Source: a virus
Lineage: Duplodnaviria > Heunggongvirae > Uroviricota > Caudoviricetes
Reading direction: 5' to 3' (one strand)
Virus record (IMG/VR): IMGVR_UViG_3300044618_002782
Coordinates: 1-64,000 of that record
DNA: 64,000 nucleotides
The first letter of the stretch is position 1. Each line of letters starts with the position of its first letter. The notes beneath the pieces are model-generated. The model made no database searches and had not been told where the DNA came from. It saw only the letters and a program-made list of their open reading frames with translations. Shown one piece after another: positions 1 to 64,000 of this stretch. The translations under genes were made by a program, and so were the position numbers.

Positions 1-440
1 ACAATTATATCGCACAGGCCGCACGTAATGCTGCCTATAAGGCCGCACGTCGATATGATGCACTGACCATGAACGACAGTCGTGCTGCAATGGAACAAGA
101 AATGCGTGACATTATCACACAAACTCTTGCTGATGAAAAGCTCAACGGTTCGGTTACTATTACACAAGTATTAATCCGTCAGATTACTCCTGCAGATTCG
201 GTGGTTGCTAGTGCTAACGAGTTAGTTCGTGCTAAGAATGAGCTGTTGCAAAAAGAAGTTGAAGTTAAAACAGCCGAAGCAGAATCACGTCGTATGGCAG
301 CACTTACAAATCAAAGCTCGGCTAGTATTGCTTACATGAATGCACAAGCAGCACTTAACATCTCCGAAGGTGTCAAGAACGGTAAGGTACAGACCATTAT
401 TGTGCCTAGCAATATGACTGGGTTGATGATTGGGAAATAA
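1..440 (+). CDS. SPFH/band-7 (stomatin/prohibitin/HflC-like) domain protein, C-terminal part; 5' partial (reading frame open to window start)
   Basis: ORF 69..440 has no in-frame stop back to position 3. The sequence AEAESRRMAAL...NAQAAL is alanine/glutamate-rich and typical of the SPFH C-terminal helical region. Stop at 438-440 is followed by a hairpin terminator. Confidence 0.45.
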   Translation, partial: NYIAQAARNAAYKAARRYDALTMNDSRAAMEQEMRDIITQTLADEKLNGSVTITQVLIRQITPADSVVASANELVRAKNELLQKEVEVKTAEAESRRMAALTNQSSASIAYMNAQAALNISEGVKNGKVQTIIVPSNMTGLMIGK

Positions 441-462
441 ACAACACAATTAGTCAGAGTAC

Positions 463-487
463 GAAGCCCCGTCAGGGGCTTCTTTGT
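463..487 (+). terminator. rho-independent terminator hairpin GAAGCCCC-GTCA-GGGGCTTC followed by TTTGT
   Basis: Perfect 8-bp GC-rich inverted repeat with a T-rich tail, immediately after the stop at 440. Confidence 0.5.
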
Positions 488-504
488 GGCTAAATATTAC
501 TACT

Positions 505-894
505 ATGAGAATAACAGAAATTGCCCAAGATCCCAACATATGGCGCACTAATTTGCGCATAGGTCAATATTTAGATCCCAACACTGCTGAATTCGAAAAG
601 GCCGACGATTATTTAGATGCCGGACTACTGCATCAGGCTGCAGAAGCACAGATAGCAGCCGGAGTTGAACCTGAAGTAGCTACAGTAAATCCTGCTCAGC
701 TGTTTGCCACACAAGACTGGCTCAGCAACTACGGTAGTGATGGTGCTTTGTTTGATGAGTATGAAGATTTGCCAGTAGTTTACAAAAAAAACAATAGACT
801 TTATATATTAGACGGACACCACAGAAGTGCCCGGGCCTTGAAGTCGGGTACACCGATGCGTGTGTACGTGTTTGGCGACTCTACTACAAAATAA
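505..894 (+). CDS. ParB-like nuclease domain protein (LDGHHR motif)
   Basis: YILDGHHRSARAL matches the ParB/sulfiredoxin-fold DGHHR signature. The track ORF starts at 484, inside the terminator stem, so the internal Met (MRITEIAQ) at 505 is preferred. Stop TAA at 892-894. Confidence 0.5.
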   Translation: MRITEIAQDPNIWRTNLRIGQYLDPNTAEFEKADDYLDAGLLHQAAEAQIAAGVEPEVATVNPAQLFATQDWLSNYGSDGALFDEYEDLPVVYKKNNRLYILDGHHRSARALKSGTPMRVYVFGDSTTK

Positions 895-898
895 ACCT

Positions 899-2950
899 AT
901 GATAAAAAAGATCTTGCTAAGTCCCTGGACTGCGGTTGTTACTCTGGCCTTGATTGTAGGCATTCGTGCGGCCGATCCTGCATTTGTTGAAAGCGTTCGC
1001 TTGCGATATTTTGATACACTTATTGTTAATCAGTCTCCCACTGTCAACGAAATTTGGACTGTGGACATAGACGAAGCTGCAATCAACAAACATGGCCAAT
1101 GGCCCTTTCCCAGAACAATATATGCTGAGTTGATCGAAGAACTGTATCGCCGAGATGCTGGTCTGGTGGTATTCAATGTACTGATGCCAGAAACAGATCG
1201 TGCCGGCGGCGATGCTGCATTGTCGTCTGTAATGCAAAAGCACCTGGTAATCTTACCTAATATTCCAGCTGAACAAAATAAAAATACTCCACGTAGACCT
1301 GGATCTGCTGTGATTGGATCGCAATACTTGGATCGCATTGTGTCATATCCTGGCATGATCGCCAACATCCTAGAATTAGAACGATCGGCACGGGGAGTAG
1401 GAACTGTTCATACCTTGCCAGAATTAGACGGTGTCAATAGACGCATGCCGTTGGTGATTGCTGTAGGCGATAACTTGTACCCTAGCTTGGCATTTGAAAT
1501 CATGCGAGTGGCTGCATCTGATACTACATTTCAAGTCAAACTGAATGAGTCAGGAGTAGAACGCATACGTATTCCCAAGTTTGGTCCTGTTGCTACTGAC
1601 AGCCTGGGTCGGGTATGGATTGATTGGAGCCAAACTGCACATTCAACCACTATAACTACGTTACCTGAATCGTTTGATGGTGCCCTGGTCATTGTAGGTC
1701 CAACTGCAGCTGGTATCAGTAATCCAGTGGCAACCAGTTTAGGTGCTGTTCATCCTCATGCAGTACAGGCCGCAGTGGTAGGCACCCTGTTAAACGGTGT
1801 TGCAATCCAAAGACCAGACTGGGCAGACGGTGCTGAAATCGTAGCACTGGTCGTGTTGAGTATCATATTATTAATATTAACAAGGTGGGTTTATGTTGGA
1901 ATTATTTCTGCTGTTGTCGTGCTTGCTGGCAGTGTCGGTAGTAGCTTATATTTGTTTTCTGCTTATAGTTGGCTCGTGGATAGTAGTGCTATCGCTGTGG
2001 GCTTGGGTCTTGTTCTTCTGCATGCTTATGGTGTTAAGTTTGTAAGTGAGTTTTTGCAGAAGCAGGCTATTAAGAAACAGTTTGCTGGCTATGCTTCACC
2101 TACTGTGGTTCGACTGCTGCAAGAGAATCCCAGTCTAATCAAAGACGGTGTCAAGAAAGAAGTATCAATCTGCTTCAGTGACCTGCGTGGCTTTACACCC
2201 CTGGGAGAAAGTTTTGGGGACGATGTCAAAGGCCTAACAGAAGTCATGAACGGCTACATGGATGCTATCACTCGACCAATACTAGAAGCCAACGGTATGA
2301 TCATCAAGTACATTGGTGATGCAAGTATGCACATACACAACGCTCCTATAGATGATCCGGATCATGCAAAGACTGCTGTGGCAGTGGGACTCAAGATGGT
2401 TCAAGCAGTCAAAGAGTTCAGTCAAGAATTAGAAGCCAAAGGACGCCCTGGGGTCAAGATGGGTGCAGGTATCAACACAGGCCTAGGCTACATCGGCGAA
2501 ATGGGATCAACTGCACGACACAGTTATGATGTGTTGGGTGACGCTGTAAGTACTGCAGCTCGTATTGAAAGCAAGTGTAAAGAATATGGTTGTGTACTGT
2601 TAGTTGGAGAGAACACAGTCAAGCAATGCGGCGATTCGTTCTTGTTTCTCAAGATTGATGACTTGGCTGTCAAAGGCAAATCAGTCGGAGTTGGTATACA
2701 CACAGTATTAGATACTGATGCAGGTGCCATGACAGAATACTTAATGGCACAGACAACACACGACGAAATGCATCGTCTGTATCGAGCACAGGAATTTGAT
2801 CAAGCTATCGATCTTTGTCAAGAACTTAAATCAGAGTTCGATGGTCAAATGACCGATTACTATGACATGTGGATTGAACGCTGCGAGTTCCAAAAGACAC
2901 AAAAGTTACCAGCCGACTGGTCTGGAATTTTTATAGCTACAACCAAGTGA
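899..2950 (+). CDS. membrane-bound class III adenylate/guanylate cyclase with an N-terminal periplasmic CHASE2-like sensor domain
   Basis: Signal peptide/TM MIKKILLSPWTAVVTLALIVG. A ~300-aa extracytoplasmic region is followed by 3-4 TM helices (IVALVVLSIILLIL..., VGLGLVLLHAYGV). The cyclase core shows ICFSDLRGFTPL (F[ST]D[IL]xGFT signature) and IKYIGDASM, plus a helical C-terminal tail. ATG at 899 is preferred over the track's GTG at 860. Confidence 0.65.
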   Translation: MIKKILLSPWTAVVTLALIVGIRAADPAFVESVRLRYFDTLIVNQSPTVNEIWTVDIDEAAINKHGQWPFPRTIYAELIEELYRRDAGLVVFNVLMPETDRAGGDAALSSVMQKHLVILPNIPAEQNKNTPRRPGSAVIGSQYLDRIVSYPGMIANILELERSARGVGTVHTLPELDGVNRRMPLVIAVGDNLYPSLAFEIMRVAASDTTFQVKLNESGVERIRIPKFGPVATDSLGRVWIDWSQTAHSTTITTLPESFDGALVIVGPTAAGISNPVATSLGAVHPHAVQAAVVGTLLNGVAIQRPDWADGAEIVALVVLSIILLILTRWVYVGIISAVVVLAGSVGSSLYLFSAYSWLVDSSAIAVGLGLVLLHAYGVKFVSEFLQKQAIKKQFAGYASPTVVRLLQENPSLIKDGVKKEVSICFSDLRGFTPLGESFGDDVKGLTEVMNGYMDAITRPILEANGMIIKYIGDASMHIHNAPIDDPDHAKTAVAVGLKMVQAVKEFSQELEAKGRPGVKMGAGINTGLGYIGEMGSTARHSYDVLGDAVSTAARIESKCKEYGCVLLVGENTVKQCGDSFLFLKIDDLAVKGKSVGVGIHTVLDTDAGAMTEYLMAQTTHDEMHRLYRAQEFDQAIDLCQELKSEFDGQMTDYYDMWIERCEFQKTQKLPADWSGIFIATTK

Positions 2951-3193
2951 TTACTTGACCATGCTTAATATCAGTGTGCAGACTTGTACCAAGTGACGGA
3001 ATGCAATTTCGTTACCGGCACAAACTTCAGCAGCACGGATATCACGTATTTCAGACATTAAATGATGGCGTTCTTGGGCGGATAGGTCGCCACGAGCATA
3101 AGCATCTTCGATTGCTTGCATTTCTGTTGCAATACCAGTAAACACTGGATCTACCAGTTTGAGTTGTTCTAATACGTCAATTGAATTTATCAT
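2951..3193 (-). CDS. hypothetical protein (80 aa)
   Basis: ORF 2951..3205 re-started at MINSIDV (3193), which forms an ATGA overlap with the upstream lipoprotein stop. Last gene of a five-gene translationally coupled minus-strand operon. Confidence 0.35.
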   Translation of the reverse strand: MINSIDVLEQLKLVDPVFTGIATEMQAIEDAYARGDLSAQERHHLMSEIRDIRAAEVCAGNEIAFRHLVQVCTLILSMVK

Positions 3194-3531
3194 CTTCCTT
3201 CCCATGCTGTCCGTGCTGCTGAAATTCTTCCTGCTGCTGTTCTCTTTCCCAGTTCGCAGAATGTCTTGCTACCACCTTGATTCATGCGTTCTACGTGTTT
3301 ATATAGCCCTGCAAGATTGTCAGCCTGCGGATCATGGCGCCAGGCTGTATACCGTGACAAGGCCTGCGACTGCTGCATAGCCGGTTGCCAATTGGGTCGA
3401 TCGCAATCTACCTGTTCAACTTGTAGGCTCAATACTACCAATTGTCCGAACATAACAGGATCATGTGCTCGCGGTAGTAAGCTACATCCAGTTAAAGTCA
3501 CGGCTATCAACGCTGCGGCAAGATATTTCAT
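3190..3531 (-). CDS. lipoprotein (signal peptide + lipobox LTGC); o-spanin-like candidate
   Basis: MKYLAAALIAVTLTGCSLLP has a hydrophobic signal followed by an L-T-G-C lipobox. Mature part is Pro/Gln-rich with an additional Cys. Its ATG overlaps the stop of the upstream TM/coiled-coil protein (ATGA at 3528-3531). Confidence 0.5.
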   Translation of the reverse strand: MKYLAAALIAVTLTGCSLLPRAHDPVMFGQLVVLSLQVEQVDCDRPNWQPAMQQSQALSRYTAWRHDPQADNLAGLYKHVERMNQGGSKTFCELGKRTAAGRISAARTAWEGR

Positions 3532-3827
3532 TTTTTATCTTCGATTATCTTTTGATTAATTTTGTCTTCGGCTTCCACACGCTCATGTTCAATAGTTTTG
3601 CCACGCAAGTGTAGCACAGTATTGACTTTCTGATTGAGTCTGATTAAATCGTTATCTAACATACGGATACGATCAATAAGAGCGATCAAAACTGTATTGG
3701 CATCACTGATAACTGGCTTGATTTCGGTTGTGGCCCAGGTCCACACATACTTGATCATCATGCCCATTCCCGCTGCAGCCACAATAGGAAATCCGTACTT
3801 GCTGATTAGTTCTGCTATGTCGCCCAT
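3528..3827 (-). CDS. small membrane protein with N-terminal TM helix and C-terminal coiled coil (i-spanin-like or holin-like candidate)
   Basis: GFPIVAAAGMGMMIKYVWTWA is a TM helix. It is followed by a charged helical region (LIALIDRIRMLDNDLIRLNQKV...EDKINQKIIEDKK). Translationally coupled to the lipoprotein gene. Confidence 0.45.
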   Translation of the reverse strand: MGDIAELISKYGFPIVAAAGMGMMIKYVWTWATTEIKPVISDANTVLIALIDRIRMLDNDLIRLNQKVNTVLHLRGKTIEHERVEAEDKINQKIIEDKK

Positions 3828-4006
3828 CAGTCTTTGCTCCTTATAAATTTTTCTAGTGGATCTATTTTTATTAACTTCATGCGACCGTTTTCCTTGACCA
3901 ATCTAAAAACATCGCCGACTTCCCATCCTATTTTTTCAATGTCTAGTTCTCGATCAAACACTATGCTATCTGGGTATAAATCCCACTCGTAGTCATAAAA
4001 GCGCAT
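3827..4006 (-). CDS. hypothetical protein (59 aa)
   Basis: ORF 3827..4009 with a true ATG at 4006 (the first track codon is TTG). Shows 1-nt stop/start overlaps on both sides (TGATG). Confidence 0.3.
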   Translation of the reverse strand: MRFYDYEWDLYPDSIVFDRELDIEKIGWEVGDVFRLVKENGRMKLIKIDPLEKFIRSKD

Positions 4007-4287
4007 CAATCTCTCCTTGCGTCGTTTTTGCCGTCAGCTCGAGCAATACGCTCAACATCTGGTTTGAGACCCAAGGCATTTGATACCACGGCGTCAATTC
4101 GGACCACGTCGTGATTCATGGTTTTGACACGATTATCTAAAGCAGTGATAATTCCGGCCATGCCTTTTACTGCCGAAAGTACGCCAGCTAACAATAATTT
4201 AATAGTTAAGTATACAAAATAACCGCCGGTAATGGCAGCGGCAATTGGAAATCCCAGATCGGATATCAGTTTAAATATTTCGTTCAT
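4006..4287 (-). CDS. small membrane protein, paralog of 3528..3827 (N-terminal TM, C-terminal helical/charged)
   Basis: Shares the N-terminal pattern M..I..LIS..GFPI.AAA..G with 3528..3827. TM helix FPIAAAITGGYFVYLTIKLLLAGVL. First gene of the coupled operon. Confidence 0.45.
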   Translation of the reverse strand: MNEIFKLISDLGFPIAAAITGGYFVYLTIKLLLAGVLSAVKGMAGIITALDNRVKTMNHDVVRIDAVVSNALGLKPDVERIARADGKNDARRD

Positions 4288-4407
4288 ATTATTCTCTTTT
4301 TAAGTGCTCCATTAATATTTAGTCAACACCAATTTGTCTTCAGTGGGTATAGAAAACATCAATGCCGACTATTAAAAAATACAATAGGAAAACCCTATAA
4401 AAATACG

Positions 4408-4437
4408 TTGACTTATAGTATTGAAATCATATATAAT
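4408..4437 (+). promoter_or_regulatory. sigma70-like promoter TTGACT-N18-TATAAT upstream of the rubrerythrin-like gene
   Basis: TTGACT at 4408-4413 and TATAAT at 4432-4437. RBS AAAGGAG lies 7 nt before the ATG at 4493. Confidence 0.45.
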
Positions 4438-4492
4438 AGTTCAAGTCAGTACAAACACTGATATACACATTTTACATCGAAAGGAGTATTAC

Positions 4493-4933
4493 ATGTCAGA
4501 AAGTCTAAAAGGAAGTAAAACCGCAGAATGTCTAAAAGAAGCATTTGCAGGTGAGTCAATGGCCAATCGCCGTTATTTGTATTTTGCAAACTTGTGCGAT
4601 GTAGCAGGTGCGCCCGATGTAGCTGCCTTGTTTCGTTCCACTGCCGAAGGTGAAACAGGACATGCTCACGGTCACATGGAATTCTTGATCAACGGCGGAG
4701 CTGGCGAACCCGGAACAGGTATGCCAGGCACAACACCACAGGAAGCATTGGAAGCAGCTATTCATGGCGAAACCCATGAGTACACAGATATGTATCCAGG
4801 CATGGCTAAAACTGCTCGCGACGAAGGCTTTGACGAAGTTGCTGATTGGTTTGAGACATTGGCCAAAGCAGAACGCTCACATGCCAATCGCTATCAGCGA
4901 GCATTGGACGCATACAAAGCAGAACAAGAGTAA
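4493..4933 (+). CDS. rubrerythrin-like ferritin-fold diiron protein (no rubredoxin domain)
   Basis: N-terminal [21 protein letters not shown] matches the rubrerythrin E..x..AFAGES.A..RY motif. Later ExxH-type motifs present ([18 protein letters not shown]). True start at the internal Met with RBS; the track start at 4421 lacks an RBS. Confidence 0.6.
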
Positions 4934-4959
4934 TTGTAGTCTAACTGTTGTTAACGGTG

Positions 4960-4986
4960 AAAAAGGGCCTTGACGGCCCTTTTTCT
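4960..4986. terminator. bidirectional-looking rho-independent terminator AAAAAGGGCC-TTGAC-GGCCCTTTTT
   Basis: 10-bp perfect inverted repeat flanked by an A-run and a T-run, directly after the stop at 4933. Confidence 0.6.
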
Positions 4987-5028
4987 ATTGTGTTATAATA
5001 TAGTTTTTAATGCTTAGAAGGAACGATT

Positions 5029-5448
5029 ATGTTGGAATGTTTAATATTAGGTGACTCAATTGCAGTAGGTACCAAACAATTTGCACCACAGTGTGAACTG
5101 GTCGGAAAAGGCGGCATCAATACATGGCAGTGGAATAACATGTATCCCACTGCCAATTTAACAGCCGGTGTTGTGATCATCAGTTTGGCCACCAACGACC
5201 ACAAATACATCAAGACTCCACAGGAATTGCGTAAGATGCGAGCTCGTGTCTCGAGCAATCGAGTCTTTTGGGTACTACCTGCTGGCAACTTAAAAGGCAG
5301 CGAAGTGCCAATTGAAACAATACAAGATTATGTAAAAACTGTAGCTGCTGAATACGGTGATACTATATTGCCTATTCACGGACTGCAAAAAGATGGGATT
5401 CACCCCAGCTGGAGTGGGTACCGAGACATTATCGAAAGAACAAAATAA
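5029..5448 (+). CDS. GDSL/SGNH-family hydrolase (esterase/lipase fold)
   Basis: N-terminal ILGDSIAVG (GDS block I). C-terminal DGIHPS (DxxH catalytic block V). Size typical of the family. Confidence 0.6.
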   Translation: MLECLILGDSIAVGTKQFAPQCELVGKGGINTWQWNNMYPTANLTAGVVIISLATNDHKYIKTPQELRKMRARVSSNRVFWVLPAGNLKGSEVPIETIQDYVKTVAAEYGDTILPIHGLQKDGIHPSWSGYRDIIERTK

Positions 5449-5516
5449 AAACAACGTGTCAGTTTTCTTTATTGCATCAATCATAAATAATTTCATAACA
5501 CTGCTAAGGATATTCT

Positions 5517-5852
5517 ATGTCACAATTATTAAAAGTACAATACGAAAAAAATAATGCAACCTTTGTAGATGGCAACGAAGCGTATGCCAATAAAAATTCT
5601 TTATATCCAGCTGAACTAGAACTATCTGTAACAGAAGGCAATAATGCTGCACTTGCTGACGGAGTTTTGTTAGAGCCAATTACGTACAATTGGGATCAGG
5701 AAATTTTTACTTTATCTATTAATAAGCATGTAGTTAGCGGCGATGAATACGAAGCAGTAAGAACATCATTTGGATACGATTCAGATGCTGCTCTTGCTGC
5801 CGATTCAGCAGCCGGTTGGACTTATTTGGGTACTGTTATAACCGAGCAATAA
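5517..5852 (+). CDS. hypothetical protein (acidic, 111 aa)
   Basis: Intact ORF, compositionally coding-like, followed by a terminator. Confidence 0.4.
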   Translation: MSQLLKVQYEKNNATFVDGNEAYANKNSLYPAELELSVTEGNNAALADGVLLEPITYNWDQEIFTLSINKHVVSGDEYEAVRTSFGYDSDAALAADSAAGWTYLGTVITEQ

Positions 5853-5877
5853 TGTTGTAAAAATACAACAAAAATCA

Positions 5878-5901
5878 AGCCCCAAACTGGGGCTTTTTTA
5901 T
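5878..5901 (+). terminator. rho-independent terminator AGCCCCA-AACT-GGGGCTTTTTT
   Basis: GC stem plus a 6-T run immediately 3' of the gene ending at 5852. Confidence 0.55.
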
Positions 5902-5929
5902 TGACCAAAAATACCAGATTTGTTATACT
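5901..5929 (+). promoter_or_regulatory. sigma70-like promoter TTGACC-N17-TATACT
   Basis: Same -35 hexamer and 17-bp spacing as the repeated early-promoter motif. Sits upstream of a 38-aa hydrophobic small ORF. Confidence 0.35.
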
Positions 5930-5935
5930 AACAGT

Positions 5936-6052
5936 ATGATAAAATCACATCCAAATCCTCCCAGCGCATTACGCAATTTTACTACGTTTTTTTTAATGGG
6001 ATTCGTTGAATTTTTGCTAGTTTTTATGTTGCTTTTTGGCATATTTTGGTAG
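5936..6052 (+). CDS. candidate small membrane peptide (38 aa, single TM helix)
   Basis: Manually translated: MIKSHPNPPSALRNFTTFFLMGFVEFLLVFMLLFGIFW. Below the ORF-track length cutoff. No clear Shine-Dalgarno sequence. Confidence 0.25.
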   Translation: MIKSHPNPPSALRNFTTFFLMGFVEFLLVFMLLFGIFW

Positions 6053-6078
6053 ACCAGAAATGCCATTTCGGCTATAAT
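6050..6078 (+). promoter_or_regulatory. conserved early promoter copy 1: TAGACC-N17-TATAAT
   Basis: TGGTAGACCAGAAA...GGCTATAAT...CAAAACAGGAGCAG is near-identical to the copy at 11027-11055, including the downstream RBS context. Confidence 0.55.
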
Positions 6079-6108
6079 GTATATACACTAACAAAACAGG
6101 AGCAGTAA

Positions 6109-6567
6109 ATGTCTAAGTTAATCTCTTTTGCAGGTTATAGCCGTGTAGCAGGTGAGCTCAAATTCCGTACTGCTACCGACGAAAAGCGTATTGAGCAGTT
6201 GGCCAAGCTGGGCGACACTGACATCAACATCATCAAACTGGCCGCACCAGTTGCCACAAAAAATGAAGCTGTTAAGGCAGTGTTGCAATTGTACGGCAAT
6301 GCCGAAGCAGAAGTCACAGCATTTTTGACTGCACAAGTCAAAGACGAGAATCCTTTTGCTAAGGCTCCCAAAGCCAAAAAAGAAGTCCGTGTTAAAGTAA
6401 AGATGTCTAAAGCCAAAAAAAGCAAGACTCCCGAGCCACGTGAGCTGACTGCCAAGGAATTGGCTGCTCTACAGTTTATCGCCTTCCCAGTAGGTAACGG
6501 TGCCATGGCCTACTACCCCAACCCTTTGAGCAAGGTTGCTCAAGACAGCGACGAAGTCGCTGTCTAA
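6109..6567 (+). CDS. hypothetical protein with a Lys-rich basic segment
   Basis: RBS AGGAGCAG upstream. The block KAPKAKKEVRVKVKMSKAKKSKTPEP suggests possible nucleic-acid binding. Confidence 0.5.
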   Translation: MSKLISFAGYSRVAGELKFRTATDEKRIEQLAKLGDTDINIIKLAAPVATKNEAVKAVLQLYGNAEAEVTAFLTAQVKDENPFAKAPKAKKEVRVKVKMSKAKKSKTPEPRELTAKELAALQFIAFPVGNGAMAYYPNPLSKVAQDSDEVAV

Positions 6568-6588
6568 TCTCGGACCAGGAGAAATGCA

Positions 6589-6789
6589 ATGCAGTCATCA
6601 AACAAACTTGATTGGTTTAAGAGTCAATACAGTGATGCTGATCTAGCTGAAATTTTGTCAGACTACCATAAGTCTGTACACGGATTTCGTAAACGCATGC
6701 ACGGAACAGGTCGATGCACACTAGTTCGTGAACTTGAATCATTAGATGCTTACTCAGCTAAGTACGGCTTCTACGAACAAATGGTGTAA
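6589..6789 (+). CDS. hypothetical protein (66 aa)
   Basis: RBS AGGAGA upstream; intact ORF. Confidence 0.4.
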   Translation: MQSSNKLDWFKSQYSDADLAEILSDYHKSVHGFRKRMHGTGRCTLVRELESLDAYSAKYGFYEQMV

Positions 6790-6867
6790 GATTACCAGAT
6801 ACAATGGCCTCGAAAGCCTTGAGTTCTGTGACAGTGATGAATGGATTAAAGCATAAAGGAGACAACT

Positions 6868-7470
6868 ATGCCAGCAGTATTTCTTGTAAGCGACACGCAC
6901 TTCGGGCACAACGGTGTCTGTCATTTCATGCGTAATGATGGCGAGACCAAACTTCGCCCATGGGACACCGCAGACGAAATGGACGAAGAAATGGTCCGGC
7001 GTTGGAACGATACTGTTCGCCCAAATGACAAAGTGTACCACCTGGGCGATGTAGTAATTAATCGCAAAGCACTGGGTATCATGCGGCGTCTCAACGGTGA
7101 TAAGGTTCTTATCCGCGGCAACCATGACATCTTCCGTGATGACGAATACAGACAGCACTTCCGCGAACTTCGTGCATACCACGTTCTTAACGGAATGATT
7201 CTTAGTCATATCCCTTTACATGAAGCAAGTCTCGGTCGCTTTGGCGTTAACATACACGGTCATCTTCATGCAAACCGTGTCGTGAAACCGCGCGGAGTAG
7301 ATGCTCGTACCGGTGAAATCTTATACAGCGATGAGATTGATACACGCTACCATTGTGTTTGTGTTGAGCAAACCGACTTTGCTCCTATTCTTTTTGAAGA
7401 TGTTATCAAACGGATCGAAGCCGAAGGCGGTCGAGTTGGGTTCCAATACGGCAACGGCCCTGCCATGTAA
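6868..7470 (+). CDS. calcineurin-like metallophosphoesterase (Ser/Thr phosphatase-like)
   Basis: Full motif set: VSDTHFGH (GDxHG-type), GDVV (GDxxDRG-type), RGNHD (GNHD/E), IHGHLH (GHxH). RBS AAAGGAG. Confidence 0.7.
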   Translation: MPAVFLVSDTHFGHNGVCHFMRNDGETKLRPWDTADEMDEEMVRRWNDTVRPNDKVYHLGDVVINRKALGIMRRLNGDKVLIRGNHDIFRDDEYRQHFRELRAYHVLNGMILSHIPLHEASLGRFGVNIHGHLHANRVVKPRGVDARTGEILYSDEIDTRYHCVCVEQTDFAPILFEDVIKRIEAEGGRVGFQYGNGPAM

Positions 7471-7500
7471 TACAGCAGGGCCGTAATAGAATTGCTTATC

Positions 7501-8595
7501 CTATATTTTATACAACTTACTCCACGACGTAGGAAGAACGTTTAAATCTTCCTCTTTCTTCTGAAATTCAGGAAAGTCTTTCATGGCTATTTTTATACGG
7601 TCGCTTTGTTCAACTACATATCTACGCCATGCTTGATACGCCTTCCATTCTGGCTGGTCTGGGCTTATTTGATAAAACCAATTAGTGGTTTCAATTTTAA
7701 CGGTTCGAGCAGGTTTTTTTGTTTGCCAGGGCAATTTGTAATCTGGATAAACAATATTAGAAACAACACGATTATACCAATCGGCATCTCGAGATTTACG
7801 ATTTGAAATCTTGGGTATATGTTGTGGATTTTTTAAAAACCATTTTTTAACCAAGTGTACTTGTTTTTTTAATATGTCAATTGTTGCCGGAGTGTTGTCC
7901 CAAAAAAACAAAATATTGTTTTGATTGTTTTCATTGAAGCACTGAAAGTTCACTGCATGGTCTGGAAAAAACAGATAAAAATTGCCATTTTCGTAATGTA
8001 GATTTGGTTTTTCAATGCCATATATGTTGGCAGTCGATTGGTCTGTTAAATTAAACGAATTTTCGATCAAATTCAATCTGGAAATAATTGATGGTTGCGG
8101 AATATTCAATAAAGTTGTATCAAGCTTTGTGTTTGCCCATAATTTTATCATGTCATCGCCTGTTTCCCAAGTTTCCCATTTGAGAGTAGGATCTAGTTCT
8201 AGCAAGGCCTTGTAGGATGGATAAGCTGATAGTTTGCCTTCGGCGTTTAAATTTTCTGCTCCTATTGTTTTAAAATCTTTTACAAATTCATACGATCGGT
8301 AAATTAACCGATCAATTTTCAATCCAGCAGTCAGGAAAGAATATGCAACCTGCCAGCTGTCTGATCCGCCGCTGTAGTGCAGATACACACGACTGTGTTG
8401 TTCTCTAATTTCTTTCGCACGACGTTGATATAATACCGACAGAGATTCCTCTGGTTCAACAGACCAGTCAACCAACGAAAAATATTTTTCATAGAAATTC
8501 CAATGAGGCCACCAGCCATTTGGGGTAGCCTCTTCTATTGCTTGCAATTTGCTGGCATACTGTTTACCAGCTACTTCATAATATCCGTATTTCAT
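7501..8595 (-). CDS. PP-loop ATP-pyrophosphatase superfamily protein (SGGxDS; PAPS-reductase/QueC-like fold)
   Basis: VYLHYSGGSDSWQV carries the SGGxDS P-loop signature of adenine-nucleotide alpha-hydrolases. Exact subfamily not determinable by eye. Confidence 0.5.
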   Translation of the reverse strand: MKYGYYEVAGKQYASKLQAIEEATPNGWWPHWNFYEKYFSLVDWSVEPEESLSVLYQRRAKEIREQHSRVYLHYSGGSDSWQVAYSFLTAGLKIDRLIYRSYEFVKDFKTIGAENLNAEGKLSAYPSYKALLELDPTLKWETWETGDDMIKLWANTKLDTTLLNIPQPSIISRLNLIENSFNLTDQSTANIYGIEKPNLHYENGNFYLFFPDHAVNFQCFNENNQNNILFFWDNTPATIDILKKQVHLVKKWFLKNPQHIPKISNRKSRDADWYNRVVSNIVYPDYKLPWQTKKPARTVKIETTNWFYQISPDQPEWKAYQAWRRYVVEQSDRIKIAMKDFPEFQKKEEDLNVLPTSWSKLYKI

Positions 8596-9470
8596 CTGCT
8601 TGTCTTCGTAATTTGCAACACGTCAGTGATCAATGATTTAATCATTTTTTTGCCATCCTGTTGTTCTTTGTCGGTTGTGACATAACGAATTTCGAAACCG
8701 GTTGTACTAACATCAACCGATGTGTTGCTTATTGCTTGTCTCACACGTGATAACATATCGTGCGATAATCCAACTGCTCCCAATGCAAATGTCGAGGTAT
8801 ATTCATTTATTACCTTGTCCCCAGTGGGGTGCAGACTGGAGAAATTTGCCAGGGCAGACGCAGTTGCTGTTGAAGCAAAGCACTTTATTTTTCCACTTGA
8901 TATGTGTTTTTTGGCAGCAATGGCCTGTAACACAGCCACTTGTATATCTTTGGCCAGTAAGGCCATTGCTGCCTCGGTGCTGTTACCAAAAGAAATAGAT
9001 TTGTGAGTTGTGTGATTTTTGCGGTTGTAATCGCTGATCCAACTACTGAATGGCGCAGCACCGGTGCTGCCAATAGTCAATTGCTTTTTTTGTCTAAAAG
9101 AATTACTATCCTGAATTGCAGAATCTGCAAGTGAGCACATTAGATACGGATCAGAAACAGTGGCCACCCATTCAATTGAGTCTAAGTCAATCACGCAAGC
9201 TTTTTCATTTTTTTGCAGACTGAGCCAGTAACGGCCGCCTGAAAAGTACACCAACTTAGCTGCAGGATCAGCTTGGTAAGCTGTCATGCCTCCGCAACCC
9301 ATTCCTCGCTTGGCAGTGACTGAGATGCCCTTGGATTCCAAGCTATCAATCCATGCATCCTGAATTAGCACAGTGGGCTCAGTACGCGACGACAGCTGAT
9401 AGTAGGTTAAATCTGCAGCACCAACCACTGATGATGCTGTGATAAAAAACGCAATAATTAATTTTTTCAT
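8592..9470 (-). CDS. secreted protein with N-terminal signal peptide; possible periplasmic solute-binding component
   Basis: MKKLIIAFFITASSVVGAADL is a signal peptide. A ~270-aa mature region lies immediately downstream of the TctA-like permease gene, coupled by an overlap with the next gene. Confidence 0.4.
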   Translation of the reverse strand: MKKLIIAFFITASSVVGAADLTYYQLSSRTEPTVLIQDAWIDSLESKGISVTAKRGMGCGGMTAYQADPAAKLVYFSGGRYWLSLQKNEKACVIDLDSIEWVATVSDPYLMCSLADSAIQDSNSFRQKKQLTIGSTGAAPFSSWISDYNRKNHTTHKSISFGNSTEAAMALLAKDIQVAVLQAIAAKKHISSGKIKCFASTATASALANFSSLHPTGDKVINEYTSTFALGAVGLSHDMLSRVRQAISNTSVDVSTTGFEIRYVTTDKEQQDGKKMIKSLITDVLQITKTSR

Positions 9471-9485
9471 TATAAAAATTTCCCT

Positions 9486-10814
9486 TTAATTTAGTAATTG
9501 AACTGCAACAGATACTGCCGACAAGCATGGCTTAGCTATCATAAAAGTTAATACTGCTGGCAGTGTGTCAATATTTTTCTTGTAACAAATCCATCCAATG
9601 GGTAACAACACTAACAAAGAAATAAAATCAGTAAACACACGATATTGATCAATTGCTTGATAGATTATAGCACCTACGATAATTATAACAACAGTTGAGT
9701 ATAAATGTAAAAAAGAAATTTTAGATATTATTTTAATAATAGTTGATGCACAATTCCAAGCAACAAAAGTCATGATACCGGAACCTACTACAAGGCTACA
9801 TAACAAGATATTTAAGTTAGTGAAATTTCCAAATGCCAATGACTCAAACCATGAATATCCAAACGACGGAGTACTGGTACTGATTACATTGTAAATTACC
9901 ATTTCGGACGCAGTAATCGGAATCCCAAATGCTATCAAAGGAATCATACTGCTGATTACAGAAGAATTATTGGCTGCTTCTGCAGATGCCAACTGCTTGG
10001 ATTGTTGACGATTAATTCTTTTCTCAACAAATGCCGAGACATTGCTACAAATAGATGTACCTACAGCAGGTATTAGTCCTAACAAAACTCCTAGAAACGA
10101 ACCTCTTACAATAGATTGGTATCGATTGGCTGCAAGTTTTACAGTCTGACTCATACGATGTTTGCTAGCCAAATTAGCTGTGTTAAATTTAATTCGACCA
10201 AACATTAACAACTGAGGCACAATAAAAATACAAAATAAAAAAACTGTTACAGATACACCTGGATCTAGGATCACTGAATTAAATGTCAGTATGGATCCAA
10301 AATTTGGATGATATCCAATCAATCCAACGGTAAATCCAGTTACTATTAATATCAGATTGATAAGATAATTTTTGTTGTAAACAATCATCAAAATAATAAT
10401 AGACAAAAATATAAAGACTTGAACGAAAATACTGTAAAACTTAGCATTGTTGTAAAACAAATTTGCAATTGTTGGGACAAGAAAAACAGCAATCAATGAT
10501 GCCATTGTGCCACCAATGGCACAAATTCCCAAGGCTTCAAACCCTTTTCCTTTTTTAAATAATTTATGTCCAGATGTTGCTGACACGGTTGACGATATTT
10601 CACCTGGTACCCCAGCTACCACTCCAATGACAGCACCGGTGTATTGCGATGCCACTAACATGCCGCTATAGAAAAGCATAATTGATAGCACATCAGTAGA
10701 TATCAGTACAGGATAAAAAAGTATTACTAAAGCCAGAGGCCCGAAGCCAGGTAGAATCCCGGTTGCGATTCCTGACAGTATTCCTATCGTCCAAAAAACA
10801 AATGACTCTATCAT
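9486..10814 (-). CDS. TctA-family (DUF112) integral membrane transporter subunit-like protein
   Basis: 442-aa polytopic membrane protein. N-terminal GILSGIATGILPGFGPLALVILFYP matches the TctA G-x3-G-x2-PG-x-G signature. At least 10 predicted TM segments. Confidence 0.55.
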   Translation of the reverse strand: MIESFVFWTIGILSGIATGILPGFGPLALVILFYPVLISTDVLSIMLFYSGMLVASQYTGAVIGVVAGVPGEISSTVSATSGHKLFKKGKGFEALGICAIGGTMASLIAVFLVPTIANLFYNNAKFYSIFVQVFIFLSIIILMIVYNKNYLINLILIVTGFTVGLIGYHPNFGSILTFNSVILDPGVSVTVFLFCIFIVPQLLMFGRIKFNTANLASKHRMSQTVKLAANRYQSIVRGSFLGVLLGLIPAVGTSICSNVSAFVEKRINRQQSKQLASAEAANNSSVISSMIPLIAFGIPITASEMVIYNVISTSTPSFGYSWFESLAFGNFTNLNILLCSLVVGSGIMTFVAWNCASTIIKIISKISFLHLYSTVVIIIVGAIIYQAIDQYRVFTDFISLLVLLPIGWICYKKNIDTLPAVLTFMIAKPCLSAVSVAVQLLN

Positions 10815-10998
10815 TAAATGATTTTATATTAGATGTAATTGATAATACAATTTATTTTGTTGGCGTTCTGTAGCAACACTACAGTAAAGGTATAATGTAC
10901 CAGGCGTTTTGATATATTCTACGTCAATTGTAATAATCGGCGTTAACAAATATATTTATACCTTGCATAGACAACTGTTGTTTTTTTGCAACATCAAA

Positions 10999-11020
10999 AA
11001 GCCCTGCAATTGGGGCTTTC
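10999..11020 (+). terminator. hairpin AAAGCCC-TGCAATT-GGGGCTTTC
   Basis: GC stem followed by a T-rich stretch, just upstream of a conserved promoter copy. May insulate from the divergent TctA region. Confidence 0.4.
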
Positions 11021-11026
11021 TTCTGG

Positions 11027-11055
11027 TAGACCAGAAACCCTAAATCGGCTATAAT
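11027..11055 (+). promoter_or_regulatory. conserved early promoter copy 2: TAGACC-N17-TATAAT
   Basis: CTGGTAGACCAGAAACCCTAAATCGGCTATAAT followed by CAAAACAGGAGCAG RBS. Near-duplicate of 6050-6078. Confidence 0.55.
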
Positions 11056-11085
11056 AGTTATACAGTAGCAAAACAGGAGCAGGTG

Positions 11086-11214
11086 ATGCGTACAGTTAAA
11101 GTGATGTTAGTACAGCGTAGACGTGTAGCACAGTTTACACTTCCGCAGACTCCAGAAGCACAAGTAATCCGCGCCCAGCTTCGCGCCAAATTAACCCAAG
11201 CACTTAGCAAGTAG
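11086..11214 (+). CDS. candidate small basic protein (42 aa)
   Basis: MRTVKVMLVQRRRVAQFTLPQTPEAQVIRAQLRAKLTQALSK. Preceded by the same promoter + RBS as gene 6109. Below the track cutoff. Confidence 0.35.
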   Translation: MRTVKVMLVQRRRVAQFTLPQTPEAQVIRAQLRAKLTQALSK

Positions 11215-11223
11215 GAGCAGGAA

Positions 11224-11526
11224 ATGAGAAAAGCAAAAGCAGTCCCTGTAGTCCCGGCAGTAGACAACTCAGCCGTATACGATATCTCTAATAAAGATGC
11301 AACTAAAGATATGGACCGCATCAAAAAAGAATTCAAGTACTATAAACTAGGCATCACTCCAGATATGGCCAAAGCAGTTAACGTTCATGTGAAGAAGCAT
11401 GGTACTGGTCAAATTTGGAATCACTTTGGTGATGCAGACGGAAATGATCCTGATTGGTGGGATTGGAGAAATGGTCGAGTTCACAAATTGAAGTTGAAAC
11501 CAGCTTACTGGGTTCCAGTACGTTAA
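11224..11526 (+). CDS. hypothetical protein (100 aa)
   Basis: RBS GGAGCAGG immediately upstream; Trp-rich C-terminal end. Confidence 0.45.
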   Translation: MRKAKAVPVVPAVDNSAVYDISNKDATKDMDRIKKEFKYYKLGITPDMAKAVNVHVKKHGTGQIWNHFGDADGNDPDWWDWRNGRVHKLKLKPAYWVPVR

Positions 11527-11539
11527 TTGAAAAGGAAAA

Positions 11540-11710
11540 ATGATGACATTAGAACAACTGAAACAAGAACGCGATCGCATCTTAGCTGCCAATGCTTGGT
11601 GGAAAGATCGACCCATGCAAGACGGTAGCTACGAAGCTTCTATTACATTTGATGGCTTTTACCGCATCCAAGACCAAATCCGCGAATTGGAAACAGTTGA
11701 CCAGAAATAG
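11540..11710 (+). CDS. candidate small protein (56 aa)
   Basis: MMTLEQLKQERDRILAANAWWKDRPMQDGSYEASITFDGFYRIQDQIRELETVDQK. RBS AAAGGAAAAA upstream. Its 3' end overlaps the next promoter. Confidence 0.3.
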   Translation: MMTLEQLKQERDRILAANAWWKDRPMQDGSYEASITFDGFYRIQDQIRELETVDQK

Positions 11711-11725
11711 CATTTCGTCTATAAT
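11697..11725 (+). promoter_or_regulatory. conserved early promoter copy 3: TTGACC-N17-TATAAT
   Basis: TTGACCAGAAATAGCATTTCGTCTATAAT, then RBS ACGGAGA before the ATG at 11757. Confidence 0.55.
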
Positions 11726-11756
11726 AGTACATACACTAGCGAAACGGAGAAATTAA

Positions 11757-11978
11757 ATGTACCAAGCCCAAGTTACCCAAGTAAAATTGAACGAAAATCT
11801 GGACAAGTACGAAGTCTCCATTGAGGTGTTTGATGAACGTGGTGGCATTGCTGTGTTTACCAGTGCTGCAATTTTCCCCGATGCCGACTATGCCCTGGAA
11901 GCTGGATACTCAGCTGTCAACACCTACAAGGCCACCGGTCGCTTTCCCAACATGACAGACCTACCAGTAGAGGCCTAA
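11757..11978 (+). CDS. hypothetical protein (73 aa)
   Basis: Intact ORF with promoter and RBS. Confidence 0.45.
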   Translation: MYQAQVTQVKLNENLDKYEVSIEVFDERGGIAVFTSAAIFPDADYALEAGYSAVNTYKATGRFPNMTDLPVEA

Positions 11979-11979
11979 T

Positions 11980-12174
11980 ATGACACCACACGCACTTGCT
12001 GAATCCATCCGTAATCGCCTGTTTGCCGACCGTGACAACTTTGATGACGCTTTGGACTATGCTTATAGTATTGCCCGGGGCACAGACAATCCAGCGGCTG
12101 TAATGACAGCGGTCATGGTGGTTGTTAATACGCTAGCCAATTACATTGAACAGACCGAGACAGACCAGGTCTAG
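11980..12174 (+). CDS. hypothetical protein (64 aa)
   Basis: Starts 1 nt after the previous stop (coupled). Confidence 0.4.
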   Translation: MTPHALAESIRNRLFADRDNFDDALDYAYSIARGTDNPAAVMTAVMVVVNTLANYIEQTETDQV

Positions 12175-12203
12175 TTGACCAGTAATTCACGACACGCTAT
12201 AAT
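12175..12203 (+). promoter_or_regulatory. conserved early promoter copy 4: TTGACC-N17-TATAAT
   Basis: TTGACCAGTAATTCACGACACGCTATAAT. Shares the GTAATTCA..G.CA.GCTATAAT core with copy 5. Confidence 0.55.
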
Positions 12204-12258
12204 AGTATTTCATTAGCAGTACAGAATTTAATTTTATCCCTCTTCCTAAGGAAACATT

Positions 12259-13347
12259 ATGTCAGCAGACAATCGTACCGTTACTGCGCAACAAGCTCGT
12301 CGCGCTATCGTCAAGTGTTTTAAATCTCAGCGTCCTTTGTTCTTGTGGGGTCCTCCAGGCATCGGCAAGAGCGAAGTTGTTGCTGATATTGCTCGAGAGC
12401 TAGGCGGATTCATGATTGACTTGCGCCTGGGTCAGATGGATCCCACAGACATTCGTGGTATTCCGTTTTACAACAAGGAACTGGGCAAGATGGATTGGGC
12501 ACCTCCGATCGACCTGCCAGATGCAGAACTTGCCAGTCAGTATCCCATCATAGTCCTGTTTATGGACGAAATGAACTCAGCTCCTCCGGGTGTGCAGGCT
12601 GCTGCTTATCAGCTGGTACTGAATCGCAGAATGGGCAAGTATGTGTTGCCTGACAATGTGGTCATGATTGCTGCTGGCAACCGCGAAAGCGACAAGGGTG
12701 TTACTTATCGTATGCCTACTCCGTTGGCAAACCGTTTTGTTCACGTTGAAATGAAGGTGGACTTCCCTAGCTGGCAAGAATGGGCAGTGTTAAACAATAT
12801 CCACAAGGATGTTGTTGGTTACTTGACCTTCGCCAAGCAGGACTTGTACGATTTTGATGCCAAGTCCAGCTCACGTGCTTTTGCTACACCGCGTTCGTGG
12901 AGCTTTGTCAGCCAGTTGATGGAAGACAACGACATTGATGACTCTACTGCAACTGACCTTATTGCCGGTACCATTGGCGAAGGTCTTGCTGTCAAGTACA
13001 TGGCACATCGCAAGATTGCCGGACGCTTGCCCAAGCCCGAAGATATCTTGTCGGGCAAGGCCAAGGAGTTGGATGTCAAAGAAGTCAGTGCCATGTACAG
13101 CCTGGTCATCAGCTTGTGCTACGAGCTCAAGTCTGCTATTGAGCGCAAGGTCACAGACAAAGAGTTCCACGAAATGGCCGACAACTTCTTTGCTTACATG
13201 ATGAAGAACTTCGAAACCGAGTTGGTTGTTATGGGTGCTAGAATTGCACTGACCACATACCAGCTGCCGTTCCAGCCAACCAAGCTGAAGAATTTTGATG
13301 AATTCCATCAGCGTTACGGAAAATACATTTTGGGTGCTAACTCGTAA
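12259..13347 (+). CDS. MoxR/CobS-like AAA+ ATPase
   Basis: Walker A LWGPPGIGKSEVV. Walker B IVLFMDEMN. Sensor region AAGNRESDKG. Size ~360 aa, as for CobS/MoxR-type phage ATPases. Confidence 0.75.
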   Translation: MSADNRTVTAQQARRAIVKCFKSQRPLFLWGPPGIGKSEVVADIARELGGFMIDLRLGQMDPTDIRGIPFYNKELGKMDWAPPIDLPDAELASQYPIIVLFMDEMNSAPPGVQAAAYQLVLNRRMGKYVLPDNVVMIAAGNRESDKGVTYRMPTPLANRFVHVEMKVDFPSWQEWAVLNNIHKDVVGYLTFAKQDLYDFDAKSSSRAFATPRSWSFVSQLMEDNDIDDSTATDLIAGTIGEGLAVKYMAHRKIAGRLPKPEDILSGKAKELDVKEVSAMYSLVISLCYELKSAIERKVTDKEFHEMADNFFAYMMKNFETELVVMGARIALTTYQLPFQPTKLKNFDEFHQRYGKYILGANS

Positions 13348-13351
13348 GAGT

Positions 13352-13621
13352 ATGGGGGCTGACATTAAAGCAGTACTCAGGGAAGAGGGGTGTCAGCCCC
13401 CTCCCCAACCTCACCGTGTAAGGGTTACTTTTGACCCGTACAATCATGACCAAGTGCAAGATTTCCTTGTAAAAATTAGGCGAGAATTTCCCAAGTGGCG
13501 GGACAAGAAGCGGTGGAGATATTTGGTTCCAGACGAAAACGAACCAAACGTCTGGATATTAGATTTTCACTTTAGAGATATCGAAGACGCTATCATTTTT
13601 GGTCTTAAATACTCAAGATGA
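13352..13621 (+). CDS. hypothetical protein (89 aa)
   Basis: Track ORF 13295..13621 overlaps the ATPase gene. The internal Met at 13352 with RBS TAAGAG is preferred. Confidence 0.35.
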   Translation: MGADIKAVLREEGCQPPPQPHRVRVTFDPYNHDQVQDFLVKIRREFPKWRDKKRWRYLVPDENEPNVWILDFHFRDIEDAIIFGLKYSR

Positions 13622-14010
13622 AATACACTATACAACGTCTCGACGGTAGATTCTCTTATTGCAATTGGTTCCAATACTATATTGGTTTCAGCCATCAGAT
13701 GAGCAACGATCAAGGTCCCTTGAACTTTGACCATTGCCTGCAATGGTTTATACAAACATACGGTTGGTCAGCTGAAATACGCCAATACTCTGATATGCAC
13801 CGTTGGGTTGGTATGAATCAAAACATAACCCAACGAATGATCAAGAAGTTTGGTAATAATCACCCCTTGGGTATACCAGCTGCACCAGATCTTCCTGTCA
13901 GTTGTAATCCTTATTGGTCGTGGACCAATGGTTACAGTGACTTACGTATCTACGTCAAGTCTGACCCGGAACTTGTGTTCTTTCAACTGGCAAATCCGAT
14001 TGACCGGTAA
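13618..14010 (+). CDS. hypothetical protein (130 aa, Trp/Tyr-rich)
   Basis: ATGA overlap with the previous gene; intact ORF. Confidence 0.45.
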   Translation: MKYTIQRLDGRFSYCNWFQYYIGFSHQMSNDQGPLNFDHCLQWFIQTYGWSAEIRQYSDMHRWVGMNQNITQRMIKKFGNNHPLGIPAAPDLPVSCNPYWSWTNGYSDLRIYVKSDPELVFFQLANPIDR

Positions 14011-14028
14011 TTCAGGTCATGCTATAAT
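14000..14028 (+). promoter_or_regulatory. conserved early promoter copy 5: TTGACC-N17-TATAAT
   Basis: TTGACCGGTAATTCAGGTCATGCTATAAT, then RBS ACGGAG before the ATG at 14059. Confidence 0.55.
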
Positions 14029-14058
14029 GTATTATACTGAAAACACGGAGTTATATAA

Positions 14059-15330
14059 ATGACTACAGCAACAGACACTGCCAACAAAAATGACGCCAAG
14101 CGTTTTGCTGATTTGATTGGCCCAACAGACCCAAAAGTAGATCGCGAAGTTCGTGAAATTCTTATTACAGCACGAGTTGGCATGTTGCTTCGTGCCAGTT
14201 TCTTTGGTAACTTGGCCACTAGACTAAAGTTGGTCAATGCCGACGAATGGTGTGCTACTGCTGCTACCGACGGTAGAAACTTTTATTACAACACTCGCTT
14301 TATCAAAATGCTGCGTCCCAAGGAAGTTGAATTCTTGTTTGGACACGAAATCCTGCATGTGATCTATGACCATTTTGGTCGCTGCGGTGATCGTCATCCC
14401 AAGCTGTGGAACGTGGCCGGCGACTACTGCAATAATGCTGACTTGAAAAAGCACCGCATTGGTGAATTCATTACGTCGGTTCCTTGCCTGTATGATGTCA
14501 AGTACGATGGTATGAGTGCCGAAGAAGTCTACGACGACTTGTACGCAAACGCCGAAAAAATTGACATTGAAGATCTTGTCAACAAGATGTTGGACGATCA
14601 CATGGAAGACGACGGTGACACCGAAAGCGGTACTGGCCGTGACGGCAACAGCAAAGGACGTCCTCGTCTTACTGATGAAGAACGTGCTGCCATCCGCGAT
14701 GAGATCAAGGAAGCCATGTTGAGCGCCGCTCAGACATGTGATGCTGGTAACTTGCCAGCTGGTGTCAAGCGTTTGATTCAGAATTTGACTGAGCACAAGT
14801 TGAACTGGCGCGAACTGATCATGCAGCAAATCCAAAGCACAGTCAAGAGCGACTATACGTGGATGAAGTCGGGTCGCAAGGGCTGGGACATGGATGCTGT
14901 CATGCCTGGTATGAAAACACAAGAAGCCATTGACATTGCTGTGTTTATCGACCTGTCGGGATCGATCTCAACCGAACAAGGCCGCGACTTCCTAAGTGAA
15001 ATCAAAGGTATCATGGAAACGTTTGAAGACTATCGTATCCATGTTGCCTGTTTTGATACCGAAGTGTACAACCTGCACTTGTTTACCAGCGATAACTTGG
15101 ACGATATCAGCGAGTATGACTTGCAAGGCGGTGGTGGCACTGACTTTGATGCCATATTCAACTTCCTCAAAGCCCAAGCTATTGAACCCAAGAAGTTGAT
15201 TGTGTTCACAGACGGCTACCCGTGCGGCTCATGGGGTGATCCCAACTACTGCGATACTACTTGGGTTATCCACGGCGACAAGAATCCCGACCCACCATTT
15301 GGTGTTTGGGCCTTGTACGAAGAAAACTAA
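14059..15330 (+). CDS. VWA-domain protein with N-terminal putative HExxH metallopeptidase-like motif (partner of the MoxR-like ATPase)
   Basis: C-terminal VWA MIDAS motif DIAVFIDLSGSIS. N-terminal FGHEILHVIYDH (HExxH). A central acidic linker is present. Confidence 0.7.
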   Translation: MTTATDTANKNDAKRFADLIGPTDPKVDREVREILITARVGMLLRASFFGNLATRLKLVNADEWCATAATDGRNFYYNTRFIKMLRPKEVEFLFGHEILHVIYDHFGRCGDRHPKLWNVAGDYCNNADLKKHRIGEFITSVPCLYDVKYDGMSAEEVYDDLYANAEKIDIEDLVNKMLDDHMEDDGDTESGTGRDGNSKGRPRLTDEERAAIRDEIKEAMLSAAQTCDAGNLPAGVKRLIQNLTEHKLNWRELIMQQIQSTVKSDYTWMKSGRKGWDMDAVMPGMKTQEAIDIAVFIDLSGSISTEQGRDFLSEIKGIMETFEDYRIHVACFDTEVYNLHLFTSDNLDDISEYDLQGGGGTDFDAIFNFLKAQAIEPKKLIVFTDGYPCGSWGDPNYCDTTWVIHGDKNPDPPFGVWALYEEN

Positions 15331-15350
15331 TTTAACCTAAATCAATATAA

Positions 15351-15380
15351 ATTGCCCTGAAAACAGGGCAATTTTTATTT
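15351..15380 (+). terminator. rho-independent terminator ATTGCCCTG-AAAA-CAGGGCAAT + TTTTTATTTT
   Basis: 9-bp perfect inverted repeat with a T-run, 20 nt after the stop at 15330. Confidence 0.55.
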
Positions 15381-15394
15381 TCCACGGTAATTAT

Positions 15395-15610
15395 TTGTTA
15401 AATATTACTATGAACACACCCGAAACCCAAATCACACTACAGGATCTTGCTGTTATTAAAAATCTCATTGATGTTGCTTGCCAGCGCGGTGCATTCCGTG
15501 CAGAGGAAATGCGTACAGTGGGCGAGCTTTACGAAAAGCTCACAGGATTTTTAGAAACAGTTGTTGCACAAGCAGAAGCAGCTCAATCTCAACCAGGAGA
15601 AGCAGAATGA
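15395..15610 (+). CDS. hypothetical protein (71 aa)
   Basis: Intact ORF; ATGA overlap with the next gene. Confidence 0.4.
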   Translation: MLNITMNTPETQITLQDLAVIKNLIDVACQRGAFRAEEMRTVGELYEKLTGFLETVVAQAEAAQSQPGEAE

Positions 15611-16281
15611 TCAAGCACATTGGCAAACACGGCGATCGAAAGGTTGCTATTATATTTAGAGAAGTACCCGGCGAAGACCACATGACCTTGGTCATCTATC
15701 CTCAGACATTGGCTGTACACATGCACGATGCTATCATGCGAGTGATCGAATCTCCTGAAGGGCAGGCTGCAGAAAATCTTGGAGATGCGCTATTCCGTAG
15801 TCTACTGCCGGACGGTCGTCCCATGCTACAGACCTTGCACTCAGAAGGAATGATTAAAAAAGTACAGGCCAAACAAGTCACAGTTACTCCTACACCCAGC
15901 AGCTCTGTTAATCTGGCAGAGATGAATGAGATCATTCGCAAGATGAAAATGGGAAACGAAGCTATTCAAGAAATGGCCAATCTCGATGCCAACAAAGGTT
16001 ACACCGGCAAAGCTAGACGTCGTGATGATTACGGTCGCGAAGTTGGTGCTCCAGTTCCACAACGCATGGCCGAAGTAGCAGGGTCAGATGCTGCCAAGGC
16101 ACTAGACGATGCACATTTGGCAAAGGATCGAATGGCACAGGCCACTCGTATGGAAGTCGAAGCTCGTGGATTGTTGGCTGAAAGTGCCAGACTCAAGGCC
16201 GAGGCCGAAGCCATGGCTGGCGGAGCACCAAAACCCAAACGTGGACGGCAGAAGAAGGTGAAAACTGCTGATGCAGCTTGA
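15607..16281 (+). CDS. hypothetical protein with Arg/Lys-rich, coiled-coil-like C-terminus
   Basis: Start chosen at MIKHIGKHGD (ATG 15607; RBS GGAGAAG). The track ORF from 15478 runs in the same frame but lacks an RBS. C-terminal tail KPKRGRQKKVK. Confidence 0.45.
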   Translation: MIKHIGKHGDRKVAIIFREVPGEDHMTLVIYPQTLAVHMHDAIMRVIESPEGQAAENLGDALFRSLLPDGRPMLQTLHSEGMIKKVQAKQVTVTPTPSSSVNLAEMNEIIRKMKMGNEAIQEMANLDANKGYTGKARRRDDYGREVGAPVPQRMAEVAGSDAAKALDDAHLAKDRMAQATRMEVEARGLLAESARLKAEAEAMAGGAPKPKRGRQKKVKTADAA

Positions 16282-16573
16282 TCGAGACTTTTTACAAAGA
16301 TGGGAACAAATTGTTAACGACGTTGACAAAAATCACTGTCCAATAGAATGTGTCAAGAAGGTAGTTTTTAAAACTACCGATCGTAAACAAAAAACCATCA
16401 ACCTGCGTCAACTGCGCAAGCAAGGATTCAACAACGACAGTATCGAACAAGCTGTATCGGTTTATATCAGTGAGAACGATGGCTTAATTGCTTCAATGGA
16501 ACTGGTGCTGGATGTTGAAGCAGTGGCCGAAATTATTCAACCCGAAACCGACAAACTACTTAAAGGAATTTAA
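16271..16573 (+). CDS. hypothetical protein (100 aa)
   Basis: Overlaps the upstream gene by 11 nt; ends at the thyX start. Confidence 0.4.
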   Translation: MQLDRDFLQRWEQIVNDVDKNHCPIECVKKVVFKTTDRKQKTINLRQLRKQGFNNDSIEQAVSVYISENDGLIASMELVLDVEAVAEIIQPETDKLLKGI

Positions 16574-17259
16574 TGCAAGTACGTCTAGTCTCAAGCTCGG
16601 CTCCCACAGCTGAGTTTGCTGACGCCGGGATCGACAACGTGCAAGAACTTATTGCATTTTGTGCCCGTGTCAGCAATCCTTCAAATCAACTCAACACCGA
16701 AACCAGCGAAAAACTGATCAATTACCTGGTCAAACATGCTCATTGGTCGCCCTTGGAAATGGTTTCGGCCTGTGTCGAAATCACAACCACACGTGATATT
16801 GCTCGCCAAATCTTGCGACATCGCAGCTTTGCTTTTCAAGAGTTCAGTCAGCGTTATGCTGATCCGACCAAGGACTTGGATTTTGAAATTCGTGAAGCAC
16901 GTATGCAAGACACCAAAAACAGACAGAACAGTGTTGAGCTAGATTTAACTGATGCTGGCAATCGGGAAACCAATCGAATTTGGATAGAGAAACAACAGGA
17001 TGTGATTAGAGCTGCTCGAGAAGCTTATACCTGGGCTGTTCGAAACGGCATTGCCAAAGAACAGGCCCGTGCAGTATTGCCTGAAGGTAACACAGTGAGT
17101 CGATTGTACATGAATGGTTCTTTACGATCCTGGATTCATTTTATCGAATTGCGCAGTGCAAATGGCACACAGAAGGAACATCAATTGGTTGCACTGGCAT
17201 GTGCTCAGGTCATTTCGGAGATTTTCCCCATGGCTGCAAAACTTGTTTCAGTAGAATAA
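16573..17259 (+). CDS. thyX: flavin-dependent thymidylate synthase ThyX
   Basis: RHRSFAFQEFSQRY matches the ThyX RHRxxxxxxxS signature. Length 228 aa. Distal Arg-rich motifs are conserved (SRLYMNGSLRSWIHFIELR). Confidence 0.8.
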   Translation: MQVRLVSSSAPTAEFADAGIDNVQELIAFCARVSNPSNQLNTETSEKLINYLVKHAHWSPLEMVSACVEITTTRDIARQILRHRSFAFQEFSQRYADPTKDLDFEIREARMQDTKNRQNSVELDLTDAGNRETNRIWIEKQQDVIRAAREAYTWAVRNGIAKEQARAVLPEGNTVSRLYMNGSLRSWIHFIELRSANGTQKEHQLVALACAQVISEIFPMAAKLVSVE

Positions 17260-17286
17260 TTGTGTTAACTGTGTTAATATAAACAC

Positions 17287-17610
17287 ATGGCTCGTATCAA
17301 GCAGTTTCCTACCTACGCCGTTGTTAACAATGAGACTCAGTGGCAACTTGTAGACGACAAACCAGTTAAGATATCTACCGTTATTGTACACGAATTTTCC
17401 ATAGGCGATGTAGAGGATCCTGATATCTATGCTGCTGACCCATTACTGGCGTGGCAGCACAGCGAAGCTGGTATGTGGGTTATGGAACACAGTGTAGAGC
17501 TGCCGCAATGGCATCGTCGAGTTGATCAGTACACGTATGGATATCGGTACTGTATTGCAGCAAGATTAACAGAACAAAACGAATTATTTTTTAAGTTGAA
17601 ATTCCAATGA
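17287..17610 (+). CDS. hypothetical protein (107 aa)
   Basis: Intact ORF; ATGA overlap with the epimerase gene. Confidence 0.4.
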   Translation: MARIKQFPTYAVVNNETQWQLVDDKPVKISTVIVHEFSIGDVEDPDIYAADPLLAWQHSEAGMWVMEHSVELPQWHRRVDQYTYGYRYCIAARLTEQNELFFKLKFQ

Positions 17611-18575
17611 AAATACTAGTAACAGGCGGTCTGGGTCTTATCGGTCACAATGTAGTTCAACGATTAGAATCACAAGGACACCATGTTGTTATTGTTGATG
17701 TTTGTACCAACTACGATCTTATTCCCTGGGACGAAATTGACTATTTGTTTGCTGAACGTCAAAAGAAAATCGCCACCAATCAGATTTATCGCACGGACAT
17801 TGTGTCTGAGGCCATGAACAATATAATAGAACAAAATCAAATTGACACTGTTGTTCACTTGGCCAGTTTTCCGCGACAAAAAGTTGTAAATGTAAATCCA
17901 CAATTGGGCAGTCAGACCATGAGCGAAGGCCTGTTAAATTTGTTGGAACTGTCTGTCCGTCATCAAGTAAAGAAGTTTGTTTATATCAGTAGCAGCATGG
18001 TCTACGGCGACTTTGCAGATCAAGTACGCGAAGATGCTGTGTGCCGCCCACAAGGGCAATACGGTATCTTAAAGTTAGCAGGCGAATGGCTGGTAAAAGA
18101 CTACACTAGAAAATCAGGCATAGCACATGTGATCATTCGTCCCAGTGCTGTGTACGGACCCTTAGATGTGAACGATCGTGTAATCAGCAAGTTCTTGCTG
18201 GCTGCCATGCGTGGTGAAACTCTCAACGTCAACGGAGCAAACGAAACCTTAGACTTTACCTATGTCGACGATGCTGCTGACGGCATTGCGGCTGCTGTCA
18301 CGTTAGACGTTGCTAACAATCGGACCTACAACATTACCAAGAGCCATAGCAAGACATTACTGGAAGCTGCTGAACTGGCAGTTCGTATTGCCAAGCGTGG
18401 CTCTATCAATGTGAGAGGGCGTGACTTGGATTTTCCCAGCCGCGGCGCATTGAATATCGATGCTGCTCGACGAGACCTAGGATACAATCCTCAAGTGGAT
18501 ATGGAAGAAGGGTTTGAGATTTATCATCGGTGGCTCCAAGAATCCCCTTACTGGCAGCAGCAGCTCAAGGCATGA
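17607..18575 (+). CDS. NAD(P)-dependent sugar epimerase/dehydratase (extended SDR)
   Basis: N-terminal Rossmann motif MKILVTGGLGLIGHNV. Catalytic S...YxxxK (YISSSMVYGD; YGILKLAGE). Confidence 0.7.
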   Translation: MKILVTGGLGLIGHNVVQRLESQGHHVVIVDVCTNYDLIPWDEIDYLFAERQKKIATNQIYRTDIVSEAMNNIIEQNQIDTVVHLASFPRQKVVNVNPQLGSQTMSEGLLNLLELSVRHQVKKFVYISSSMVYGDFADQVREDAVCRPQGQYGILKLAGEWLVKDYTRKSGIAHVIIRPSAVYGPLDVNDRVISKFLLAAMRGETLNVNGANETLDFTYVDDAADGIAAAVTLDVANNRTYNITKSHSKTLLEAAELAVRIAKRGSINVRGRDLDFPSRGALNIDAARRDLGYNPQVDMEEGFEIYHRWLQESPYWQQQLKA

Positions 18576-19660
18576 TATCATTCAACGGCCTTGATCGTCA
18601 ATATCAATCTTTAAAAAACGAAATTGACCCTGTAGCATCTCAGGTGTATGCTTCGGGGCAATTGATGAATGGTCGCTATACCGAGCAGTTCGAAACTTGG
18701 CTTGCAAGATATAACAATAGCCGTTATGCAATAACTGTGCATTCGGGTACTCATGCACTTGAGGCCATTGCTGAATTTCACCGACGAAACTTTCCTTATA
18801 CACCAACAGTATTGATCCCGTCCTTGACTTATCGAGCCACTGCCAATGCGTTCAAACGTGCAGGGTGGCATATACGATTTGTCGACACTGACCGATACGG
18901 CTTGTTGAATTTTGATAGTTTACCAGAAAAGATTGATTATGAGGCTGTGGTTATTGTGGGCTTGTACGGTGCCAGTGTGGCACACATGGGCAATCAACGA
19001 CAATGGCAAGACTGGTTATACAGAGATACACTGATAATTGAAGACGGTGCTCAACATTGGTTAGCTGACAGTGGTACTCGAGTTGGTACTGCTACTGCTA
19101 TCAGCTTTGATCCCACAAAGAATTTACCTTGCTACGGCAATGGCGGAGCTGTTGTCACAAGAGACAGTGCGTTGGCAGAATTTGTACGCAATTGGCGCGG
19201 CAATTCAATGACTGGTGGCACCACTGTTGGTACCAACAGTAGGATGAGTGAATTGGACTGTGCATTAATGATGGTCAAAGCCAATCACATTCACCAATGG
19301 CAAAATCGACGACGAGACATTGCTGCTTATTACAACGAACAATTTACAGGTACCGCAGTTAAGACTCTCATCACCGATGACATGATGTACAGCCATTGCT
19401 TTCACAAATTTGTCATCGAAGTTGACAATCAGCACCAGCTGCAACAAGATCTTGCTGCTCGCGGCATAGAAACAAAAATACATTATGTACGACCTTTGCA
19501 CGAAGAACCAATTTACAGTTGTTATCCTGGGCCTAATTCGTTGCTGAGTTGTTCTAGTACATTGAGTCGCAGAGTATTGAGCTTGCCTATCTACCCTGAA
19601 TTAACTGATAGCGAAGTAAAACACATTGCTGCTCAAGTCAAACGATGTACTGCTGATTAA
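18572..19660 (+). CDS. DegT/DnrJ/EryC1/StrS-family PLP-dependent sugar aminotransferase
   Basis: SFDPTKNLPCYGNGGAV fits the family SFHxxKxxxxGEGG PLP-lysine motif. LIPSLTYRATANAF matches the TATANAV-like block. N-terminal DRQY. Start at ATG 18572 (ATGA overlap) rather than the track's 18530. Confidence 0.7.
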   Translation: MISFNGLDRQYQSLKNEIDPVASQVYASGQLMNGRYTEQFETWLARYNNSRYAITVHSGTHALEAIAEFHRRNFPYTPTVLIPSLTYRATANAFKRAGWHIRFVDTDRYGLLNFDSLPEKIDYEAVVIVGLYGASVAHMGNQRQWQDWLYRDTLIIEDGAQHWLADSGTRVGTATAISFDPTKNLPCYGNGGAVVTRDSALAEFVRNWRGNSMTGGTTVGTNSRMSELDCALMMVKANHIHQWQNRRRDIAAYYNEQFTGTAVKTLITDDMMYSHCFHKFVIEVDNQHQLQQDLAARGIETKIHYVRPLHEEPIYSCYPGPNSLLSCSSTLSRRVLSLPIYPELTDSEVKHIAAQVKRCTAD

Positions 19661-21818
19661 AATAATCTCTTAGCCAAGCCCATTCAAACGTCAGCAACAA
19701 GCTGTCATAATTTCCCAACACTGAATCATAGTATTCTACAGCATCTTTGGCACCACGCAAGCTCCATTCGGCATGGTCGCCTTGCGCACGTTTCTGCCAT
19801 GTAGTTAGTCTGTATTCTGTTTCCACATCAGGTATGGTTTCGTAGTAGTATTGCAGTTTTACAACTTCTCTAAATGCAGTACGCCATGTGCTCCAAGGAT
19901 CTGTATTAAAGTGTGCTGTTCCGCTTAGTACGGGTTCTACACCGTGTGGCTGACTTAGTGTAAAGTCTAGACCGCGTATTTCGTCGGTCCCTAGCACTAA
20001 CTTCTTGTTGTACGCAATCAAGCCTTGATGTCCATACTCTAATCCATTTACTGGATTTCTACTATTAAAGATGTAGTGCTTGGTCTGTTGCATACGATCT
20101 GGTTGCCAACCAAAATCAAATGCAGGATCAATTTCTAGTTTGGCAAACACAGAAAAGAACCAAGGTGTTTCGCTGGCGTCGGCTGCTGCTTTGTATGCTG
20201 CGCCTCGTCCGTTGATGCCGTCGACTCTAATACAACGATTGCTCCGTCCTGCTGTAATAGTCTGCAAGTGTTGCCAATTGGCATCAGCATTGGGCTCGCT
20301 GTTGCTGAGAAAAACAATGTCTAACAGCCGATCAGATTGAAATTGTTTTGTCTTATCAATATAGGAATAATCGTATAACTGTGTTTTGATATACGGTATT
20401 GCAGCACGTGGTACAACAACAGACGAAGCTCCGGCACTAAGTGGGACAATGGTTTTTGTTTCTGCACGCCACATGGGCACAGTCGGTACATGATCAACTA
20501 TTCCGTCAACTGAAAATACTGCCAGTGGTCCAGACCATTCTGCTGTGGATACTGTCCCCACATGAGAGTCTTGGAAGTGTTGTATTACAGGTATTGCACG
20601 GCGCGGAACTGATTGATTCTTGACAAAATTTAAATCATACCAATCTAACAACTTACACTGTTCGCTACGATAAGCAAAAGTCGGGGCATGCATAAAAAAT
20701 GTGTCGCCGAATTTTTCTTCGTTGCTGGGGAATACATGTAGCATGCCTGCCTGCCACTGTTCTGGATGCCAGCTAAAATCAAAGTCGGTATAATCGCAGA
20801 TGCTGCTGCATATCCAAACAAATTCATGTTCGTACTGAACATTTTTTGCTATTCTTTTAAGAGTATCTAAGTAGTTGTCAAAATACCTGACAACTTTTGT
20901 AGTGCCAGGAATTTGTCCAGCATTACCATCCAAGAAATCTATTTCAAATACCGCAGACGCCACACGGTTTGTTTTAATTTTAATTTGATCTATGTACTTG
21001 ATGTCAGATGCCCCGGGTGCTTGATACCGAGGTCCACCTGTTTTTTGATGCTGCGTTCCAAACTGATAGATAAATTTTCCGTCAGTGTCATCAGGATGCC
21101 ATGTATAATCAAACCCGTCAAACTGGCCGTTAGGTATTTTCCAATGTTCATCGACTGTGGTTTTTAATAATCTGGGTTCGGCGCAATACTTGATGTCAGA
21201 TGCCCCGGGTACTTGATACTGAGGTCCACCTGTTTTTTGATGCTGCGTTCCGAACTGATATATGTAAGCTTGGTCCAGCAGGTCTGGGTGCCAGGAATAA
21301 TCAAAACTTAAATCAAGCACAGACCAATTGTTAGCAGTTGGCAATGCAATTGCACGTGGCGATTCTATAATTTTTATATTGTCACTGCCATTGACAAAAA
21401 CAGGGCCGCCTGTTCTTTGCCACTGTGTGCCGAAATAATACGTCACAGGCGGATCAGCAGGATCCGGGTGCCAAGAAAAATCAAATGAGCTATCTATATT
21501 TTCAGGAATATACCAGTTGTCGCAATTTGATAAACGTTTAATAAACCTATCAGCATGATATTGTGTTTCGCAGTAATCCATTTTAGGAACTAAGTATGTC
21601 CCGGAATCTTTTTGATGCTGGCTAGGCCAAGTATGGCGTTGATTGGCTTGCCATGGCACTGGTTCCCAAAGCCAATCCCAGTCTGTGTAGTCCGATAAGT
21701 AATTGACAACCCAACAGTATCGAGTGCGACTCAATTGCTGGGCATGTTCGATACTATCTGCTGCACGTTCATGCGCAAACAAGCCTGGTTTTTTACCGAT
21801 ATAGAATACATCAAACAT
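19638..21818 (-). CDS. large repeat protein with 5-6 copies of an FD(F/Y)(S/T)WHPD...Y.FGTQ(H/W)Q(K/R)TGGP module
   Basis: Repeats FDFSWHPDPADPPVTYYFGTQWQRTGGP, FDYSWHPDLLDQAYIYQFGTQHQKTGGPQYQVPGASDIKY, FDYTWHPDDTDGKFIYQFGTQHQKTGGPRYQAPGASDIKY, FDFSWHPEQWQ..., FDFGWQPDRMQ.... Function unknown. Confidence 0.5.
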   Translation of the reverse strand: MFDVFYIGKKPGLFAHERAADSIEHAQQLSRTRYCWVVNYLSDYTDWDWLWEPVPWQANQRHTWPSQHQKDSGTYLVPKMDYCETQYHADRFIKRLSNCDNWYIPENIDSSFDFSWHPDPADPPVTYYFGTQWQRTGGPVFVNGSDNIKIIESPRAIALPTANNWSVLDLSFDYSWHPDLLDQAYIYQFGTQHQKTGGPQYQVPGASDIKYCAEPRLLKTTVDEHWKIPNGQFDGFDYTWHPDDTDGKFIYQFGTQHQKTGGPRYQAPGASDIKYIDQIKIKTNRVASAVFEIDFLDGNAGQIPGTTKVVRYFDNYLDTLKRIAKNVQYEHEFVWICSSICDYTDFDFSWHPEQWQAGMLHVFPSNEEKFGDTFFMHAPTFAYRSEQCKLLDWYDLNFVKNQSVPRRAIPVIQHFQDSHVGTVSTAEWSGPLAVFSVDGIVDHVPTVPMWRAETKTIVPLSAGASSVVVPRAAIPYIKTQLYDYSYIDKTKQFQSDRLLDIVFLSNSEPNADANWQHLQTITAGRSNRCIRVDGINGRGAAYKAAADASETPWFFSVFAKLEIDPAFDFGWQPDRMQQTKHYIFNSRNPVNGLEYGHQGLIAYNKKLVLGTDEIRGLDFTLSQPHGVEPVLSGTAHFNTDPWSTWRTAFREVVKLQYYYETIPDVETEYRLTTWQKRAQGDHAEWSLRGAKDAVEYYDSVLGNYDSLLLTFEWAWLRDYFNQQYIV
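20995..21260. repeat. two ~74-bp near-identical direct repeats (20995-21068 and 21187-21260, ~95% identity, period 192 bp) inside gene 19638..21818
   Basis: TACTTGATGTCAGATGCCCCGGGT(G/A)CTTGATAC(C/T)GAGGTCCACCTGTTTTTTGATGCTGCGTTCC(A/G)AACTGATA, read directly. Encodes the duplicated YQFGTQHQKTGGP..GASDIKY protein repeats. Confidence 0.7.
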
Positions 21819-22908
21819 GATTAGAATCGACGAGATTTATAATAATACCTTTTGGCCCTGGATTGACCGAAATAAGATAGGAACAAGAATGTTCTTTTGT
21901 GATCCACCTGGGCGCAGTGACCCCGATAGTCTATTTAACTTGGGCAGAGATGATGTTGTAGAAAATGACTATGTATTTTTTCATGATCAAGAGCCAGTTC
22001 ATTTAGATCTGCACAAATCCTTGTTTGATGATGTGATTCAGCGCAATAAGGATATTTGGACTAAACCACAAGGACATGTAATAGTCAGTGAACAAGGAGA
22101 ACATGTTAAAAAGTTATGCGATCAGTATGGCTGGAAGGCGCACTACTATTTTTATCACGGTTGGGCCTGTCAAGATTGGTTTCGCGGATACGACAAAACC
22201 TTCCTAATACCACGTGCTCGAGACCGTGCGCCCAGCCGTGCTTTTATGAGCCCAAACAGAATAGTTGCTGGCAAACGAGATCATAGAGTTTTGTTTTTGT
22301 ACAATGTGTTTAAGAATAAGTTGGATCATAATTGGATTTCGGCTCCGAGAACCTGTAGTTACGAAAATGTGGACATAAGTGTGATTGCTAACAAGTATAA
22401 TAACACGTATCCAGACATAACGCAAGTGTTTGATTCAGCAGAGTTACCTAAGTTGTTTCCGGGTGAAGCAACACAACAAATGACGTCGTGTTGGCTTACT
22501 AACTTTGACGAAGCTGCTGACAGTTTAGTATATGTACCGACTGAGACTGTTTATTTTGGAAAAAGATTGCACATTACCGAAAAGACATTTAAAGCCATTG
22601 CACTGGAAATGCCGTTTGTATTGATGGCACCAGCCGGCAGCTTAGAATACATGCGCAGCTACGGCTTCCGTACTTTTGCAGATGTGTTTGACGAAAGCTA
22701 TGATTTAGAAACTGACGACATACGCAGAGTCGAGCGTGTTGTAAGTTTACTCAAGAATTTTGATACTCTATCCGTTACAGAACGTCAACAGATACATCGT
22801 GCCTGTTTGTCTGCAGTAGAGCATAACTATGCTCACTTTTACAACGGTGGGTTAACAGACGTGCTATGGAAAGAATTAACCGGAATGCTACATGGACTGC
22901 GTGTTTAA
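21817..22908 (+). CDS. glycosyltransferase-like protein, paralog family member 1 (TEK...P.V..GP...L...GF.TF...DESYD C-terminal block)
   Basis: C-terminal ITEKTFKAIALEMPFVLMAPAGSLEYMRSYGFRTFADVFDESYD resembles the (I/V)TEK(L/F)W...VPVVLGP block of GT10-type fucosyltransferases. Same block in three other ORFs. Confidence 0.4.
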   Translation: MIRIDEIYNNTFWPWIDRNKIGTRMFFCDPPGRSDPDSLFNLGRDDVVENDYVFFHDQEPVHLDLHKSLFDDVIQRNKDIWTKPQGHVIVSEQGEHVKKLCDQYGWKAHYYFYHGWACQDWFRGYDKTFLIPRARDRAPSRAFMSPNRIVAGKRDHRVLFLYNVFKNKLDHNWISAPRTCSYENVDISVIANKYNNTYPDITQVFDSAELPKLFPGEATQQMTSCWLTNFDEAADSLVYVPTETVYFGKRLHITEKTFKAIALEMPFVLMAPAGSLEYMRSYGFRTFADVFDESYDLETDDIRRVERVVSLLKNFDTLSVTERQQIHRACLSAVEHNYAHFYNGGLTDVLWKELTGMLHGLRV

Positions 22909-24082
22909 TTTTGTAGCTGATCGAATTATAAGAGACAAGGCTTATCCAGCTCTTGCTCGGCATCAAGCAACTCCATACACACCCGGGTGGCGAGAATTTG
23001 TACAGCATTGGCCAAATACTGTTCCGGTAGAACTGCACGAACACTGCCAACAGCATCAATATCCCATGCAACTACACAAAGTTGATTCTGGGTGGCCACC
23101 AGGATCTTATTACACTGTAGGGTTAGGATTTTTTGACTTTGCTGTTGATTATTTTTCTTTGATGCCGTTATCAGTATTAGGTGCATTGCGTCAGCAAACT
23201 CTGCAGGTGTTATTTTACTATCACGAAGGCGATAATCCTCACCATATTAAACAACGATTAGATACATTGTGTACGCAACACAATATTCCTTACAATTGTT
23301 ACTGTGTAATCAGTGGGAATTCAGCAGCTGATTCTGTGCCTGGGTTCGTTTATTTTCCAGACCACGAACTGTTATACTGGCAGCGAAATCAAGACGTGTT
23401 GTCGTTGCCTATTCACTGTGAATCAAGAGATTATAATTTTACAGTACTGTCCAGAACACACAAATGGTGGCGGGCTACTGTAATGACTGATTTACTGCGC
23501 AACAACCTATTGAAAAAATCTTACTGGAGCTACAGCACAGAACATTCTGTGGTAGAATCAATTGATAATAACCCTATAGAGATTGATACTTTAAATGTTC
23601 GAAAAGATATAATTCAATTTTTGGCAGGTACACCATATCGCTGTGATAAATTGACATCAGATCAACATAACGATCATCATATGATCCAAGCTGATCATTA
23701 TCTCAACTCCTACTGCAGTATAATATTGGAAACACATTTTGATGCTGATGGATCCAATGGTGCCTTTTTGACCGAAAAAACATTCCGAGCAATAAAACAT
23801 GGGCATCCATTTGTAATTGTAGGTTGCCCCGGTAGTCTTGCTGTGTTGAGAAATTTAGGATATCGCACATTTGATCATGCCATTGATAACTCATACGACA
23901 CTGTTATAAACAATACTCAAAGATGGATACAATGTCGTAACACAATCCTACAGATTCAGCAGCAAGACATGCACAATTGGTTTGAATCTTGTCGCAGCGA
24001 TATCGAACATAATCAACAATTATTTTTAGCTAGTAAATATGAACGCTTAAATAACTTACTTAAAAGACTCCGACACATATGA
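22892..24082 (+). CDS. glycosyltransferase-like protein, paralog family member 2
   Basis: LTEKTFRAIKHGHPFVIVGCPGSLAVLRNLGYRTFDHAIDNSYD, the same C-terminal block as 21817..22908. Confidence 0.4.
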   Translation: MDCVFNFVADRIIRDKAYPALARHQATPYTPGWREFVQHWPNTVPVELHEHCQQHQYPMQLHKVDSGWPPGSYYTVGLGFFDFAVDYFSLMPLSVLGALRQQTLQVLFYYHEGDNPHHIKQRLDTLCTQHNIPYNCYCVISGNSAADSVPGFVYFPDHELLYWQRNQDVLSLPIHCESRDYNFTVLSRTHKWWRATVMTDLLRNNLLKKSYWSYSTEHSVVESIDNNPIEIDTLNVRKDIIQFLAGTPYRCDKLTSDQHNDHHMIQADHYLNSYCSIILETHFDADGSNGAFLTEKTFRAIKHGHPFVIVGCPGSLAVLRNLGYRTFDHAIDNSYDTVINNTQRWIQCRNTILQIQQQDMHNWFESCRSDIEHNQQLFLASKYERLNNLLKRLRHI

Positions 24083-25098
24083 TTAATTCTTACACCAGCT
24101 GGCAACCACTTGAAGAAGTCATTGTGGGTCGTGCTTACAGTCCCGATTACTTTGATTTCATTGACAATGCACAAGTTCGTAATCAACTGCAGCAGATTCT
24201 GTCAGAGACCGAAGAAGACCTCAATAACTTACAAAAAACTATTGAACAATACGGTTCAATAGTAGTGCGCCCGGATCTACCATCCAAGGATCAATTTGTT
24301 TGGTTTCAAACTGAAGGTGGCGGAGCACCGTTGCCACCACTAACTCCAAGAGATTGGCAAATCACATTAGGTAACAAGTTATTGCGTGTGTTGGCCATGC
24401 CAGAGTTAGATAATATATGTGCTCGATATCCAGGACAAGTAATCAATCCACATAAAGGTGCATGGGACGCGGATTGTATACTCAACGGAGCCAGTGCCAG
24501 CTGTATTGTACGAGTTGGACAAGATGTCTTCTTTGACAACAGTGATTTCTTAAGACCAGATCAAACTCAATGGATTGTGGACAATGTACTGACACCCGAA
24601 TATCGTATTCACGAAGCTGTTACTGACGGACACGGTGATGCTGTATTTGCAATTCTCAAGCCGGGCGTTATTCTTTCTAGCAAGCATGATTTTAATTTGA
24701 ACTTAGCAGAAGATTTTCCAGGATGGGATGTGTGTAAGATTTGGGATAGCAGTATATGGGCAGCAATGGAAGTAGGCAAATTTAAATATGAACAAAGTCC
24801 TGGAGCATGGTATGTGCAGGGACAAACTCCCACTGCTGAATTTACAGACTTTGTCAATACATATCTTAGCAAATGGACAGGATTTGTAGCTGAAACAGTT
24901 TTTGATGTCAACTGCCTGGTTCTCGACGAGAATCATGTAATCTTTAGTGCTTACAACAAAGAAGTGTTTGATTTTTGCCGCAAGCATAAGATCGAACCTA
25001 TCATTAGCGAACTGCGTCATAGTTATTTTTGGGACGGTGGCATCAGTTGCTGTACACAAGATATCCGCCGGCGTGGTGGATTGGAAACTTATCTATGA
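24079..25098 (+). CDS. amidinotransferase (glycine/scyllo-inosamine-phosphate amidinotransferase family)
   Basis: N-terminal SWQPLEEVIVGRA (family NEWDPLEEVIVG). VVRPD, PEYRIHEA, HGDAVFAILKPGVILS (family H.D..F..IGPG.VL). C-terminal catalytic-Cys block GGISCCTQDIRRRGGLETYL (family GGGFHCWTCDVRRRG..). Confidence 0.8.
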   Translation: MINSYTSWQPLEEVIVGRAYSPDYFDFIDNAQVRNQLQQILSETEEDLNNLQKTIEQYGSIVVRPDLPSKDQFVWFQTEGGGAPLPPLTPRDWQITLGNKLLRVLAMPELDNICARYPGQVINPHKGAWDADCILNGASASCIVRVGQDVFFDNSDFLRPDQTQWIVDNVLTPEYRIHEAVTDGHGDAVFAILKPGVILSSKHDFNLNLAEDFPGWDVCKIWDSSIWAAMEVGKFKYEQSPGAWYVQGQTPTAEFTDFVNTYLSKWTGFVAETVFDVNCLVLDENHVIFSAYNKEVFDFCRKHKIEPIISELRHSYFWDGGISCCTQDIRRRGGLETYL

Positions 25099-25769
25099 AA
25101 ATATTATTCAACGGCGATAGCAATATGAGCGGAGAAGAGCTAACCGATTATTCACTAGGTATAGCCAGTCACCTGGAAAAATTATTAGGAGCAACTGGAA
25201 CAACAAATCTTTCTCTTTGTGGTAGTAGCAATGACAGAATCTATGATACTACAATGGAGTATATCAGGCAAAATCGAGATGTTGATTTAGTAATAATCGG
25301 CTGGAGTGAATTTTGTCGAGTACAATGGTTTCTTACTGACCAGGGTTACCCAGAATTCTGGGAAATCAATAATTTGGGTGTAGGGAGGCAGCCGCCAGAG
25401 GAATATAAATTACGCAAAGAGAATTGGGAACGCACCTCAAGAAACAACGACTATCGAACAGGAATGTCTCATTACTGGCATGAACGAATTTATAATGTAC
25501 ACAAGTACTTTGAATTTCATAATATACCGCATTTGTTTTTTCACGCCTTCCATGATTTTAGAATAAACGAAACACAATATCAACTAGATTGGAATAAACA
25601 ATATTTTCATCCGTATAACAGTACACAAACCTACATACACTGGTGTCACGACAATGGATTCAAAGAGATTACACCAGGCTGGTATCACTATGAACCAGAT
25701 GCTCAGGAAGCCTGGGCAAATTATATCTTTAATTATATAATTGACAATAATTTATTATCAAAAAAATGA
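25095..25769 (+). CDS. SGNH-like hydrolase-fold protein (candidate esterase/acyltransferase)
   Basis: MKILFNGDSNMSGE has a GDS(N) block I at the N-terminus. Start at ATG 25095 (ATGA overlap); the track start at 25029 overlaps the upstream gene. Confidence 0.4.
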   Translation: MKILFNGDSNMSGEELTDYSLGIASHLEKLLGATGTTNLSLCGSSNDRIYDTTMEYIRQNRDVDLVIIGWSEFCRVQWFLTDQGYPEFWEINNLGVGRQPPEEYKLRKENWERTSRNNDYRTGMSHYWHERIYNVHKYFEFHNIPHLFFHAFHDFRINETQYQLDWNKQYFHPYNSTQTYIHWCHDNGFKEITPGWYHYEPDAQEAWANYIFNYIIDNNLLSKK

Positions 25770-25852
25770 TTTATAATTTCAAAGAAATCTTGCACTTGCA
25801 CCTCAAAATTTCTAGTAAATGCAACGCAGTAATGACTGATCACCGATGAAGT

Positions 25853-26647
25853 TTACTTAGTGCCAAACCCCGGCTCAGGCCAACGACTAGCATTAAAGTT
25901 TACACGTTCAAAATCTGACAGGTCTAGTTTTATAGTACCAGGCTTGTAATTTTGCACTTCATTAACTATGTATTTCCCTAGCACCACGTTATTGTGTGGA
26001 CTCATGTGATTTGCTCTCATATCGTTAGTTATGTCGGCCACTTCTGAATCAGTACCGGTAACTTCTCCGAGAGAAATATGAATCAACGGTGTAGCAACTA
26101 TCATTCCGTCGAGTCCTGCTGCGATTTCAATATTGAATGGAAGGGTGAACAAGTGTATTTTTTTAAAGTCGCTGCATTTAAATTTACGATTAATTTCTTC
26201 AAACCATTGCATTTGTGCCCAAATCTGAAAGGAGTCGTCTCTTAGATAATTTATCCAATCTTTTAATGCAGAGGAAAGTTGTTGAGTTTCGAAGTCAAAA
26301 AGTTTTGGATCGCTGTAAATTAAATTCATTCCAATTTCAGACTTGCAGGAGTTAAATCTCCAGTAATCAGTATGTACAAATACCATAACTTCAATTCGTT
26401 CAACAAAGTCCGGATTTTTTTGAATATGCCGAAACAACCGATCTCGACTAAACCACCAGCTACGCCCAGCATATCCAAAACTGTAAAGATTAAGATTCAA
26501 TTCTTTTGCTGCAACATTGAGCCAGGTTGGGTGACCATGTTGTTGTTGATTCGACTCATGCCGGTTCGGACTTGGGCCTCTAAATGAACTGCAATAGCTG
26601 TCGCCAACGAAAACAATGTTTTTTTTCATTTTATTGATTGATACCAT
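25853..26647 (-). CDS. SGNH-like hydrolase-fold protein (candidate), convergent with 25095..25769
   Basis: KKNIVFVGDSYCSS shows a GDS block after a short N-terminus. Overlaps the rSAM gene 26626..28044 by 22 nt (coupled). Confidence 0.35.
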   Translation of the reverse strand: MVSINKMKKNIVFVGDSYCSSFRGPSPNRHESNQQQHGHPTWLNVAAKELNLNLYSFGYAGRSWWFSRDRLFRHIQKNPDFVERIEVMVFVHTDYWRFNSCKSEIGMNLIYSDPKLFDFETQQLSSALKDWINYLRDDSFQIWAQMQWFEEINRKFKCSDFKKIHLFTLPFNIEIAAGLDGMIVATPLIHISLGEVTGTDSEVADITNDMRANHMSPHNNVVLGKYIVNEVQNYKPGTIKLDLSDFERVNFNASRWPEPGFGTK

Positions 26648-28044
26648 TCTGCAAGATTAGGAAAAGTATTTATAAAGTTTTTACCTCTACGTTGATCATA
26701 TTGATCAAAAAAACTACGAAAATCTTTTTCCAGTAATTTTGTATCTTGAGCTGGATCTTTTTGATCATATACAGCAGATCCGTGTTGTATTTGTTTTTCT
26801 TGGTGCGGAATTTCTACAGTACTCAAATACTTGGCAAAGCGATCAATGTGATCAATTTCGATAGGCAAAAACCATTTATTTAAATTGTCTATGTTTAAAA
26901 ATTCCTGTATATCTTTGCTGTACTTTTGCCTCATTTCGTTTGGTAATACAACTATGTTCTGAAAGCTGGGAAATCGCACAGGATTCACACTCAACATAAG
27001 ACTGGTTGTTCCGTTGGAATTTGCAGGTGCAGTTTTTTTACGTTCCAATAACCAGTAAAGAAAATCTACAAATCCGTCGGCACTGATGGCACTCAATGTA
27101 CCGCAAATTCCAGTGTTGGCAACTACCCCACTGTTGAGAACCATATCTAGATTGCTATGCCATAGATCCCAATCGATGCCGTCTCTTACATATTCCATTT
27201 TTTGTCCAGTGCTTTCTGCGCTGGTGTACACCCATACAGGCACACTAATTCGACTACACATGTCTAAAAAACGTTTTAACGTATCTTGATCGTAAGCCAG
27301 ATTTGTGGTCATCTCAATTCTGCAATCAGCTTTGCCGGCATTGTCGGCCAGCCAAGACAGCAACTTCCACGTATGCCCAGACATCATTGGTTCGCCGCCT
27401 GATATACGAATCTGTTTTATAGTTTTGTGCAAACTTTCTTCCCACCAACGAAAAAATGCGTCTGCATAAGGATTTTGATCTCCGTAGTTGTATTTGATAA
27501 AACTATCGCCTGTATCAATGTAGTGGTTGCGATGATCTGTTGGCAAATTTAAATAAGGCCCGTTTTTTCTAATATCCTTGGCCCAGGTAGTGCTGATAGT
27601 AGGTGCACAATAACTACAAGCCAGATTACAGGTTCTGTCAAACACTATTTCTAAATAGGTAAGATCATAGTCAACATCCCAGCTTTGAGTAAATGCATTA
27701 TCCAGCTGTTGTTTGCTCATTTGGCCGCCCCAAGAGGTCCATGTTCTGTCGGCAAGGCCATTGGGATCAACTTCTTCCATAACCCAACAAAATTGGCAAT
27801 TTTTTGGTTTTTTTCCTTCCTGCATCATCTTGCGTTCTTGTTTTTTAATCGGAGTGTTGTGCAGGGCCCGAGGATTGGTTTTGATTGCTTCGAGATCTAT
27901 TGCATGCGGAGGGTTATGGTGACAACTAGTAGTCCAGCCTTGACCTAGCCACAGGCTGGCGTTGTACCATTTAGATCCACAAAAACTTGGACTTTTACTG
28001 TCTAAGTTTTCAATCTTCCATTGTTTCATTGCTTTGATATCCAT
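26626..28044 (-). CDS. radical SAM enzyme, paralog family B member 1
   Basis: CNLACSYC (CxxxCxxC) and ISGGEPMMSG (GGE SAM-binding motif). Family-specific N-terminus FCGSKWYNASLWLGQGWTTSCHH...NPRALHNTP...CQFCW. Conserved C-terminus YDQRRGKNFINTFPNLAEWYQSI. Confidence 0.65.
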   Translation of the reverse strand: MDIKAMKQWKIENLDSKSPSFCGSKWYNASLWLGQGWTTSCHHNPPHAIDLEAIKTNPRALHNTPIKKQERKMMQEGKKPKNCQFCWVMEEVDPNGLADRTWTSWGGQMSKQQLDNAFTQSWDVDYDLTYLEIVFDRTCNLACSYCAPTISTTWAKDIRKNGPYLNLPTDHRNHYIDTGDSFIKYNYGDQNPYADAFFRWWEESLHKTIKQIRISGGEPMMSGHTWKLLSWLADNAGKADCRIEMTTNLAYDQDTLKRFLDMCSRISVPVWVYTSAESTGQKMEYVRDGIDWDLWHSNLDMVLNSGVVANTGICGTLSAISADGFVDFLYWLLERKKTAPANSNGTTSLMLSVNPVRFPSFQNIVVLPNEMRQKYSKDIQEFLNIDNLNKWFLPIEIDHIDRFAKYLSTVEIPHQEKQIQHGSAVYDQKDPAQDTKLLEKDFRSFFDQYDQRRGKNFINTFPNLAEWYQSIK

Positions 28045-28176
28045 TATACTTTCCTATTAAACATACTTGTCAACTATGAGTTTAATTATTTTATTGATTA
28101 AAACAATGGTATACTCAAAATTAGATCACTGTAACTCTGATAATCAAAAACTCTCTCTCTAAAACAATTATATTTT

Positions 28177-29295
28177 TCATAAATTTTCAAGCTGCAAACT
28201 GTCTAAAAATTTTGTTATCTCAACACTTATATCACAGTCCGACATTTTTTTTGCAAGTTCTCGATTGAACATAAATCTTGGCATCAATGATTCTTTAAGA
28301 TCTTGCAAAGTATTTGATGGGACACGATTGATAAATTTCTCAAGGCTGCTGACAAATTGTTCTATTCGTAACAATGGGTCAGGTTCGTTGTCGTAGCCAT
28401 GATCAATTAATTCGTCAAATAAATCAAAACCTTGCTGTCTTGTTTTTTCAACCTGGCCACGTGGTCCCAATATCATTGGAATCTGACCAAGTACAAATGC
28501 TTTTACTGTTTTTTCAGTGAGCATGGGTACGGTCCAACTCCAGTCTGCGGGCACAGCAGATGAATATTCAAATCCAGACTCTAATACTACATTTACCAAG
28601 GCATTTTTTATTTTGTCATTGGTTATAGTAGATGACTTACAAAAAGATTGTTTGTCAGCAAGTTTTGATTTTAGATCAACAATCCCGTCAACAAAGCAAG
28701 GAAAATATTTTAGATTTTTCTCGTCAATACCTAAGGCTGTATGATTTCTTAAAAAAAATTCATTGCTATTGTCACATTCGGCTGCTGCACCAATGCTAAA
28801 ATATCCCAAATGTTGCAAGTTTCTGTTTAAGATAGAATTAATCACTCGTGTGCGACTGAATCGCGGAATTCTAGCTAAGGCAACAAAATGATGAGTTGCT
28901 TGATAAGAAAATGAGTCTTTCCACTGGTTATGGATATGCCAAAAAAATGTATTACAATCAGTTATTGTGGTATAATCAGCCTGTGGTGATTCCCAACCTG
29001 TTGTTAAATGAAGAATTTTCAACCCAGGATGTAATGATTTTAATGCCGGTAAGAATGAAAAACGATCAATCGTAGGAGATTCGTTGATACTGTGAATAAT
29101 CAGCAGCGGAGGATTCTTTTGAAACTTTGAATACTTTTCAATCAACAGTGCGTCTATCCCCTGAGTGATATTAAAATTGAATTGTGGACGATTAAAATCC
29201 AGTAAAATGCAAGGCAACGGATGCTGATCTATTAGATCAGCATACCTGATGTAGTGCATTTTTGGATCCAAATCAGGAATATAATCTACTATCAT
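28177..29295 (-). CDS. glycosyltransferase-like protein, paralog family member 3
   Basis: LTEKTVKAFVLGQIPMILGPRGQVEKTRQQGFDLFDELIDHGYD, the same C-terminal block as the other members. Confidence 0.4.
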   Translation of the reverse strand: MIVDYIPDLDPKMHYIRYADLIDQHPLPCILLDFNRPQFNFNITQGIDALLIEKYSKFQKNPPLLIIHSINESPTIDRFSFLPALKSLHPGLKILHLTTGWESPQADYTTITDCNTFFWHIHNQWKDSFSYQATHHFVALARIPRFSRTRVINSILNRNLQHLGYFSIGAAAECDNSNEFFLRNHTALGIDEKNLKYFPCFVDGIVDLKSKLADKQSFCKSSTITNDKIKNALVNVVLESGFEYSSAVPADWSWTVPMLTEKTVKAFVLGQIPMILGPRGQVEKTRQQGFDLFDELIDHGYDNEPDPLLRIEQFVSSLEKFINRVPSNTLQDLKESLMPRFMFNRELAKKMSDCDISVEITKFLDSLQLENL

Positions 29296-29296
29296 A

Positions 29297-30787
29297 TTAT
29301 GAACATACCTTTACATTGTATAAAATTTCAAATCTGTCAGCGTCTGCTCGATCATTGACCATGGGTTCGCTTCTGATGTTTAAACTGGTGTTTAGTAGCA
29401 TGGGGCAACCAGTGCGTGCGTACCAGGCTTCTAGCAGTTGTCTGATCCCTGACGCCAAGTCCGGAGCCACTGTTTGAACTCTACTAGTGCCATCCACATG
29501 CACAATAGCAGGATACAACTCAGGAGCCAAGCAGCGGGCGACAGATTGCATATAAGGGCTACTACCGAAACCACGAGGAAGATCAAAGTATTGATCAGCA
29601 TGCTCTTCCAAGATGACAGGGGCAAAGGGTCTAAATTTTTGTCTTCGTTTGATTTCATTTACTCGATCCTTGATATCGGGTCCGCGTGGATCAGCCAATA
29701 AACTTCTATTACCTAGAGCTCGCGGTCCAAATTCGGCAGCGCCGCTGGCCACGCCAACGATACGATCAGTGAGCAGGTGATCAACAACGGCATCGACAGG
29801 ATACTGGCCAGGTATAACATGGCCCAGATAGGGATGCTGCCAGTCAATACGACCACCAAAAGCCAAAGCGGCAGCACCAAGACTACTACCAGCATCACCG
29901 GGACAAGGCATAATCCAAATGTGATCAAAGTATTCTCCCAAGTTTCGATTGGCCAAGCAGTTGAGTGCCACTCCGCCCATGTATACTAAGTTCTTGCTCC
30001 AGTTAAATGCACGAGCACGTTTCATTACATTGTAAATTAATTGTTCTGCCAGTTCCTGCGCGGTGCTGGCAATGTCGTTGTTGTCAGCTGATTCTAACCA
30101 TTTATCATCGATGCCAGCATGCAAATTCTGAGTAAATCTTACTTCGTCCGAATCGGCTACTAAGTCCTGCCGCATGCGATCAATCCAGACAGCACGACCC
30201 CAGCCGGCCATGCCCATGGTAATGTATTCTTCGTCTAGTGGGTGTAGGCCAATGCGGCTAGTAATTCCACTATAAAACAGTCCGATTGAGTGGGGGTATC
30301 GTTGTCCCCACAGCTTTTTATATACTGCACGATTCTTTTGATCATATTCTGCTCCCCAAATACTTATGGTATCCCATTCTCCTATTGCGTCAATAACCAC
30401 AACAGTTGCTCGTGTGTAGGAACTGGTTTGAAATCCAGCAGCAGCATGACTTAGGTGATGATTATAACTGACTGCACGACCAGGACGTTGATGCAGCCAA
30501 GGCGACAATTGGTATTGAATATTTTGATTAAGTGTAATTCGGTTCCAATCAACACCTTGCCCACTGTACAATTGCCGTGACTGTTTTAGCCAGGGTCTTT
30601 CGTACCATGCAATAGTGTCTATGTCATAGTCGCGTATCTCGGCGACTAGGCCGTGGCATATATCTGCGTCATTCTTTCGTTTGCTGTATCGTTCACTGTG
30701 ACCTGCAAACACAATACGGCCGCGATCATCAATTAAGCTGACCGCAGCATCGTGGAAGCCGGCACTGACGCCCAATATATGTTTCAT
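29297..30787 (-). CDS. carbamoyltransferase (NodU/CmcH/TobZ family)
   Basis: N-terminal MKHILGVSAGFHDAAVSLIDD and SYNHHLSHAAAGF match the family hallmark HH.AHAAS. ~500 aa with Kae1-like N-domain plus YrdC-like C-domain. Confidence 0.75.
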   Translation of the reverse strand: MKHILGVSAGFHDAAVSLIDDRGRIVFAGHSERYSKRKNDADICHGLVAEIRDYDIDTIAWYERPWLKQSRQLYSGQGVDWNRITLNQNIQYQLSPWLHQRPGRAVSYNHHLSHAAAGFQTSSYTRATVVVIDAIGEWDTISIWGAEYDQKNRAVYKKLWGQRYPHSIGLFYSGITSRIGLHPLDEEYITMGMAGWGRAVWIDRMRQDLVADSDEVRFTQNLHAGIDDKWLESADNNDIASTAQELAEQLIYNVMKRARAFNWSKNLVYMGGVALNCLANRNLGEYFDHIWIMPCPGDAGSSLGAAALAFGGRIDWQHPYLGHVIPGQYPVDAVVDHLLTDRIVGVASGAAEFGPRALGNRSLLADPRGPDIKDRVNEIKRRQKFRPFAPVILEEHADQYFDLPRGFGSSPYMQSVARCLAPELYPAIVHVDGTSRVQTVAPDLASGIRQLLEAWYARTGCPMLLNTSLNIRSEPMVNDRADADRFEILYNVKVCS

Positions 30788-30871
30788 TTGTATATAAACG
30801 GATCTCTTTTACGAAGTTCTTTTAGTTTTTTTCTGTAACGTATTTCTAATTTGATTTTATCGATCAGTCTT

Positions 30872-31993
30872 TTAATCCAGCGCATGGTGTTCTCCTTGTT
30901 GGCCCGAATAGTCGTATCCGGGTTTCAGTCGATTGATTTGTTGTTGTTTATAATTGCTGTCAGTCCAACAATAATCAAATGTCTGAGTAACCCCGTTGAC
31001 TTCTATACTGTATATATCTAAGTGCGAACCCAGGATATTCCAAATCTCTTGGGCATCAGTTGTTCCAAAACTCTGTTGCAACAGAACTTGTGCTATGGGC
31101 AAGTACCCTAGGCTCAGATTCGGATCAGTAGGATCCCTATTGTTGTCAACAAGCCAGGCACGAAATCGATCTTGCTCTTGATCATGCCATGGTCTTTGTC
31201 CACCATACACAACGTCATTGCCCCATTCTACATCAAATTCTCCAGAGTAATATCTTAGATGCGTGATAGCTTTGCATACAGTATCTGTCAACACTGGTGC
31301 ACCTTCGTCTCTAAATACTTCAAATAAAGTTTTACCTATCTGTGTCCAGTGCATGTAGACCCCGCCAAGCACACGGTCATATCCATTGGTAACAAATTCT
31401 TGCCGATGCTGGGGCAATAAGTCGTAACGGTCTGCAGACAACCAGGTGGTGATCTGACTGGGTCGAACCCAAAAAGGTGCAGTGGCAGCTTTGCGTTGAC
31501 TCAATATGAGATTTTCCATTTCATGGCAAATATTATTGAGTTGTCGTATAGCATACTTGGTTTCGTAACTGGCACATGTATACCATGAACTGAGATTTTC
31601 TACTGTGCCTTGTAAAACTTCAAAATGATTGTGTAACTTGTTTAACAAGTTATGATTGATTCCGTTTTCAGCATAATCAAAACCCACAACAGTATCGGGT
31701 GTGTATGTTTCTGTAATTTGATAGTCTGTGAACTCAGAGTTTATAACAGCGACGGCCTGGGTTAATTCTCTGCAGAGATAAGGCAGTGTTCTTGCAGTGT
31801 TTGGAAATCCCATAAAACAAAAGTTTTTTTCTAGCAGTTTACCGGATGCTAGTAGTTTAGTTAATGCCACTTTCCAGTCTCTAGCCAAGAGATGATCTTG
31901 TACTTCAATTGTGTAATCAACTAAATCTCGACGAGATAACGGATTTCGTAGTACTACTTTAACTTGGGATTGCATTCCACCACCTTGCCACAT
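30872..31993 (-). CDS. hypothetical protein (373 aa)
   Basis: Intact ORF inside the island with no recognisable motif. Overlaps the downstream end of rSAM-A1 by 35 nt. Confidence 0.4.
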   Translation of the reverse strand: MWQGGGMQSQVKVVLRNPLSRRDLVDYTIEVQDHLLARDWKVALTKLLASGKLLEKNFCFMGFPNTARTLPYLCRELTQAVAVINSEFTDYQITETYTPDTVVGFDYAENGINHNLLNKLHNHFEVLQGTVENLSSWYTCASYETKYAIRQLNNICHEMENLILSQRKAATAPFWVRPSQITTWLSADRYDLLPQHRQEFVTNGYDRVLGGVYMHWTQIGKTLFEVFRDEGAPVLTDTVCKAITHLRYYSGEFDVEWGNDVVYGGQRPWHDQEQDRFRAWLVDNNRDPTDPNLSLGYLPIAQVLLQQSFGTTDAQEIWNILGSHLDIYSIEVNGVTQTFDYCWTDSNYKQQQINRLKPGYDYSGQQGEHHALD

Positions 31994-33260
31994 CGGGTCT
32001 TTGTTGTAGGATTTTTTGCATATCAGTTGGCGCCGATCTAATACTTTCTAATTTTAACACACGAGCTTTGCCTTTTGCAAGTCCTTGTTGGTATGTGTCA
32101 GGCCATTGTTCATCAAAGGTCGGCCGCTGTTTTAATTGCGTCAGCATGTCACGCATTGTGCCTGTGACTTCGGGTAACAACTCGTCAATCCAAGGATGTA
32201 GTATTGACCTAGGCAATGCCAACGGACTCATGACAATGTCAGGTGAAAAGCTGAATATGACCTTGGCTAGAATGTCAACTCCTAAATCTTTAGCTACTGC
32301 TATTATAGGAACAATTTCAAACATGCCGGGTAGGGTCAATGTAAAATCCAAGCGCATCTGACGAGGATGCCGCATACGATCAACACCATGACGAAAGTTT
32401 TCTAAAAATATCGACCAGTCAAGTCCTGTTCTGATGTATTCTCCGATGGATCCTGTTCCGTCGATGCTGGCACAAATTTGCCAATCGCGTATATGATCAA
32501 GTATATCACTGTATAAATTGGTACCACGATACTGTATGCGACTAAGATTAGTATTATATCTGGCATATACAAGTCCCCCATCTCCTTGATCAACAATTTG
32601 TTTCATGTACCGCCAATGCTGTTCGTACATGAGTGGCTCGCCGCCGACCCAATAAACTTCTTCTACTCTGTGTTCTGATACTGCTTGTGCAAATTCTGCT
32701 TCAATCTGGCTGTCTTGGAAAGCAGTTATTTCTTGTTTGACCGCAGGCTGCATCCAATTGTTTTTGGGATTCGTCCAGTCAATCATGTTGTGCTGCCGTT
32801 GTTCGCTTTCCCACGCACTGGACAACATGTCTCCACAAGTTCTACATTTGAAATTACATAAGTTACTGAATCGATAATCCCAACTCACAGGCTTCATTGT
32901 GGTTGCACCTGATTCATCGGTGTTAGACCAAATGTCATTGTACTTGTGTTTGAACAAGTGCCAGAAATAAGTCCTATAGACATCTGTATTTAATAATTTG
33001 TTGTTGCAAACTTCGCACTCGGGTAAAGTTTCACCAGCCATCATTCGACGACGTACCGACCGCATGTGTTCGCTGTTCCAGTGTTGATCCAAAGTGATAG
33101 GAATATATCTACCAGTACCTGCACTTGTGTCGATGTATTGTTGAAAGTTTTGTGCAGGTTCTCGACTGGCACAGCACATGCGTCGTTCAGTTTGCGGACT
33201 AAGATAGGTATGAGTCCAGGGTGCCATACAAAGCATATCAGGACGCGGGATCATATTCAA
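31959..33260 (-). CDS. radical SAM enzyme, paralog family A member 1
   Basis: CNFKCRTCG (CxxxCxxC) and WVGGEPLM. Family-A N-terminus C.APW...........CC (CMAPWTHTYLSPQTERRMCC). Confidence 0.6.
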   Translation of the reverse strand: MNMIPRPDMLCMAPWTHTYLSPQTERRMCCASREPAQNFQQYIDTSAGTGRYIPITLDQHWNSEHMRSVRRRMMAGETLPECEVCNNKLLNTDVYRTYFWHLFKHKYNDIWSNTDESGATTMKPVSWDYRFSNLCNFKCRTCGDMLSSAWESEQRQHNMIDWTNPKNNWMQPAVKQEITAFQDSQIEAEFAQAVSEHRVEEVYWVGGEPLMYEQHWRYMKQIVDQGDGGLVYARYNTNLSRIQYRGTNLYSDILDHIRDWQICASIDGTGSIGEYIRTGLDWSIFLENFRHGVDRMRHPRQMRLDFTLTLPGMFEIVPIIAVAKDLGVDILAKVIFSFSPDIVMSPLALPRSILHPWIDELLPEVTGTMRDMLTQLKQRPTFDEQWPDTYQQGLAKGKARVLKLESIRSAPTDMQKILQQRPDVARWWNAIPS

Positions 33261-34455
33261 TTATTGCCGCAAATTCAGGTTGTACCTTACAAAGATTCTG
33301 TTGTCGTTTACGATCTAGGTCTTTTATTTTCATACGCATCATGAATCCGTCGGTCGATGCACCACGATTCATAAAATTGCAGATTCGATCAAACTCTGCT
33401 CGGTATTGTTCTGGTATGTCCGATGTGCTTAGATGATTTTCTATTGCTGCTTTTGCTGTATCGGGCAGAGTTGCAATGCTAAAATACCAAGCATCGTGCA
33501 TCATGTTCCAGTAAACAAAATCAAAACTCTGTTCTGCAATCCAGCGAGCTACATGTTCCAAATAGTATACATTGAAGATGTTGACTGTGCAGCATACTTG
33601 CAAGCGTATATGAAGGTGACGGTTACGCATAGCCATAAAGCGAGCAATATTATGTTCTACTTCGGACCATACAGCATTGGATCGTTGATACTCAAATCTT
33701 TCGCCAACATCGTCGATGCTGAATGCAATTTCCACAGTCTTAAAATGTTGCCATATATTTTCAGCTTCTTCTGGAAATTGTGTACCGTTTGTATTGTAAT
33801 GTATCTCTACCTGCCCAGCAATGCCACGATCTACAATTCTTTCTAAGAATTCAAAATGTTCTTGAATCATAAAGGGTTCACCGCCAGTGAACTCAATGTA
33901 ACGTATCTGATCAGTTATTGTGTCAATTTCACTCCAGAACTTTTCGTTTTCACGTGGCCACGCACCAGCACGTAGCATCTGATAAGGAAATGTTTTTTTC
34001 TTATCATCTGCTGGATTCATGTCGTTGAGTTCTTCTGCAGCAAACTGGCTTGAACTCCAAGATCCACAAATACGGCATTTGAGATTACAAATGTTTCCCA
34101 ACTTCAAATCTAAAAACATCAAGGGTTTGGCATCTGCTGTCCAATCTTGATCTGGCAACATGTGCTTGAGTCGATCCAATGTGTGCATACGTTTGCTGGT
34201 TCGACCGGATCGTTCTTCATTCCAACATTTACGACAAGTCTGTGGTTGCTTGCCTGCTAAAAATTGCTCTCGTAGCTTTTGCATGTGTTGACTGTTTTGT
34301 ATGTTTGCAAAGTCGGCTGTGGCCAATTCAAACTTGCTGCCGTTGTCATCGACAATTTCGTCATCAGCAAGACAACAAGGTCTTACTGTACCAATAGGAC
34401 TGGCTTCAAGACTGACCCAAGGCAATACACAAAATTTATCGTGTGGTATGTTCAT
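33238..34455 (-). CDS. radical SAM enzyme, paralog family A member 2
   Basis: CNLKCRICG and FTGGEPFM. N-terminus CVLPWVSLEASPIGTVRPCC. Confidence 0.6.
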   Translation of the reverse strand: MNIPHDKFCVLPWVSLEASPIGTVRPCCLADDEIVDDNGSKFELATADFANIQNSQHMQKLREQFLAGKQPQTCRKCWNEERSGRTSKRMHTLDRLKHMLPDQDWTADAKPLMFLDLKLGNICNLKCRICGSWSSSQFAAEELNDMNPADDKKKTFPYQMLRAGAWPRENEKFWSEIDTITDQIRYIEFTGGEPFMIQEHFEFLERIVDRGIAGQVEIHYNTNGTQFPEEAENIWQHFKTVEIAFSIDDVGERFEYQRSNAVWSEVEHNIARFMAMRNRHLHIRLQVCCTVNIFNVYYLEHVARWIAEQSFDFVYWNMMHDAWYFSIATLPDTAKAAIENHLSTSDIPEQYRAEFDRICNFMNRGASTDGFMMRMKIKDLDRKRQQNLCKVQPEFAAIIEYDPAS

Positions 34456-36158
34456 TTTAATGCCTTTAATTCGGGTATAACTTCTAAGATATTTTCGTTG
34501 CGAATTTCATCTAGTTGATTTGTTTTTATCCAGAACTGTTCTATCAAAGATTGGTTATCAGTGGCATTCATAAAATTAATGGCACTCTCGAATCCATTGC
34601 TTGCTCGTCTCAACTGATCAAGCGGACTTAGCCAAGCCAAGTGTTCTTTATACCTTTTTTCGATTTTTTTCTTCAGCCCCGGTGTGGCAATATCAATACG
34701 GTAATGAGCAGGATCTGTTAAAATATTCACATTTAAATCTTGAGGTTTTATAAATCCTTTTTCCACCCAAGATCGATGAAAATCTGGCAGATGTAACGCA
34801 TTCATAATGCTAAGGGTAGCACTGATATAAAAGTCCACGTCCGGACAAATTTTCATCATTTGTCGACGGTTCTCTTCGACATCTTCCCAAACAGTGCCTT
34901 TTCGAATGTACTCGCCGTACTCCCACATGCCGTCGAGGCTGGCTCCTACCGAAACACTATCAAACTTCTTCCAATAATCAAACACTGTTCTATCTTTCAA
35001 TCGAGTCTCTGTGAAATTTGTGTTGTATATCAATCTCACGTCAAATTTTCCACGTTTTTCTAACTCTTCTAATATTCGATAGTGCTCGTCCATTAGTATA
35101 GGTTCTCCGCCGGCGAAGTATACTTGCTCAACATAGTCAATATGCTCAAGTAATTGATCCCACAAATCAGTTTCAAATTTTCCAGCAGATATCAATGCTT
35201 TATGATTTTTTCCGTAGTCAGGAGCAATTTTAATTTGATCTTGAAACCACTGACTGCTGAAACTTGGTCCGCAACTGCGACATTTTAGATTGCAAAGATT
35301 ACTAAATCTAACGTCCCAATAGGTCATCTTAAACTGATCTAAATGTCCGTCGGCATGGGTGCTATCAACTAAATTAATATGATGTCCGTGATGTTTATTA
35401 GCACTCGATCGCATTGAAAAAAATCCTGCCTGTTCACTTTCATAGCATCTATTACAAGTAGTCGATGGCTGATTTCTTAACATTTTTAATCGCAAATCTT
35501 TCATAGGAACATCGTTCCAAATTTCTTTAAGATTCTTTTCATTGGTCTGACCCACAGTGGATGATTCCTTGTATAAGGCTCCACAGCAAGGCAACACCCG
35601 TCCGTTGGGTTCGACATGCATGTGTATCCAAGGATACATACAAAATGTTTTGCTTTCCAGCAACAATTCTTGTTGACTCTGCGTTAAATCTTCAATTGCA
35701 ATCTTGACAGGTCTAACTGAATTATAGTTATAGCCTGTATTTGTAGTGGAAATTCTTTTGTCTAATAGCAGATCACTTTTAAAATAGTCAAATACAACCG
35801 GTATTGGATCTGTGTTGTTTTTCATTAACCATTCCTGAGCTACACAAAACTGATCTGACTCCGGTACCAATACCACAGCAAAAAAATTACTAATATCAAC
35901 TTGATTAAGTCCTTCCAGGAGATTTTTTAAAATTAATCCTGCTGAATCATCTGAGTTAACATACTCGTCGCTTTGAGTCAGCGTAAAAAGAATACGCTGA
36001 TTAGTCTGGTACGATGACTGATAAATCTTTTTTAATTGTGCTCTTAACCAGCCAGTTCGTTCGATTGAACTAAACGAATACCAATTATCGAGATTTATCA
36101 TGCCTACTATCTCGTAGTCAGTGCTGTATTTTTTTACTAGTTCTTCAAGTGAATTCAT
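34452..36158 (-). CDS. radical SAM enzyme, paralog family A member 3, with ~170-aa N-terminal extension
   Basis: CNLKCRSCG and FAGGEPILM. CMYPWIHMHVEPNGRVLPCC is preceded by an extra N-terminal domain. ATGA overlaps on both sides. Confidence 0.6.
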   Translation of the reverse strand: MNSLEELVKKYSTDYEIVGMINLDNWYSFSSIERTGWLRAQLKKIYQSSYQTNQRILFTLTQSDEYVNSDDSAGLILKNLLEGLNQVDISNFFAVVLVPESDQFCVAQEWLMKNNTDPIPVVFDYFKSDLLLDKRISTTNTGYNYNSVRPVKIAIEDLTQSQQELLLESKTFCMYPWIHMHVEPNGRVLPCCGALYKESSTVGQTNEKNLKEIWNDVPMKDLRLKMLRNQPSTTCNRCYESEQAGFFSMRSSANKHHGHHINLVDSTHADGHLDQFKMTYWDVRFSNLCNLKCRSCGPSFSSQWFQDQIKIAPDYGKNHKALISAGKFETDLWDQLLEHIDYVEQVYFAGGEPILMDEHYRILEELEKRGKFDVRLIYNTNFTETRLKDRTVFDYWKKFDSVSVGASLDGMWEYGEYIRKGTVWEDVEENRRQMMKICPDVDFYISATLSIMNALHLPDFHRSWVEKGFIKPQDLNVNILTDPAHYRIDIATPGLKKKIEKRYKEHLAWLSPLDQLRRASNGFESAINFMNATDNQSLIEQFWIKTNQLDEIRNENILEVIPELKALK

Positions 36159-37483
36159 AATGAATTATACCATTCTTTTAATTTTGGAAAGGTCGCTGCA
36201 AAGTCTTTTCCTCTGCGCTGGTCATATTGAACGTAAAACTGTCGAAAATCATTCAACAGCCGAGGCATATCAAATGTTTCACTGTGCGGTGTTTTAACTG
36301 TGTCAAGATAATCAATCAAGCGTTGTAAATGATTTAGTTCGTGTTCCTGTAACACAGGATTATCTGCGTTGTAATCTAACCATGCTTCTAAATTTTTTCG
36401 GTAACGTGTTTTGATATTGTCTGGCAAGATCAAAGGGCTTTGGAAACTGGGAAAACGCAAGATGTTTAAAGTAAAATTAACACGCTCTCGACCGTAGATA
36501 TTTTTTAGTGCTACCAGAGCTGATAAAAATTCTGGCAGTGTTTCCAAACACAAAGCATTGATAGTACACATGACATGCACTGCACGAACAGGACTTTCCA
36601 ACAACTTGATTACATTGTTGCACCAGGCTGCATAATCAAGACCGTCTCGTATGTATTCTGCGTGTGTACCGTAGCATTCGTTACTGGTATATACGTCAAT
36701 CGCTAGTCCATCAACACTGTTGATAAATCGTTCCAGATCAATATCTGCACCCAAATTACTGTTGATGGCCAGACGTGTTGAGCTCTTGTTGCGATTGTCT
36801 CGAAACCAATCAATCAGGCGCCAGGTATATCCCGACATCAATGGCTCACCGCCGGTTATTCTTAACTCATCCAAGGTACGATGCAGGTCTGATTCCCACC
36901 ACTGAAAGAAAGCTTCCACATAAGGATTGGTTTCGCCAAATCGATATAACTGTGCCGAATCGTGCGCATGAGTAAAGTGATTTCGACCATCGCTTATCAA
37001 CCCAACATAGGCGCCATTTTTTCGAATGTCGTTGACCCAGGTACTGCTGAAAGCAGGGTTACAATAGCTACAGGCAAACTGACAAGTGCGATCAAATGCA
37101 ATTTCTAGAGTTTTGAGGTTAACATCTTGATCTACTGGCGTTGCTGCTGCTGTTTGCAGTGCATGTATAGGATATATTTTACTTTTGTAAACCCGGTCGC
37201 TGATGTTTTCTCTACCGATGTCCTCGATTTTCCAACAGTATTCGCAGCCGGGTGGCCGTTCTCCTGCAATCATTTCAGCACGATCGCGTTTCTTTTCTGG
37301 TGTGTTATGCAAGGCACGAGGATTGGCCTGTACTGCTTCTACGCTGACATGATGCGCCGGTGGGTGATGGCAACTGGTAGTCATGCCAGAGCCCAACCAT
37401 ATAGTGGCGTTGTACCATTTGGCTCCGCAAAAACTGTCACTTATGGGATCTAATACCTGCTGGCGGAATTCTAAATCATTCAC
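36155..37483 (-). CDS. radical SAM enzyme, paralog family B member 2
   Basis: CQFACSYC and ITGGEPLMSG. N-terminus FCGAKWYNATIWLGSGMTTSCHH...CEYCW. C-terminus YDQRRGKDFAATFPKLKEWYNSL. Confidence 0.65.
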   Translation of the reverse strand: MNDLEFRQQVLDPISDSFCGAKWYNATIWLGSGMTTSCHHPPAHHVSVEAVQANPRALHNTPEKKRDRAEMIAGERPPGCEYCWKIEDIGRENISDRVYKSKIYPIHALQTAAATPVDQDVNLKTLEIAFDRTCQFACSYCNPAFSSTWVNDIRKNGAYVGLISDGRNHFTHAHDSAQLYRFGETNPYVEAFFQWWESDLHRTLDELRITGGEPLMSGYTWRLIDWFRDNRNKSSTRLAINSNLGADIDLERFINSVDGLAIDVYTSNECYGTHAEYIRDGLDYAAWCNNVIKLLESPVRAVHVMCTINALCLETLPEFLSALVALKNIYGRERVNFTLNILRFPSFQSPLILPDNIKTRYRKNLEAWLDYNADNPVLQEHELNHLQRLIDYLDTVKTPHSETFDMPRLLNDFRQFYVQYDQRRGKDFAATFPKLKEWYNSL

Positions 37484-38619
37484 GGTCTGTGTTGCTTTAT
37501 AAAATTAAAAAATTTGTCAGCGAATTCTGACTTGATGCAAGATGAAAGCTGCTGTAGATGCTGTTGATTGTATTTACAAATACTTTCGCTGGCCTGCATA
37601 AAAGATGTTAAATCTTGTTGGCATAAATCATTGACCACTGCCGCAATACGATCCATCCTTTCTTGACTGTTATCTATCGAATCAAAACTTTCGTCAATTA
37701 AACTGTCAAAGGTTTGGAATCCAAGATTGCGCATGTCGCGATAAAAACCTGCATTGCTGGCCACAATCCAAGGATGACCAACAGCCAAGGGTTTGGCTAT
37801 TTTTTCTGTGCGAAAGCTGTAAGGATAGTCAAACACAGTTTCGGTGACCAAGCTGAAATAGGTATCGCAATAGGGTTCTGCTTGTAAATATATTTCTCCC
37901 CAGGTGTAATTAAACAGTTCGTTTTTTACAAATGTACGTTCTGCTGGACCAGGAGAGATCACCGTAGTACGATATTGCTCGACTTCATACTTGGCTGGCA
38001 ACCTCTGCAGTGGTGTTGTTGTTGCCATGAGATTGATTCCGTTGTATTTTAAATTGAATTGTCTGCTAATTGTGGGACGGCTGTCCAGCATGGTCCACAG
38101 TGCATGTTTTAGCAAATCCTGTTGTTGAAATTTATGCCAAAGATATTTTCTATGCGGTCGTGCCCGGCCGTTGAGAAACATGAACTTATAGGGCTTGTTT
38201 GTTTGTGAAAATATGTCCCCGGCTCGATCAATTTCCCGATGATTTTCAGGATAATCTAAAATTCTACAAAGAAAATGATCGTGTTGTATGTAAGGATAGC
38301 AGCTTTCCATTGCACCGCCACCGATAATTAAAATTTTACCTTCCAGAACCAATGTGGTCAATTTCAACATGTTTAGTTGGTCAACCAGTGTTCCGGATCC
38401 TTCGGCACTGTTGCCGAACACCATTACAAATCTAGGATCCTGAGCTAGCTCTTTAAATTTTTCTTGATTTTCTACTACTTGCAATCTACCCAGTACATAT
38501 ACACTGTTGGGTATAGGATCATGGGAAGCAAAGTCCCAAAATTCTGCGTCTGCCCAAGGTTTCAATTCCTGATACACTTCCGACATGGTGTCTATGACTA
38601 AATTACGCGGACCGAGCAT
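37480..38619 (-). CDS. glycosyltransferase-like protein, paralog family member 4
   Basis: RTEKIAKPLAVGHPWIVASNAGFYRDMRNLGFQTFDSLIDESFD, the same C-terminal block. Confidence 0.4.
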   Translation of the reverse strand: MLGPRNLVIDTMSEVYQELKPWADAEFWDFASHDPIPNSVYVLGRLQVVENQEKFKELAQDPRFVMVFGNSAEGSGTLVDQLNMLKLTTLVLEGKILIIGGGAMESCYPYIQHDHFLCRILDYPENHREIDRAGDIFSQTNKPYKFMFLNGRARPHRKYLWHKFQQQDLLKHALWTMLDSRPTISRQFNLKYNGINLMATTTPLQRLPAKYEVEQYRTTVISPGPAERTFVKNELFNYTWGEIYLQAEPYCDTYFSLVTETVFDYPYSFRTEKIAKPLAVGHPWIVASNAGFYRDMRNLGFQTFDSLIDESFDSIDNSQERMDRIAAVVNDLCQQDLTSFMQASESICKYNQQHLQQLSSCIKSEFADKFFNFIKQHRP

Positions 38620-40003
38620 GTGCTTCGCACTCCTTCCACCAGGTGGTCATTTCAGGAAATGTTTTTAAAAAATTAGTTCCACGTCGACGATCATGCTCAC
38701 TAAAAAACTTATAAAAGTCTGCTTTCTTTTCTGCAACACAATCAGTTCCAGATCGCATCCAGGCAATGTCTCGACGCATACGCTGCACTTCGTAGTCTTT
38801 GAAACCGTGGAAAGGATCCTCTGGGGTTTCTAAATTTAATTCCATCCAGTCTGCTACACGTTCCAAAATTCCAGCATACGCGGGCGGAAGTATTTGTAGA
38901 CTTTGCCAAGCAGGTTGACGCAGCAACGGTGTGTCAAACCACACACGTTGATAAGTTTTGCTATATGCTCTGCGCATTGCTAATATATCTTCTAGTAGCT
39001 TTTGCAAACCTAAAATACTGAGATTATTCATTGTGATAATAAATGTAAGGCTGTTGCGATTAGGGATTTCAAACAAGAAGTGATGTGAGTAAGCCATTAC
39101 ACGATCGTAATTCATACCATGTCTAATATATTCAGCTTGATGTGCATTGCCACTATCGAGACTAACATACTGCATAAAGTGTTCGATTTGTGTATTGCAT
39201 AATTGTTTTACATAACCAATATACTTTTCAAACAAGCCAGTTTCGACACTGAAGTTGCTGGTAACATTTAAATGCAGGTCAGGATTGGGCAAGGCCAGCA
39301 CATAGTCAAACACCCGGTAGGTATTCTTATCCATAAGTGGTTCGCCGCCGGTCATACGAAAATGTTTCAACTGTGGATATAGTGTAGGCCACCATCGCCA
39401 AAATGCTTCTACGTAAGGATTAGCGTCCCTAGCAGGAATAGGCCGGTTACGGCCAGTAAAATGACTAGGATCGTTGTGAATACGACTCGTAGGGTATCCG
39501 CCCAGACGGTTAATTTCTTGTTCCCATGTGGAACTAAATTGAGGACTGCAATAACTACAAGCAAGATTACAAGCGTGATTAAAATTAACCTCCACATAAC
39601 TAGGAACGACATCTTCATCTCCGGTTGAGTTTTTAACAAAATCTAATGCATCAGCAGCCCAAGGCTCTCCAGATCGATAGTGACGATCACTTAGGTTACC
39701 AGTATCTTCAATGTTCCAACAGTAACTACATTCTGCAGGACGTTCCTGGCGTAACATGATTTTGCGCTGTTCTTTCTTGAATAGTGTATTGTGTAATGCA
39801 CCTGGGTTGTCTTCCAGTAGCGTGGCATCAATGGCATGCAAAGGAGGATGATAGCATGAATTGTTCAACCCAGTAGGCAAGTGCAAGCTAACTTGTTTCC
39901 ATTTGGCCAAGCATAATCCTGTACCGAGTTCTTGTTTCATTTGTTCTGCTGAACTCATGAATCGACTTTTGTTGTCAAACAATTTGTCTCCCTTATTTGA
40001 CAC
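38603..40003 (-). CDS. radical SAM enzyme, paralog family B member 3
   Basis: CNLACSYC and MTGGEPLMDKN. N-terminus LCLAKWKQVSLHLPTGLNNSCYH...CSYCW. C-terminus HDRRRGTNFLKTFPEMTTWW. Confidence 0.65.
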   Translation of the reverse strand: MSNKGDKLFDNKSRFMSSAEQMKQELGTGLCLAKWKQVSLHLPTGLNNSCYHPPLHAIDATLLEDNPGALHNTLFKKEQRKIMLRQERPAECSYCWNIEDTGNLSDRHYRSGEPWAADALDFVKNSTGDEDVVPSYVEVNFNHACNLACSYCSPQFSSTWEQEINRLGGYPTSRIHNDPSHFTGRNRPIPARDANPYVEAFWRWWPTLYPQLKHFRMTGGEPLMDKNTYRVFDYVLALPNPDLHLNVTSNFSVETGLFEKYIGYVKQLCNTQIEHFMQYVSLDSGNAHQAEYIRHGMNYDRVMAYSHHFLFEIPNRNSLTFIITMNNLSILGLQKLLEDILAMRRAYSKTYQRVWFDTPLLRQPAWQSLQILPPAYAGILERVADWMELNLETPEDPFHGFKDYEVQRMRRDIAWMRSGTDCVAEKKADFYKFFSEHDRRRGTNFLKTFPEMTTWWKECEAHARSA

Positions 40004-40810
40004 TTAATTTAGCCCCATCTGTTGTCGAATTTCAGTTCCAGATATTTGGGTAATTTCTTTGTCAAATGTTTCCTCACCAGATGTATATCCTACTCCACGC
40101 CCCCATCCAATGTGTACAATATTGGGAACCACTTGTATTTCGTACTGTCCTTGGTACAAGGGATCTAAGTCGTGTCTGATACGCTGTTTAACTTCTTCTA
40201 GACCAAATGGGTTAGAACCTTGCCATCCTTGCACGTCACGTATTTGAATAACGACCTGTCCAGTTTTTGCAAGTAGTCTTTCAAACAGAGCACGATGTCC
40301 CGGATGCCAAGGTTGCCAGCGTCCCAACATCTGCACTGTTTCTTTGCGCCAGTCAAACACTGGACGACGCTGATTAGACAAAATGTGATCAGCAACAAAC
40401 ACTGACCATTTGGCAGCATCTTGTTCGATTATTCTAAAGTCATATACAGTAGGTGGGATAAAGGCCTTGTTGGTATCTTCGTATCGCCCTTGCTCAATTG
40501 TATCCATCCAGACTGTCCAGTCTGCTTTAAAGTTATTGCGCATTTCCACTAACGGAGCAACAAAGTCGCAAATAACATAATCGGCAGCAGACTGTTCTGC
40601 TAATTCTGCCATTCTGAGACTTTGACGAATGCGTCCAGTTTCGGTAAAGTCCCAGTCATTGAATTTCTTGCGTACTTCGTCAGCATTAAACCAATCGACT
40701 GTAATGCCGAATCCTTCGTATTTAATATCCTCAACGTGATTTTTTAATGCTGTTGCTAGTGTAGTTTTTCCTGCGCCAGGAAGTCCCATTATTAATATTT
40801 TTTGTGCCAT
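40004..40810 (-). CDS. fusion protein: APS-kinase-like P-loop domain + compact HxGH nucleotidyltransferase-like domain
   Basis: N-terminal ILIMGLPGAGKTTLATAL. ADEVRKKFNDWDFTETGRIRQSLRMAELAEQSAADYVICDFVAPL parallels CysC GDNVRHGLN.DLGFS..DR.ENIRRVAEVAKL...AG...ISP. C-terminal GRWQPWHPGHRALFE is a Q...P.HxGH motif, cf. cytidylyltransferase-like/ATP-sulfurylase HxxH. Confidence 0.5.
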   Translation of the reverse strand: MAQKILIMGLPGAGKTTLATALKNHVEDIKYEGFGITVDWFNADEVRKKFNDWDFTETGRIRQSLRMAELAEQSAADYVICDFVAPLVEMRNNFKADWTVWMDTIEQGRYEDTNKAFIPPTVYDFRIIEQDAAKWSVFVADHILSNQRRPVFDWRKETVQMLGRWQPWHPGHRALFERLLAKTGQVVIQIRDVQGWQGSNPFGLEEVKQRIRHDLDPLYQGQYEIQVVPNIVHIGWGRGVGYTSGEETFDKEITQISGTEIRQQMGLN

Positions 40811-40822
40811 ATTATCAACTCC

Positions 40823-41434
40823 TTAATTAATTGGATATTTCCAGTCGGACAAATAAAATTTTACTTCATCTAGATTTTCTATCATTAACTCTGGTAAAAA
40901 TGCATAAGAATTTTTTTTGATTGTCGATTTTGTAAAATCTATGTCTTCGTAGTACAACGTCGTGTCTGCTTGAAATTGATCGTCTATTAGTTGTTCTATA
41001 ATAAATTGCTCTATATCATTGTAACTTACACAATAAGACTTTGGGGCAACATAATCCTGAAATTGATGATCAAAGTGATAAATGGCTCCTATTGATTTAA
41101 AATAAATCCAACTAGCAAACTGCTTGACTTTATCTCTACGTCTTATATTAACAATATACGAATTTTCCTTTAATTGTTTAATTTTTGGTAAGATTCCAAT
41201 TTTGCCATTGAGCTGTACTGCGTGTGCTAACATCGGTCTTGCTGATATAGATAAAAAAGGATCAAAATCTCTCCAGGGTGTTTTTGAGCACTGACTCATT
41301 GCAATTTCTCCTAGATAATTTAGAGCATTTTTTTCTTTCTTTATCATCGAACCCATTGGATGTGTACCCGATCTTGGCGAACCTATAATCAAAATATTTT
41401 TATTTTGAGATTGCGCAATTATATTGTTCACCAT
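40823..41434 (-). CDS. sulfotransferase-like P-loop protein (Stf0-like candidate)
   Basis: N-terminal ILIIGSPRSGTHPMGSMI resembles the sulfotransferase 5'-PSB loop (P[KR]SG[ST]). ~200 aa. Adjacent to the APS-kinase-like gene. Confidence 0.4.
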   Translation of the reverse strand: MVNNIIAQSQNKNILIIGSPRSGTHPMGSMIKKEKNALNYLGEIAMSQCSKTPWRDFDPFLSISARPMLAHAVQLNGKIGILPKIKQLKENSYIVNIRRRDKVKQFASWIYFKSIGAIYHFDHQFQDYVAPKSYCVSYNDIEQFIIEQLIDDQFQADTTLYYEDIDFTKSTIKKNSYAFLPELMIENLDEVKFYLSDWKYPIN

Positions 41435-42354
41435 CCTTCTTGTTTCCGAATTACATCAATTTCTCTTACCATGACACCTTGATTATGCCAGTTTCCGCGA
41501 TAATGATGCTTGAAGAATCGACTTTGTTGATTGTTTAACATGCACATGGGCAAGTCCAATTGTGTGTATAGTGCATCCTGATATGTTTGAATAACTTCAG
41601 CAGGGTCTCGTCCGTGTGTATCTTGCCAAATAGCATCTAATGCATCAAACCATTGCACTTCACGATAATCCCAATCAGTTAACATGGCCTTGTACGTACC
41701 CATTCTGGCGCCGGCTATGGCCCATGCACCTTGTTCAACGTCTGCACCTACATTGTGCCATACACTAAGATGATCTAAATTGCGACGATGAACACGATCT
41801 CGAAATTCAGTTAACGTGGGCTTTCGACCTTTGTCTAAGCACATCTTGACACCTTCTCTGAAACCGGCACGCCAGGCATGTTTGGGACTGCCGTTGGGAT
41901 GTGTGGTTGAATAGCAATCGTGCATGGACCAATATGCAGGGTCAAAGCAAAATTCAACTACTGTTTCGTCGCGACCGTCGGTGTTCTCGTGTGTTTTCAT
42001 GTTGAGCACATGATCTCGAGTCCAGGAACTGATGCCACCGTTACCGTACATGAGCCCGTTGATGTGATTACGGGCACGCCAGCGATACACTGCCTTTTCA
42101 TATTCTGCAGAGGGATAAGAAAGTGTTAAGTTAAAAAATTCCCAGTCCGGCATGTTGTCGCCGTCAATGAGAACAAATCTTTCAGTGCTGCTGGCCTCAG
42201 CCGCAGCTTTGTGTGCTGCGTCGCTGCCTTTGACGCCATCCACACGTTGAGCCCAGGGTATTTGATTTTTGATTTTGACCCAGAATTCTTCTTTCTGTGG
42301 TTCGTCGTACGTGAGATAAATCACATCCAAGTCTGCTATGTCAACTGTTGTCAT
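41428..42354 (-). CDS. hypothetical protein (308 aa), possible GT-A-like (FVLIDGDNMP DxD-like motif)
   Basis: Intact ORF. The DxD-like motif is weak evidence only. Confidence 0.3.
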   Translation of the reverse strand: MTTVDIADLDVIYLTYDEPQKEEFWVKIKNQIPWAQRVDGVKGSDAAHKAAAEASSTERFVLIDGDNMPDWEFFNLTLSYPSAEYEKAVYRWRARNHINGLMYGNGGISSWTRDHVLNMKTHENTDGRDETVVEFCFDPAYWSMHDCYSTTHPNGSPKHAWRAGFREGVKMCLDKGRKPTLTEFRDRVHRRNLDHLSVWHNVGADVEQGAWAIAGARMGTYKAMLTDWDYREVQWFDALDAIWQDTHGRDPAEVIQTYQDALYTQLDLPMCMLNNQQSRFFKHHYRGNWHNQGVMVREIDVIRKQEGW

Positions 42355-42685
42355 AGTTTTTTAATTTCCATTTTTGATTGGGTGCTGTGTCATCAACTAC
42401 AATAGCCACATTAGAAATGTGGCAAGGAGTTCCGTCAACAGCAGGTATTAGTTTAGAAACTGTGCGAGCGGTCGGCTTGATTAACTGTCCATTCTTGACA
42501 CGCACATGCGGATCGCTGACAGCAAATTGCTCTGCTGTGATCTCAATGTACTTACCTGGCTGGTCTTCCATGCTGTACGCTATTGGCTCACCGGCATCGT
42601 TGTAATACAGTCGATAAAATATTGGAGCAGGTTCTGGCCAAACATAAGTTTTCCAAAAATCTTCGAAGATTTCGTTATTGTTCAT
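42341..42685 (-). CDS. hypothetical protein (114 aa)
   Basis: Intact ORF, coupled to neighbours. Confidence 0.35.
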   Translation of the reverse strand: MNNNEIFEDFWKTYVWPEPAPIFYRLYYNDAGEPIAYSMEDQPGKYIEITAEQFAVSDPHVRVKNGQLIKPTARTVSKLIPAVDGTPCHISNVAIVVDDTAPNQKWKLKNYDNS

Positions 42686-43469
42686 CCGGGTTCCAAGTTT
42701 TTATATTGTAATGAAATAGTCCGTGTTGTGCTACAGTATTGATTCGCAACTGACCTTGGTCATATTCCCATACCAGTTCCTGTGTCCAGTCATCTGTTCG
42801 AGTACCTATTATTCTACGCTTCATGTGTACTATACGCGGGTAAGTAGCAAACGGCATTGTGACCAGTTCGGGACCGATGATTTGCGCTGCCACAGCATAG
42901 ACCAGGTCAGTAGTGGCAGTGTCTTCGGGAAACTTTAATAAAGTTTTGTACTGGTTCCAGTTTTCAAAAATTCTTCTTACCAGGCGCCAGAAGTTTGTGG
43001 CAGTTTGGCTTAGTCGCCAATAAGTCACTGCGTTATAAACGTCAGGTAAATGATTCGAATCAAACACTTTTCTGTAGTATCTGTTGCTGGTAACTGTGCC
43101 GTAGTAGTCTCGAGCACCGGTAGAGATTACCACATCGCGATGCTGTAACATGGTCCACCAATGGTCAACAGGACTGGTAACCAACATGTCAGCTTCTAGT
43201 TTGATTGTTTGCCTAAAAGGAGTTGCTATACCTGCTTGCCAATCGTTGTTGAGCTTCCACAACTGCTCGACAGATTGGTCACCCAACGGTAAGGTTATCA
43301 CATGATCAAATTCAGGCAAGTCCTGCGGTTGATCAGTCAACAAACAGGTCTGCACTGTGGGATGCCAATGCTTGAGGCTGGCATTCAATCGACGAGCACA
43401 GGCGATGTAATCAGTTGTGTCTGTGTTGACAGCAACAATCAAGTATCCGCGTTCAGCTAGCACTGGCAA
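42675..43469 (-). CDS. hypothetical protein (264 aa), possible nucleotide-sugar transferase fold
   Basis: N-terminal YLIVAVNTDTTDYI is Rossmann-like. Paralogous organisation with 43453..44256. Confidence 0.3.
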   Translation of the reverse strand: MPVLAERGYLIVAVNTDTTDYIACARRLNASLKHWHPTVQTCLLTDQPQDLPEFDHVITLPLGDQSVEQLWKLNNDWQAGIATPFRQTIKLEADMLVTSPVDHWWTMLQHRDVVISTGARDYYGTVTSNRYYRKVFDSNHLPDVYNAVTYWRLSQTATNFWRLVRRIFENWNQYKTLLKFPEDTATTDLVYAVAAQIIGPELVTMPFATYPRIVHMKRRIIGTRTDDWTQELVWEYDQGQLRINTVAQHGLFHYNIKTWNPDEQ

Positions 43470-44256
43470 TGATGTCTCCTAAATGCCGTTTTCCCATGGC
43501 ATGAAAATCTTGTCCTGCAATCACAACGTGGTGTAGTTTATTATTACTGGTTGTGTATGAAACTCGAAACTGATCAGTAGAGATTTGTTCTAGTCCATGC
43601 TCTGGCACTACACTGGCCAGTTTCCATGGTACAGTGGGCCAGTGTCCTTGATGTCCATGCAAGGTATTTAGAGCTATACTCAAGGCATGGTCGTTGCGAT
43701 AAGTTGATCGAGCGATGCCATAGAGATTTCGGTAGTGTTGCCAATTTTCTCGAATCATACGCATCATTTCAAACACACTTTTACTCAACAAGGATCGCCT
43801 AAATCTCATGACTGTGGCCCAGGCCATGGGCATGCGATGCAAGCCAAACCAATTTAAATCATCGAAGGTGCGTATGCCAGTAACATCATATGCTGTGATT
43901 GGTGCTAAAAAATCCTGCGGCATTTCAAACAACAGATTTAATTGATCGCTGCAGACAACATAGTCAGCGTCTAGCACTAGTGTTTCGTCGTAAGGGCTCA
44001 GATTATACACATCCATACGATTGCCGTTGAACCAAGAGACATTGTGACCAATATCACTAAAGTATCTGGTGCCACCGGACTCGGCAGTGGTTACAACAAC
44101 ATCTTTGAACGCAGTTGAGTCAGCAGGCACAACATCAGTTATTAGCGTGGTTGGCAATCCCAGGTGTTTGGCAATACGTCTAGCACTCCAAGCTGCCATT
44201 GCTTGATAATCAATATCACCACTATTGTAAGCAAATATAACTACGCCACGCATCAT
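43453..44256 (-). CDS. hypothetical protein (267 aa), possible GT-A-like (VLDADYVV DxD motif)
   Basis: N-terminal VVIFAYNSGDIDYQ, then LVLDADYVVCSD. Weak, motif-only evidence. Confidence 0.35.
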   Translation of the reverse strand: MMRGVVIFAYNSGDIDYQAMAAWSARRIAKHLGLPTTLITDVVPADSTAFKDVVVTTAESGGTRYFSDIGHNVSWFNGNRMDVYNLSPYDETLVLDADYVVCSDQLNLLFEMPQDFLAPITAYDVTGIRTFDDLNWFGLHRMPMAWATVMRFRRSLLSKSVFEMMRMIRENWQHYRNLYGIARSTYRNDHALSIALNTLHGHQGHWPTVPWKLASVVPEHGLEQISTDQFRVSYTTSNNKLHHVVIAGQDFHAMGKRHLGDIIASAS

Positions 44257-44561
44257 CGTTGTTGAGATAACGTTTCGTATTCAACTAGCCAAGCATTCAT
44301 TTGTTCATTCCATCGTTCCTGACTCAGCTTCATTAGTTCAACAGAATTGACTTTAACTGGCGTTTCGTATAAATCTGGTAAAACAATTTCTCCCATGCGA
44401 CCGCAGGTAAAAATCATTGCGTGTAATTCTGGACCAGCACGCCACATACCGCCGGCGTGCGCAAACAGCATTTTAGCTTCGTACTTTTCTTTCAACACAC
44501 GTCGAGCCGCTGCATGATCAAAACGGCTGCGTGCTTGAGTAACAAGATCGTCAGTATTCAT
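44253..44561 (-). CDS. hypothetical protein (102 aa)
   Basis: First gene downstream of the structural module on the minus strand; ATGA-coupled to the next gene. Confidence 0.4.
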   Translation of the reverse strand: MNTDDLVTQARSRFDHAAARRVLKEKYEAKMLFAHAGGMWRAGPELHAMIFTCGRMGEIVLPDLYETPVKVNSVELMKLSQERWNEQMNAWLVEYETLSQQR

Positions 44562-44593
44562 CGTTTTATTATACAGGGGAACAGGACAAAAGT

Positions 44594-44616
44594 AAAGGAC
44601 TTATTTTGAGTCCTTT
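44594..44616 (-). terminator. hairpin AAAGGACT-TATTTTG-AGTCCTTT downstream of structural gene 44640..45623 (minus strand)
   Basis: 8-bp perfect inverted repeat. The minus-strand 3' side is moderately T-rich (ACTTTTGT). Confidence 0.4.
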
Positions 44617-44639
44617 ACCTAAATTACTTGGAGTTGTAA

Positions 44640-45623
44640 TTAAGCAACAGAAGCTACCACAGTGGGTGCGCCCCATGTGTCAGTTAAGTATGTTGTAGAC
44701 GGAGGTCGATAAGTGACCACTGTGGCCGGTGCTGTACCGAATGTAGCACCGGTTGTGGCGGTGCCGCCCGAAATGTCGTCACTAGAACCTGCACCCGACC
44801 CACCAGGATCCGTCCAAACTGTGGTCAACACCAGCTGTGTGCCAGAACCGGCTGTTTTAGCCGAAATCTGGATAAATTGACCTGTATATGGCGAAGTATC
44901 AGCAAACTGTTTATAGATAATGGTATCAGTTGTAAGCAGATCGTACCAGCCAGTTGTGGTCAACAAAATGTTAGGAGTACCTGTGCCACCTACTTTGGTT
45001 GTGCCTGTATATGTTTGTCCCACAATGGTTTGAGTGGCAGTGCCGCCAGTGATCCAAATGTCGCCCACTAGAGTATTTGCCAGGTCGTTCCATTCGGTAT
45101 CAGCTGCTGTAGAGTCGGCTGTCTTGCTTGTTTCCCACTTGATACGGCCGCCGGCATTGAAAAAATATCTGGCTGCTGCTGCACTGGCCCAAGTAATGGT
45201 ATGAGTAAATGTAATAGTCCACGCGGTAGATCCAGATCCAGTGGCACTGGTCTTGCTTGATGTGCCTGTCCAACCTGTGAACAGAGAACCGGTTCCTACA
45301 GCATTGCCGCGATTGGTAGTGAGAGTGGTAAGATCTGTATTTAGAGCAGCCAAGATACTGATTGTGTTACCAGCAACCGGTGCTGTTCTAGCAGTAATTG
45401 TAGTGCCTTGATGACTGGCCATTGAGCTTATGGTATTAACCAAACTGGCCCATTGTGCAGCAGTGATGCTGCCGGCTGCTGCCACTGTAGCTAATGCTGT
45501 TTGTCCATAACCTTTGTCAGTTGCTCCAGTTGCCCAGATGCCATTGACGTTGGCTCCGGCTGTGGTAGATACAAATCCGTTGTAGTCTACTGCTTGTATT
45601 AATCCGCCCGATGAATAAGTCAT
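44640..45623 (-). CDS. Thr/Gly/Ser/Ala-rich fibre-like structural protein
   Basis: Low-complexity T/G/S/A composition (TGATDKGYGQTALATVAAAGS...GGTATTGATFGTAPATV) typical of tail-fibre distal domains. Confidence 0.5.
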   Translation of the reverse strand: MTYSSGGLIQAVDYNGFVSTTAGANVNGIWATGATDKGYGQTALATVAAAGSITAAQWASLVNTISSMASHQGTTITARTAPVAGNTISILAALNTDLTTLTTNRGNAVGTGSLFTGWTGTSSKTSATGSGSTAWTITFTHTITWASAAAARYFFNAGGRIKWETSKTADSTAADTEWNDLANTLVGDIWITGGTATQTIVGQTYTGTTKVGGTGTPNILLTTTGWYDLLTTDTIIYKQFADTSPYTGQFIQISAKTAGSGTQLVLTTVWTDPGGSGAGSSDDISGGTATTGATFGTAPATVVTYRPPSTTYLTDTWGAPTVVASVA

Positions 45624-45642
45624 TTATTTGTTTCCAATTAGA

Positions 45643-47001
45643 TCAGTTGATGGTGACAATTGCTTCAATCACGCCGTCATCTGTTGTGGTCTTGTTTTCT
45701 AGTGCGCGGCCAATAACGTTAAATGCTGTGGCTTCGCCAGGTTGAGCAGCTCGTGCTTGACCTTGTCCTGCTGACACCAATCGATCACCTTTGCTGATTC
45801 GACCAGTTACTCTAACTGGAACACGACCTGTCATTGCTATGGGAGGATGAGTTGCATCTGTGCCTACACCAGAATTCATAAGATAAGCTGCTCTAGTACT
45901 TATCACTCCGAATACTTTTTCGCTTAAATCATCTAAGGAACGTGTGATTTCTGCTGTGCCGCCTAGCTCAACTACTGTTCCAGGAGCATACTCTTGGTCT
46001 GCCGCAAATCGTTCAGCAACGTCGGCATACAAAGCTGTGGTAGCTGTTGCAAACACTGTGTTGAACGGAGTACCGGATGAACCGATGTTTCCTTGTCCTG
46101 CAGCATTAAGGTTGGTGATTCCACGGAATCCCACGTTGGCTGTTGATCCTACAACCAACATGGCTGTGGTGGTTACTCCACCGTCGTTGACAACAACAGC
46201 AATGTTGGCATCCGCTGTTTGATTTTGGATATTAACAGTCGAAGTTGCTGTTGTTACTGAAATTTTAGCGTCTTGGTCAGCACCCACTGTCAAGCCTGTG
46301 TCGTTCAAAATTCCTAGTGTGCCGCTGGTGGTATCGTTTTCATCAGACCGCAGGAATGATGCTGCTAGCACACCGCCCAACGATTGTGAATCAGTGCTGG
46401 TACCTCTAAACAAGTTGTTGGAGACTGTGCTGCTCAACTGCATGCCTGGACCAATGGTGCCGAATCCAGATATAGCAGATTGTGGAGTGAATGTAGCATC
46501 CTTGGAAATAATTGCCACAACAACATCATTTACAAACATCTTGATCACAACATGATCAACACTGACGTTGTCGGTTACTGTGTCAACCACTGCACCCGAA
46601 GTTCCTTGTCCAGCAGTCGATGCAGGACCAATCAGTGTAAAAGTAGCACCGTTCCATACTTTCAACTGTTGATTTGTGGTATCCCACCAGCTGTCGCCAA
46701 CTACGTTTCCGGTTGGAGCAGTGGCACTGGCAGTGGCAGCTGAAATAGTCTTGAAGGCTGTGCCTGTGTAGACCTTCATCAAACTGTTGGCCTTGTCCCA
46801 CCACAGCTGACCTGTTAGTGGTGCGCCAGGTGCTACCGAGTTGGAGCCATTTTCCAAGAGATGAATAAAGTTCTCATCCAGGAATTCACCATATCCAGCA
46901 TAGTTCTTACCTACTAAGATCATGCTTGATGCAGTATTGATGGTACCATCTGCAATAGTTGCAAATATGCTGCCATCAGTTAGATTAATTGTATATGCCA
47001 T
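45643..47001 (-). CDS. tail fibre-like protein
   Basis: MAYTINLTDGSIFATIADGTINTAS-type N-terminus followed by a G/T/S/A/N-rich beta-rich sequence. Position within the structural module. Confidence 0.5.
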   Translation of the reverse strand: MAYTINLTDGSIFATIADGTINTASSMILVGKNYAGYGEFLDENFIHLLENGSNSVAPGAPLTGQLWWDKANSLMKVYTGTAFKTISAATASATAPTGNVVGDSWWDTTNQQLKVWNGATFTLIGPASTAGQGTSGAVVDTVTDNVSVDHVVIKMFVNDVVVAIISKDATFTPQSAISGFGTIGPGMQLSSTVSNNLFRGTSTDSQSLGGVLAASFLRSDENDTTSGTLGILNDTGLTVGADQDAKISVTTATSTVNIQNQTADANIAVVVNDGGVTTTAMLVVGSTANVGFRGITNLNAAGQGNIGSSGTPFNTVFATATTALYADVAERFAADQEYAPGTVVELGGTAEITRSLDDLSEKVFGVISTRAAYLMNSGVGTDATHPPIAMTGRVPVRVTGRISKGDRLVSAGQGQARAAQPGEATAFNVIGRALENKTTTDDGVIEAIVTIN

Positions 47002-47052
47002 TTTATTTCACTCCATCCTGTCAATATTTATGGTAAGAATATGTACCCATAT

Positions 47053-47658
47053 TTATGCTGTGCTCAGGTTAGTCAGAGTTTGAATTCGCACAGTATAATC
47101 GATTTGAATTTGTCTGTTAAGGCTTTTTTGCACTGGGTGAAAAATTACATGAGTGATCAACATGAGATCACTGCTGGATCCTTCCCATGACTTGAGGCCT
47201 AGTTCGTCAAATACGTATTCGCCGTTGAAATTGGTGCTGTTGTCAAACGCTTGTTGACCAACAGGTTCACCATAATCTAGCAAACACGTTACAAGAACAT
47301 CAGTGTAAAATTGCCCTGATGTATGCAATACAGTAAGATTATTACGTGTGGGATCGGTATTAGCAGGGCTGTTTCCGTCTACCACTTTAATAAAAGTCTG
47401 ATTGTAAAGATCTGCATTTTGTCCTGTGATGTTGGGCGGCAAATATGTAATAACACCAGTTGGATCTACACTGCTGCCGCCGTTGCCAAATGCCATGGCA
47501 TACACATATCCAAGATTTTTATTGGCCAAACTTTGTGCCAGTGCCATACTCATGTTTTCATAATGAATTGCATTGTGCTTGTCAACAAAGGTTTCCCCGT
47601 TGTTGGGATCATAAATTTTTAAAAAACCTTCTATTGTCACGGGACCTATGGACATCAT
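47053..47658 (-). CDS. hypothetical virion-associated protein (201 aa)
   Basis: Intact ORF between the giant ORF and the fibre genes. Confidence 0.4.
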   Translation of the reverse strand: MMSIGPVTIEGFLKIYDPNNGETFVDKHNAIHYENMSMALAQSLANKNLGYVYAMAFGNGGSSVDPTGVITYLPPNITGQNADLYNQTFIKVVDGNSPANTDPTRNNLTVLHTSGQFYTDVLVTCLLDYGEPVGQQAFDNSTNFNGEYVFDELGLKSWEGSSSDLMLITHVIFHPVQKSLNRQIQIDYTVRIQTLTNLSTA

Positions 47659-47818
47659 GCTCGTTTCTCCACCATCACTTCTTTGGTATTTGGATCAAAA
47701 ATCTTTACATACGCTTCGATATAAACAGATCCGGTTTCATTGGGTTTTGCCCCTTTCTTTACAGGATCAGCTTTTAATGGGGTATCTGACGTATTATTCA
47801 TAGTGTTATTTATACGCA

Positions 47819-50800
47819 TCACTCACCACGAATAAACCTTGCTGCCAGAGTTTGCTGTTCTTGCAGAGCAATACCGTCGCCCTGGGCAGCATATATGTCT
47901 GTTCCTCTGCGTACCAAAATAGTCACTTGATAATTGGCAGTAGGAGCTACAGTAAATTGTACGACAACTGGCTCAGCATCAACAATGGTGTATCCGCCGG
48001 TCTGTCGTAGGCCGCCTACATACACTTCAATTGCATCGTCAATTTCGGTAGAATCTACACCAATGACATTGATGTTTTCAGTAGCAAACACTGTTTGTGT
48101 ACCAGTGGCTAAGAAACTTTCTGCTGTTACATAATTTTGATATTCTGGTGGCAACAAGTTGCCACGGCCAATGTCATAAACTGGTGTGTTGACTGCATGG
48201 TTTGCAGCGCCAGTACCGGCTGTGCCTCTACGTAATCCGCTTATGGTATTGGTTACTACATCACGTGCCCGATAAGCAATACGCTCTCCGTTGATGGTGA
48301 TAAGTCCAAAAATACCCTGCGGCAAATTAGGCACTGATAAACTGCTGGCATCGTCGACATAGATTACAGTGTCATCTGCAGACAATGGCTGAACCAAGGT
48401 TGTGGTTGTATTTTCGGTTATTCTATACAACGATTGCAGCCCGCGCATGTCTTGAAAGATGCGGAATGCAATTGCGCCCGGAATAACACTTTCGGTTACA
48501 CTGGTAATGGCAACAACTTGTGCTGCGCTTATCGGAGCTCCCAATAGTTCTACAATCGATCCATCGACTGTGAATCCGGATCCTTCGAACAAGAACAATC
48601 CATTCAGTGTCACTTGTAATCTTGAAGGATTAGTTATTATTCGACCAGTATCAAACCTATTAGTCTGTATCTGCGACCCTGCACTGTAATCATATGATCC
48701 AGGTTCGTTGGTTACTAATCCAGAATCATACGGCGTATCATCGTAGGGCTGAGCAACTAAGACACCTTCGGTTGTGGGACCAACAAAAACTTGAGTTAAT
48801 AGATTCTGCTGGCTGGTATCATTCCAGCTGGTGATCGAAATAACATCTCCAATACTAGGCACCAAGGATCCAGTGCTATTCCATATCAGTGTATTGCTGG
48901 ATGAAATATAGTACTGTGCTTCTGTGCGCACAGATATTAAAATTCTAGATCCCAGAGGAGGTGCATCAGTAAGAATAACAGTTCTGCGGCTGCTTCCGTC
49001 CCAGGGTGACACAAAAAATTCTGTCCCCAGTACCAACGCTGTGTTATCAACATAAACAGTTACATCATTGTCAGAAATCAAGGCCTGGCTATATCCTCCG
49101 CGTGTTGGCAGATAATATTCGAGACTTGAGCCATCGTCAATGTATTCAACTCCTTCGCTAGGTCTTGCTCTTACACCATTCTTTTCAACTACAACGTTGG
49201 CAGGATTTGTACCGGTCAATGTCTGAGACAGCGGGAAGCTCAATGATCCAGTGTAGACAAAGTATTCTGTCTGTGGCGTACTCCAGCTCAGCACCGGTGT
49301 GGTATCAGTTGCACCCATTGCTGAAATAAAGACATAGTCTTCGGCAGTGTAGGCAGATGCAAACACAACTCTGGTAAATCCTGGGCTAGCATAACTGTAT
49401 GTGTAGTTGGTTATCACTGTTCCGTTTACAAATACCACTACCTGGTTGATGAGGTTAAACGGCACAGGTAAAATAATACCCGTATTAACATCAAGACCGT
49501 TGTAGGAGTTGCTGTACAACTGATTGCCGCCACCCAGTCCGTACACTGTCAGCACAATGACATCGGTTTCAGCAACACCCGAGATGATTTCAACTGTTTG
49601 ATTAACCCAGTCTACGACATAATTGACCAATGGTATTAACTGTGTGCCAATTGTCTGATTCCAGACACGCAATTGTACTGGGTCGTTCAGTAGATCTGCG
49701 AAACTGTATTCAGTAATATCAACATCGTAAAAGTACTTGGTTGTTTCCAACGGAAATCCGTGTCCATCACCAGCCCAGTCCGAACCCACTGTAGAGAATA
49801 CACGCATGTCTAGTGTGTCAAACACTGCGCCTGGTACAAGTTCTTCAGGAGCATGGCTTGAGTAAGTGTCTACAAATGCACCTCCTGCTACATTGATAGC
49901 AGTGGGCCCAATTCCCAAATAAGGATCAGTAAATTCGCTGGCGTAGATGGCATCTAAGATTGCCGGATCATAAGTTGGTGCTCCTTCGGGACCAAATGCC
50001 AAGTTGTCGTAGGGATTTATATCATAATTACCAACATCAAATCCGGTGTTTTGATTGAAGCCCGGTGCTTTGACTTGCACTCCTGGATAATCAACGCCTG
50101 ATATCAGCAATGCAAGATCCAGACCCGGTTCCGACGGAGTAGGAACATAATAGCCCATTGTACGATTAACACCACTTAGATCGCCAGCTGGTACTAGTGT
50201 CCATTGATCAGGATCAAAGGTACTGGTTTCCACAGCAGTGCTGTCGGCAGAATCTGCACTCCACACTCGATCGTCGTATCGCACCAAGGTTCCATTATCG
50301 TAACTAACTTCGGGCTGCCAGTCAACAATGGTGGTTTGATATTGATATCGATCGTACTTGATGGTTGTTGTGATACTTCTTGTCAGGCCATTGCCCATGA
50401 CTGCAACAGCACGAGCTCTGCGTCCAAGGTAAGTCAGCACGGCTGTGCCGCTGACAACTGGGTTAGTGGTACTGGTTGGGGGAACTGCTGTTAGTACTCC
50501 GCTGGTGACAACTCTGTATACCAAACCTGCCGGAGTTTGTATAACTGAGCCTGCCAGTGCAGGACGCAATGCCACCCAGGCCTGTGCTTCGGGCAAGCCG
50601 CCAATTAATTCAATAATAGCAGTGGTCAAATATCCCAAGCCTGGGTCAGTTACTTCAATACTAACTATTACACCTAGACTATTAATTTTGGCAATCATCT
50701 GTGCTTCACGAGTAGCTTGCCCGGTTACTACCACTTCTGGTGCTACCGTGTATCCTTCTCCGGCATCAACAATGGTTACAGATTCCAAGGTCAATAGATA

Positions 50801-53800
50801 ATTTTCATACCATTGATTGTAGGGGAATGTGGTCCATATCGGATCTGTGCTGGCAAAGCTGCTGGTAGTACTGACGTTGCTCGAGTCGTCCAGTATTGGA
50901 CTAATAAACAAGTCTTGGGCAGCATCCCAGAATGCCGGCAAGTCAAAATCGTTTATTGTGCCCAGATACTGGTCAAATCCTTTGTAGATCAAGTTAAATT
51001 CGCGGATCTGTACGTGGTAAGGTTTGACTTCTTTGATGTAGTCTAGCACAAAGTCTTGATTGTCTCTGCGATAGATCTGGAAAGGCACGAGATCACGAAT
51101 GGTATGATCAACATCGATCAAGCTGGTCTTGGTCAACCATAACGGAGCAATTTGTTCGCTGAGTACATAATTGAACATCAGTGTCAGCGAGCGATTTCTT
51201 TCAATCAGCAGGTCTTCAACAAACAACTCTTGATTGATTGCTTGAATAATCTTGCGAGTCTCAATAATTGGTTCTTGATCAAAAAACTGTGCATCAAATA
51301 CTTCAACATCAAATCCATAACGACCAGTATCTACTGTGTAATCCCATAGACGCTTCTGGAACTCAATTGTACCGTCTTCGAGGCCTACTCGAGTCCAAGT
51401 GTTGTTGTATTGATAAATTTCAAATTTACCTTGTGCATTGGCAGTGACTTTTACGCTGCTGCCTGCAGGAACTGTAATAGCATCCAGTGCCGAGACTGTA
51501 GGCACTTCAACTAAGATTCTAGTGGCGGGATTGTAGCCAGGTAAGTACCAATCAATATAATTCCAAAATTGTTTGGTGTCGTAATTTTGTACTCTAATCA
51601 AAGTCAAGGCCTTTGATCCAAACAACGGGCCAGGCACAACTTCGTATATGGCCCAGAGACCTCGATAATTACTGTCACTGGCCACAAGATATTTGTATCC
51701 AAGTGCCACTTCTGCTAGATTTTGATAGGTTAATTCTTCATAGTTGGCCAGTCTCAAGTTCCACTCACCGCTGAATACCGACGGTTCTGGTTCGGCACTG
51801 TTTAACAAGTTAAATCGACGTGTCTCTGATATAGGAAAATGCTTGAGAACTGTGTTGGCACGCACCAGGTAATTTTTAAGCGCCATCAGACGATTAACAA
51901 ACATGGACTGTCGTGGTCGAGCCTCTAAGCCGTACTGTTCGCTGGGACTTAGGAATGGATCCGGAACTGGGTTGCCGGCTGTGTCAACTCCACAAAAACT
52001 GTCTTGCAACTTCAAATACAAGCTGTCAGTTAAGAATCCATCAGCACGTCCTTCAGGAATCAATTGATATTCTACGTGTACTGCAGCATCGTTATATTGT
52101 TGATCATATTCGACATGCAAGATAGTATCTTGTGCAGAAATATACGGCAGTCCGTTGTATATCGCAATGGTGCTTGCATCAATTGGTGCAATATAGCTGA
52201 TTCCACTGCTGCGAGGACTAAAAATGTACTGAGAAATCGTTTCAATGCTCAAAGTTTTCTTGGCTGCACGATCAACAGTGCTAATTCCTGTTACCCAGAA
52301 ATAATATTGTGTTCCAAAAACTCCTTGCTCATTCAGCGAAGTAGATGTCACATAACTGGTGGTATTGAGAGGCAGGCCTGGGCCGGCATAGTCTGCAGGC
52401 GAGACACTGCTGGCAATCCATTGGTAGACTTGAATTATGCTGCCCGGGAACACTTGCCCCCATCTGCGGCTGGCATACACAATATCGTCTTGGTTGGTGT
52501 CGATAAATCTTACGTTGGAGGTATCCCACCAAATTTGTCCAACTCGTTCTTGTCTCCAACTGTTGCCATAATTGTTTACTTCGCCCACGTTGTAAGCAGC
52601 TGGATTGATTGCACCGATGTAATCGATGTTTTGAGCCACAGCTCCTAACAATCGACCTTGCAAGGGGTTAAAATAATCAAAGTATTGTTTTTGACTACCA
52701 CTGACACGATCATACATGAACACTGTGTTCAGCAAAGAAACATCTACCACTGGTTGTTGTGCTCGAATGACTTTCCATGCTGGTTGCTGTTCAGGATTTT
52801 TCAACAAAACAACCTGTCCGTAATTGGATTGACTGTCACCCAAGTCACTGCCAGGTGATCCAATCAGCAGTGTACCTGTGGTATAATCAATGGCTGTTCC
52901 AAATTGATCTACTGAAGTTATGCTTGTGTCAAAAATCTGTTGTCCAAAAACAAACTGCCCTGGATTGGTCACTGTTGGGCTGGCAGCAGGAAGGAAATCG
53001 TATGAATATACCACGCCACTTTGTATAACAGTATCACCAAACAGTGTGCTGAAAGAATCAAATGTGGTGGTACCGGCGTCAAACGTCACCTGCGTAATAG
53101 CTGATCCATTGGGTGCGCCGATCAGCAGCGCAGTTGTGTTGTCGCTAATGAATAATCCGCTGCCGAAATTAGCAAAGTTTTGCTGTATTGGTGCTGTAAT
53201 AACTTGCAAGTTAACGTAAATTGTCCAGCCCAGATTTGCAAACAATGTACCTGTTCCGGGTAACACTTGCAGTTTGTTCAATACTGCTGCAGACTGAAAA
53301 TTCTTAGCCGATAAGATCAATCTTCCACTTACAAGTACTATGCGGTCAGACACAAGTGGTGCCACACTAAATGTTATCTGCTGTGTGGTATTGTTGTAAG
53401 TGTAGTTGACTCCGTCAGTTTGAACTACATCGTTGATTAATACTCGACTTGTGTAAGATACAGCAGCAGACCAAATTGTGCCAACATCAAATACTCTAGT
53501 AGTTCCATCTCCTAGCAAGGTAACGTCAGCTGTAACAGATGCTTGTGCATTTGGCACGCCAGCAGCGTTGATGTCTGCTGCCAAATCAGCCACAGTGGTT
53601 CCTGTCAACTCAACAAAATAATTGTTGATTCTAATGGTATTGCCTGTGGTCAGGGTGGGGTTGGCTATGTTGCTGGTTATAATGCCGTAAACTCGTGCTT
53701 GGTTTTGATTGAATTCAACCTGTCCAGACTGCACATAGTCTGAGTCAGCAAATGGTGCAGAAACATACAAACTGCAATCATTGATACACTGATCCAACTT

Positions 53801-56800
53801 GTAGCCAAATTTGCTGGCCGAATCTGGTGCAACTGAGTAGATTGTTTGAATCAAACTAAACTGATTCGATTCAATAGTCAGCACATCACCTACTGCAATA
53901 TCAGTATCAACTGTGACTGTGTTGGCTGCAACAGAATATGTTCCGCCAATGTTGTTTTGTTGGTTTAGTAAGAACACACCATTTAATATAACTGATGTAG
54001 GTGTAACCAAATTTTGTACTGTGGTATAATCTACCGTTGTGCTGTCGGTGATCTGGAAATTCTGTATAGATCGGTCAAACACATAGGTTGCGCCGGCCTG
54101 TTGAACAACTTGACTGGTCACAGGATCTGTGTAAGAAATGTCTGGGCATCCTACTATAACCTGGCGGCCGTCGGTAGTGGTGCTGACACTGTGACCAAAT
54201 CTTTCTGTGCTTGATACTCCCGGCACAGTCAACGACGTAACAGGTGTAAAATAGGTTTGAGCTCTTACATTAATAGTCGTGCCGGCCGCAGGTGCTGTAA
54301 CAAATGTCAATGCTCGCAGGGCCGAGACAGTGTAATCTGTAACGGGTCTTTGTAGCACATCATCAATGTACACACTGGCGCTGTATGAATTAACAGCCGT
54401 ATAAATCGAACTCAGATCAAATACTGTAGTCGACGCATCGCCAGTGAACGATTGAGTTGCACGGCGAGTAATAGTGATAAGAGAATCTGCATCTGGTGGT
54501 ATTGAAAAAACCACGTTGCCGCCAGCAACTATATAATCTATTCCCAGGGTCAATATTGTGCTGCCATCGGACACTACCAATTGATCATCCAAGTCAATCA
54601 CAATGTGATTGCTGTAGTTGAAGAAATTTTGAGTCACAGTGACACGGTATACGACAAATTGATTTTGATAATCTACACGACCGTACACATAAACAATGTT
54701 GCCGCCTGGTGCACCAACATATACCCAGCGTTCGTCTTGACTTATAGTCACACTGTAACCAAACTCATCAGCAGCAGTTACAGCAGATCCGGGATCAATC
54801 GATAACAACTGCCATTGCTGAAACACTGCTGAACCTGGATCTCGATAAACAACAACTGCATATCCGCGATTGGTATTACTGGCACTGGCACCTACCACTG
54901 CCCATTGCTGGTCTCCCATGTCCATGGCATTGCCATATCCACTGGTGCCGGTTGTTCCCAATTCCAATACAGAATTTTGCGCATAAACATCTGCATCGGT
55001 TTTTACATAAGTGTAGACTGCTCCTGGAACAGTTGCTGCACTGGCAGGATTGTAGCCTGGAGCACCAACCAAGGCGCTGAGATTTCTAAATCCTTGTGCC
55101 AAGCTGGCACCATACAAGGAATTTTCTAACGGAATTGTAGGTGTAACAACAGACGGTTGAGTAAACGGATCTATTTTTTCTAACACAGTCCAATGATCAG
55201 CGCCATTGTTGTCAACCCAGACCTTGATGCCCGGAGTAAGTTGTCGAGCATAAGGCAGATCAGCAATATCAGCTGCTTGAGCAACACGAGCAGGTTGCAG
55301 AGTAAATCCAACACCTTCGCCGGTTATTGAACTTTGCAATCCGTCAAACACATAATCAATCAACAAGGTAGTGATGCCGGGTACTGCACGAACACGGTAA
55401 ATGCCGTTGATACTGTCATCGAAAAACTTGATTACCAAAATATCATTGATCGCAAGTCCGTGTGCTTTGTTGAACTGCACTAGACTTTGTCCTTCGAGAT
55501 TGTCGGACACACGAGTAATTGTGCCGGGCACAAGTTCTGCACGATAAACATGCCAGTCGTACTGATTGACGCTGGCCACCCAGATTGTGGTGCCTACTCC
55601 AATTTCATCTAGCGCACCGTCGAGTGCAACCACAGCATCTAAATCAAATGCAGTGAGATCCACATCATCTAAATTTGCATATCCAGCAGTAGGTAAACCA
55701 ATGTCAGTTGGATTGATAATCGTGGTAGGCAAAATGTTCGGCGATGTCAAGTTTGTGCTGGACTTCCATACATCTTGTAACAGTACTGTTTGATCGGCTT
55801 TGCTAGTTTCACCCGGCAGCACAACTTGAATTAAGCTGGGATCACTGGGCAATAAAGCCTGATTCAACAACAATTCAAAATAACTTCTATTTGCTGTGGC
55901 TCCGTATGTGCTGCGTAAGATTGCCCAGAATTCATAGATCTGATACTCGGCTGCTTCCTTTCCTAGATCTGCCAAATTAAATATTTCTGCACTGCGTAAT
56001 GTACCCTTGGTGTTTAGAAACTGTTGGTACAAGTTGACCTGGCTTACATCATCCAGATTAAGTGCTTGCATGTATTCTCTCGGACGGAATCCAATCAGTC
56101 CATAGCTGAACAAGTCTACTTCTTGTTCTAAGTTTGCATCGTATGTACTGTAAGCTGTTGACAATTGCAAAGACTGGTTGGATGCGTTGGGCAGCAGACC
56201 TTTTTGTATTTGATCGTAATCGCTCTTGATCCACAACGAATAGTTAAACTCTGTGCTGGGTTGAATGATGTTACTGGCACTCCAGTACTCATTTTTAAAC
56301 AGAACAATTTCGCCCTTGGCGTATTTGCGATTAGGTACCCATTCAACAATGTTGTCTTGGTTTAAAATAAATCCAGGAGCGTTTAGTTGGCCATTCCAGT
56401 TGCCACTGAGCCATCCTGAGATAAGAACTCGACTCTGTCGCACACCAGTGACCGGATTGTACAAGAGATCAGAAAAAATACTGCGATTGTCCAGCACCAA
56501 CAAATGCTCGTAGGCAGTAAACTTTAGCTGCAGATAATTGATGGTGTTGGATGTTAGAGTAGACACCTTGAACAAGTTATCTAATCGATCAATCACCAAC
56601 TCAGAAGTCGGCAACGGCTGACGATTTTGATTGAGAATTATGTTTTCAGGAGTATATGTATTGATGCTGTCAACAATTGCATTTGCACGCACAACAGATA
56701 TGCTGGTTGCAGCTGGGTTTAAGTTGATAATAGAACCGGTTGCCCACCCTTGCTGAGTCCAGTACAAGAATTCTTGTGCCATCTGAGTCCAGTTGAGTGT

Positions 56801-59800
56801 GTAGCCGTTTTCTCGGTTTTCAAATACCAATCCCTGATCTTCTAGCAATTTTCCGTAACTGAGTAGAAAATCGCACACACCAGATTCGTTGGTAAACACA
56901 AATCCGTAAGGTACTTGAGCTGTATTATTGGTATAATCCTGTGATACTTTTATCGAAGTATTGCCGGCTGCAATCGTGACAGTGTTGCTACTGGGTCTTG
57001 AAATCAATATTTCAAAATAAGGATCCTGGGAACTATATCCCAAAACTGCATAGCCGTCTGCGACACGCTGAACAATAACCGAGCTGTATATGATCTGTCC
57101 GAACGGCTGATTTTTATACAACATCAGTTGATAACTTTCGTCAGGCAGAATCAAACTAGTATTAAGGCTGTCGGGTGTGGATCTTTCTGTGTAGACCTTG
57201 AGATATTTTTTATCTGTGAATGCTGCTGTTCTCCAGCACAGACGCACGTCAATGTTGTTCAAGGACAAGGTCAGATTGTCTGTGCTGTTGATACCCAATT
57301 GACGGTTATAGTCAATTATCCAATTCAGGTAACTGGCCTTGCTGACACCATTGCCGTACAAGGGAGTAAGATCCTTGGCGTCCAGGCGATAACGCCCGTC
57401 CCAAAGATACTGATCCAGGTCTGCATCAAATACATAACGGTCTCTATCAGCAAACACACTGAAGAACTGTGCAGGTTTGGTCAATGCCAACAGTCGCATG
57501 GCAGAAAATGGCCACGAGCTTGAAGTACGCCAGGTGTTTTCAACTGGTCCGTTGTCGCCAAATTTCCAGCTGCGTCTAAAGCTGGTAGCATCAAAGTTAC
57601 CAACGGTACACTCTAAAGGATTTAATAATTCTCCTTCAGACCCGGCCGGTATCACACTCAGCAGTTCAGGTCGAATATACAAAGGATCAACGTAGGAACC
57701 ATTGGGATCGCGAATTAGACCGGCTGCCAAATCATCCCAAAGAACTGTGTTACCTGATGTGTAGGGTGCAGGACCGTACTGATTTTCCCACCAGTCAGGT
57801 TTTTTGCTAAGTCCTAGCATCTCCCAAGGAGTAGTATTGGGAGTATAGGTATCATAGAAATAGTTGTAAATTCCTCTCCAGGCCCCGACGGACGGCCGAT
57901 TGGTCAATACGTCTGCACTTTGACTGTAATTGTAAGTAAACTCGTCGGATGCTTGATATTCTTGTGTTGTATAATCCAGCTTGTTCCACCCTACCCAGCT
58001 GAGAAAATCCACACTCAGCATGTCGTTGATTTCAGTTTGAGTGTAGTCGGTGGTACGAAATTGTCCAGGCACAACATCTGCTGTACTCAACGGAATAGCA
58101 GTGCCAATTTTGAGGTTATCAAAAATTCTCTTTTCAAATTCCAATAACACCTGATCACGCACATCACGGAATGCCAAGGTGATTGATCCGTCGTGTCCGC
58201 GTATTACAACGCGAGCACTGGTATAACTGTTGTCGATGTATATCTCTGGTTTAAAGGCCGGATACAAACCCAACTTTGTGGGAGTGTTTGGTACAAAACT
58301 ACCGTAGGTAGTGGGATATTCACGAATCTTTATAACATCCCCGATTGTCAACGGTGCAGTAATAGTTACTGTGGGCGAGTCTGCAGAAACTGTGTAATCA
58401 TAACCGTTGATCAGCAATTCACCGTTGAGGAAGATCAATAACCCTTTGAAATTTGCAGAATCAAAATTGTAAGTTTGAAAAGTATCAAATGTGGGTGTGC
58501 TGATAAACGAGTATGTTTCCGATTTCTCTGTGTAAGTTTCACCTGCTGGTATCATGTCAGACCAGTAGAACGGAGAAATCTCACTCTTGCTCAGTGCAAT
58601 TTCCTGCAGTACAATATCTAAAATCTCACTGGCGGTCAAGTTTTCAAAATTGCCTTTAACAGCCAGATCCAACAACAACGCCTTAAATTTGATATATTCT
58701 CTGCTGTTGAATTCCAGTGCTGAGAACAATTCAAATTGTTCTCTTCGCAAAAACACACCAGTCAGTGCCAATGGTGAACTGTGTTGTACAATGATGTCGC
58801 CGTAACGCAAAATGTTACCTAGGTCTCGGCTGTTGTTGGCACCAATAATTGGGCCTTGAATGTTGCGTAAATTTTGACCAATGCTTTCGTAATGAGTACG
58901 TATGGTTCCCAAGGTAAACACATTGCTGTTTTCATTGAGAGGATTATTTTCTAAATTTAACGGAACTTGATAATATCCAACACTGCTGGCCACACTGCTT
59001 ATGGCCTGCACTTCAATTACAGTTCCTATAGGAAGTGGTTCCAATAGAGTTATAACAGTTGTGCTGTTGACAATTTCGTAAACGTAGGTGTCGGGCTCAA
59101 TGAATTTACCTTCGGCAAATATTTGCAATGGCGCAAAAATAGCATCAACATCGACAGGAATATCTAAAGTCAACGGTAATTCTGCATATTCAAATTTAAA
59201 TATTTGGCGACTGATATTTCTTGACTGACTGGATTGCCAACCTATTAGATCACTAAACAATACTCGATCAATATACTGACGTACAAATCCAGTGCTGACA
59301 TTTTGCTCGCGACTTACTCGATCTTCCACATAGATAAATTTTTCAGTGTACAGATAGTTTTCAAAAACAATATCGCCTACGTTGTTAATGTTGAGATATC
59401 TCAACGGAAATCCCAACACAATGTCTTGTATCTGCGTTGTTCCTTGTGCATAGCCAAACAGTTTGCTGCCAGCAAAAGTGCTGCTGGGATAAACTGCTTG
59501 ATTGCTAAAACTAAATCCGTTGCTGTCAATAACATCAAACAGTGGTGGCTGATTGATTCCGGTCTTTTCTTGTGCGGGTAACCAACTTACTCCGTCGAAC
59601 CAAAAACTTTTTCCTTGTTGTTGTATGCCGCTGAGACAGACCACTGTTTGATTGACCAGGGCTATGCCATTGAATGCTGGCACTAAATCAATAATCAAAT
59701 TACCCGAGTTATCAGGATCAATAAATCGCACTTCGTATATTTGGTTACGAACATTGGGATCAGCATCAGCAGCAAAAATAACTCGGCTACCGTTGATGAA

Positions 59801-61894
59801 TGTGTATCCGTCGGTGCTGTATCCTGCTGTTCCGTTTATATTGCTGAATGCATCAGTATTTTCTAGATCTACAATGTTAACTGGCGACTTGCCTTGTGTG
59901 CCAAAATTAAACAAGTTTATATTGGCACGGAATTCAATAACAGGACGTTTAGCACGCAGACTGTTGTTGACATTCAAAATTTGATTGTTGTATTCAGCAG
60001 TGGCAGCAAGGACATCAATGTGGAACCATCGGTTGCTGCGACTCCACGCATTACGGTCAGCACTGGCACGATTGATAGTGATGTAATCTGGGATTTGCGG
60101 TTCATTCAAATTAGAATCGTACGGAGATGAATCGTAACTGGTACTGTCATACGGAACTGATTCGCTGATGGTATATGTTTCAGGAGTTATAAAATCTGTA
60201 ACTGGTATCAATTTAATACCGTTACCGATCATGGCTCCAAACACGCCAGTGGTTGGTAGCGGAGCTCCGGCTGGGCCACCACTGCCAGTGGCCAGTACAC
60301 TTTCTTCAACAGTGTCGTAGATGTACTGTTGGAATTCGTCTTCCTTGTGAACTGGACCTGTCATCTTTCTAGATTGATAGATATGGAACGGACCAAAATA
60401 GGCCTCACCATCAATAAACCCTACCCTAGCATCAATTCCCGGACCGGTACCTACTCCTTCCACATAGTATTCTAAATTTTGAAATTGTGCTGGCTCAATC
60501 AGTCCGCGGAATTGTACTTTTAATCCGTTTGTAAACACCACTCCATTGGGACTGGTATAATTTTTTGCCCCAATAATTTCGTCGATATTGATGAATTGTT
60601 CTTGATCTAAATCGACCAATTTGATTCTGCCAAACAATTCGGGATTGACACTGTCCTGATACCACAAGGTGTCTAGCACTGCTGTCAGCAAAGGTATTTC
60701 TTCAAAGACGCCAGATGCATTTTTATACCATTGGGTACTGGCATATTCAGTGCCAAACAGTACAGCAAACTTGCTGAGGTTTGCCACAGGTAAAATACTG
60801 TTAAGACGAATAAATGGATTGCCGTCAATATCATCGATGTATTGAATTTGCCAAACACTATAACGTTCGCTCACAGGCAAATCTGTGGTTTGATCATAGG
60901 TTAATGTATCGTAGCTGCCGGGCAAGCCATTGTCGATGTCTGTGCGAGGTAACGGATCAAACTGTGTGGTTATTTGCCAACCACCAGATTCGGCGTTGGC
61001 CGTTGTGTTCAAAAATACCAAGGTACGACCGTCGAGATCGGTGATATCATCAATGCCATCGGGATATTGTGCTAAAAATTCACTGACATAAACATTGTTA
61101 ATTTGATTAAATTTCAGCGTGGTTACTAGATCAACATCTTCAATGCTGGGCAACGAATAATAAAAATCTTGTGCTGTTTTTAGTGGTACATTGAAACGAA
61201 CTGTGCCTTGTTGTGTTCCATTGTTGTCTACTCCCAATACGCCGCGGCTGCTGATGTTGGGCGCAAAAGGCATGGTTCCGCTGATACCTGGGGCAGCTTG
61301 AATCCAGAATCCAGCACCGGGCTGATTCACTGTAAACTCATAATTTCCGCCACGCACCAATGTGATGTCAGGGTTTTCGCCGTCGATGTCACTGAAAATA
61401 TAACCATTGGCTTCGCGTGTTATCTCCCAGACATCTGTCAATGCCACTGCTGTTCCAAAAATATCAACCGAGTCAGGTCCACCAGCCAACCAGTAGTATT
61501 GGCTGTAATTAGAAAACTTGTCTAGATCGCAAAAAGAATCCCACGCATAATACTGACTGTCAAAAAGTCGATCTGCTCGAGTGGTGTTGGCGCCTTGCAG
61601 GTCCAGTGCATCCAAGATTCCCGGATAGGTGATGGCATCAATGGGCTGACTGGTATCGGGCTTTAAAAACACAACCCCGGGTTCAAGTTGATAATCAGTT
61701 CTGACCGCTGATGGTTCTGTGACATAATTGTCAGCAGGATTGACACCGGGACCAACTCGACGACCCACATAACCCTGTGTTCGTTTGAGATTGGGTTCTT
61801 GTGTCAACTGATCTAATGTGGCATTTAGAAATTTGCGATTAGTGTCGGTACGAAAAATCTCGGGCAGCAGATCTACGGTACGTGGTATGGCCAT
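47819..61894 (-). CDS. giant structural protein (4691 aa; putative baseplate/fibre-associated protein with internal GDG..T.F.L repeat modules)
   Basis: Single uninterrupted 14,076-nt ORF. Beta-rich S/T/N/G/V composition. At least three copies of a tail-fibre-type repeat: SFTGDASTTVFDLSSIY...DYTVSA..LTFVTAPAAGTTINV, LLGDGTTRVFDVGTIW...NYTYNNTTQQITFSVAPLVSDRIV, LATGTQTVFATENINV...GYTIVDAEPVVVQFTVAPTANYQVTI. Internal opposite-strand ORFs are shadows. Confidence 0.75.
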   Translation of the reverse strand: MAIPRTVDLLPEIFRTDTNRKFLNATLDQLTQEPNLKRTQGYVGRRVGPGVNPADNYVTEPSAVRTDYQLEPGVVFLKPDTSQPIDAITYPGILDALDLQGANTTRADRLFDSQYYAWDSFCDLDKFSNYSQYYWLAGGPDSVDIFGTAVALTDVWEITREANGYIFSDIDGENPDITLVRGGNYEFTVNQPGAGFWIQAAPGISGTMPFAPNISSRGVLGVDNNGTQQGTVRFNVPLKTAQDFYYSLPSIEDVDLVTTLKFNQINNVYVSEFLAQYPDGIDDITDLDGRTLVFLNTTANAESGGWQITTQFDPLPRTDIDNGLPGSYDTLTYDQTTDLPVSERYSVWQIQYIDDIDGNPFIRLNSILPVANLSKFAVLFGTEYASTQWYKNASGVFEEIPLLTAVLDTLWYQDSVNPELFGRIKLVDLDQEQFINIDEIIGAKNYTSPNGVVFTNGLKVQFRGLIEPAQFQNLEYYVEGVGTGPGIDARVGFIDGEAYFGPFHIYQSRKMTGPVHKEDEFQQYIYDTVEESVLATGSGGPAGAPLPTTGVFGAMIGNGIKLIPVTDFITPETYTISESVPYDSTSYDSSPYDSNLNEPQIPDYITINRASADRNAWSRSNRWFHIDVLAATAEYNNQILNVNNSLRAKRPVIEFRANINLFNFGTQGKSPVNIVDLENTDAFSNINGTAGYSTDGYTFINGSRVIFAADADPNVRNQIYEVRFIDPDNSGNLIIDLVPAFNGIALVNQTVVCLSGIQQQGKSFWFDGVSWLPAQEKTGINQPPLFDVIDSNGFSFSNQAVYPSSTFAGSKLFGYAQGTTQIQDIVLGFPLRYLNINNVGDIVFENYLYTEKFIYVEDRVSREQNVSTGFVRQYIDRVLFSDLIGWQSSQSRNISRQIFKFEYAELPLTLDIPVDVDAIFAPLQIFAEGKFIEPDTYVYEIVNSTTVITLLEPLPIGTVIEVQAISSVASSVGYYQVPLNLENNPLNENSNVFTLGTIRTHYESIGQNLRNIQGPIIGANNSRDLGNILRYGDIIVQHSSPLALTGVFLRREQFELFSALEFNSREYIKFKALLLDLAVKGNFENLTASEILDIVLQEIALSKSEISPFYWSDMIPAGETYTEKSETYSFISTPTFDTFQTYNFDSANFKGLLIFLNGELLINGYDYTVSADSPTVTITAPLTIGDVIKIREYPTTYGSFVPNTPTKLGLYPAFKPEIYIDNSYTSARVVIRGHDGSITLAFRDVRDQVLLEFEKRIFDNLKIGTAIPLSTADVVPGQFRTTDYTQTEINDMLSVDFLSWVGWNKLDYTTQEYQASDEFTYNYSQSADVLTNRPSVGAWRGIYNYFYDTYTPNTTPWEMLGLSKKPDWWENQYGPAPYTSGNTVLWDDLAAGLIRDPNGSYVDPLYIRPELLSVIPAGSEGELLNPLECTVGNFDATSFRRSWKFGDNGPVENTWRTSSSWPFSAMRLLALTKPAQFFSVFADRDRYVFDADLDQYLWDGRYRLDAKDLTPLYGNGVSKASYLNWIIDYNRQLGINSTDNLTLSLNNIDVRLCWRTAAFTDKKYLKVYTERSTPDSLNTSLILPDESYQLMLYKNQPFGQIIYSSVIVQRVADGYAVLGYSSQDPYFEILISRPSSNTVTIAAGNTSIKVSQDYTNNTAQVPYGFVFTNESGVCDFLLSYGKLLEDQGLVFENRENGYTLNWTQMAQEFLYWTQQGWATGSIINLNPAATSISVVRANAIVDSINTYTPENIILNQNRQPLPTSELVIDRLDNLFKVSTLTSNTINYLQLKFTAYEHLLVLDNRSIFSDLLYNPVTGVRQSRVLISGWLSGNWNGQLNAPGFILNQDNIVEWVPNRKYAKGEIVLFKNEYWSASNIIQPSTEFNYSLWIKSDYDQIQKGLLPNASNQSLQLSTAYSTYDANLEQEVDLFSYGLIGFRPREYMQALNLDDVSQVNLYQQFLNTKGTLRSAEIFNLADLGKEAAEYQIYEFWAILRSTYGATANRSYFELLLNQALLPSDPSLIQVVLPGETSKADQTVLLQDVWKSSTNLTSPNILPTTIINPTDIGLPTAGYANLDDVDLTAFDLDAVVALDGALDEIGVGTTIWVASVNQYDWHVYRAELVPGTITRVSDNLEGQSLVQFNKAHGLAINDILVIKFFDDSINGIYRVRAVPGITTLLIDYVFDGLQSSITGEGVGFTLQPARVAQAADIADLPYARQLTPGIKVWVDNNGADHWTVLEKIDPFTQPSVVTPTIPLENSLYGASLAQGFRNLSALVGAPGYNPASAATVPGAVYTYVKTDADVYAQNSVLELGTTGTSGYGNAMDMGDQQWAVVGASASNTNRGYAVVVYRDPGSAVFQQWQLLSIDPGSAVTAADEFGYSVTISQDERWVYVGAPGGNIVYVYGRVDYQNQFVVYRVTVTQNFFNYSNHIVIDLDDQLVVSDGSTILTLGIDYIVAGGNVVFSIPPDADSLITITRRATQSFTGDASTTVFDLSSIYTAVNSYSASVYIDDVLQRPVTDYTVSALRALTFVTAPAAGTTINVRAQTYFTPVTSLTVPGVSSTERFGHSVSTTTDGRQVIVGCPDISYTDPVTSQVVQQAGATYVFDRSIQNFQITDSTTVDYTTVQNLVTPTSVILNGVFLLNQQNNIGGTYSVAANTVTVDTDIAVGDVLTIESNQFSLIQTIYSVAPDSASKFGYKLDQCINDCSLYVSAPFADSDYVQSGQVEFNQNQARVYGIITSNIANPTLTTGNTIRINNYFVELTGTTVADLAADINAAGVPNAQASVTADVTLLGDGTTRVFDVGTIWSAAVSYTSRVLINDVVQTDGVNYTYNNTTQQITFSVAPLVSDRIVLVSGRLILSAKNFQSAAVLNKLQVLPGTGTLFANLGWTIYVNLQVITAPIQQNFANFGSGLFISDNTTALLIGAPNGSAITQVTFDAGTTTFDSFSTLFGDTVIQSGVVYSYDFLPAASPTVTNPGQFVFGQQIFDTSITSVDQFGTAIDYTTGTLLIGSPGSDLGDSQSNYGQVVLLKNPEQQPAWKVIRAQQPVVDVSLLNTVFMYDRVSGSQKQYFDYFNPLQGRLLGAVAQNIDYIGAINPAAYNVGEVNNYGNSWRQERVGQIWWDTSNVRFIDTNQDDIVYASRRWGQVFPGSIIQVYQWIASSVSPADYAGPGLPLNTTSYVTSTSLNEQGVFGTQYYFWVTGISTVDRAAKKTLSIETISQYIFSPRSSGISYIAPIDASTIAIYNGLPYISAQDTILHVEYDQQYNDAAVHVEYQLIPEGRADGFLTDSLYLKLQDSFCGVDTAGNPVPDPFLSPSEQYGLEARPRQSMFVNRLMALKNYLVRANTVLKHFPISETRRFNLLNSAEPEPSVFSGEWNLRLANYEELTYQNLAEVALGYKYLVASDSNYRGLWAIYEVVPGPLFGSKALTLIRVQNYDTKQFWNYIDWYLPGYNPATRILVEVPTVSALDAITVPAGSSVKVTANAQGKFEIYQYNNTWTRVGLEDGTIEFQKRLWDYTVDTGRYGFDVEVFDAQFFDQEPIIETRKIIQAINQELFVEDLLIERNRSLTLMFNYVLSEQIAPLWLTKTSLIDVDHTIRDLVPFQIYRRDNQDFVLDYIKEVKPYHVQIREFNLIYKGFDQYLGTINDFDLPAFWDAAQDLFISPILDDSSNVSTTSSFASTDPIWTTFPYNQWYENYLLTLESVTIVDAGEGYTVAPEVVVTGQATREAQMIAKINSLGVIVSIEVTDPGLGYLTTAIIELIGGLPEAQAWVALRPALAGSVIQTPAGLVYRVVTSGVLTAVPPTSTTNPVVSGTAVLTYLGRRARAVAVMGNGLTRSITTTIKYDRYQYQTTIVDWQPEVSYDNGTLVRYDDRVWSADSADSTAVETSTFDPDQWTLVPAGDLSGVNRTMGYYVPTPSEPGLDLALLISGVDYPGVQVKAPGFNQNTGFDVGNYDINPYDNLAFGPEGAPTYDPAILDAIYASEFTDPYLGIGPTAINVAGGAFVDTYSSHAPEELVPGAVFDTLDMRVFSTVGSDWAGDGHGFPLETTKYFYDVDITEYSFADLLNDPVQLRVWNQTIGTQLIPLVNYVVDWVNQTVEIISGVAETDVIVLTVYGLGGGNQLYSNSYNGLDVNTGIILPVPFNLINQVVVFVNGTVITNYTYSYASPGFTRVVFASAYTAEDYVFISAMGATDTTPVLSWSTPQTEYFVYTGSLSFPLSQTLTGTNPANVVVEKNGVRARPSEGVEYIDDGSSLEYYLPTRGGYSQALISDNDVTVYVDNTALVLGTEFFVSPWDGSSRRTVILTDAPPLGSRILISVRTEAQYYISSSNTLIWNSTGSLVPSIGDVISITSWNDTSQQNLLTQVFVGPTTEGVLVAQPYDDTPYDSGLVTNEPGSYDYSAGSQIQTNRFDTGRIITNPSRLQVTLNGLFLFEGSGFTVDGSIVELLGAPISAAQVVAITSVTESVIPGAIAFRIFQDMRGLQSLYRITENTTTTLVQPLSADDTVIYVDDASSLSVPNLPQGIFGLITINGERIAYRARDVVTNTISGLRRGTAGTGAANHAVNTPVYDIGRGNLLPPEYQNYVTAESFLATGTQTVFATENINVIGVDSTEIDDAIEVYVGGLRQTGGYTIVDAEPVVVQFTVAPTANYQVTILVRRGTDIYAAQGDGIALQEQQTLAARFIRGE

Positions 61895-64000
61895 TAATAT
61901 TCACCTGTTTGACTTAAACTACTGCCGGGTCCAGACACTGGATAAAGTCCCGACACAGGAGTTTGACTTCGTATATTACTTTGTGTTAGTGCCTCAATGA
62001 CTTCAATGTCATTTACTGTTGCGGCACTGACAAAAATTTCATTGGGTGCCGATCTAATTTCATAAAGATCACCAAAGGATTTGAGCGGATTCAACGGAAC
62101 CAACACCACCGAACTGATAATAGAACCCAACTGTTCGTGCAGGTATGCAGCAAGTTCACTGAAAAAGAAACTGTCGCCAAAGTCCCATTTGTCAATTGTA
62201 AAATAATTGTTGATGGAGCTGATCACTTGACTTTTGATTTCGCTCAAGCTGGCAGTGGTTTTAGGAGCCCGCACCACTTTGATAGTGGCACGTAGTTCCG
62301 GAGCAGCTTTGATTCCAAACAGGGGCTTGAATATCACACTGTTGAGAACAATGTTGTCAGATATCATTTTGTAATCATTCAGTTGCGAATAGGCCACGGT
62401 CAACTGATCAATAGTGGGCGGCTGTGGTTGAGGTACAGAACCTGTTGTATCTTTGATATAGTTCTGATAAGCAGTGTAATACTCCTGATTCACTATGTAC
62501 AAATCAATAATGTTGGTTGAGCCAGGATCTATCACATTGGTCAATGGACTGTTGTGTCGATACTGAAAATACAAACTTTGGCGACCAACACGACTGATAA
62601 AATCCAGGCGTGGTATCAAGTTACGCTGTACTAGACCATTGATCAATTCCACTCTCAGTTCGTAAAAGTCTTGTTCTTGTGTGGCATAAAACAGTTGGCC
62701 GTTAATAAATTCAGTTTTGACTAGTTCAATAGCATCCTTAGTGGTGTAAGAAGTGTTGATTACTCCGGCAGCCACCGGCAAGTAAGTTTCGGTATCGTCA
62801 AAATCAGTGGTCAATTGCAAGAACACCAATTTGCTGGTTGGATTCACTGTAGGGGCAACAATTTCATTAAAGAAGTCGGGATTATCTGCTACTCCATCGC
62901 CGTTGCTGTCTCGATAGCTGACAACAACTTGATAATCGTCAACGTATCCGTCGCTTTCGACTGGTTGTGCAATAATTTCCATTGTGATGTCACCTGACAG
63001 GGGCAAGTTGCTGTCAGGTCGACTATTGGATTTCAGCACTCGTACAAAATCTTTGATAATTTGTCCTGTACGACTGTCGTAGACTTTTTCACTGCCGTCA
63101 AAGAAAAATCTAGTTTCAATGACACTGGCAAAAACATAATCCAACCCACGCGATATCACAGTGTAACTTTCACCGTTGGTTACAAATTCTATTAACCAGG
63201 AAGCATCAAGATTAACACCTTGAGTATTTTGTGCGTTGGCAAGACTGAATGCAGTATCCACAGCAAGATTGGTGCTGGTAATTAGATACCACGTGCTGTT
63301 CAAGTTATCGTACCCGATACCAAAATTTCTAAACAGCTCAATTTGTTGTAGCATGGACTGCTCTAAAGCACCAGGTAGGTCGTCGATGAATTTAGGAATA
63401 ACTTCGGCCGCTAATGCACCATCTGGTACAAATGTATTCAGAGCTACTGGCCCGTTTCCATCTGGCAAGTTGCCTAGACCATTGTTGATACCATCCAGTA
63501 TCACTGCTGACACTGTGGCCCAAATTTCAAGTTTTTCATCAGCTCTGACAGGTGTGCCGGCTACTAACTTGTTGTTGGCGTCAAAGAAAAACCCAACAGG
63601 CGGAATAAATTTAACCAGGCTGCCCTGTGTCACATAGCGTGCATTGTTGCTGGCATATAATCCAATGGCTTGAGGATTTGAGTTGAACGTGTTATAAAAA
63701 TAACCAGTGGTCTCGTTGACCAATGTGGTGCTTTGATTCCAGGCCAAATTTAAGATTGCCAGATTTGGACGTTCAAAGTTGGCATAGTAAAACTGCAGCA
63801 TACTGCGTGAACTCAGCAAGGGCTCAATGTTGTTGGTGATGATATCCACAATGTCGTTGCGATTGACCCAGTCAAACTCAAAGCTGGGCAGTAGATTTTC
63901 TCGATAAAGAACGCCGTCGCTGGAAAAGATGTTGGTAGAACTGTACTTGCCAGTTACATCAGTCAAGTCAATGTATCGACTGGTACCAGTGGCACTGCGT
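61894..64000 (-). CDS. baseplate/fibre-like structural protein, 5' partial (frame open beyond window end)
   Basis: The first track codon is TTG. 11 further upstream codons to position 64000 contain no stop, so the gene continues outside the window. Its stop overlaps the giant ORF start. Confidence 0.5.
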   Translation of the reverse strand, partial: RSATGTSRYIDLTDVTGKYSSTNIFSSDGVLYRENLLPSFEFDWVNRNDIVDIITNNIEPLLSSRSMLQFYYANFERPNLAILNLAWNQSTTLVNETTGYFYNTFNSNPQAIGLYASNNARYVTQGSLVKFIPPVGFFFDANNKLVAGTPVRADEKLEIWATVSAVILDGINNGLGNLPDGNGPVALNTFVPDGALAAEVIPKFIDDLPGALEQSMLQQIELFRNFGIGYDNLNSTWYLITSTNLAVDTAFSLANAQNTQGVNLDASWLIEFVTNGESYTVISRGLDYVFASVIETRFFFDGSEKVYDSRTGQIIKDFVRVLKSNSRPDSNLPLSGDITMEIIAQPVESDGYVDDYQVVVSYRDSNGDGVADNPDFFNEIVAPTVNPTSKLVFLQLTTDFDDTETYLPVAAGVINTSYTTKDAIELVKTEFINGQLFYATQEQDFYELRVELINGLVQRNLIPRLDFISRVGRQSLYFQYRHNSPLTNVIDPGSTNIIDLYIVNQEYYTAYQNYIKDTTGSVPQPQPPTIDQLTVAYSQLNDYKMISDNIVLNSVIFKPLFGIKAAPELRATIKVVRAPKTTASLSEIKSQVISSINNYFTIDKWDFGDSFFFSELAAYLHEQLGSIISSVVLVPLNPLKSFGDLYEIRSAPNEIFVSAATVNDIEVIEALTQSNIRSQTPVSGLYPVSGPGSSLSQTGEY

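Follow-up and report, generated by a model that had tools for sequence, protein, structure and literature searches.

What a large uncultured phage would do with six radical SAM enzymes encoded in a single locus is the question raised by the window, by which is meant the whole 64,000-nucleotide stretch analysed (positions 1 to 64,000 of the IMG/VR virus record IMGVR_UViG_3300044618_002782). An earlier note on this DNA had proposed two separate three-member families of such enzymes, with extra N-terminal cysteines that could hold an auxiliary cluster. The proteins are considered here through their family, their distribution, their neighbours and finally the chemistry that they might perform.

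Family membership and cysteine architecture

The translations bear out six open reading frames, all on the minus strand, at 31959-33260, 33238-34455 and 34452-36158 (family A) and at 26626-28044, 36155-37483 and 38603-40003 (family B). Their radical SAM identity is upheld by full-length matches to the NCBIfam model NF033640 and by CxxxCxxC and GGE motifs in each, the latter reading GGEP in all six translations. The A members carry CN(F/L)KCR(T/I/S)CG, and the B members C(N/Q)(L/F)ACSYC, C.(F/Y)CW and a C-terminal (Y/H)D(Q/R)RRG(K/T)(N/D)F..TFP......W, all as first described. Two details needed adjustment: the PW...CC cysteine pair of family A is present but has a gap of 13 residues rather than 11-12, and the SCHH motif of family B holds for most members but reads SCYH in one.

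NF033640, named N_Twi_rSAM, is defined in NCBIfam as an N-terminal-twitch radical SAM family (twitch domain-containing radical SAM protein). It matches all six proteins over approximately positions 1-398 of its 398-position model, with E values of 1e-80 to 1e-119 and scores of 271.5-399.1 bits, against a curated cut-off of 170 bits. The two proposed families turn out not to be separate, since their profiles align over 407 columns (99.8% probability, E 8e-29) as sub-branches of this one family. That alignment, together with the NF033640 E values, also rules out coincidental CxxxCxxC and GGE motifs. The six proteins are thus members of a known family, one that is catalogued but never characterised: no characterised member or solved structure was found in the literature or the PDB, and the only relevant mention in the literature was of radical SAM cassettes in PMC7029224.

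Within sub-branch B, the 466-residue product of 38603..40003 (GTG start, NF033640 E 8.4e-87) has twitch cysteines at 31, 50, 92 and 95 and radical SAM cysteines at 145, 149 and 152, and the 442-residue product of 36155..37483 (GTG start) has them at 19, 38, 80 and 83 and at 134, 138 and 141. The third member, at 26626..28044, is a sixth, accessory enzyme of 472 residues (E 1.2e-80). Sub-branch A consists of a 568-residue protein (34452..36158, E 2.3e-119 over residues 169-566), a 405-residue protein (33238..34455, E 2.2e-101, Pfam Radical_SAM 2.4e-10) and a 433-residue protein with a TTG start (31959..33260, E 1.7e-84). The first of these has a recurrent 168-residue N-terminal extension that is homologous to the N-termini of the related proteins P0137, P0213, P0223, P0228, P0266 and P0267.

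Aligned within and between the sub-branches, the six proteins share seven invariant cysteines, four N-terminal and three in the CxxxCxxC motif, with the common spacing C-x18-C-x41-51-C-x2-C-x45-52-C-x3-C-x2-C, so that the N-terminal cysteines survive rigorous alignment in every copy. In an alignment of 104 diverse relatives three of the twitch cysteines are invariant and the fourth is kept in at least 90%; CxxxCxxC and GGE are invariant there too, and Pfam Radical_SAM also matches. In family A the Pfam SPASM model is matched over all of its positions (1-67 of 67) at residues 9-78, 11-86 and 173-239, with E values down to 3e-13 (1.2e-06 for 33238-34455 at 9-78; 3.1e-13 for 34452-36158 at 173-239). 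The N-terminal motif is a twitch, or truncated SPASM, domain, and its cysteines are the predicted ligands of one auxiliary cluster. The idea that they serve an auxiliary site was sound, their conservation and arrangement being compatible with such an Fe-S site, but the identity of the domain had been overlooked. Each enzyme would accordingly be expected to bind two [4Fe-4S] clusters, and from the four conserved cysteines the auxiliary one is predicted to be fully cysteine-ligated, as in BtrN. Because SPASM and twitch domains canonically stand at the C-terminus, the layout of the six proteins is permuted, and no C-terminal SPASM or twitch cysteine cluster appears in the alignments, in keeping with the original description.

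An AlphaFold model of 36155-37483 (pLDDT 95.6) divides without remainder into the twitch domain, the core and a helical bundle at the C-terminus, with strands at residues 25-29 and 34-36 between the first two cysteines. Solved structures align to it over the radical SAM core only, headed by BlsE, anSME, SkfB and MoaA, and searches of PDB sequences with the radical SAM proteins gave only weak core matches.

Copy number, paralogy and distribution

Six radical SAM genes in one phage locus had been regarded as unusual. This is true for cultured phages, where a family-B homologue is found in 1 of 50,697 records, but not for this lineage, for which six copies are normal, since the copy number is 4-7 in every one of the 43 related viral loci that have full flanks. 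Translated searches of cultured phages and plasmids found Ralstonia phage RsoM2USA (53%, with neighbours all annotated 'hypothetical'), distant Vibrio phage matches (24%) and one Methylomagnum plasmid gene, and no family-B homologue was found in HTVC008M or Melnitz. A megablast of positions 26000-41000 against the 50,697 phage records gave no match, so none of these is an annotated close relative.

The paralogy is ancient. For five of the six, the orthologues found in other phages and in arrays labelled Bdellovibrionota are closer than any paralogue in the window, which rules out recent local duplication as the origin of the set. For example, 38603-40003 has orthologues at 88% in loci L004-L007 and at 48-50% in L016, L017 and L077, and 31959-33260 at 95% in L002 and 49.5% in L023. 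For the accessory gene 26626-28044, L116 (74%) and L149 (56%) are the only loci with a close orthologue. The gene forms a cassette with 28177-29295 and 25853-26647 that is absent from the related locus L003, where the enzyme is missing at the matching position. A duplicated module of one glycosyltransferase and one radical SAM gene had also been suggested; glycosyltransferase-like genes do lie beside two of the family-B genes, but the case for duplication is weak, at 23% identity over 106 residues for the glycosyltransferase pair and 42% for the radical SAM pair.

Beyond the window, a search with a profile of the six proteins retrieves, among representatives of 50%-identity clusters, 5,683 at E<=1e-30 and 11,847 at E<=1e-10, and at least 574 stretches of IMG/VR viral contigs encode relatives. 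NF033640-type members recur inside glycan loci, where 4-8 paralogues stand in tandem or two or three enzymes are fused into one, and fusions of radical SAM with GT2 domains exist among the relatives. Bdellovibrionota chromosomal arrays have up to 8 copies, beside GT1 and GT2 glycosyltransferases, Wzm/Wzt-like exporters and carbamoyltransferases. This cellular distribution is biased towards family-B-like genes because the genome scan used the family-B alignment only. Loci were sorted by judgement, on identity and contig size, as phage-like or cellular; phage sequence binned in error may account for several MAG contigs of 14-183 kb, and only contigs above 0.4 Mb are safely chromosomal (L030, L057, L063, L065, L070, L073, L077 and L079).

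The sugar island and the structural module

The six genes belong to a sugar island of approximately 17.6-44.3 kb, which encodes GT-B glycosyltransferases, a carbamoyltransferase, an NDP-sugar dehydratase and an aminotransferase, and is without membrane proteins. Baseplate and fibre genes lie immediately upstream of it, the order on the minus strand being baseplate wedge, a 4691-residue protein, fibre-type genes and then the glycosyltransferase and radical SAM island. Directly upstream of the island, two fibre or baseplate-type structural genes (44640..47001, minus strand; a 327-residue Thr/Gly/Ala-rich protein and one of 452 residues) have PHROG structural matches and occur in 40 and 34 of the 43 viral loci. 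One of them, 45643-47001, is 44% identical over 48% of the query to the PA5oct 'virion structural protein / baseplate wedge and tail pin'.

Four proteins of the island are GT-B-like, a status confirmed by fold for one and assigned by sequence similarity for three. The confirmed case (37480..38619, minus strand, 379 residues) has the two-Rossmann-domain GT-B fold and is flanked and overlapped by two radical SAM genes. Its distant paralogue in the accessory cassette (28177..29295, minus strand, 372 residues, E 5e-6) has no close orthologue among 80 viral loci, and is related to 21817-22908 and 22892-24082. The latter two encode GT-B-like paralogues of 363 and 396 residues (21817..24082), which converge on the island from the plus strand, match the other two at phmmer E 1e-9 to 3e-17 and are conserved in L003 and L087. 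NDP-sugar supply is represented, also on the plus strand, by an NAD-dependent epimerase/dehydratase (17607..18575; Pfam Epimerase 7.1e-43, GDP_Man_Dehyd 2.5e-34) and a DegT/DnrJ/EryC1 aminotransferase (18530..19660; Pfam DegT_DnrJ_EryC1 5.6e-62).

The remaining island genes described here are on the minus strand. A NodU/CmcH-type carbamoyltransferase of 496 residues (29297..30787; Pfam Carbam_trans_N 2.3e-32, Carbam_trans_C 4.3e-49) is found in 41 of the 43 viral loci, and has homologues beside N_Twi radical SAM genes in nine loci labelled non-phage. The conserved 373-residue core protein at 30872..31993 (40 of 43 loci) matched nothing in Pfam, NCBIfam, PHROGs or the PDB. A 308-residue protein (41428..42354, 42 of 43 loci), whose family is fused to N_Twi radical SAM domains elsewhere, is homologous to the N-terminal 216 residues of the fusion protein P0160 and to 19638-21818 of the window. 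Two paralogous proteins of about 265 residues (42675..44256, comprising 42675-43469 and 43453-44256; mutual phmmer E 4e-7) occur in 41 and 37 of the 43 loci; they had no family or PDB match and by eye look like putative GT-A/GT8 enzymes. Two genes are rarer. The fusion of an APS-kinase-like P-loop kinase with a nucleotidyltransferase-like domain (40004..40810, 268 residues; Pfam APS_kinase 3.6e-09), weakly NMN-adenylyltransferase-like at its C-terminus, is an accessory gene in 4 of 43 loci, and the 264-residue protein that ends the minus-strand operon (25853..26647) has a homologue in one of the 43 and no family match. PDB searches with the unassigned island proteins gave no match. Promoter and terminator scans were uninformative because the counts (57 and 19) lay at the shuffled expectation (51 and 15).

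Proposed chemistry and comparison with known systems

Taken with this setting, the six paralogous two-cluster enzymes probably carry out radical oxidation or epimerisation-type tailoring of glycans, with glycosyltransferase, carbamoyl and aminosugar partners, and the phage array most likely builds or edits an unusual sugar coat. The glycan context suggests more particularly a two-electron oxidation at a hydroxyl-bearing carbon of a sugar or cyclitol. The core cluster would cleave SAM to give a 5'-deoxyadenosyl radical, which would abstract hydrogen from a carbon of the sugar, and the N-terminal cluster, if fully cysteine-ligated, could then oxidise the substrate radical by taking up its electron, a role also proposed for the BtrN cluster. 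This may lead overall to oxidation to a keto-sugar, to epimerisation if hydrogen is returned, or to formation of a new bond, C-C or C-O. Each of the six ancient paralogues may handle a different sugar or position, and with four GT-B-like proteins, several other putative transferases, the carbamoyltransferase and a supply of NDP-aminosugar the product would be a heavily tailored glycan. If this tailoring occurs, the acceptor is somewhat likelier to be cytoplasmic, for instance the virion fibre or baseplate proteins, which is favoured over host envelope polysaccharide; remodelling of the latter is a lesser though appreciable prospect.

Several other explanations have to be set against glycan tailoring. 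Acting as SPASM/twitch RiPP maturases do, the enzymes could form thioether or carbon-carbon cross-links in a protein substrate, or epimerise its residues; the substrate would be the nearby fibre or baseplate proteins or a small peptide that has escaped recognition, and the glycosyltransferases would perform a separate decoration step. Such protein modification is unlikely, as Pfam and NCBIfam searches of the six detected no PqqD/RRE-type domain at E <0.1, and the modelled protein is wholly twitch domain, core and helical bundle. The known fusions are moreover to GT2 domains, the commonest assignable neighbours are glycan enzymes and Wzm/Wzt-like exporters, and a large fibre protein is found in only one of about 72 non-phage loci.

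Hypermodification of phage DNA, in which modified bases would receive sugars from the GT-B proteins and the radical SAM enzymes and carbamoyltransferase would tailor the attached groups so as to evade host restriction, is more improbable again. Marginally less credible still is a soluble aminoglycoside-like or nucleoside-sugar metabolite made during infection in place of a polymer- or protein-bound glycan. The nearest structural and sequence neighbours (BlsE, MoaA, viperin and BtrN-type chemistry) do use small sugar-like or nucleotide substrates, and a DegT aminotransferase with a dehydratase is typical of aminosugar natural-product pathways. Against such a metabolite stand at least four GT-B-like proteins alongside other putative transferases, the conserved position by the fibre module, the exporter-linked polysaccharide contexts in bacteria and the island's lack of a metabolite resistance or export gene.

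Glycan tailoring is thus the preferred reading. It can be extended, tentatively and with considerable doubt, to N-terminal-twitch arrays in general as a widespread and as yet unstudied radical sugar-editing machinery, used by jumbo phages on fibre or baseplate glycoproteins and by predatory Bdellovibrionota on surface or adhesin glycans, which would diversify or harden host-contact structures. The sugars could be oxidised, epimerised or cross-linked, perhaps once they are already part of the glycan. Were this so, each paralogue would represent a new glycan-modifying reaction. If the enzymes do tailor sugars, glycobiology would gain several unexplored radical reactions, and abundant aquatic phages and predatory bacteria a route for diversifying prey-contact structures. 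The window provides a compact and complete test set of approximately 27 kb, comprising six enzymes, the glycosyltransferases that would partner them and proteins that are candidate acceptors.

Of the known systems, NF033640 itself shares the N-terminal four-cysteine domain, CxxxCxxC, GGE and a C-terminal D..R....FP region with all six proteins; nothing disqualifying was found, and one window copy has the extra 168-residue N-terminal domain. The cysteine spacing of BtrN, C-x18-C...C-x2-C, resembles that of the six. BtrN, the twitch radical SAM dehydrogenase of butirosin biosynthesis, acts on a sugar-like aminocyclitol and has one auxiliary [4Fe-4S] cluster, the proposed electron acceptor in its two-electron oxidation, held by four cysteines that, unlike in MoaA, leave no open Fe site (PMC9012708). 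Alignment with BlsE, anSME, SkfB, MoaA and SuiB is confined to the core, where identity is 12-17%; in these enzymes the auxiliary domain is C-terminal, the SPASM members bind two auxiliary clusters, and the substrate is a peptide, GTP or a nucleoside sugar. Canonical SPASM maturases of the anSME, PqqE and SuiB type likewise have a C-terminal seven-cysteine SPASM domain with two auxiliary clusters, whereas the window proteins have an N-terminal domain with four conserved cysteines. In the DesI/DesII system, an aminotransferase and a radical SAM enzyme act on a TDP-aminosugar; DesII, which is not known to have an auxiliary cluster, ranks well below the SPASM/twitch enzymes.

At the level of the locus, the closest parallel is the pelagimyophage 'host recognition cluster', a hypervariable island in the structural region that adjoins a giant structural gene and tail fibres and includes glycosyltransferases and radical SAM cassettes, whose family identity and array structure were not identified (Zaragoza-Solas et al. 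2020, PMC7029224). The structural genes of the window resemble those of PA5oct/Rak2/Atu_ph07-type jumbo phages and not those of the T4-like pelagimyophages, but the window likewise has a variable glycosyltransferase and radical SAM island in its structural region, with a conserved core and a variable radical SAM cassette at its end.

A single family with an N-terminal twitch domain

The six radical SAM genes lie on the minus strand, exactly where the earlier note had placed them: 31959-33260, 33238-34455 and 34452-36158 (family A), and 26626-28044, 36155-37483 and 38603-40003 (family B). The motifs quoted for them can be read in the translated sequences, apart from two minor slips: the gap between PW and CC in family A is 13 residues rather than 11-12, and one family-B member has SCYH instead of the SCHH ascribed to all three. 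Between 40003 and 30872, successive genes share 4-35 nt and no intergenic gap remains, which gives this stretch the appearance of a single translationally coupled unit.

All six proteins match, end to end, the NCBIfam model NF033640, "N_Twi_rSAM, twitch domain-containing radical SAM protein", with scores of 271-399 bits (E 1e-80 to 1e-119) against a curated cut-off of 170 bits. Since one model covers all six, families A and B, previously treated as separate, are sub-branches of a single family. The two profiles can be aligned across 407 columns (99.8% probability, E 8e-29), taking in both the N-terminal cysteines and the C-terminal D..R..N...P region. Pfam Radical_SAM matches the middle of all six proteins and Pfam SPASM, with full model coverage and E-values down to 3e-13, the N-terminus of all three family-A proteins.

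Seven cysteines are invariant in the six proteins, arranged as C-x18-C-x41-51-C-x2-C-x45-52-C-x3-C-x2-C. In a 104-sequence alignment, where identities reach down to about 18%, three of the four N-terminal cysteines, the three core cysteines and GGE never vary; the remaining N-terminal cysteine is kept in at least 90% of sequences. The N-terminal cysteines are thus conserved in both alignments, as had been proposed, and the motifs regarded as extra are therefore the twitch domain itself, lying ahead of the core and not behind it. SPASM and twitch domains are described in a review as C-terminal extensions (PMC9012708). A marginal alignment (E 0.07) links the N-terminal domain of the 34452-36158 product to SuiB residues 367-429 (of 459), which form the C-terminal SPASM region of that enzyme. 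A permuted order of domains would fit this match. The N-terminal-twitch layout is not new, because the proteins belong to a catalogued family.

Residues 1-168 of the 34452-36158 product (minus strand) form a recurrent N-terminal extension domain without assigned function. It is absent from the orthologues in two related loci, L002 and L003, and is fused to N-terminal-twitch (N_Twi) radical SAM proteins in at least eight family cluster representatives (P0137, P0200, P0213, P0223, P0228, P0246, P0266 and P0267). Searching 1.84 billion representatives with a profile gave 5,683 matches at E<=1e-30; among the 150 best-ranked (P0121-P0270), 25 carry two or three complete N_Twi units fused into a single chain of at most 1466 aa. 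Other fusions join an N_Twi enzyme to a GT2 domain (P0157, P0187) or, in P0160, to the family of window gene 41428-42354. The domain common to 41428-42354 and 19638-21818 (both minus strand) corresponds to the N-terminal 216 residues of P0160 and has no family or PDB match.

The sugar-gene island and its phage setting

The window comes from a jumbo-type myovirus. Resemblance to virion proteins of the PA5oct, Rak2 and Atu_ph07 type is seen in its baseplate wedge, in a 452-aa protein (45643-47001) and in the N-terminal 1500 residues of a 4691-aa protein, and the minus-strand operon runs from baseplate wedge through giant protein and fibre-type genes to the island, the sugar-gene region of about 17.6-44.3 kb. 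A 199,497-bp public contig carries identical copies of four of the six radical SAM proteins. The giant protein is a single ORF (47819-61894, minus strand) without a Pfam match; over the initial 1500 residues it shares about 31% identity with a 'virion structural protein' of Atu_ph07 and PA5oct-like jumbo phages, and one related locus has a 4643-aa counterpart.

The island encodes a GT-B fold glycosyltransferase (37480-38619) with three distant paralogues (28177-29295, 21817-22908 and 22892-24082), a NodU/CmcH-type carbamoyltransferase, a paralogous pair of 265-aa proteins, the 308-aa product of 41428-42354, whose family is fused to a radical SAM enzyme elsewhere, and an accessory kinase and nucleotidyltransferase-like fusion (40004-40810), with an NDP-sugar epimerase/dehydratase and a DegT aminotransferase on the converging plus strand. 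No TM-like segments are found in proteins between 17607 and 44561, nor any flippase, polymerase or exporter in the island.

Those two plus-strand genes, the epimerase/dehydratase being NAD-dependent, belong to a tightly spaced run (16573-19660) in which they follow a ThyX thymidylate synthase gene and a 107-aa ORF; the run probably supplies an NDP-aminosugar to the island. Minus-strand genes at 40004-41434 form a rare accessory pair. Of the 43 related loci, 4 have the first gene, the fusion of an APS-kinase-like P-loop kinase with a nucleotidyltransferase-like domain, and none has the second, whose 203-aa product has no match and resembles, by eye only, a sulfotransferase P-loop. The start codons of 19638-21818 (minus) and 21817-22908 (plus) diverge with a 2-nt overlap at 21817/21818, and one may be mis-assigned.

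Outside the island, the phage also encodes a TctA-family subunit of a tricarboxylate transporter (9486-10814, minus strand; Pfam E 4.9e-52), which has 12 TM-like segments; no family match was obtained for either gene downstream of it (8592-9470 and 7501-8595). The 696-aa product of 860-2950 (plus strand; PHROG 35576) shares 49% identity with a protein of Methylophilales phage Melnitz annotated adenylate/guanylate cyclase / curlin repeat protein, and 36% with one from Pelagibacter phage HTVC008M; the structural genes of the window resemble those of another phage group.

Relatives in phages, Bdellovibrionota and a plasmid

The radical SAM genes are rare in cultured phages and common in metagenomes. 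Across 50,697 cultured-phage records, family B is found once (Ralstonia phage RsoM2USA, 53%), and the matches to family A are all distant and confined to four records; 36155-37483 matches more than 8,000 metagenome proteins, and in IMG/VR relatives are encoded on at least 574 stretches. Each of the 43 viral loci whose 21-kb flanks are complete has four to seven copies (mode 5), and the partners are kept: the carbamoyltransferase in 41, a 373-aa protein in 40, the GT-B enzyme in 37 and a fibre-type 327-aa gene in 40. The sixth radical SAM gene (26626-28044) forms an accessory cassette with 28177-29295 and 25853-26647; at the insertion site, L003 has the carbamoyltransferase followed directly by converging genes and L002 has different extra radical SAM genes. 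Two 'Haliscomenobacter sp.' MAG contigs (L009 and L010; 183 and 148 kb) carry phage-like arrays of 5-6 copies, about 70% identical to the window; either phage DNA was binned into a Bacteroidota MAG, or these contigs hint at the host.

Across 185,579 species genomes, family-B relatives occur mainly in Bdellovibrionota, some of them on megabase contigs and some in an isolate, Bdellovibrio sp. HCB2-146, and there they are often arrayed (eight copies in 17 kb at L017). Their neighbours include glycosyltransferases of GT2 and GT1, exporters made up of ABC_tran plus ABC2_membrane, carbamoyltransferases and other radical SAM enzymes. A Methylomagnum plasmid gene, named "twitch domain-containing radical SAM protein" by NCBI, lies among GT39, GT2, GT4, UbiA, polyprenyl synthetase and ABC exporter genes. 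Five of the six window copies are more similar to orthologues in Bdellovibrionota-labelled arrays (36-57% identity) than to any window paralogue (27-42%), and some adjacent pairs keep the same order. The paralogy is thus old, and the array probably travelled as one block.

In Bdellovibrio sp. HCB2-146 (L073, 1950-7847), a 1965-aa fibre-type protein that ends in a Peptidase_S74 (endosialidase chaperone) domain adjoins two N_Twi enzymes and three GT2 genes; four other loci have small S74-like ORFs. The commonest neighbour of Bdellovibrionota family-B enzymes is a family of about 312 aa (L024 9017-9955 and 17 other loci), with an SD(L/I)DL motif conserved by eye; it has no Pfam match and is absent from the phage window.

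Proposed role and comparison with known enzymes

What is observed is that the proteins belong to NF033640, keep the ligand residues expected for two clusters, have a confidently predicted fold and lie repeatedly beside glycan enzymes; the six enzymes probably tailor a glycan. That they instead cross-link proteins is unlikely, hypermodification of DNA by the island is highly improbable, and synthesis of a soluble metabolite by the array is hardly to be expected. For glycan tailoring, two targets can be considered. Modification of virion proteins is favoured by the absence of membrane components, by an orientation shared with the late structural genes and by a conserved location behind the fibre genes; remodelling of the host envelope is favoured by the exporter-rich surroundings in bacteria and by the interpretation given for the pelagimyophage 'host recognition cluster' (PMC7029224).

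That paper mentions radical SAM cassettes in aquatic myophage fibre/glycosyltransferase islands once, without analysis. A literature search found no description of phage cassettes as N-terminal-twitch enzymes or as conserved multi-paralogue arrays, nor of the same arrays, partners and fusions in Bdellovibrionota. The array offers an entry point to radical sugar chemistry that is possibly new.

During tailoring, the core cluster would cleave SAM and the 5'-deoxyadenosyl radical would take hydrogen from a sugar carbon, with the four-cysteine N-terminal cluster accepting an electron. The outcome may be oxidation, epimerisation or bond formation, and each paralogue may serve one position of the glycan built by the neighbouring transferases. 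With four cysteine ligands and no open iron site, the predicted N-terminal cluster is like that of BtrN and unlike that of MoaA (PMC9012708).

What the first reader, a model, noticed from the sequence alone, without database searches (positions are those of the whole stretch)
28177..41434. Nod-factor-like decoration toolkit: carbamoyl-, sulfo- and fucosyl-like transferases plus PAPS-supply enzyme
The island combines a NodU/CmcH-family carbamoyltransferase (29297..30787) and an Stf0/NodH-like sulfotransferase candidate (40823..41434). Next to the sulfotransferase is an APS-kinase-like enzyme (40004..40810), the NodQ/CysC function that makes PAPS. Four paralogs also carry a C-terminal block resembling the (I/V)TEK...VPVV.GP motif of alpha-1,3-fucosyltransferases (NodZ-like role). 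This is the set of tailoring activities used by rhizobia to decorate lipo-chitooligosaccharides. It suggests the product is an oligosaccharide carrying carbamoyl and sulfate groups. A PAPS-dependent sulfation system in a phage would itself be notable.
Basis: partly seen in the sequence, partly recalled or inferred. Interest (0 to 1): 0.7.

Follow-up and report, generated by a model that had tools for sequence, protein, structure and literature searches.

The report
Jumbo-phage glycan tailoring and sulfation island
An uncultured giant bacteriophage carries, next to its tail-fibre genes, a block of about 25 soluble enzymes that most likely build and decorate a sugar chain, including a sulfotransferase paired with an enzyme that probably makes the sulfate donor PAPS; this pairing recurs in many other aquatic phages.

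Summary

- **Carbamoyltransferase:** 29297-30787 is a true NodU/CmcH-family enzyme.
- **Sulfotransferase:** 40823-41434 has no direct Pfam hit. Motifs, a confident model and transitive profile links place it in the Stf0 clan.
- **"TEK" paralogs:** there are four and they have the GT-B glycosyltransferase fold. They are not demonstrably GT10, and two lie outside the interval (21817-24082).
- **Missed content:** 52% of the interval is five N-terminal-twitch radical-SAM genes, with a sixth just outside. No NodABC-type backbone genes were found.

The interval is the core of a roughly 27-kb island of all-soluble enzymes (17.6-44.6 kb) in a Rak2/Atu_ph07-like jumbo phage. The module from the fibre genes to the radical-SAM/GT-B run is syntenic in at least 10 related contigs.

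The kinase fusion family lies within 6 kb of a sulfotransferase in 25 of 80 viral loci. These sulfotransferases belong to two different families and often abut the kinase. This supports a PAPS-supply role.

The acceptor is unknown; virion fibres are my best guess. This is a new variant of phage glycan clusters.

The parts
17607..18575 (+). NAD-dependent NDP-sugar epimerase/dehydratase (sugar-nucleotide supply)
   Evidence: PF01370 7e-43, PF16363 2.5e-34
18530..19660 (+). DegT/DnrJ/EryC1-type NDP-sugar aminotransferase
   Evidence: PF01041 5.6e-62
19638..21818 (-). 726-aa protein with repeated F-D-[FY]-[ST]-W-H-P-[DE]...Y.FGTQ.Q.TGGP units. Its C-terminal third is paralogous to the 308-aa protein at 41428-42354.
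   Evidence: Self-BLAST 7e-9; sequence read; no Pfam or NCBIfam hit
21817..22908 (+). TEK-block paralog 1, GT-B glycosyltransferase family; outside the finding's coordinates
   Evidence: Self-BLAST; A2 profile 6e-85; alignment A2
22892..24082 (+). TEK-block paralog 2, GT-B glycosyltransferase family; outside the finding's coordinates
   Evidence: BLAST 2.5e-17 to 37480-38619; A2 profile 4e-98
24079..25098 (+). Amidinotransferase (AGAT/StrB1/SxtG/HsvA family), with the C-terminal GG.sCcT.D.RRRG active-site block
   Evidence: phmmer vs PDB: AGAT 3.9e-14, SxtG 4.5e-9, StrB1 5.7e-9
26626..28044 (-). Twitch radical-SAM paralog, 42% identical to 36155-37483
   Evidence: PF04055 2.5e-7; BLAST 2e-136; CxxxCxxC motif CNLACSYC
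28177..29295 (-). TEK-block paralog 3 (LES...LTEKTVKAFVLGQIPMILGP), GT-B family
   Evidence: A2 profile 2e-88
29297..30787 (-). NodU/CmcH-family O-carbamoyltransferase
   Evidence: PF02543 + PF16861; phrog_1601 7.5e-88; NodU model 129 bits, far below its equivalog cut-off of 1000
30872..31993 (-). Conserved 373-aa protein of unknown fold; precedes the carbamoyltransferase in relatives as well
   Evidence: 39% identity to L003:19043-20089; no family hit
31959..37483 (-). Four consecutive, overlapping N-terminal-twitch radical-SAM genes (31959-33260, 33238-34455, 34452-36158, 36155-37483)
   Evidence: NF033640 N_Twi_rSAM 1.7e-84, 2.2e-101, 2.3e-119, 9.5e-87 against a cut-off of 170 bits; SPASM + Radical_SAM Pfam hits
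37480..38619 (-). TEK-block paralog 4, the modelled one: GT-B glycosyltransferase conserved in all related modules
38603..40003 (-). N-terminal-twitch radical-SAM enzyme; follows the sulfotransferase directly in relatives that lack the kinase
   Evidence: NF033640 8.4e-87; synteny
40004..40810 (-). Fusion of an APS-kinase-like P-loop domain (res. 1-~150) and an NMNAT-like HxGH/ISxT nucleotidyltransferase domain (res. ~158-268); candidate PAPS-supply enzyme
   Evidence: PF01583 37.3 bits; profile vs PDB: APS kinases 9e-14 and weaker, NMNAT 2e-6; invariant G9-K15, D44, R47, F55, R60, Q63, FVAP83-86; linked to sulfotransferases in 25/80 loci
40823..41434 (-). Minimal (203-aa) Stf0-clan sulfotransferase
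41428..44561 (-). Five conserved module genes between the sulfotransferase and the fibres: 308 aa (..LIDGDN..), 114 aa, 264 aa (..KLEADM..), 267 aa (..LDADYV..), 102 aa. The DxD-type motifs suggest GT-A-like transferases, but this was not verified.
   Evidence: Orthologues 45-72% identical in L003, L007, L008 and L015-L021; no Pfam, NCBIfam or PDB-sequence hits
44640..47001 (-). Context: two fibre-like proteins. The 327-aa one is 30% Ser+Thr. The 452-aa one is 59% identical to an L007 protein (427 aa) with a weak Peptidase_G2 hit. Candidate acceptors.

Best explanation
The interval is the centre of a roughly 27-kb glycan-building and glycan-tailoring island (about 17607-44561) in an uncultured jumbo myophage. 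The island lies directly downstream of the baseplate, giant-fibre and tail-fibre genes.

Proposed mechanism:
1. An NDP-sugar epimerase/dehydratase and a DegT aminotransferase make an amino-deoxy sugar nucleotide.
2. Four paralogous GT-B transferases, and possibly DxD-motif proteins, attach sugars to an acceptor in the cytoplasm. None of the island proteins has a membrane segment, and there is no flippase, polymerase or ligase.
3. Tailoring enzymes then decorate the product. A NodU/CmcH-type enzyme adds carbamoyl. A minimal Stf0-clan sulfotransferase adds sulfate from PAPS. An AGAT/StrB1-type enzyme adds an amidino group. Six twitch radical-SAM enzymes carry out radical chemistry of unknown type.
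4. The APS-kinase/nucleotidyltransferase fusion next to the sulfotransferase supplies PAPS, at minimum by phosphorylating host-made APS.

Shown here: the family or fold identity of each enzyme, the synteny of the fibre-to-radical-SAM/GT-B core of the module across relatives (a carbamoyltransferase at its far end is seen in the three contigs whose gene tables reach it), and the recurrent kinase-sulfotransferase linkage.

Inferred: the order of steps, the chemistry of the radical-SAM enzymes, and the acceptor. My best guess for the acceptor is a virion fibre protein, for example the adjacent protein that is 30% Ser/Thr.
For: - **Enzyme identities:** (Pfam, NCBIfam, PDB sequence searches).
- **Kinase:** PF01583 above the cut-off and more than 20 solved APS kinases hit by the family profile. 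The residues I map to the APS-binding Arg/Phe/Arg/Asn and FISP positions are invariant as R47/F55/R60/Q63 and FVAP.
- **Kinase-sulfotransferase linkage:** 25 of 80 IMG/VR kinase loci have a sulfotransferase within 6 kb. Twenty are canonical PF13469/PF00685 enzymes and 5 are Stf0-like. The genes abut or overlap in L041, L056, L070, L075, L076, L080 and L086. After dereplication the count is 23 of 72 clusters at 95% kinase identity and 18 of 52 at 90%. As a base rate, the canonical family is in 10 of 50,697 phage records and the Stf0-like family is in none.
- **Module conservation:** gene order from the fibre genes through the sulfotransferase to the radical-SAM/GT-B run is shared by at least 10 contigs with 36-72% protein identity. 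A carbamoyltransferase lies at the far end in the three contigs whose gene tables reach it.
- **Solubility:** all island proteins lack TM-like segments.
- **Operon-like packing:** 4- to 35-base overlaps between most genes.
- **Cultured precedent:** Synechococcus phage S-SRM01 has sulfotransferase, glycosyltransferase and nucleotide-sugar epimerase genes clustered.
Against: - No acceptor or product is identified.
- The APS-kinase match covers only the N-terminal two thirds of the domain; the lid half is shortened and unmatched. The first Asp of the DGD motif is Asn. NCBIfam equivalog cut-offs are missed by a wide margin (28.6 vs 138.7 bits).
- Most members of the kinase family sit away from any sulfotransferase. 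Examples are next to RNR, next to GTP cyclohydrolase I/PTPS, next to NifU, and in early regions of the Sano/Salvo phages.
- Most sulfotransferase-bearing modules have no kinase adjacent to the sulfotransferase.
- A hairpin followed by a T-rich tract separates the fibre genes from the island at 44562-44639. Co-transcription with the structural genes is therefore not established.
Confidence: 0.6

Rival explanations
1. DNA glycan hypermodification. The GT-B enzymes glycosylate hydroxymethylated bases in phage DNA, as T4 alpha- and beta-glucosyltransferases do, and the tailoring enzymes decorate that DNA-linked glycan to block restriction.
For: - All enzymes are soluble and cytoplasmic.
- Phage glycosyltransferases that hypermodify DNA with diverse glycans are documented (Pyle et al. 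2024, as cited in PMC12619734).
Against: - No base hydroxymethylase is present in the window; a ThyX that makes ordinary dTMP is present at 16573-17259.
- The module is always wedged against fibre genes, not replication or nucleotide genes.
- NDP-amino-sugar enzymes are typical of surface glycans (established knowledge).
Confidence: 0.12
2. The island makes a host-directed or diffusible product rather than a virion decoration. One form is remodelling of host envelope glycans during infection. Another is synthesis of a small aminoglycoside-like or Nod-like oligosaccharide carrying carbamoyl, amidino and sulfate groups. The first reader's lipo-chitooligosaccharide idea is the extreme form.
For: - The carbamoyl-, amidino- and aminotransferase set resembles aminoglycoside and saxitoxin tailoring (TobZ/StrB1/SxtG-type families).
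- Cyanomyophage 'LPS gene clusters' are a long-standing precedent with unresolved targets (my own knowledge).
Against: - No NodA/NodB/NodC, GT2 chitin-synthase, acyltransferase, lipid-carrier transferase, flippase or exporter was found among the scanned ORFs.
- No membrane protein occurs in the island.
- The module is strictly syntenic with fibre genes across diverged relatives.
Confidence: 0.13
3. The kinase fusion has nothing to do with sulfation. It is a NadR-like NAD salvage enzyme (nicotinamide-riboside kinase plus NMN adenylyltransferase) or another nucleotide-metabolism gene that landed beside the sulfotransferase by chance.
For: - The C-terminal domain is closest to archaeal/NadM NMNAT (2.4e-6). 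Its GRWQPWHPGH and ISGTEIR motifs resemble the archaeal NMNAT motifs as I recall them.
- Some metagenome annotations call homologues 'nicotinamide riboside kinase'.
- Many family members sit in nucleotide-metabolism neighbourhoods.
Against: - The kinase domain profile hits more than 20 APS kinases at 1e-13 to 1e-6, but the NadR kinase domain only at 0.012.
- Sulfotransferases of two unrelated subfamilies lie within 6 kb in 25 of 80 loci, often abutting the kinase. The base rate is at most 0.02% of phage records.
Confidence: 0.12
4. The targets are peptides or proteins, not sugars. On this reading the twitch radical-SAM enzymes act like RiPP or anSME-type maturases on fibre proteins, and the sulfotransferase sulfates tyrosine or serine as TPST and RaxST do.
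For: - SPASM/twitch radical-SAM enzymes are mostly peptide or protein modifiers; weak NCBIfam hits go to peptide maturases.
- The island is adjacent to fibre genes.
Against: - Four to eight glycosyltransferase-like genes plus NDP-sugar enzymes share the same block.
- The closest sulfotransferase family by profile is the carbohydrate-specific Stf0.
- No precursor-peptide-like small ORF was examined.
Confidence: 0.1

Closest known systems
Rhizobial Nod-factor tailoring set (NodU/NolO carbamoyltransferases, NodH sulfotransferase, NodPQ PAPS synthesis, NodZ fucosyltransferase)
   Same: Both combine a NodU/CmcH-family carbamoyltransferase, a PAPS-type sulfotransferase and a dedicated APS-kinase activity in one locus devoted to decorating a saccharide.
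   Different: - No NodABC backbone genes were found.
- The carbamoyltransferase scores 129 bits against a NodU equivalog cut-off of 1000.
- No ATP sulfurylase (NodP/CysD-type) is present.
- The glycosyltransferases are not GT23 (NodZ) and are not demonstrably GT10.
- Six radical-SAM enzymes and an amidinotransferase have no Nod equivalent.
- The genomic context is a phage fibre region.
Glycan gene clusters of large cyanophages, e.g. Synechococcus phage S-SRM01 (sulfotransferase - glycosyltransferase - nucleotide-sugar epimerase)
   Same: Both are phage-encoded clusters of a sulfotransferase with glycosyltransferase(s) and NDP-sugar enzymes. The function of phage sulfotransferases is explicitly stated to be unclear in PMC10580990.
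   Different: - S-SRM01 has a canonical Sulfotransfer_1/3 enzyme, 34% identical to the L012 type, not the 203-aa Stf0-like form.
- No APS-kinase fusion, carbamoyltransferase or radical-SAM array is annotated nearby.
Mycobacterial Stf0 (trehalose 2-sulfotransferase, PF09037)
   Same: - The P-R-S-G-[ST] 5'-phosphosulfate loop and the Arg...Ser 3'-phosphate motif are shared.
- A conserved Glu lies about 22 residues after the loop.
- Distant relatives of the phage family hit PF09037.
   Different: The window protein is about 40 residues shorter, is only about 10% identical in the structural alignment, and does not itself reach any Pfam threshold. Its acceptor is unknown.
APS kinase CysC/NodQ, and metazoan PAPS synthase (APS kinase fused N-terminally to ATP sulfurylase)
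   Same: - The P-loop, the second Asp of DGD, the Arg/Phe/Arg positions and a FISP-like FVAP are conserved.
- The domain order, with the kinase N-terminal to a nucleotidyltransferase-superfamily domain, matches PAPS synthase.
   Different: - Only the first ~95 residues align, and the lid region is shortened.
- The C-terminal domain is ~110 aa and NMNAT-like. It shows no detectable similarity to ATP sulfurylase: solved sulfurylase fusions matched only through their kinase domains.
Virion glycosylation in mycobacteriophages (Freeman et al. 2023, cited in PMC12619734)
   Same: Phage-encoded glycosyltransferases modify structural proteins in the cytoplasm. This is the proposed logic here.
   Different: Those systems use a few glycosyltransferases and no sulfation, carbamoylation, amidination or radical-SAM steps. 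Attachment to the virion is not demonstrated here.
T4 beta/alpha-glucosyltransferases and DNA glycan hypermodification (Pyle et al. 2024)
   Same: They share a minimal GT-B fold of similar size, and T4 beta-glucosyltransferase is the top structural match.
   Different: There is no sequence-level relationship, no hydroxymethylase in the window, and the location is a structural-gene region.

Membership tests
NodU/CmcH carbamoyltransferase family | Both Carbam_trans_N (Kae1/ASKHA-like) and Carbam_trans_C domains score above Pfam thresholds | tested here: met
   PF02543 113 bits (cut-off 24) and PF16861 167 bits (cut-off 27)
NodU/CmcH carbamoyltransferase family | Equivalog of NodU itself (NF041651 cut-off) | tested here: not met
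   129.4 bits against a cut-off of 1000. It is a family member, not a NodU orthologue.
PAPS-dependent sulfotransferases (Stf0 / Sulfotransfer_1/3 clan) | 5'-phosphosulfate-binding loop P-[KR]-x-G-[ST]-x without a Walker-A GK[ST] lysine | tested here: met
   GSPRSGTH. R21, S22, G23 and H25 are invariant in 39 homologues. R21 and G23 are invariant in 101 distant relatives.
PAPS-dependent sulfotransferases (Stf0 / Sulfotransfer_1/3 clan) | 3'-phosphate-binding Arg...Ser motif | tested here: met
   RRRDKVKQFAS. R99, Q105 and S108 are invariant. R99 and S108 are conserved at 90% or more in A7.
PAPS-dependent sulfotransferases (Stf0 / Sulfotransfer_1/3 clan) | Direct profile match of the protein itself above a curated threshold | tested here: not met
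   No Pfam, NCBIfam or PHROG hit. No PDB sequence hit, even with the family profile.
PAPS-dependent sulfotransferases (Stf0 / Sulfotransfer_1/3 clan) | Homology traceable to curated sulfotransferase families through intermediates | tested here: met
   Of 100 relatives found with the family profile, 15 hit PF09037, 10 hit PF13469, 6 hit PF00685 and 1 hit PF17784, with no kinase family recurring (one member hit AAA_18).
PAPS-dependent sulfotransferases (Stf0 / Sulfotransfer_1/3 clan) | Sulfotransferase fold | tested here: inconclusive
PAPS-dependent sulfotransferases (Stf0 / Sulfotransfer_1/3 clan) | PAPS-dependent sulfuryl transfer activity | not testable with these tools
   Needs an enzyme assay.
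APS kinase (CysC/NodQ, PF01583) | Pfam gathering threshold | tested here: met
   37.3 bits against 21.1, but only residues 4-96 match profile positions 4-94 of 152.
APS kinase (CysC/NodQ, PF01583) | Equivalog-level score (TIGR00455 and the PRK models) | tested here: not met
   28.6 against 138.7 bits, and 31.9 against 127 bits.
APS kinase (CysC/NodQ, PF01583) | P-loop, DGD motif, APS-contacting Arg/Phe/Arg/Asn and FISP motif (residue roles taken from my knowledge of the P. chrysogenum and human PAPSS1 structures) | tested here: inconclusive
   G9-K15, D44, R47, F55, R60 and FVAP83-86 are invariant. The first Asp is Asn (N-A-D) and the Asn position is Gln63.
APS kinase (CysC/NodQ, PF01583) | C-terminal lid half of the domain | tested here: inconclusive
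   No profile or PDB alignment extends beyond residue ~97. By eye the region is about 11 residues shorter.
ATP sulfurylase (tested for the C-terminal domain of the fusion) | Sequence similarity to sulfate adenylyltransferase catalytic domains | tested here: not met
   Solved ATP sulfurylase/APS kinase fusions (2gks, 3cr8, 1x6v, 1m8p) matched only through query positions 5-91, which is the kinase domain.
NMN adenylyltransferase (archaeal/NadM type) | GxxxPxHxGH and ISxTxxR motifs, and a profile match | tested here: inconclusive
   Both motifs are invariant. PDB profile hits are MJ0541 at 2.4e-6 and NadM at 2.5e-6. NCBIfam scores are far below the cut-offs (24.5 vs 127).
GT10 alpha-1,3-fucosyltransferases | Profile match to Glyco_transf_10 (PF00852) | tested here: not met
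   No hit for any of the four paralogs or the 24 homologues at E up to 1. There was no PDB sequence hit with the family profile.
GT10 alpha-1,3-fucosyltransferases | GT-B fold with an ..E-[NT]-[ST]..x(8-11)..T-E-K donor-binding block | tested here: met
   The fold is GT-B. E260 and T271-E272-K273 are invariant across the family and all four paralogs.
GT10 alpha-1,3-fucosyltransferases | Structurally closer to GT10 than to other GT-B families | tested here: not met
Nod-factor (lipo-chitooligosaccharide) pathway | NodC chitin-oligomer synthase, NodB deacetylase and NodA acyltransferase | tested here: not met
   No such Pfam families were found among 40 of the 43 ORFs of 150 aa or more in the window, the ones taken as genes. 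The 4691-aa ORF and ORFs under 150 aa were not scanned.
N-terminal twitch radical-SAM proteins (NF033640) | Score above the curated cut-off and a CxxxCxxC cluster motif | tested here: met
   Five genes score 284-399 bits against a cut-off of 170. The sixth, 26626-28044, is assigned by 42% identity to 36155-37483. The motifs are visible.

The most novel reading that the evidence does not exclude
The 268-aa fusion is a self-contained miniature PAPS synthase. Its ~110-residue NMNAT-like domain would adenylylate sulfate, making it a previously unrecognised minimal ATP sulfurylase. The APS-kinase-like domain would then phosphorylate the product. The domain order is the same as in metazoan PAPS synthase.

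Together with a neighbouring sulfotransferase, this would form a host-independent sulfation cassette. The cassette is widespread in aquatic phages: at least 7984 family members were found, and about 30% of sampled viral loci are linked to a sulfotransferase. It would place sulfate on virion glycans.
Probability: 0.2. Interest if true: 0.85.

Novelty: new variant of a known kind. Interest (0 to 1): 0.6.

Why it matters
Phage genomes are known to carry glycosyltransferase or 'LPS' clusters and scattered sulfotransferase and cysC annotations. Their targets are mostly unknown, and the role of phage sulfotransferases is explicitly called unclear (PMC10580990).

This work gives three concrete, testable leads:
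1. A conserved and unusually elaborate tailoring module sits fixed next to the fibre genes of a widespread uncultured jumbo-phage lineage. It contains four GT-B enzymes, six twitch radical-SAM enzymes, and carbamoyl-, amidino- and sulfotransferases.
2. An abundant APS-kinase/nucleotidyltransferase fusion family shows a statistically striking and repeated linkage to sulfotransferases of two families. This makes PAPS-dependent sulfation by phages a defined biochemical hypothesis.
3. The 203-aa sulfotransferase and the unannotated 2800-member GT-B family are new, compact members of their folds.

If virions carry sulfated or carbamoylated glycans, this would bear on adsorption, host range and evasion of host or grazer recognition.

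Tried and rejected
- **Megablast against phage records:** the whole interval gave no match. tblastn of the sulfotransferase and of the TEK protein also gave none. No cultured phage carries the module; only one radical-SAM gene has a cultured homologue, in Ralstonia phage RsoM2USA at 53% identity.
- **Family profiles against PDB sequences:** the sulfotransferase and TEK profiles found nothing usable. The profiles for the 264-aa and 267-aa proteins also found nothing.
- **Pfam scan of 28 TEK-family members at E up to 1:** no glycosyltransferase family appeared.
- **Promoter and terminator scan of 24-44 kb:** counts were at shuffle level (64 vs 54.8+/-7.9, and 20 vs 16.1+/-4.0). I therefore make no operon claim from it. 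The T4-type late motif TATAAATA occurs only three times on the minus strand.
- **jackhmmer from the canonical L012 sulfotransferase:** the search drifted into the kinases through the shared P-loop-like fold. Only hits with E below 1e-60 were counted as sulfotransferases, and a sample of them was verified with Pfam.
- **'This is bacterial DNA':** considered because of the CHASE2 cyclase, the TctA transporter and the MoxR/VWA genes. Rejected because of the baseplate wedge, the fibres, ThyX and the synteny with viral contigs of up to 344 kb.
- **Literature searches:** searches for twitch radical-SAM enzymes in phages, or for this gene combination, found nothing relevant.

Full report
**What is in the interval**

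28177-41434 lies inside an uninterrupted minus-strand gene train running from 63966 down to 25853. Most neighbouring genes overlap by 4-35 bases. In order along the minus strand (descending coordinates), the interval holds:
- 40823-41434: a 203-aa protein
- 40004-40810: a 268-aa P-loop protein
- 38603-40003: radical SAM
- 37480-38619: a 379-aa protein
- 31959-37483: four radical-SAM genes
- 30872-31993: a 373-aa protein of unknown function
- 29297-30787: a carbamoyltransferase
- 28177-29295: a 372-aa protein

Five of these genes score 284-399 bits on NCBIfam NF033640, 'twitch domain-containing radical SAM protein', against a cut-off of 170. They occupy 6957 of the 13258 bases. A sixth paralog lies at 26626-28044.

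**The genome**

The 690-aa protein at 61894-63966 is about 30% identical over 93-96% of its length to the baseplate wedge of the jumbo phages Atu_ph07, Phosso, 121Q and PBECO4. It is followed by a 4691-aa ORF and fibre-like proteins, and a ThyX is present. Related contigs in public viromes reach 344 kb. The element is therefore an uncultured jumbo myophage. No cultured phage matches the interval at the DNA level.

**Carbamoyltransferase**

29297-30787 has both Pfam carbamoyltransferase domains, well above threshold, and matches phrog_1601. It scores 129 bits against the NodU equivalog cut-off of 1000. It is a family member, not a NodU orthologue.

**Sulfotransferase**

The 203-aa protein has no hit of its own in Pfam, NCBIfam, PHROGs or PDB sequences. 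Four independent lines nevertheless place it in the sulfotransferase clan.
1. *Motifs.* It has 72 homologues, all unannotated. In them GSPRSGTH, E43, K78 and R99..Q105..S108 are invariant. This is the P-[KR]-x-G-[ST] 5'-phosphosulfate loop, which lacks a Walker lysine, plus the Arg...Ser 3'-phosphate motif.
2. *Weak direct links among close homologues.* Of 39 close homologues, 17 touch Sulfotransfer_3 and 11 touch Sulfotransfer_1 (best E 5e-5).
3. *Transitive links.* A profile search of 1.8 billion representatives found 180 relatives. Among 100 distant ones, 15 match Stf0 PF09037 (best 2.5e-11), 10 match Sulfotransfer_3, 6 match Sulfotransfer_1 and 1 matches Sulfotransfer_4. No kinase family recurs; a single member hit AAA_18. 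R21, G23, E43, R99 and S108 remain conserved.

**Kinase**

Residues 4-96 match PF01583 at 37.3 bits against a cut-off of 21.1. A 13-member family profile hits more than 20 different solved APS kinases at E 9e-14 to 1e-6. PSTK comes next, and the NadR kinase domain scores only 0.012. The invariant residues are the P-loop, D44, R47, F55, R60, Q63 and FVAP. In the printed alignments these line up with the second Asp of DGD, the Arg/Phe/Arg/Asn positions that contact APS, and the FISP motif; the residue roles come from my memory of the fungal and human structures.

There are caveats. The first DGD Asp is Asn. Nothing aligns beyond residue ~97, so the lid is shortened. NCBIfam equivalog thresholds are missed by a wide margin.

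It has invariant GRWQPWHxGH and ISxTxIR motifs and is closest to archaeal and NadM-type NMNAT (2.4e-6). It shows no detectable similarity to ATP sulfurylase.

**Is the kinase tied to sulfation?**

The family is very large: at least 7984 proteins. Many members sit in unrelated neighbourhoods. Examples are the early regions of Xylella phages Sano and Salvo, next to RNR, next to GTP cyclohydrolase I/PTPS, and next to NifU. Conversely, most contigs that carry this sulfotransferase module have no kinase between the sulfotransferase and the next radical-SAM gene. Only the window and one other lineage do (L008/L015; kinase 67% identical, sulfotransferase 52% identical).

However, a close homologue (86% identical) sits two genes from a canonical Pfam-positive sulfotransferase, beside T4-like neck and terminase genes. 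I therefore sampled 80 IMG/VR loci that carry the kinase.
- Twenty-five have a sulfotransferase-family gene within 6 kb. Twenty are canonical and five are Stf0-like.
- The genes abut or overlap in at least seven loci.
- Six of the canonical hits were checked and are PF13469/PF00685-positive above cut-off.
- After dereplication, the count is 23 of 72 clusters at 95% kinase identity and 18 of 52 at 90%.
- As a base rate, the canonical family occurs in 10 of 50,697 phage records and the Stf0-like family in none.

This repeated linkage, across two sulfotransferase families, is the strongest evidence that the fusion serves sulfation. It most simply makes PAPS from APS. The variable presence of the kinase could reflect whether the host itself makes PAPS; that is inference.

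**TEK paralogs**

There are four: 21817-22908 (+), 22892-24082 (+), 28177-29295 (-) and 37480-38619 (-). Two lie outside the stated interval. E260, T271-E272-K273 and several Gly, Asp and Arg residues are invariant across the paralogs and 24 homologues. The family has 2801 members, and none of the 120 listed carries a Pfam domain.

**The wider island**

Upstream on the + strand lie an NDP-sugar epimerase/dehydratase and a DegT aminotransferase. After the two GT-B genes comes an amidinotransferase, with AGAT at 3.9e-14 and SxtG and StrB1 at about 5e-9.

Between the sulfotransferase and the fibre genes are five conserved genes. Three of them carry DxD-like motifs, but none has a detectable family.

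No protein from 17607 to 44561 has a TM-like segment. No flippase, polymerase, lipid-carrier transferase or exporter was seen.

The order fibres - 102 aa - 267 aa - 264 aa - 114 aa - 308 aa - sulfotransferase - rSAM - GT-B - rSAM - rSAM is conserved in at least 10 contigs at 36-72% identity. A further rSAM, the 373-aa protein's homologue and a carbamoyltransferase follow in the three contigs whose gene tables reach that far.

**Interpretation**

The best reading is a cytoplasmic glycan-assembly and tailoring module. Its product carries carbamoyl, sulfate and probably amidino and amino groups, and is further altered by radical chemistry. A PAPS-supply gene has been added in some lineages.

The acceptor is not known. 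I favour virion fibre proteins for four reasons:
- the module is invariably positioned beside them;
- all the enzymes are soluble;
- the adjacent fibre protein is 30% Ser/Thr;
- virion glycosylation has a precedent in mycobacteriophages (cited in PMC12619734).

A hairpin and T-tract between the fibre genes and the island means co-transcription is unproven.

The rivals are DNA glycan hypermodification, host-envelope or small-molecule products, a NadR-like role for the fusion, and protein rather than sugar substrates. They are listed with their tests.

The Nod-factor picture is an analogy of tailoring activities only. No backbone genes are present.

**Novelty**

Phage glycan clusters, phage cysC and phage sulfotransferases have all been annotated before (10.1101/2020.02.13.942896; PMC8290583; PMC10580990; the S-SRM01 cluster). 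What is new here:
- the composition and conservation of this module;
- the compact Stf0-like sulfotransferase family;
- the unannotated GT-B family;
- the kinase-nucleotidyltransferase fusion family and its demonstrated linkage to sulfotransferases.

The most novel reading that the evidence does not exclude is that the fusion is a miniature PAPS synthase.

Noticed in passing
window 24079-25098 (+): An amidinotransferase of the AGAT/StrB1/SxtG/HsvA family, with a C-terminus (GGISCCTQDIRRRGGLETYL) almost superimposable on that of AGAT. Pfam and NCBIfam missed it. This is an unusual enzyme for a phage and implies a guanidino group on the product.
   Followed up: partly
window 31959-40003 and 26626-28044 (-): Six paralogous radical-SAM genes with an N-terminal twitch/SPASM-like domain (NF033640), in two subgroups. 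They occupy more DNA than all the enzymes the finding named. One is 53% identical to gp202 of Ralstonia jumbo phage RsoM2USA. Their chemistry is unknown.
   Followed up: partly
window 860-2950 (+): A CHASE2 sensor fused to an adenylate/guanylate cyclase domain, with about 3 TM segments. This is a bacterial-type signalling protein encoded in a phage genome.
   Followed up: no
window 7501-10814 (-); L011 2543-5844: A 10-TM TctA-family tricarboxylate transporter subunit followed by two genes of unknown function. The same trio appears in a related 278-kb viral contig, and a TctC-like gene lies next to the kinase in L014.
   Followed up: no
window 4421-4933, 12259-13347, 14059-15330, 16573-17259 (+): A rubrerythrin, a MoxR-type AAA ATPase, a DUF2201 metallopeptidase/VWA protein and a ThyX. 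These are auxiliary genes outside the island.
   Followed up: no
window 47819-61894 (-): A single 4691-aa ORF, with 4739-4957-aa orthologues in relatives that have faint FG-GAP and CBM_5_12 hits. It lies between the baseplate wedge and the fibres and is a candidate giant fibre and possible glycan acceptor.
   Followed up: no
window 19638-21818 (-): A 726-aa protein with at least five repeats of an F-D-[FY]-[ST]-W-[HQ]-P-[DE] ... Y.FGTQ.Q.TGGP unit. Its C-terminal third is paralogous to the conserved 308-aa module protein (41428-42354). It matches no known family.
   Followed up: no
window 44562-44639 (-): A hairpin (AAAGGACT-N7-AGTCCTTT) followed by a T-rich tract and a TATAAT-like box, between the 327-aa fibre gene and the first island gene. 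This may be a transcription boundary.
   Followed up: no
L008 13952-14782: In the other lineage that has the sulfotransferase-kinase pair, a 276-aa gene in the module has a weak DHHA1 hit (E 0.0016). DHH/DHHA1 proteins include pAp phosphatases, which remove the by-product of sulfotransfer.
   Followed up: no
L033, L037, L039, L042, L046 (~6830-8330, - strand): In five kinase-selected viral loci, a member of the TEK GT-B family (A2 profile, 1e-31 to 1e-35) lies immediately downstream of the kinase and convergent to it. The kinase is therefore also recurrently near this glycosyltransferase family.
   Followed up: no
L050 3840-5618; L088 903-2693; L016 9007-9618: Some kinase-linked canonical sulfotransferases are about 595-aa proteins with a C-terminal extension of about 390 aa of unknown function. 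One module relative (L016) carries a second, diverged copy of the Stf0-like sulfotransferase after the GT-B gene.
   Followed up: no
window 25029-25769 (+) and 25853-26647 (-): Two convergent genes with N-terminal G-D-S blocks (FNGDSNMSG, VFVGDSYCS). One has a weak DUF6071 hit. They may be SGNH/GDSL-type esterases or acyltransferases that belong to the tailoring set.
   Followed up: no

What the first reader, a model, noticed from the sequence alone, without database searches (positions are those of the whole stretch)
47819..61894. Giant 4691-aa structural ORF with internal fibre-type repeat modules
This is a single 14-kb ORF, about 22% of the window, located between a baseplate/fibre-like gene and smaller fibre genes. 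It contains at least three diverged copies of a ~70-aa module (GDG.T..F.L....A...Y...V.I.......G..YT....T..ITF..AP..G..I) common in phage tail fibre or adhesin proteins. It also has a short SYDSSPYDS motif, and its N-terminal 150 aa have a distinct composition. A protein this large could form an extended fibre, a whisker, or an ejected needle/tape-measure-like structure. It may also be the target of the adjacent glycan-modification island.
Basis: seen in the sequence. Interest (0 to 1): 0.6.

Follow-up and report, generated by a model that had tools for sequence, protein, structure and literature searches.

The report
Giant baseplate protein of jumbo phage
The 14-kb gene is real and encodes a 517-kDa virion protein of a family that is the largest gene in many jumbo phages; it most likely builds the outer part of the tail baseplate rather than a fibre, whisker or tape measure, so it is a large but fairly ordinary member of a known, poorly studied family.

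Summary
The ORF at 47819-61894 (minus strand) is real: 4691 aa, no stops, 517 kDa, pI 4.3. It is not an assembly artefact. Nine independent metagenomic contigs carry uninterrupted orthologues of 4650-4873 aa, and about 55 further loci stay open to the end of the fetched DNA.

It belongs to PHROG 10938, the giant "virion structural protein" of RaK2-like jumbo phages. Cultured members are PA5oct (3857 aa), Atu_ph07 (4449 aa), 121Q (3323 aa) and CBB. PA5oct and CBB have mass-spectrometry evidence for the virion.

The gene always follows the gp5-gp25-gp6 baseplate genes. Its start overlaps the gp6-like stop by one base.

About ten copies exist, and they have the fold of the T7 tail-fibre N-terminal domain. 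Four sit inside a seven-repeat integrin-like FG-GAP propeller.

The best reading is a giant baseplate-wedge and periphery scaffold in the gp7 position. No homology to T4 gp7 was detectable, so this rests on gene order. The fibre, whisker and tape-measure readings are disfavoured. The glycan-target idea is untested.

Verdict: a new member of a known, uncharacterised family.

The parts
47819..61894 (-). Giant ORF: 4691 aa, 517 kDa, pI 4.3. Member of PHROG 10938, the giant virion structural protein of RaK2-like jumbo phages.
61894..64000 (-). gp6-like baseplate wedge gene, cut by the window end. Its TAA stop overlaps the giant's ATG by 1 nt.
61679..61894 (-). aa 1-72: a highly conserved N-terminal segment with short helices and low AF2 confidence. 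Inferred to be the segment that binds the gp6-like pair; this was not shown.
60455..61678 (-). aa 73-480: confidently modelled beta-sandwich domains. Cupredoxin-like and gp10-like (CBA120 TSP4 N-terminus) folds were found in the aa 1-1200 model.
60095..60454 (-). aa 481-600: linker, largely lineage-specific and mostly low-confidence. Occupancy is about 0.2 for aa 481-560. It contains SYDSSPYDS at aa 586-594 (nt 60113-60139).
58970..59170 (-). aa 909-975: fibre-N-terminal-type module, copy 1.
58592..58960 (-). aa 979-1101: helical domain, the only sizeable helical part of the modelled regions.
58292..58486 (-). aa 1137-1201: module copy 2.
55205..58291 (-). aa 1202-2230: conserved core 1, of which about aa 602-1965 is shared with all cultured relatives. 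It includes a CBM5/12-like motif at aa 1846-1915. The fold was not modelled.
52853..55114 (-). aa 2261-3014: seven FG-GAP repeats forming an integrin-alpha-like beta-propeller. Repeats start at aa 2261, 2320, 2378, 2566, 2696, 2910 and 2998, with other domains inserted between them.
54233..54640 (-). aa 2419-2554: two tandem modules inserted between FG-GAP repeats 3 and 4.
53834..54055 (-). aa 2614-2687: module inserted between FG-GAP repeats 4 and 5.
53285..53512 (-). aa 2795-2870: module inserted between FG-GAP repeats 5 and 6. It is the second clear copy and is present in only about one third of relatives.
50915..52777 (-). aa 3040-3660: conserved core 2, shared with PA5oct, Atu_ph07, SCTP-2 and the RaK2/121Q group. 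The fold was not modelled.
50597..50791 (-). aa 3702-3766: a pair of small GxGY beta domains, with a weak PHROG 460 match.
50150..50338 (-). aa 3853-3915: second CBM5/12-like motif, paralogous to aa 1846-1915.
49826..50137 (-). aa 3920-4023: a segment (DYPGVQV ... APEELVPG) that is nearly invariant in the family but has AF2 pLDDT below 50. Probably a partner-binding stretch.
47879..49747 (-). [not shown]
47655..47801 (-). 48-aa ORF between the giant gene and the 201-aa gene. Tiny ORFs are annotated at the same place in PA5oct and Atu_ph07.
47053..47658 (-). 201-aa conserved partner gene (PHROG 11259), 40% identical to PA5oct gp357, whose record carries an ESI-MS/MS note.
45643..47001 (-). 452-aa fibre-like gene. 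Its N-terminal 80 aa are shared with PA5oct gp358 (annotated gp10-like) and gp359.

Best explanation
The ORF encodes a giant structural protein of the tail baseplate of an uncultured RaK2/PA5oct-type jumbo myovirus.

Proposed mechanism:
- It is made together with the gp6-like wedge protein; the stop and start codons overlap.
- It occupies the place that gp7 (P2 gpI, TssG) has in all contractile-tail gene clusters.
- I infer that its very conserved N-terminal ~70 residues join two copies of the gp6-like protein to form each of the six wedges.
- The remaining ~4600 residues would then form the enlarged outer baseplate. They comprise a string of beta-sandwich domains, about ten copies of a T7-fibre-N-terminal-type module, an integrin-like FG-GAP propeller with modules inserted between its repeats, two CBM5/12-like knobs and two conserved cores of unknown fold.
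- This outer baseplate would serve as the platform to which the downstream fibre proteins attach, and possibly as a direct contact with the cell surface.

Shown: family membership, gene order, intact conserved ORF, domain content, and virion presence of homologues.

Inferred: the wedge (gp7-like) role, six copies per virion, and fibre docking.
For: Family membership:
- PHROG 10938 matches with E=0.
- There is 26-29% identity over two long blocks to the giant proteins of PA5oct, Atu_ph07, SCTP-2, 121Q, RaK2 and CBB.

Virion presence of homologues:
- PA5oct gp355 carries an ESI-MS/MS note in its record.
- CBB_236 gave 21 peptides and lies next to CBB_237 (gp6) in the proteome table (PMC5259590).

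Gene order:
- The order gp5-like, gp25-like, gp6-like, giant holds in PA5oct and 121Q; in Atu_ph07 the giant directly follows the gp6-like gene.
- A gp6-like gene lies upstream of the giant in 79 of 80 metagenomic loci, ending just before its start in the 12 loci inspected.
- The window shows a 1-nt stop/start overlap with the gp6-like gene.
- The order W(gp25)-J(gp6)-I(gp7) is the conserved order in P2, Mu, pyocins and T6SS (established knowledge).
- No gp7 homologue appears in the CBB T4-core table rows retrieved, which list gp6, gp25 and gp53 (PMC5259590).

N-terminus:
- It is among the most conserved parts of the protein yet folds with low confidence on its own, as expected of a segment that folds against partners.

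Fold matches:
- The modelled parts are globular beta domains.

Conservation:
- The whole architecture is collinear in 57 relatives.
Against: - Profile comparison with T4 gp5, 6, 8, 9, 10, 11, 12, 53 and wac was also negative.
- Only 2231 of 4691 residues were modelled. The two cores shared by all relatives (aa ~1200-2230 and 3040-3660) have no known fold.
- Location in the baseplate has not been shown for any member of the family. The phiKp24 paper did not resolve the baseplate.
- Adhesion-type domains (FG-GAP, CBM5/12) would also fit a receptor-binding protein.
Confidence: 0.6

Rival explanations
1. It is a baseplate-attached accessory or decoration protein rather than the gp7 equivalent. On this reading the true wedge-completing protein is another gene that is unrecognisable by sequence. 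The giant is bolted onto the finished baseplate as an outer ring or platform, like the separate outer-periphery proteins of phiKZ.
For: - No gp7 homology was found at sequence, profile or fold level in the parts tested.
- The C-terminal model resembles phiKZ gp27, an outer-periphery scaffold that is not a wedge protein (PMC13250141).
Against: - The gene is in the gp7 slot with a stop/start overlap onto gp6 in the window, and directly follows the gp6-like gene in the loci inspected.
- No other conserved candidate lies between the gp25/gp6 genes and the fibre genes, except the 201-aa protein, which shows no family match.
Confidence: 0.2
2. It is itself a host-recognition protein, meaning a very large adhesin or tail fibre. 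It would reach the cell surface and bind polysaccharide through its propeller, CBM-like knobs and repeated modules.
For: - The modules have the fold of podovirus fibre N-termini.
- FG-GAP_2 matches 9 of 10 family members and CBM_5_12 matches 3 of 10.
- There is an integrin alpha-4 match with E 1.5e-4.
- The module and propeller regions are the most variable parts of the protein.
Against: - There is no shaft, coiled coil, beta-helix or C-terminal chaperone domain in the modelled 2231 residues.
- The C-terminal 1031 aa are conserved at 38-67% identity in more than 240 metagenomic proteins, unlike receptor-binding tips.
- Separate fibre genes follow downstream.
- In T7 the matching domain is the part that attaches the fibre to the tail, not the part that binds the host (established knowledge).
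Confidence: 0.15
3. It forms whiskers or hairs along the tail, or it is a tape-measure or ejected needle protein.
For: - Some relatives (CBB, Atu_ph07) have hairy tails (PMC5259590; PMC13282480).
- The protein is very long.
Against: - Among RaK2-like phages, whiskers are reported only for CBB, yet RaK2, K64-1, 121Q, PBECO4 and GAP32 all carry the giant gene.
- The modelled parts are beta-rich globular domains, whereas tape measures are helical.
- Atu_ph07 has a separately annotated tape measure, gp701 (PMC6102473).
- The gene is in the wedge block, not between the tube/chaperone genes and the hub.
Confidence: 0.04

Closest known systems
Giant virion structural protein of RaK2-like, PA5oct-like and Atu_ph07-like jumbo phages (PHROG 10938). 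Members: PA5oct gp355/YP_010678859 (3857 aa), which by its position next to the baseplate genes is probably the 'gp128' named among the largest proteins in PMC7318152; Atu_ph07 gp180 (4449 aa); 121Q gp582 (3323 aa); CBB_236.
   Same: - Homologous over two long blocks, aa ~1-1965 and ~3003-3660.
- Same position right after the gp6-like gene.
- It is the largest gene of these genomes and is used as the anchor for genome comparison of RaK2-like phages (PMC5259590).
- In PA5oct it is followed by the same 201-aa and fibre-like genes.
   Different: - Only 26-29% identical.
- At 4691 aa it is longer than the three cultured members whose lengths I checked.
- The FG-GAP propeller with nested modules (aa ~1966-3000) and the C-terminal 1000 aa have no tblastn match in cultured phages. 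They are conserved only in the uncultured clade.
T4 gp7 baseplate wedge protein (P2 gpI, Mu gp48 and TssG are the minimal versions).
   Same: - The gene follows gp6 directly.
- It is the largest wedge-block protein.
- It is multi-domain. T4 gp7 also carries a propeller-like region with an Asp-box motif (my reading of the T4 sequence, not tested).
   Different: - No detectable sequence, profile or fold similarity in the parts tested.
- 4.5 times longer.
phiKZ outer baseplate periphery (gp27 scaffold with gp26, gp127, gp130, gp139 and gp157).
   Same: - Both give an enlarged jumbo-phage baseplate platform for fibre attachment.
   Different: - phiKZ builds the platform from many separate proteins, whereas here a single chain could supply it.
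- There is no sequence relationship.
- The alignment rmsd is high (10.6 A).
N-terminal tail-attachment domain of T7 fibre gp17 and related podovirus fibres and tailspikes (Pfam PF03906).
   Same: - PF03906 matches 2 of 10 family members at best E 0.001, and the window protein at 0.055.
   Different: - Here it occurs about ten times within one chain, in tandem and nested inside a propeller, instead of once at the N-terminus of a trimeric fibre.
- The Pfam score is below the curated cut-off.
Integrin alpha-subunit FG-GAP beta-propeller with inserted I domain.
   Same: - Seven FG-GAP repeats.
- Profile match to integrin alpha-4 with E 1.5e-4.
- FG-GAP_2 matches 9 of 10 relatives.
- Extra domains are inserted between repeats, as the I domain is in integrins (established knowledge).
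   Different: - The inserted domains are phage fibre-type beta sandwiches, not von Willebrand A domains.
- The propeller fold was not modelled here.

Membership tests
PHROG 10938 / giant virion protein of RaK2-like jumbo phages | Significant sequence similarity over most of the family profile | tested here: met
   - hmmscan gave E=0 and 1027 bits in 4 stretches.
- tblastn to 88-89 phage records gave E down to 1e-97.
PHROG 10938 / giant virion protein of RaK2-like jumbo phages | Gene lies immediately downstream of the gp6-like baseplate wedge gene, in a gp5-gp25-gp6 block | tested here: met
   - In the window the gp6-like ORF ends at the giant's start, with TAATG at the junction.
- The same position after the gp6-like gene holds in PA5oct, Atu_ph07 and 121Q.
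- A gp6-like gene lies upstream in 79 of 80 IMG/VR loci.
PHROG 10938 / giant virion protein of RaK2-like jumbo phages | Protein is incorporated in the virion | not testable with these tools
   Only homologues have data: the PA5oct record carries an ESI-MS/MS note, and CBB_236 gave 21 peptides (PMC5259590).
T4 gp7 baseplate wedge protein | Similarity to the gp7 domains (Pfam PF21428, PF21456, PF21427) or to a gp7 family profile | tested here: not met
   - No Pfam hit in the giant or in 9 relatives.
- hhalign of the 58-sequence giant alignment against the 41-sequence gp7 alignment gave probability 0.1%.
- The N-terminal 130 aa alone gave 0.08%.
- BLASTP gave nothing.
T4 gp7 baseplate wedge protein | Fold similarity to gp7 in solved baseplates | tested here: inconclusive
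T4 gp7 baseplate wedge protein | Gene directly follows gp6; product forms a heterotrimer with two gp6 chains | tested here: inconclusive
   - The position criterion is met.
- The interaction is not testable here, since no multimer prediction is available.
Tail fibre / tailspike (T7 gp17 type) | N-terminal attachment domain followed by a trimeric shaft and a C-terminal receptor-binding domain | tested here: not met
   - The attachment-domain fold is present, but as about ten internal repeats.
- No shaft, coiled coil or tip domain appears in the modelled 2231 residues.
- The C-terminus is conserved in the clade.
Tape measure protein | Predominantly alpha-helical; gene lies between the tail chaperones and the hub | tested here: not met
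   - The modelled parts are beta-rich, with helices only at aa 979-1101.
- The gene follows gp6.
FG-GAP (integrin alpha-like) beta-propeller domain | Seven FG-GAP repeats recognised by the Pfam or PDB profile | tested here: met
   - Seven repeats are seen in the sequence.
- FG-GAP_2 matches 9 of 10 family members, best E 4.8e-22.
- There is an integrin alpha-4 match with E 1.5e-4.
- In the window protein alone the Pfam score is below the cut-off (E 0.019).

The most novel reading that the evidence does not exclude
One 517-kDa chain per wedge supplies the entire outer baseplate of these jumbo phages. On this reading it replaces the multi-protein periphery of T4 (gp7, 8, 9, 10, 11) or phiKZ (gp26, 27, 127, 130, 139, 157). 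Its integrin-like propeller, with fibre-attachment modules inserted between the blades, would be both the docking site for fibres and a direct sensor of the cell surface that triggers contraction.
Probability: 0.3. Interest if true: 0.55.

Novelty: new member of a known kind. Interest (0 to 1): 0.3.

Why it matters
This family is the largest gene of a widespread group of jumbo phages. The group includes the cultured phages PA5oct, RaK2, 121Q and Atu_ph07. No member has an assigned function or a solved structure: profiles covering the whole length hit nothing in the PDB except an integrin propeller.

If the protein is the wedge and periphery scaffold, it would show how a baseplate can be enlarged by growing one polypeptide rather than by adding genes. 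It would also give a domain map for cryo-EM model building in these phages.

For this window the practical value is annotation. The ORF is a real single gene, a baseplate structural protein, and is neither a fibre nor an artefact.

Tried and rejected
1. The search for homologous proteins with the full 4691 aa timed out. I replaced it with searches of aa 1-1200 and aa 3661-4691.
2. Self-BLAST of the whole protein returned only the identity hit. I replaced it with chunked BLAST.
3. Megablast against the phage collection gave no match. Only protein-level similarity exists.
5. I noticed by eye an 'LLP...N..F..A...L' resemblance between the giant's N-terminus and T4 gp7 residues ~650-675 and the P2 gpI N-terminus. 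hhalign did not support it, so I dropped it as evidence.
6. hhalign against single T4 baseplate and fibre proteins gave probability at or below 1.3% for all.
7. I considered the 201-aa downstream protein as an alternative minimal gp7/gpI. It has no Pfam hit and only an unknown-function PHROG, so nothing supports or excludes it.
9. Literature searches found no paper that assigns a function or location to this protein.
Full report
**Observation**

The minus strand carries one ORF from 61894 to 47819, 4691 codons with no stop. The product is 517 kDa with pI 4.3.

The ORF upstream of it (61894 to the window end) has no stop in 702 codons, so the window cuts it. It matches the baseplate wedge PHROGs 10646 and 219 (gp6 type). 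The junction reads TAATG, so the giant's ATG overlaps the gp6-like stop by one base.

Downstream lie a 48-aa ORF, a 201-aa gene (PHROG 11259) and a 452-aa fibre-like gene.

**Is the ORF real?**

The N-terminal 1200 aa and the C-terminal 1031 aa each find more than 100 metagenomic proteins at 31-70% identity. Most of these are probably fragments cut by short contigs.

In about 55 of 67 loci the frame stays open for 4400-4700 codons to the end of the fetched DNA.

For nine contigs I joined the N-terminal and C-terminal loci. Each gave an uninterrupted ORF of 4650-4873 aa. BLASTP coverage is collinear over the whole length in 57 relatives.

At 4691 aa the protein has the normal size for its clade. 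A 662-aa fragment 100% identical to the C-terminus is on a 25.8-kb JGI contig from sample 3300035682.

**Family**

PHROG 10938 ('virion structural protein') matches with E=0. tblastn finds 26-29% identity to the giant proteins of PA5oct, Atu_ph07, Phosso, SCTP-2, a Vibrio phage and the RaK2/121Q/CBB group. The similarity falls in two blocks, aa ~1-1965 and ~3003-3660.

Cultured members and their context:
- PA5oct gp355 is 3857 aa. It follows gp25-like and gp6-like genes, precedes a 201-aa gene and a gp10-like gene, and carries an ESI-MS/MS note.
- Atu_ph07 gp180 is 4449 aa.
- 121Q gp582 is 3323 aa.
- In the CBB paper the largest ORF is used to anchor genome comparisons of RaK2-like phages. CBB_236, listed next to CBB_237 (gp6), gave 21 peptides at 7.7% coverage (PMC5259590).

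The window's 201-aa and 452-aa proteins match PA5oct gp357 and gp359 (and the gp358 N-terminus). A gp6-like gene lies upstream of the giant in 79 of 80 loci, and gp5-like and gp25-like genes lie further upstream.

No paper I could find assigns the protein a function or a place in the virion.

**Anatomy: the module**

The copies at aa 2485-2554 and 2795-2870 match each other with E 1e-7 to 1e-8. An iterative HMM finds 13 candidate copies, against 2-5 in eight shuffled controls that kept the two seed copies. About ten copies are therefore genuine. They sit at aa 909, 1137, 2419, 2485, 2614, 2795, 4050, 4139, 4267, 4407 and 4606.

**Anatomy: the two structure models**

AlphaFold2 with family alignments gave usable models of aa 1-1200 (pLDDT 79.6) and aa 3661-4691 (pLDDT 77.7). 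Both are strings of beta domains. The only sizeable helical part is aa 979-1101.

- fibre N-termini of GP4, P-SCSP1u, LME-1, Carin-1 and Kp7

**Anatomy: Pfam and PDB profile matches**

Pfam on ten full-length family members gives FG-GAP_2 in nine (best E 4.8e-22), CBM_5_12 in three and Phage_T7_tail in two.

Seven FG-GAP repeats lie at aa 2261-3014, and four modules are inserted between them.

Family profiles covering the whole length hit nothing significant in the PDB by sequence except the integrin alpha-4 propeller, E 1.5e-4.

**Anatomy: conservation along the chain**

Conservation is highest at aa 1-80, 1921-1960, 3121-3160 and 3521-3640. It is lowest in the propeller/module region and in the C-terminal module array.

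Three stretches are present in only a minority of relatives: aa 481-560, about 2800-2840 (part of the second clear module copy) and 3761-3840.

A stretch at aa 3920-4023 is nearly invariant but modelled with pLDDT below 50.

SYDSSPYDS (aa 586-594) lies in a low-confidence linker. The N-terminal 150 aa are not compositionally unusual.

**What it most likely is**

Position is the main argument. In P2, Mu, R-pyocins, T6SS and T4, the gene after the gp6/J/TssF gene encodes the third chain of the wedge heterotrimer, gp7/I/TssG (established knowledge).

In the phages inspected here that slot is filled by the giant. The rows retrieved from the CBB T4-core table list gp6, gp25 and gp53 but no gp7 (PMC5259590).

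The giant's N-terminus is very conserved but does not fold confidently alone. [quoted passage not shown]

I therefore read the protein as the wedge-completing chain. Its huge remainder would form the outer baseplate and carry fibre-attachment-type domains.

I do not file the protein as a gp7 family member. I say that it sits where gp7 sits and probably works like it.

**Rivals**

- *Accessory outer-baseplate protein that is not the wedge chain.* This remains quite possible (0.2).
- *Giant adhesin or fibre (0.15).* The FG-GAP and CBM-like domains and the variable module regions favour it. Against it are the absence of any shaft or tip, a conserved C-terminus and the separate fibre genes downstream.
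- *Whisker, tape measure or needle (0.04).* These are unlikely. Among RaK2-like phages, whiskers are reported only for CBB, but the gene is in all of them. The modelled parts are beta-rich. Atu_ph07 has its own annotated tape measure.

The idea that the protein is the target of the neighbouring island is untested. That island is mainly radical-SAM paralogues, and I found no glycosyltransferase among the ORFs scanned.

**Verdict**

This is a real, intact and typical member of a known but uncharacterised family of giant jumbo-phage virion proteins. It is almost certainly a baseplate component and probably the gp7-position wedge and periphery scaffold.

It is a new member of a known kind, with modest interest. 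Its main value is correct annotation and a domain map. The integrin-like propeller with nested fibre-type modules is the most unusual detail.

Noticed in passing
window 26626-40003 (-): There are at least six radical-SAM paralogues in a row (26626-28044, 31959-33260, 33238-34455, 34452-36158, 36155-37483, 38603-40003). Two of them have the SPASM iron-sulfur domain placed N-terminal of the radical-SAM core, which is the reverse of the usual order. Several ORFs with no family hit are interspersed. Its substrate is unknown.
   Followed up: partly
window 29297-30787 (-), 40004-40810 (-), 16573-19660 (+): Around the radical-SAM cluster lie a NodU/CmcH-type carbamoyltransferase, a kinase-like protein, a thymidylate synthase, a nucleotide-sugar epimerase and an aminotransferase. 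No glycosyltransferase turned up in my scans.
   Followed up: no
window 47655-47801 (-): A 48-aa ORF lies between the giant gene and the 201-aa gene, and its stop overlaps the next start (ATGA). By eye, its C-terminal half (SVYIEAYVKIFDPNTKEVMVEKRA) resembles the N-terminus of the 201-aa protein (PVTIEGFLKIYDPNNGETFVDKHNA). Tiny ORFs are annotated at the same position in PA5oct (gp356, 41 aa) and Atu_ph07 (gp179, 42 aa).
   Followed up: partly
window 49826-50137 (-), giant aa 3920-4023: This stretch (DYPGVQV ... APEELVPG) is nearly invariant across the family but is predicted with pLDDT below 50. That pattern suggests it folds only against a partner protein.
   Followed up: no
giant aa ~191, ~499-556, ~695-735; loci: Relatives differ by whole-domain insertions at fixed hot-spots. 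For example, a ~110-aa insertion after aa 191 appears to duplicate the following domain, and 70-160-aa insertions occur near aa 700. The family therefore grows by domain duplication in place.
   Followed up: partly
L020 and L034 (IMG/VR relatives): Two of 67 related loci have an early in-frame stop, after 1489 and 1166 codons, while all the others stay open. These could be assembly errors, frameshifts or genuinely split genes. I did not examine them.
   Followed up: no
L085 (Escherichia phage 121Q) 2249-3013: In 121Q an HNH endonuclease annotated as 'associated with group I intron' sits between the gp25-like and gp6-like genes of the same baseplate block.
   Followed up: no
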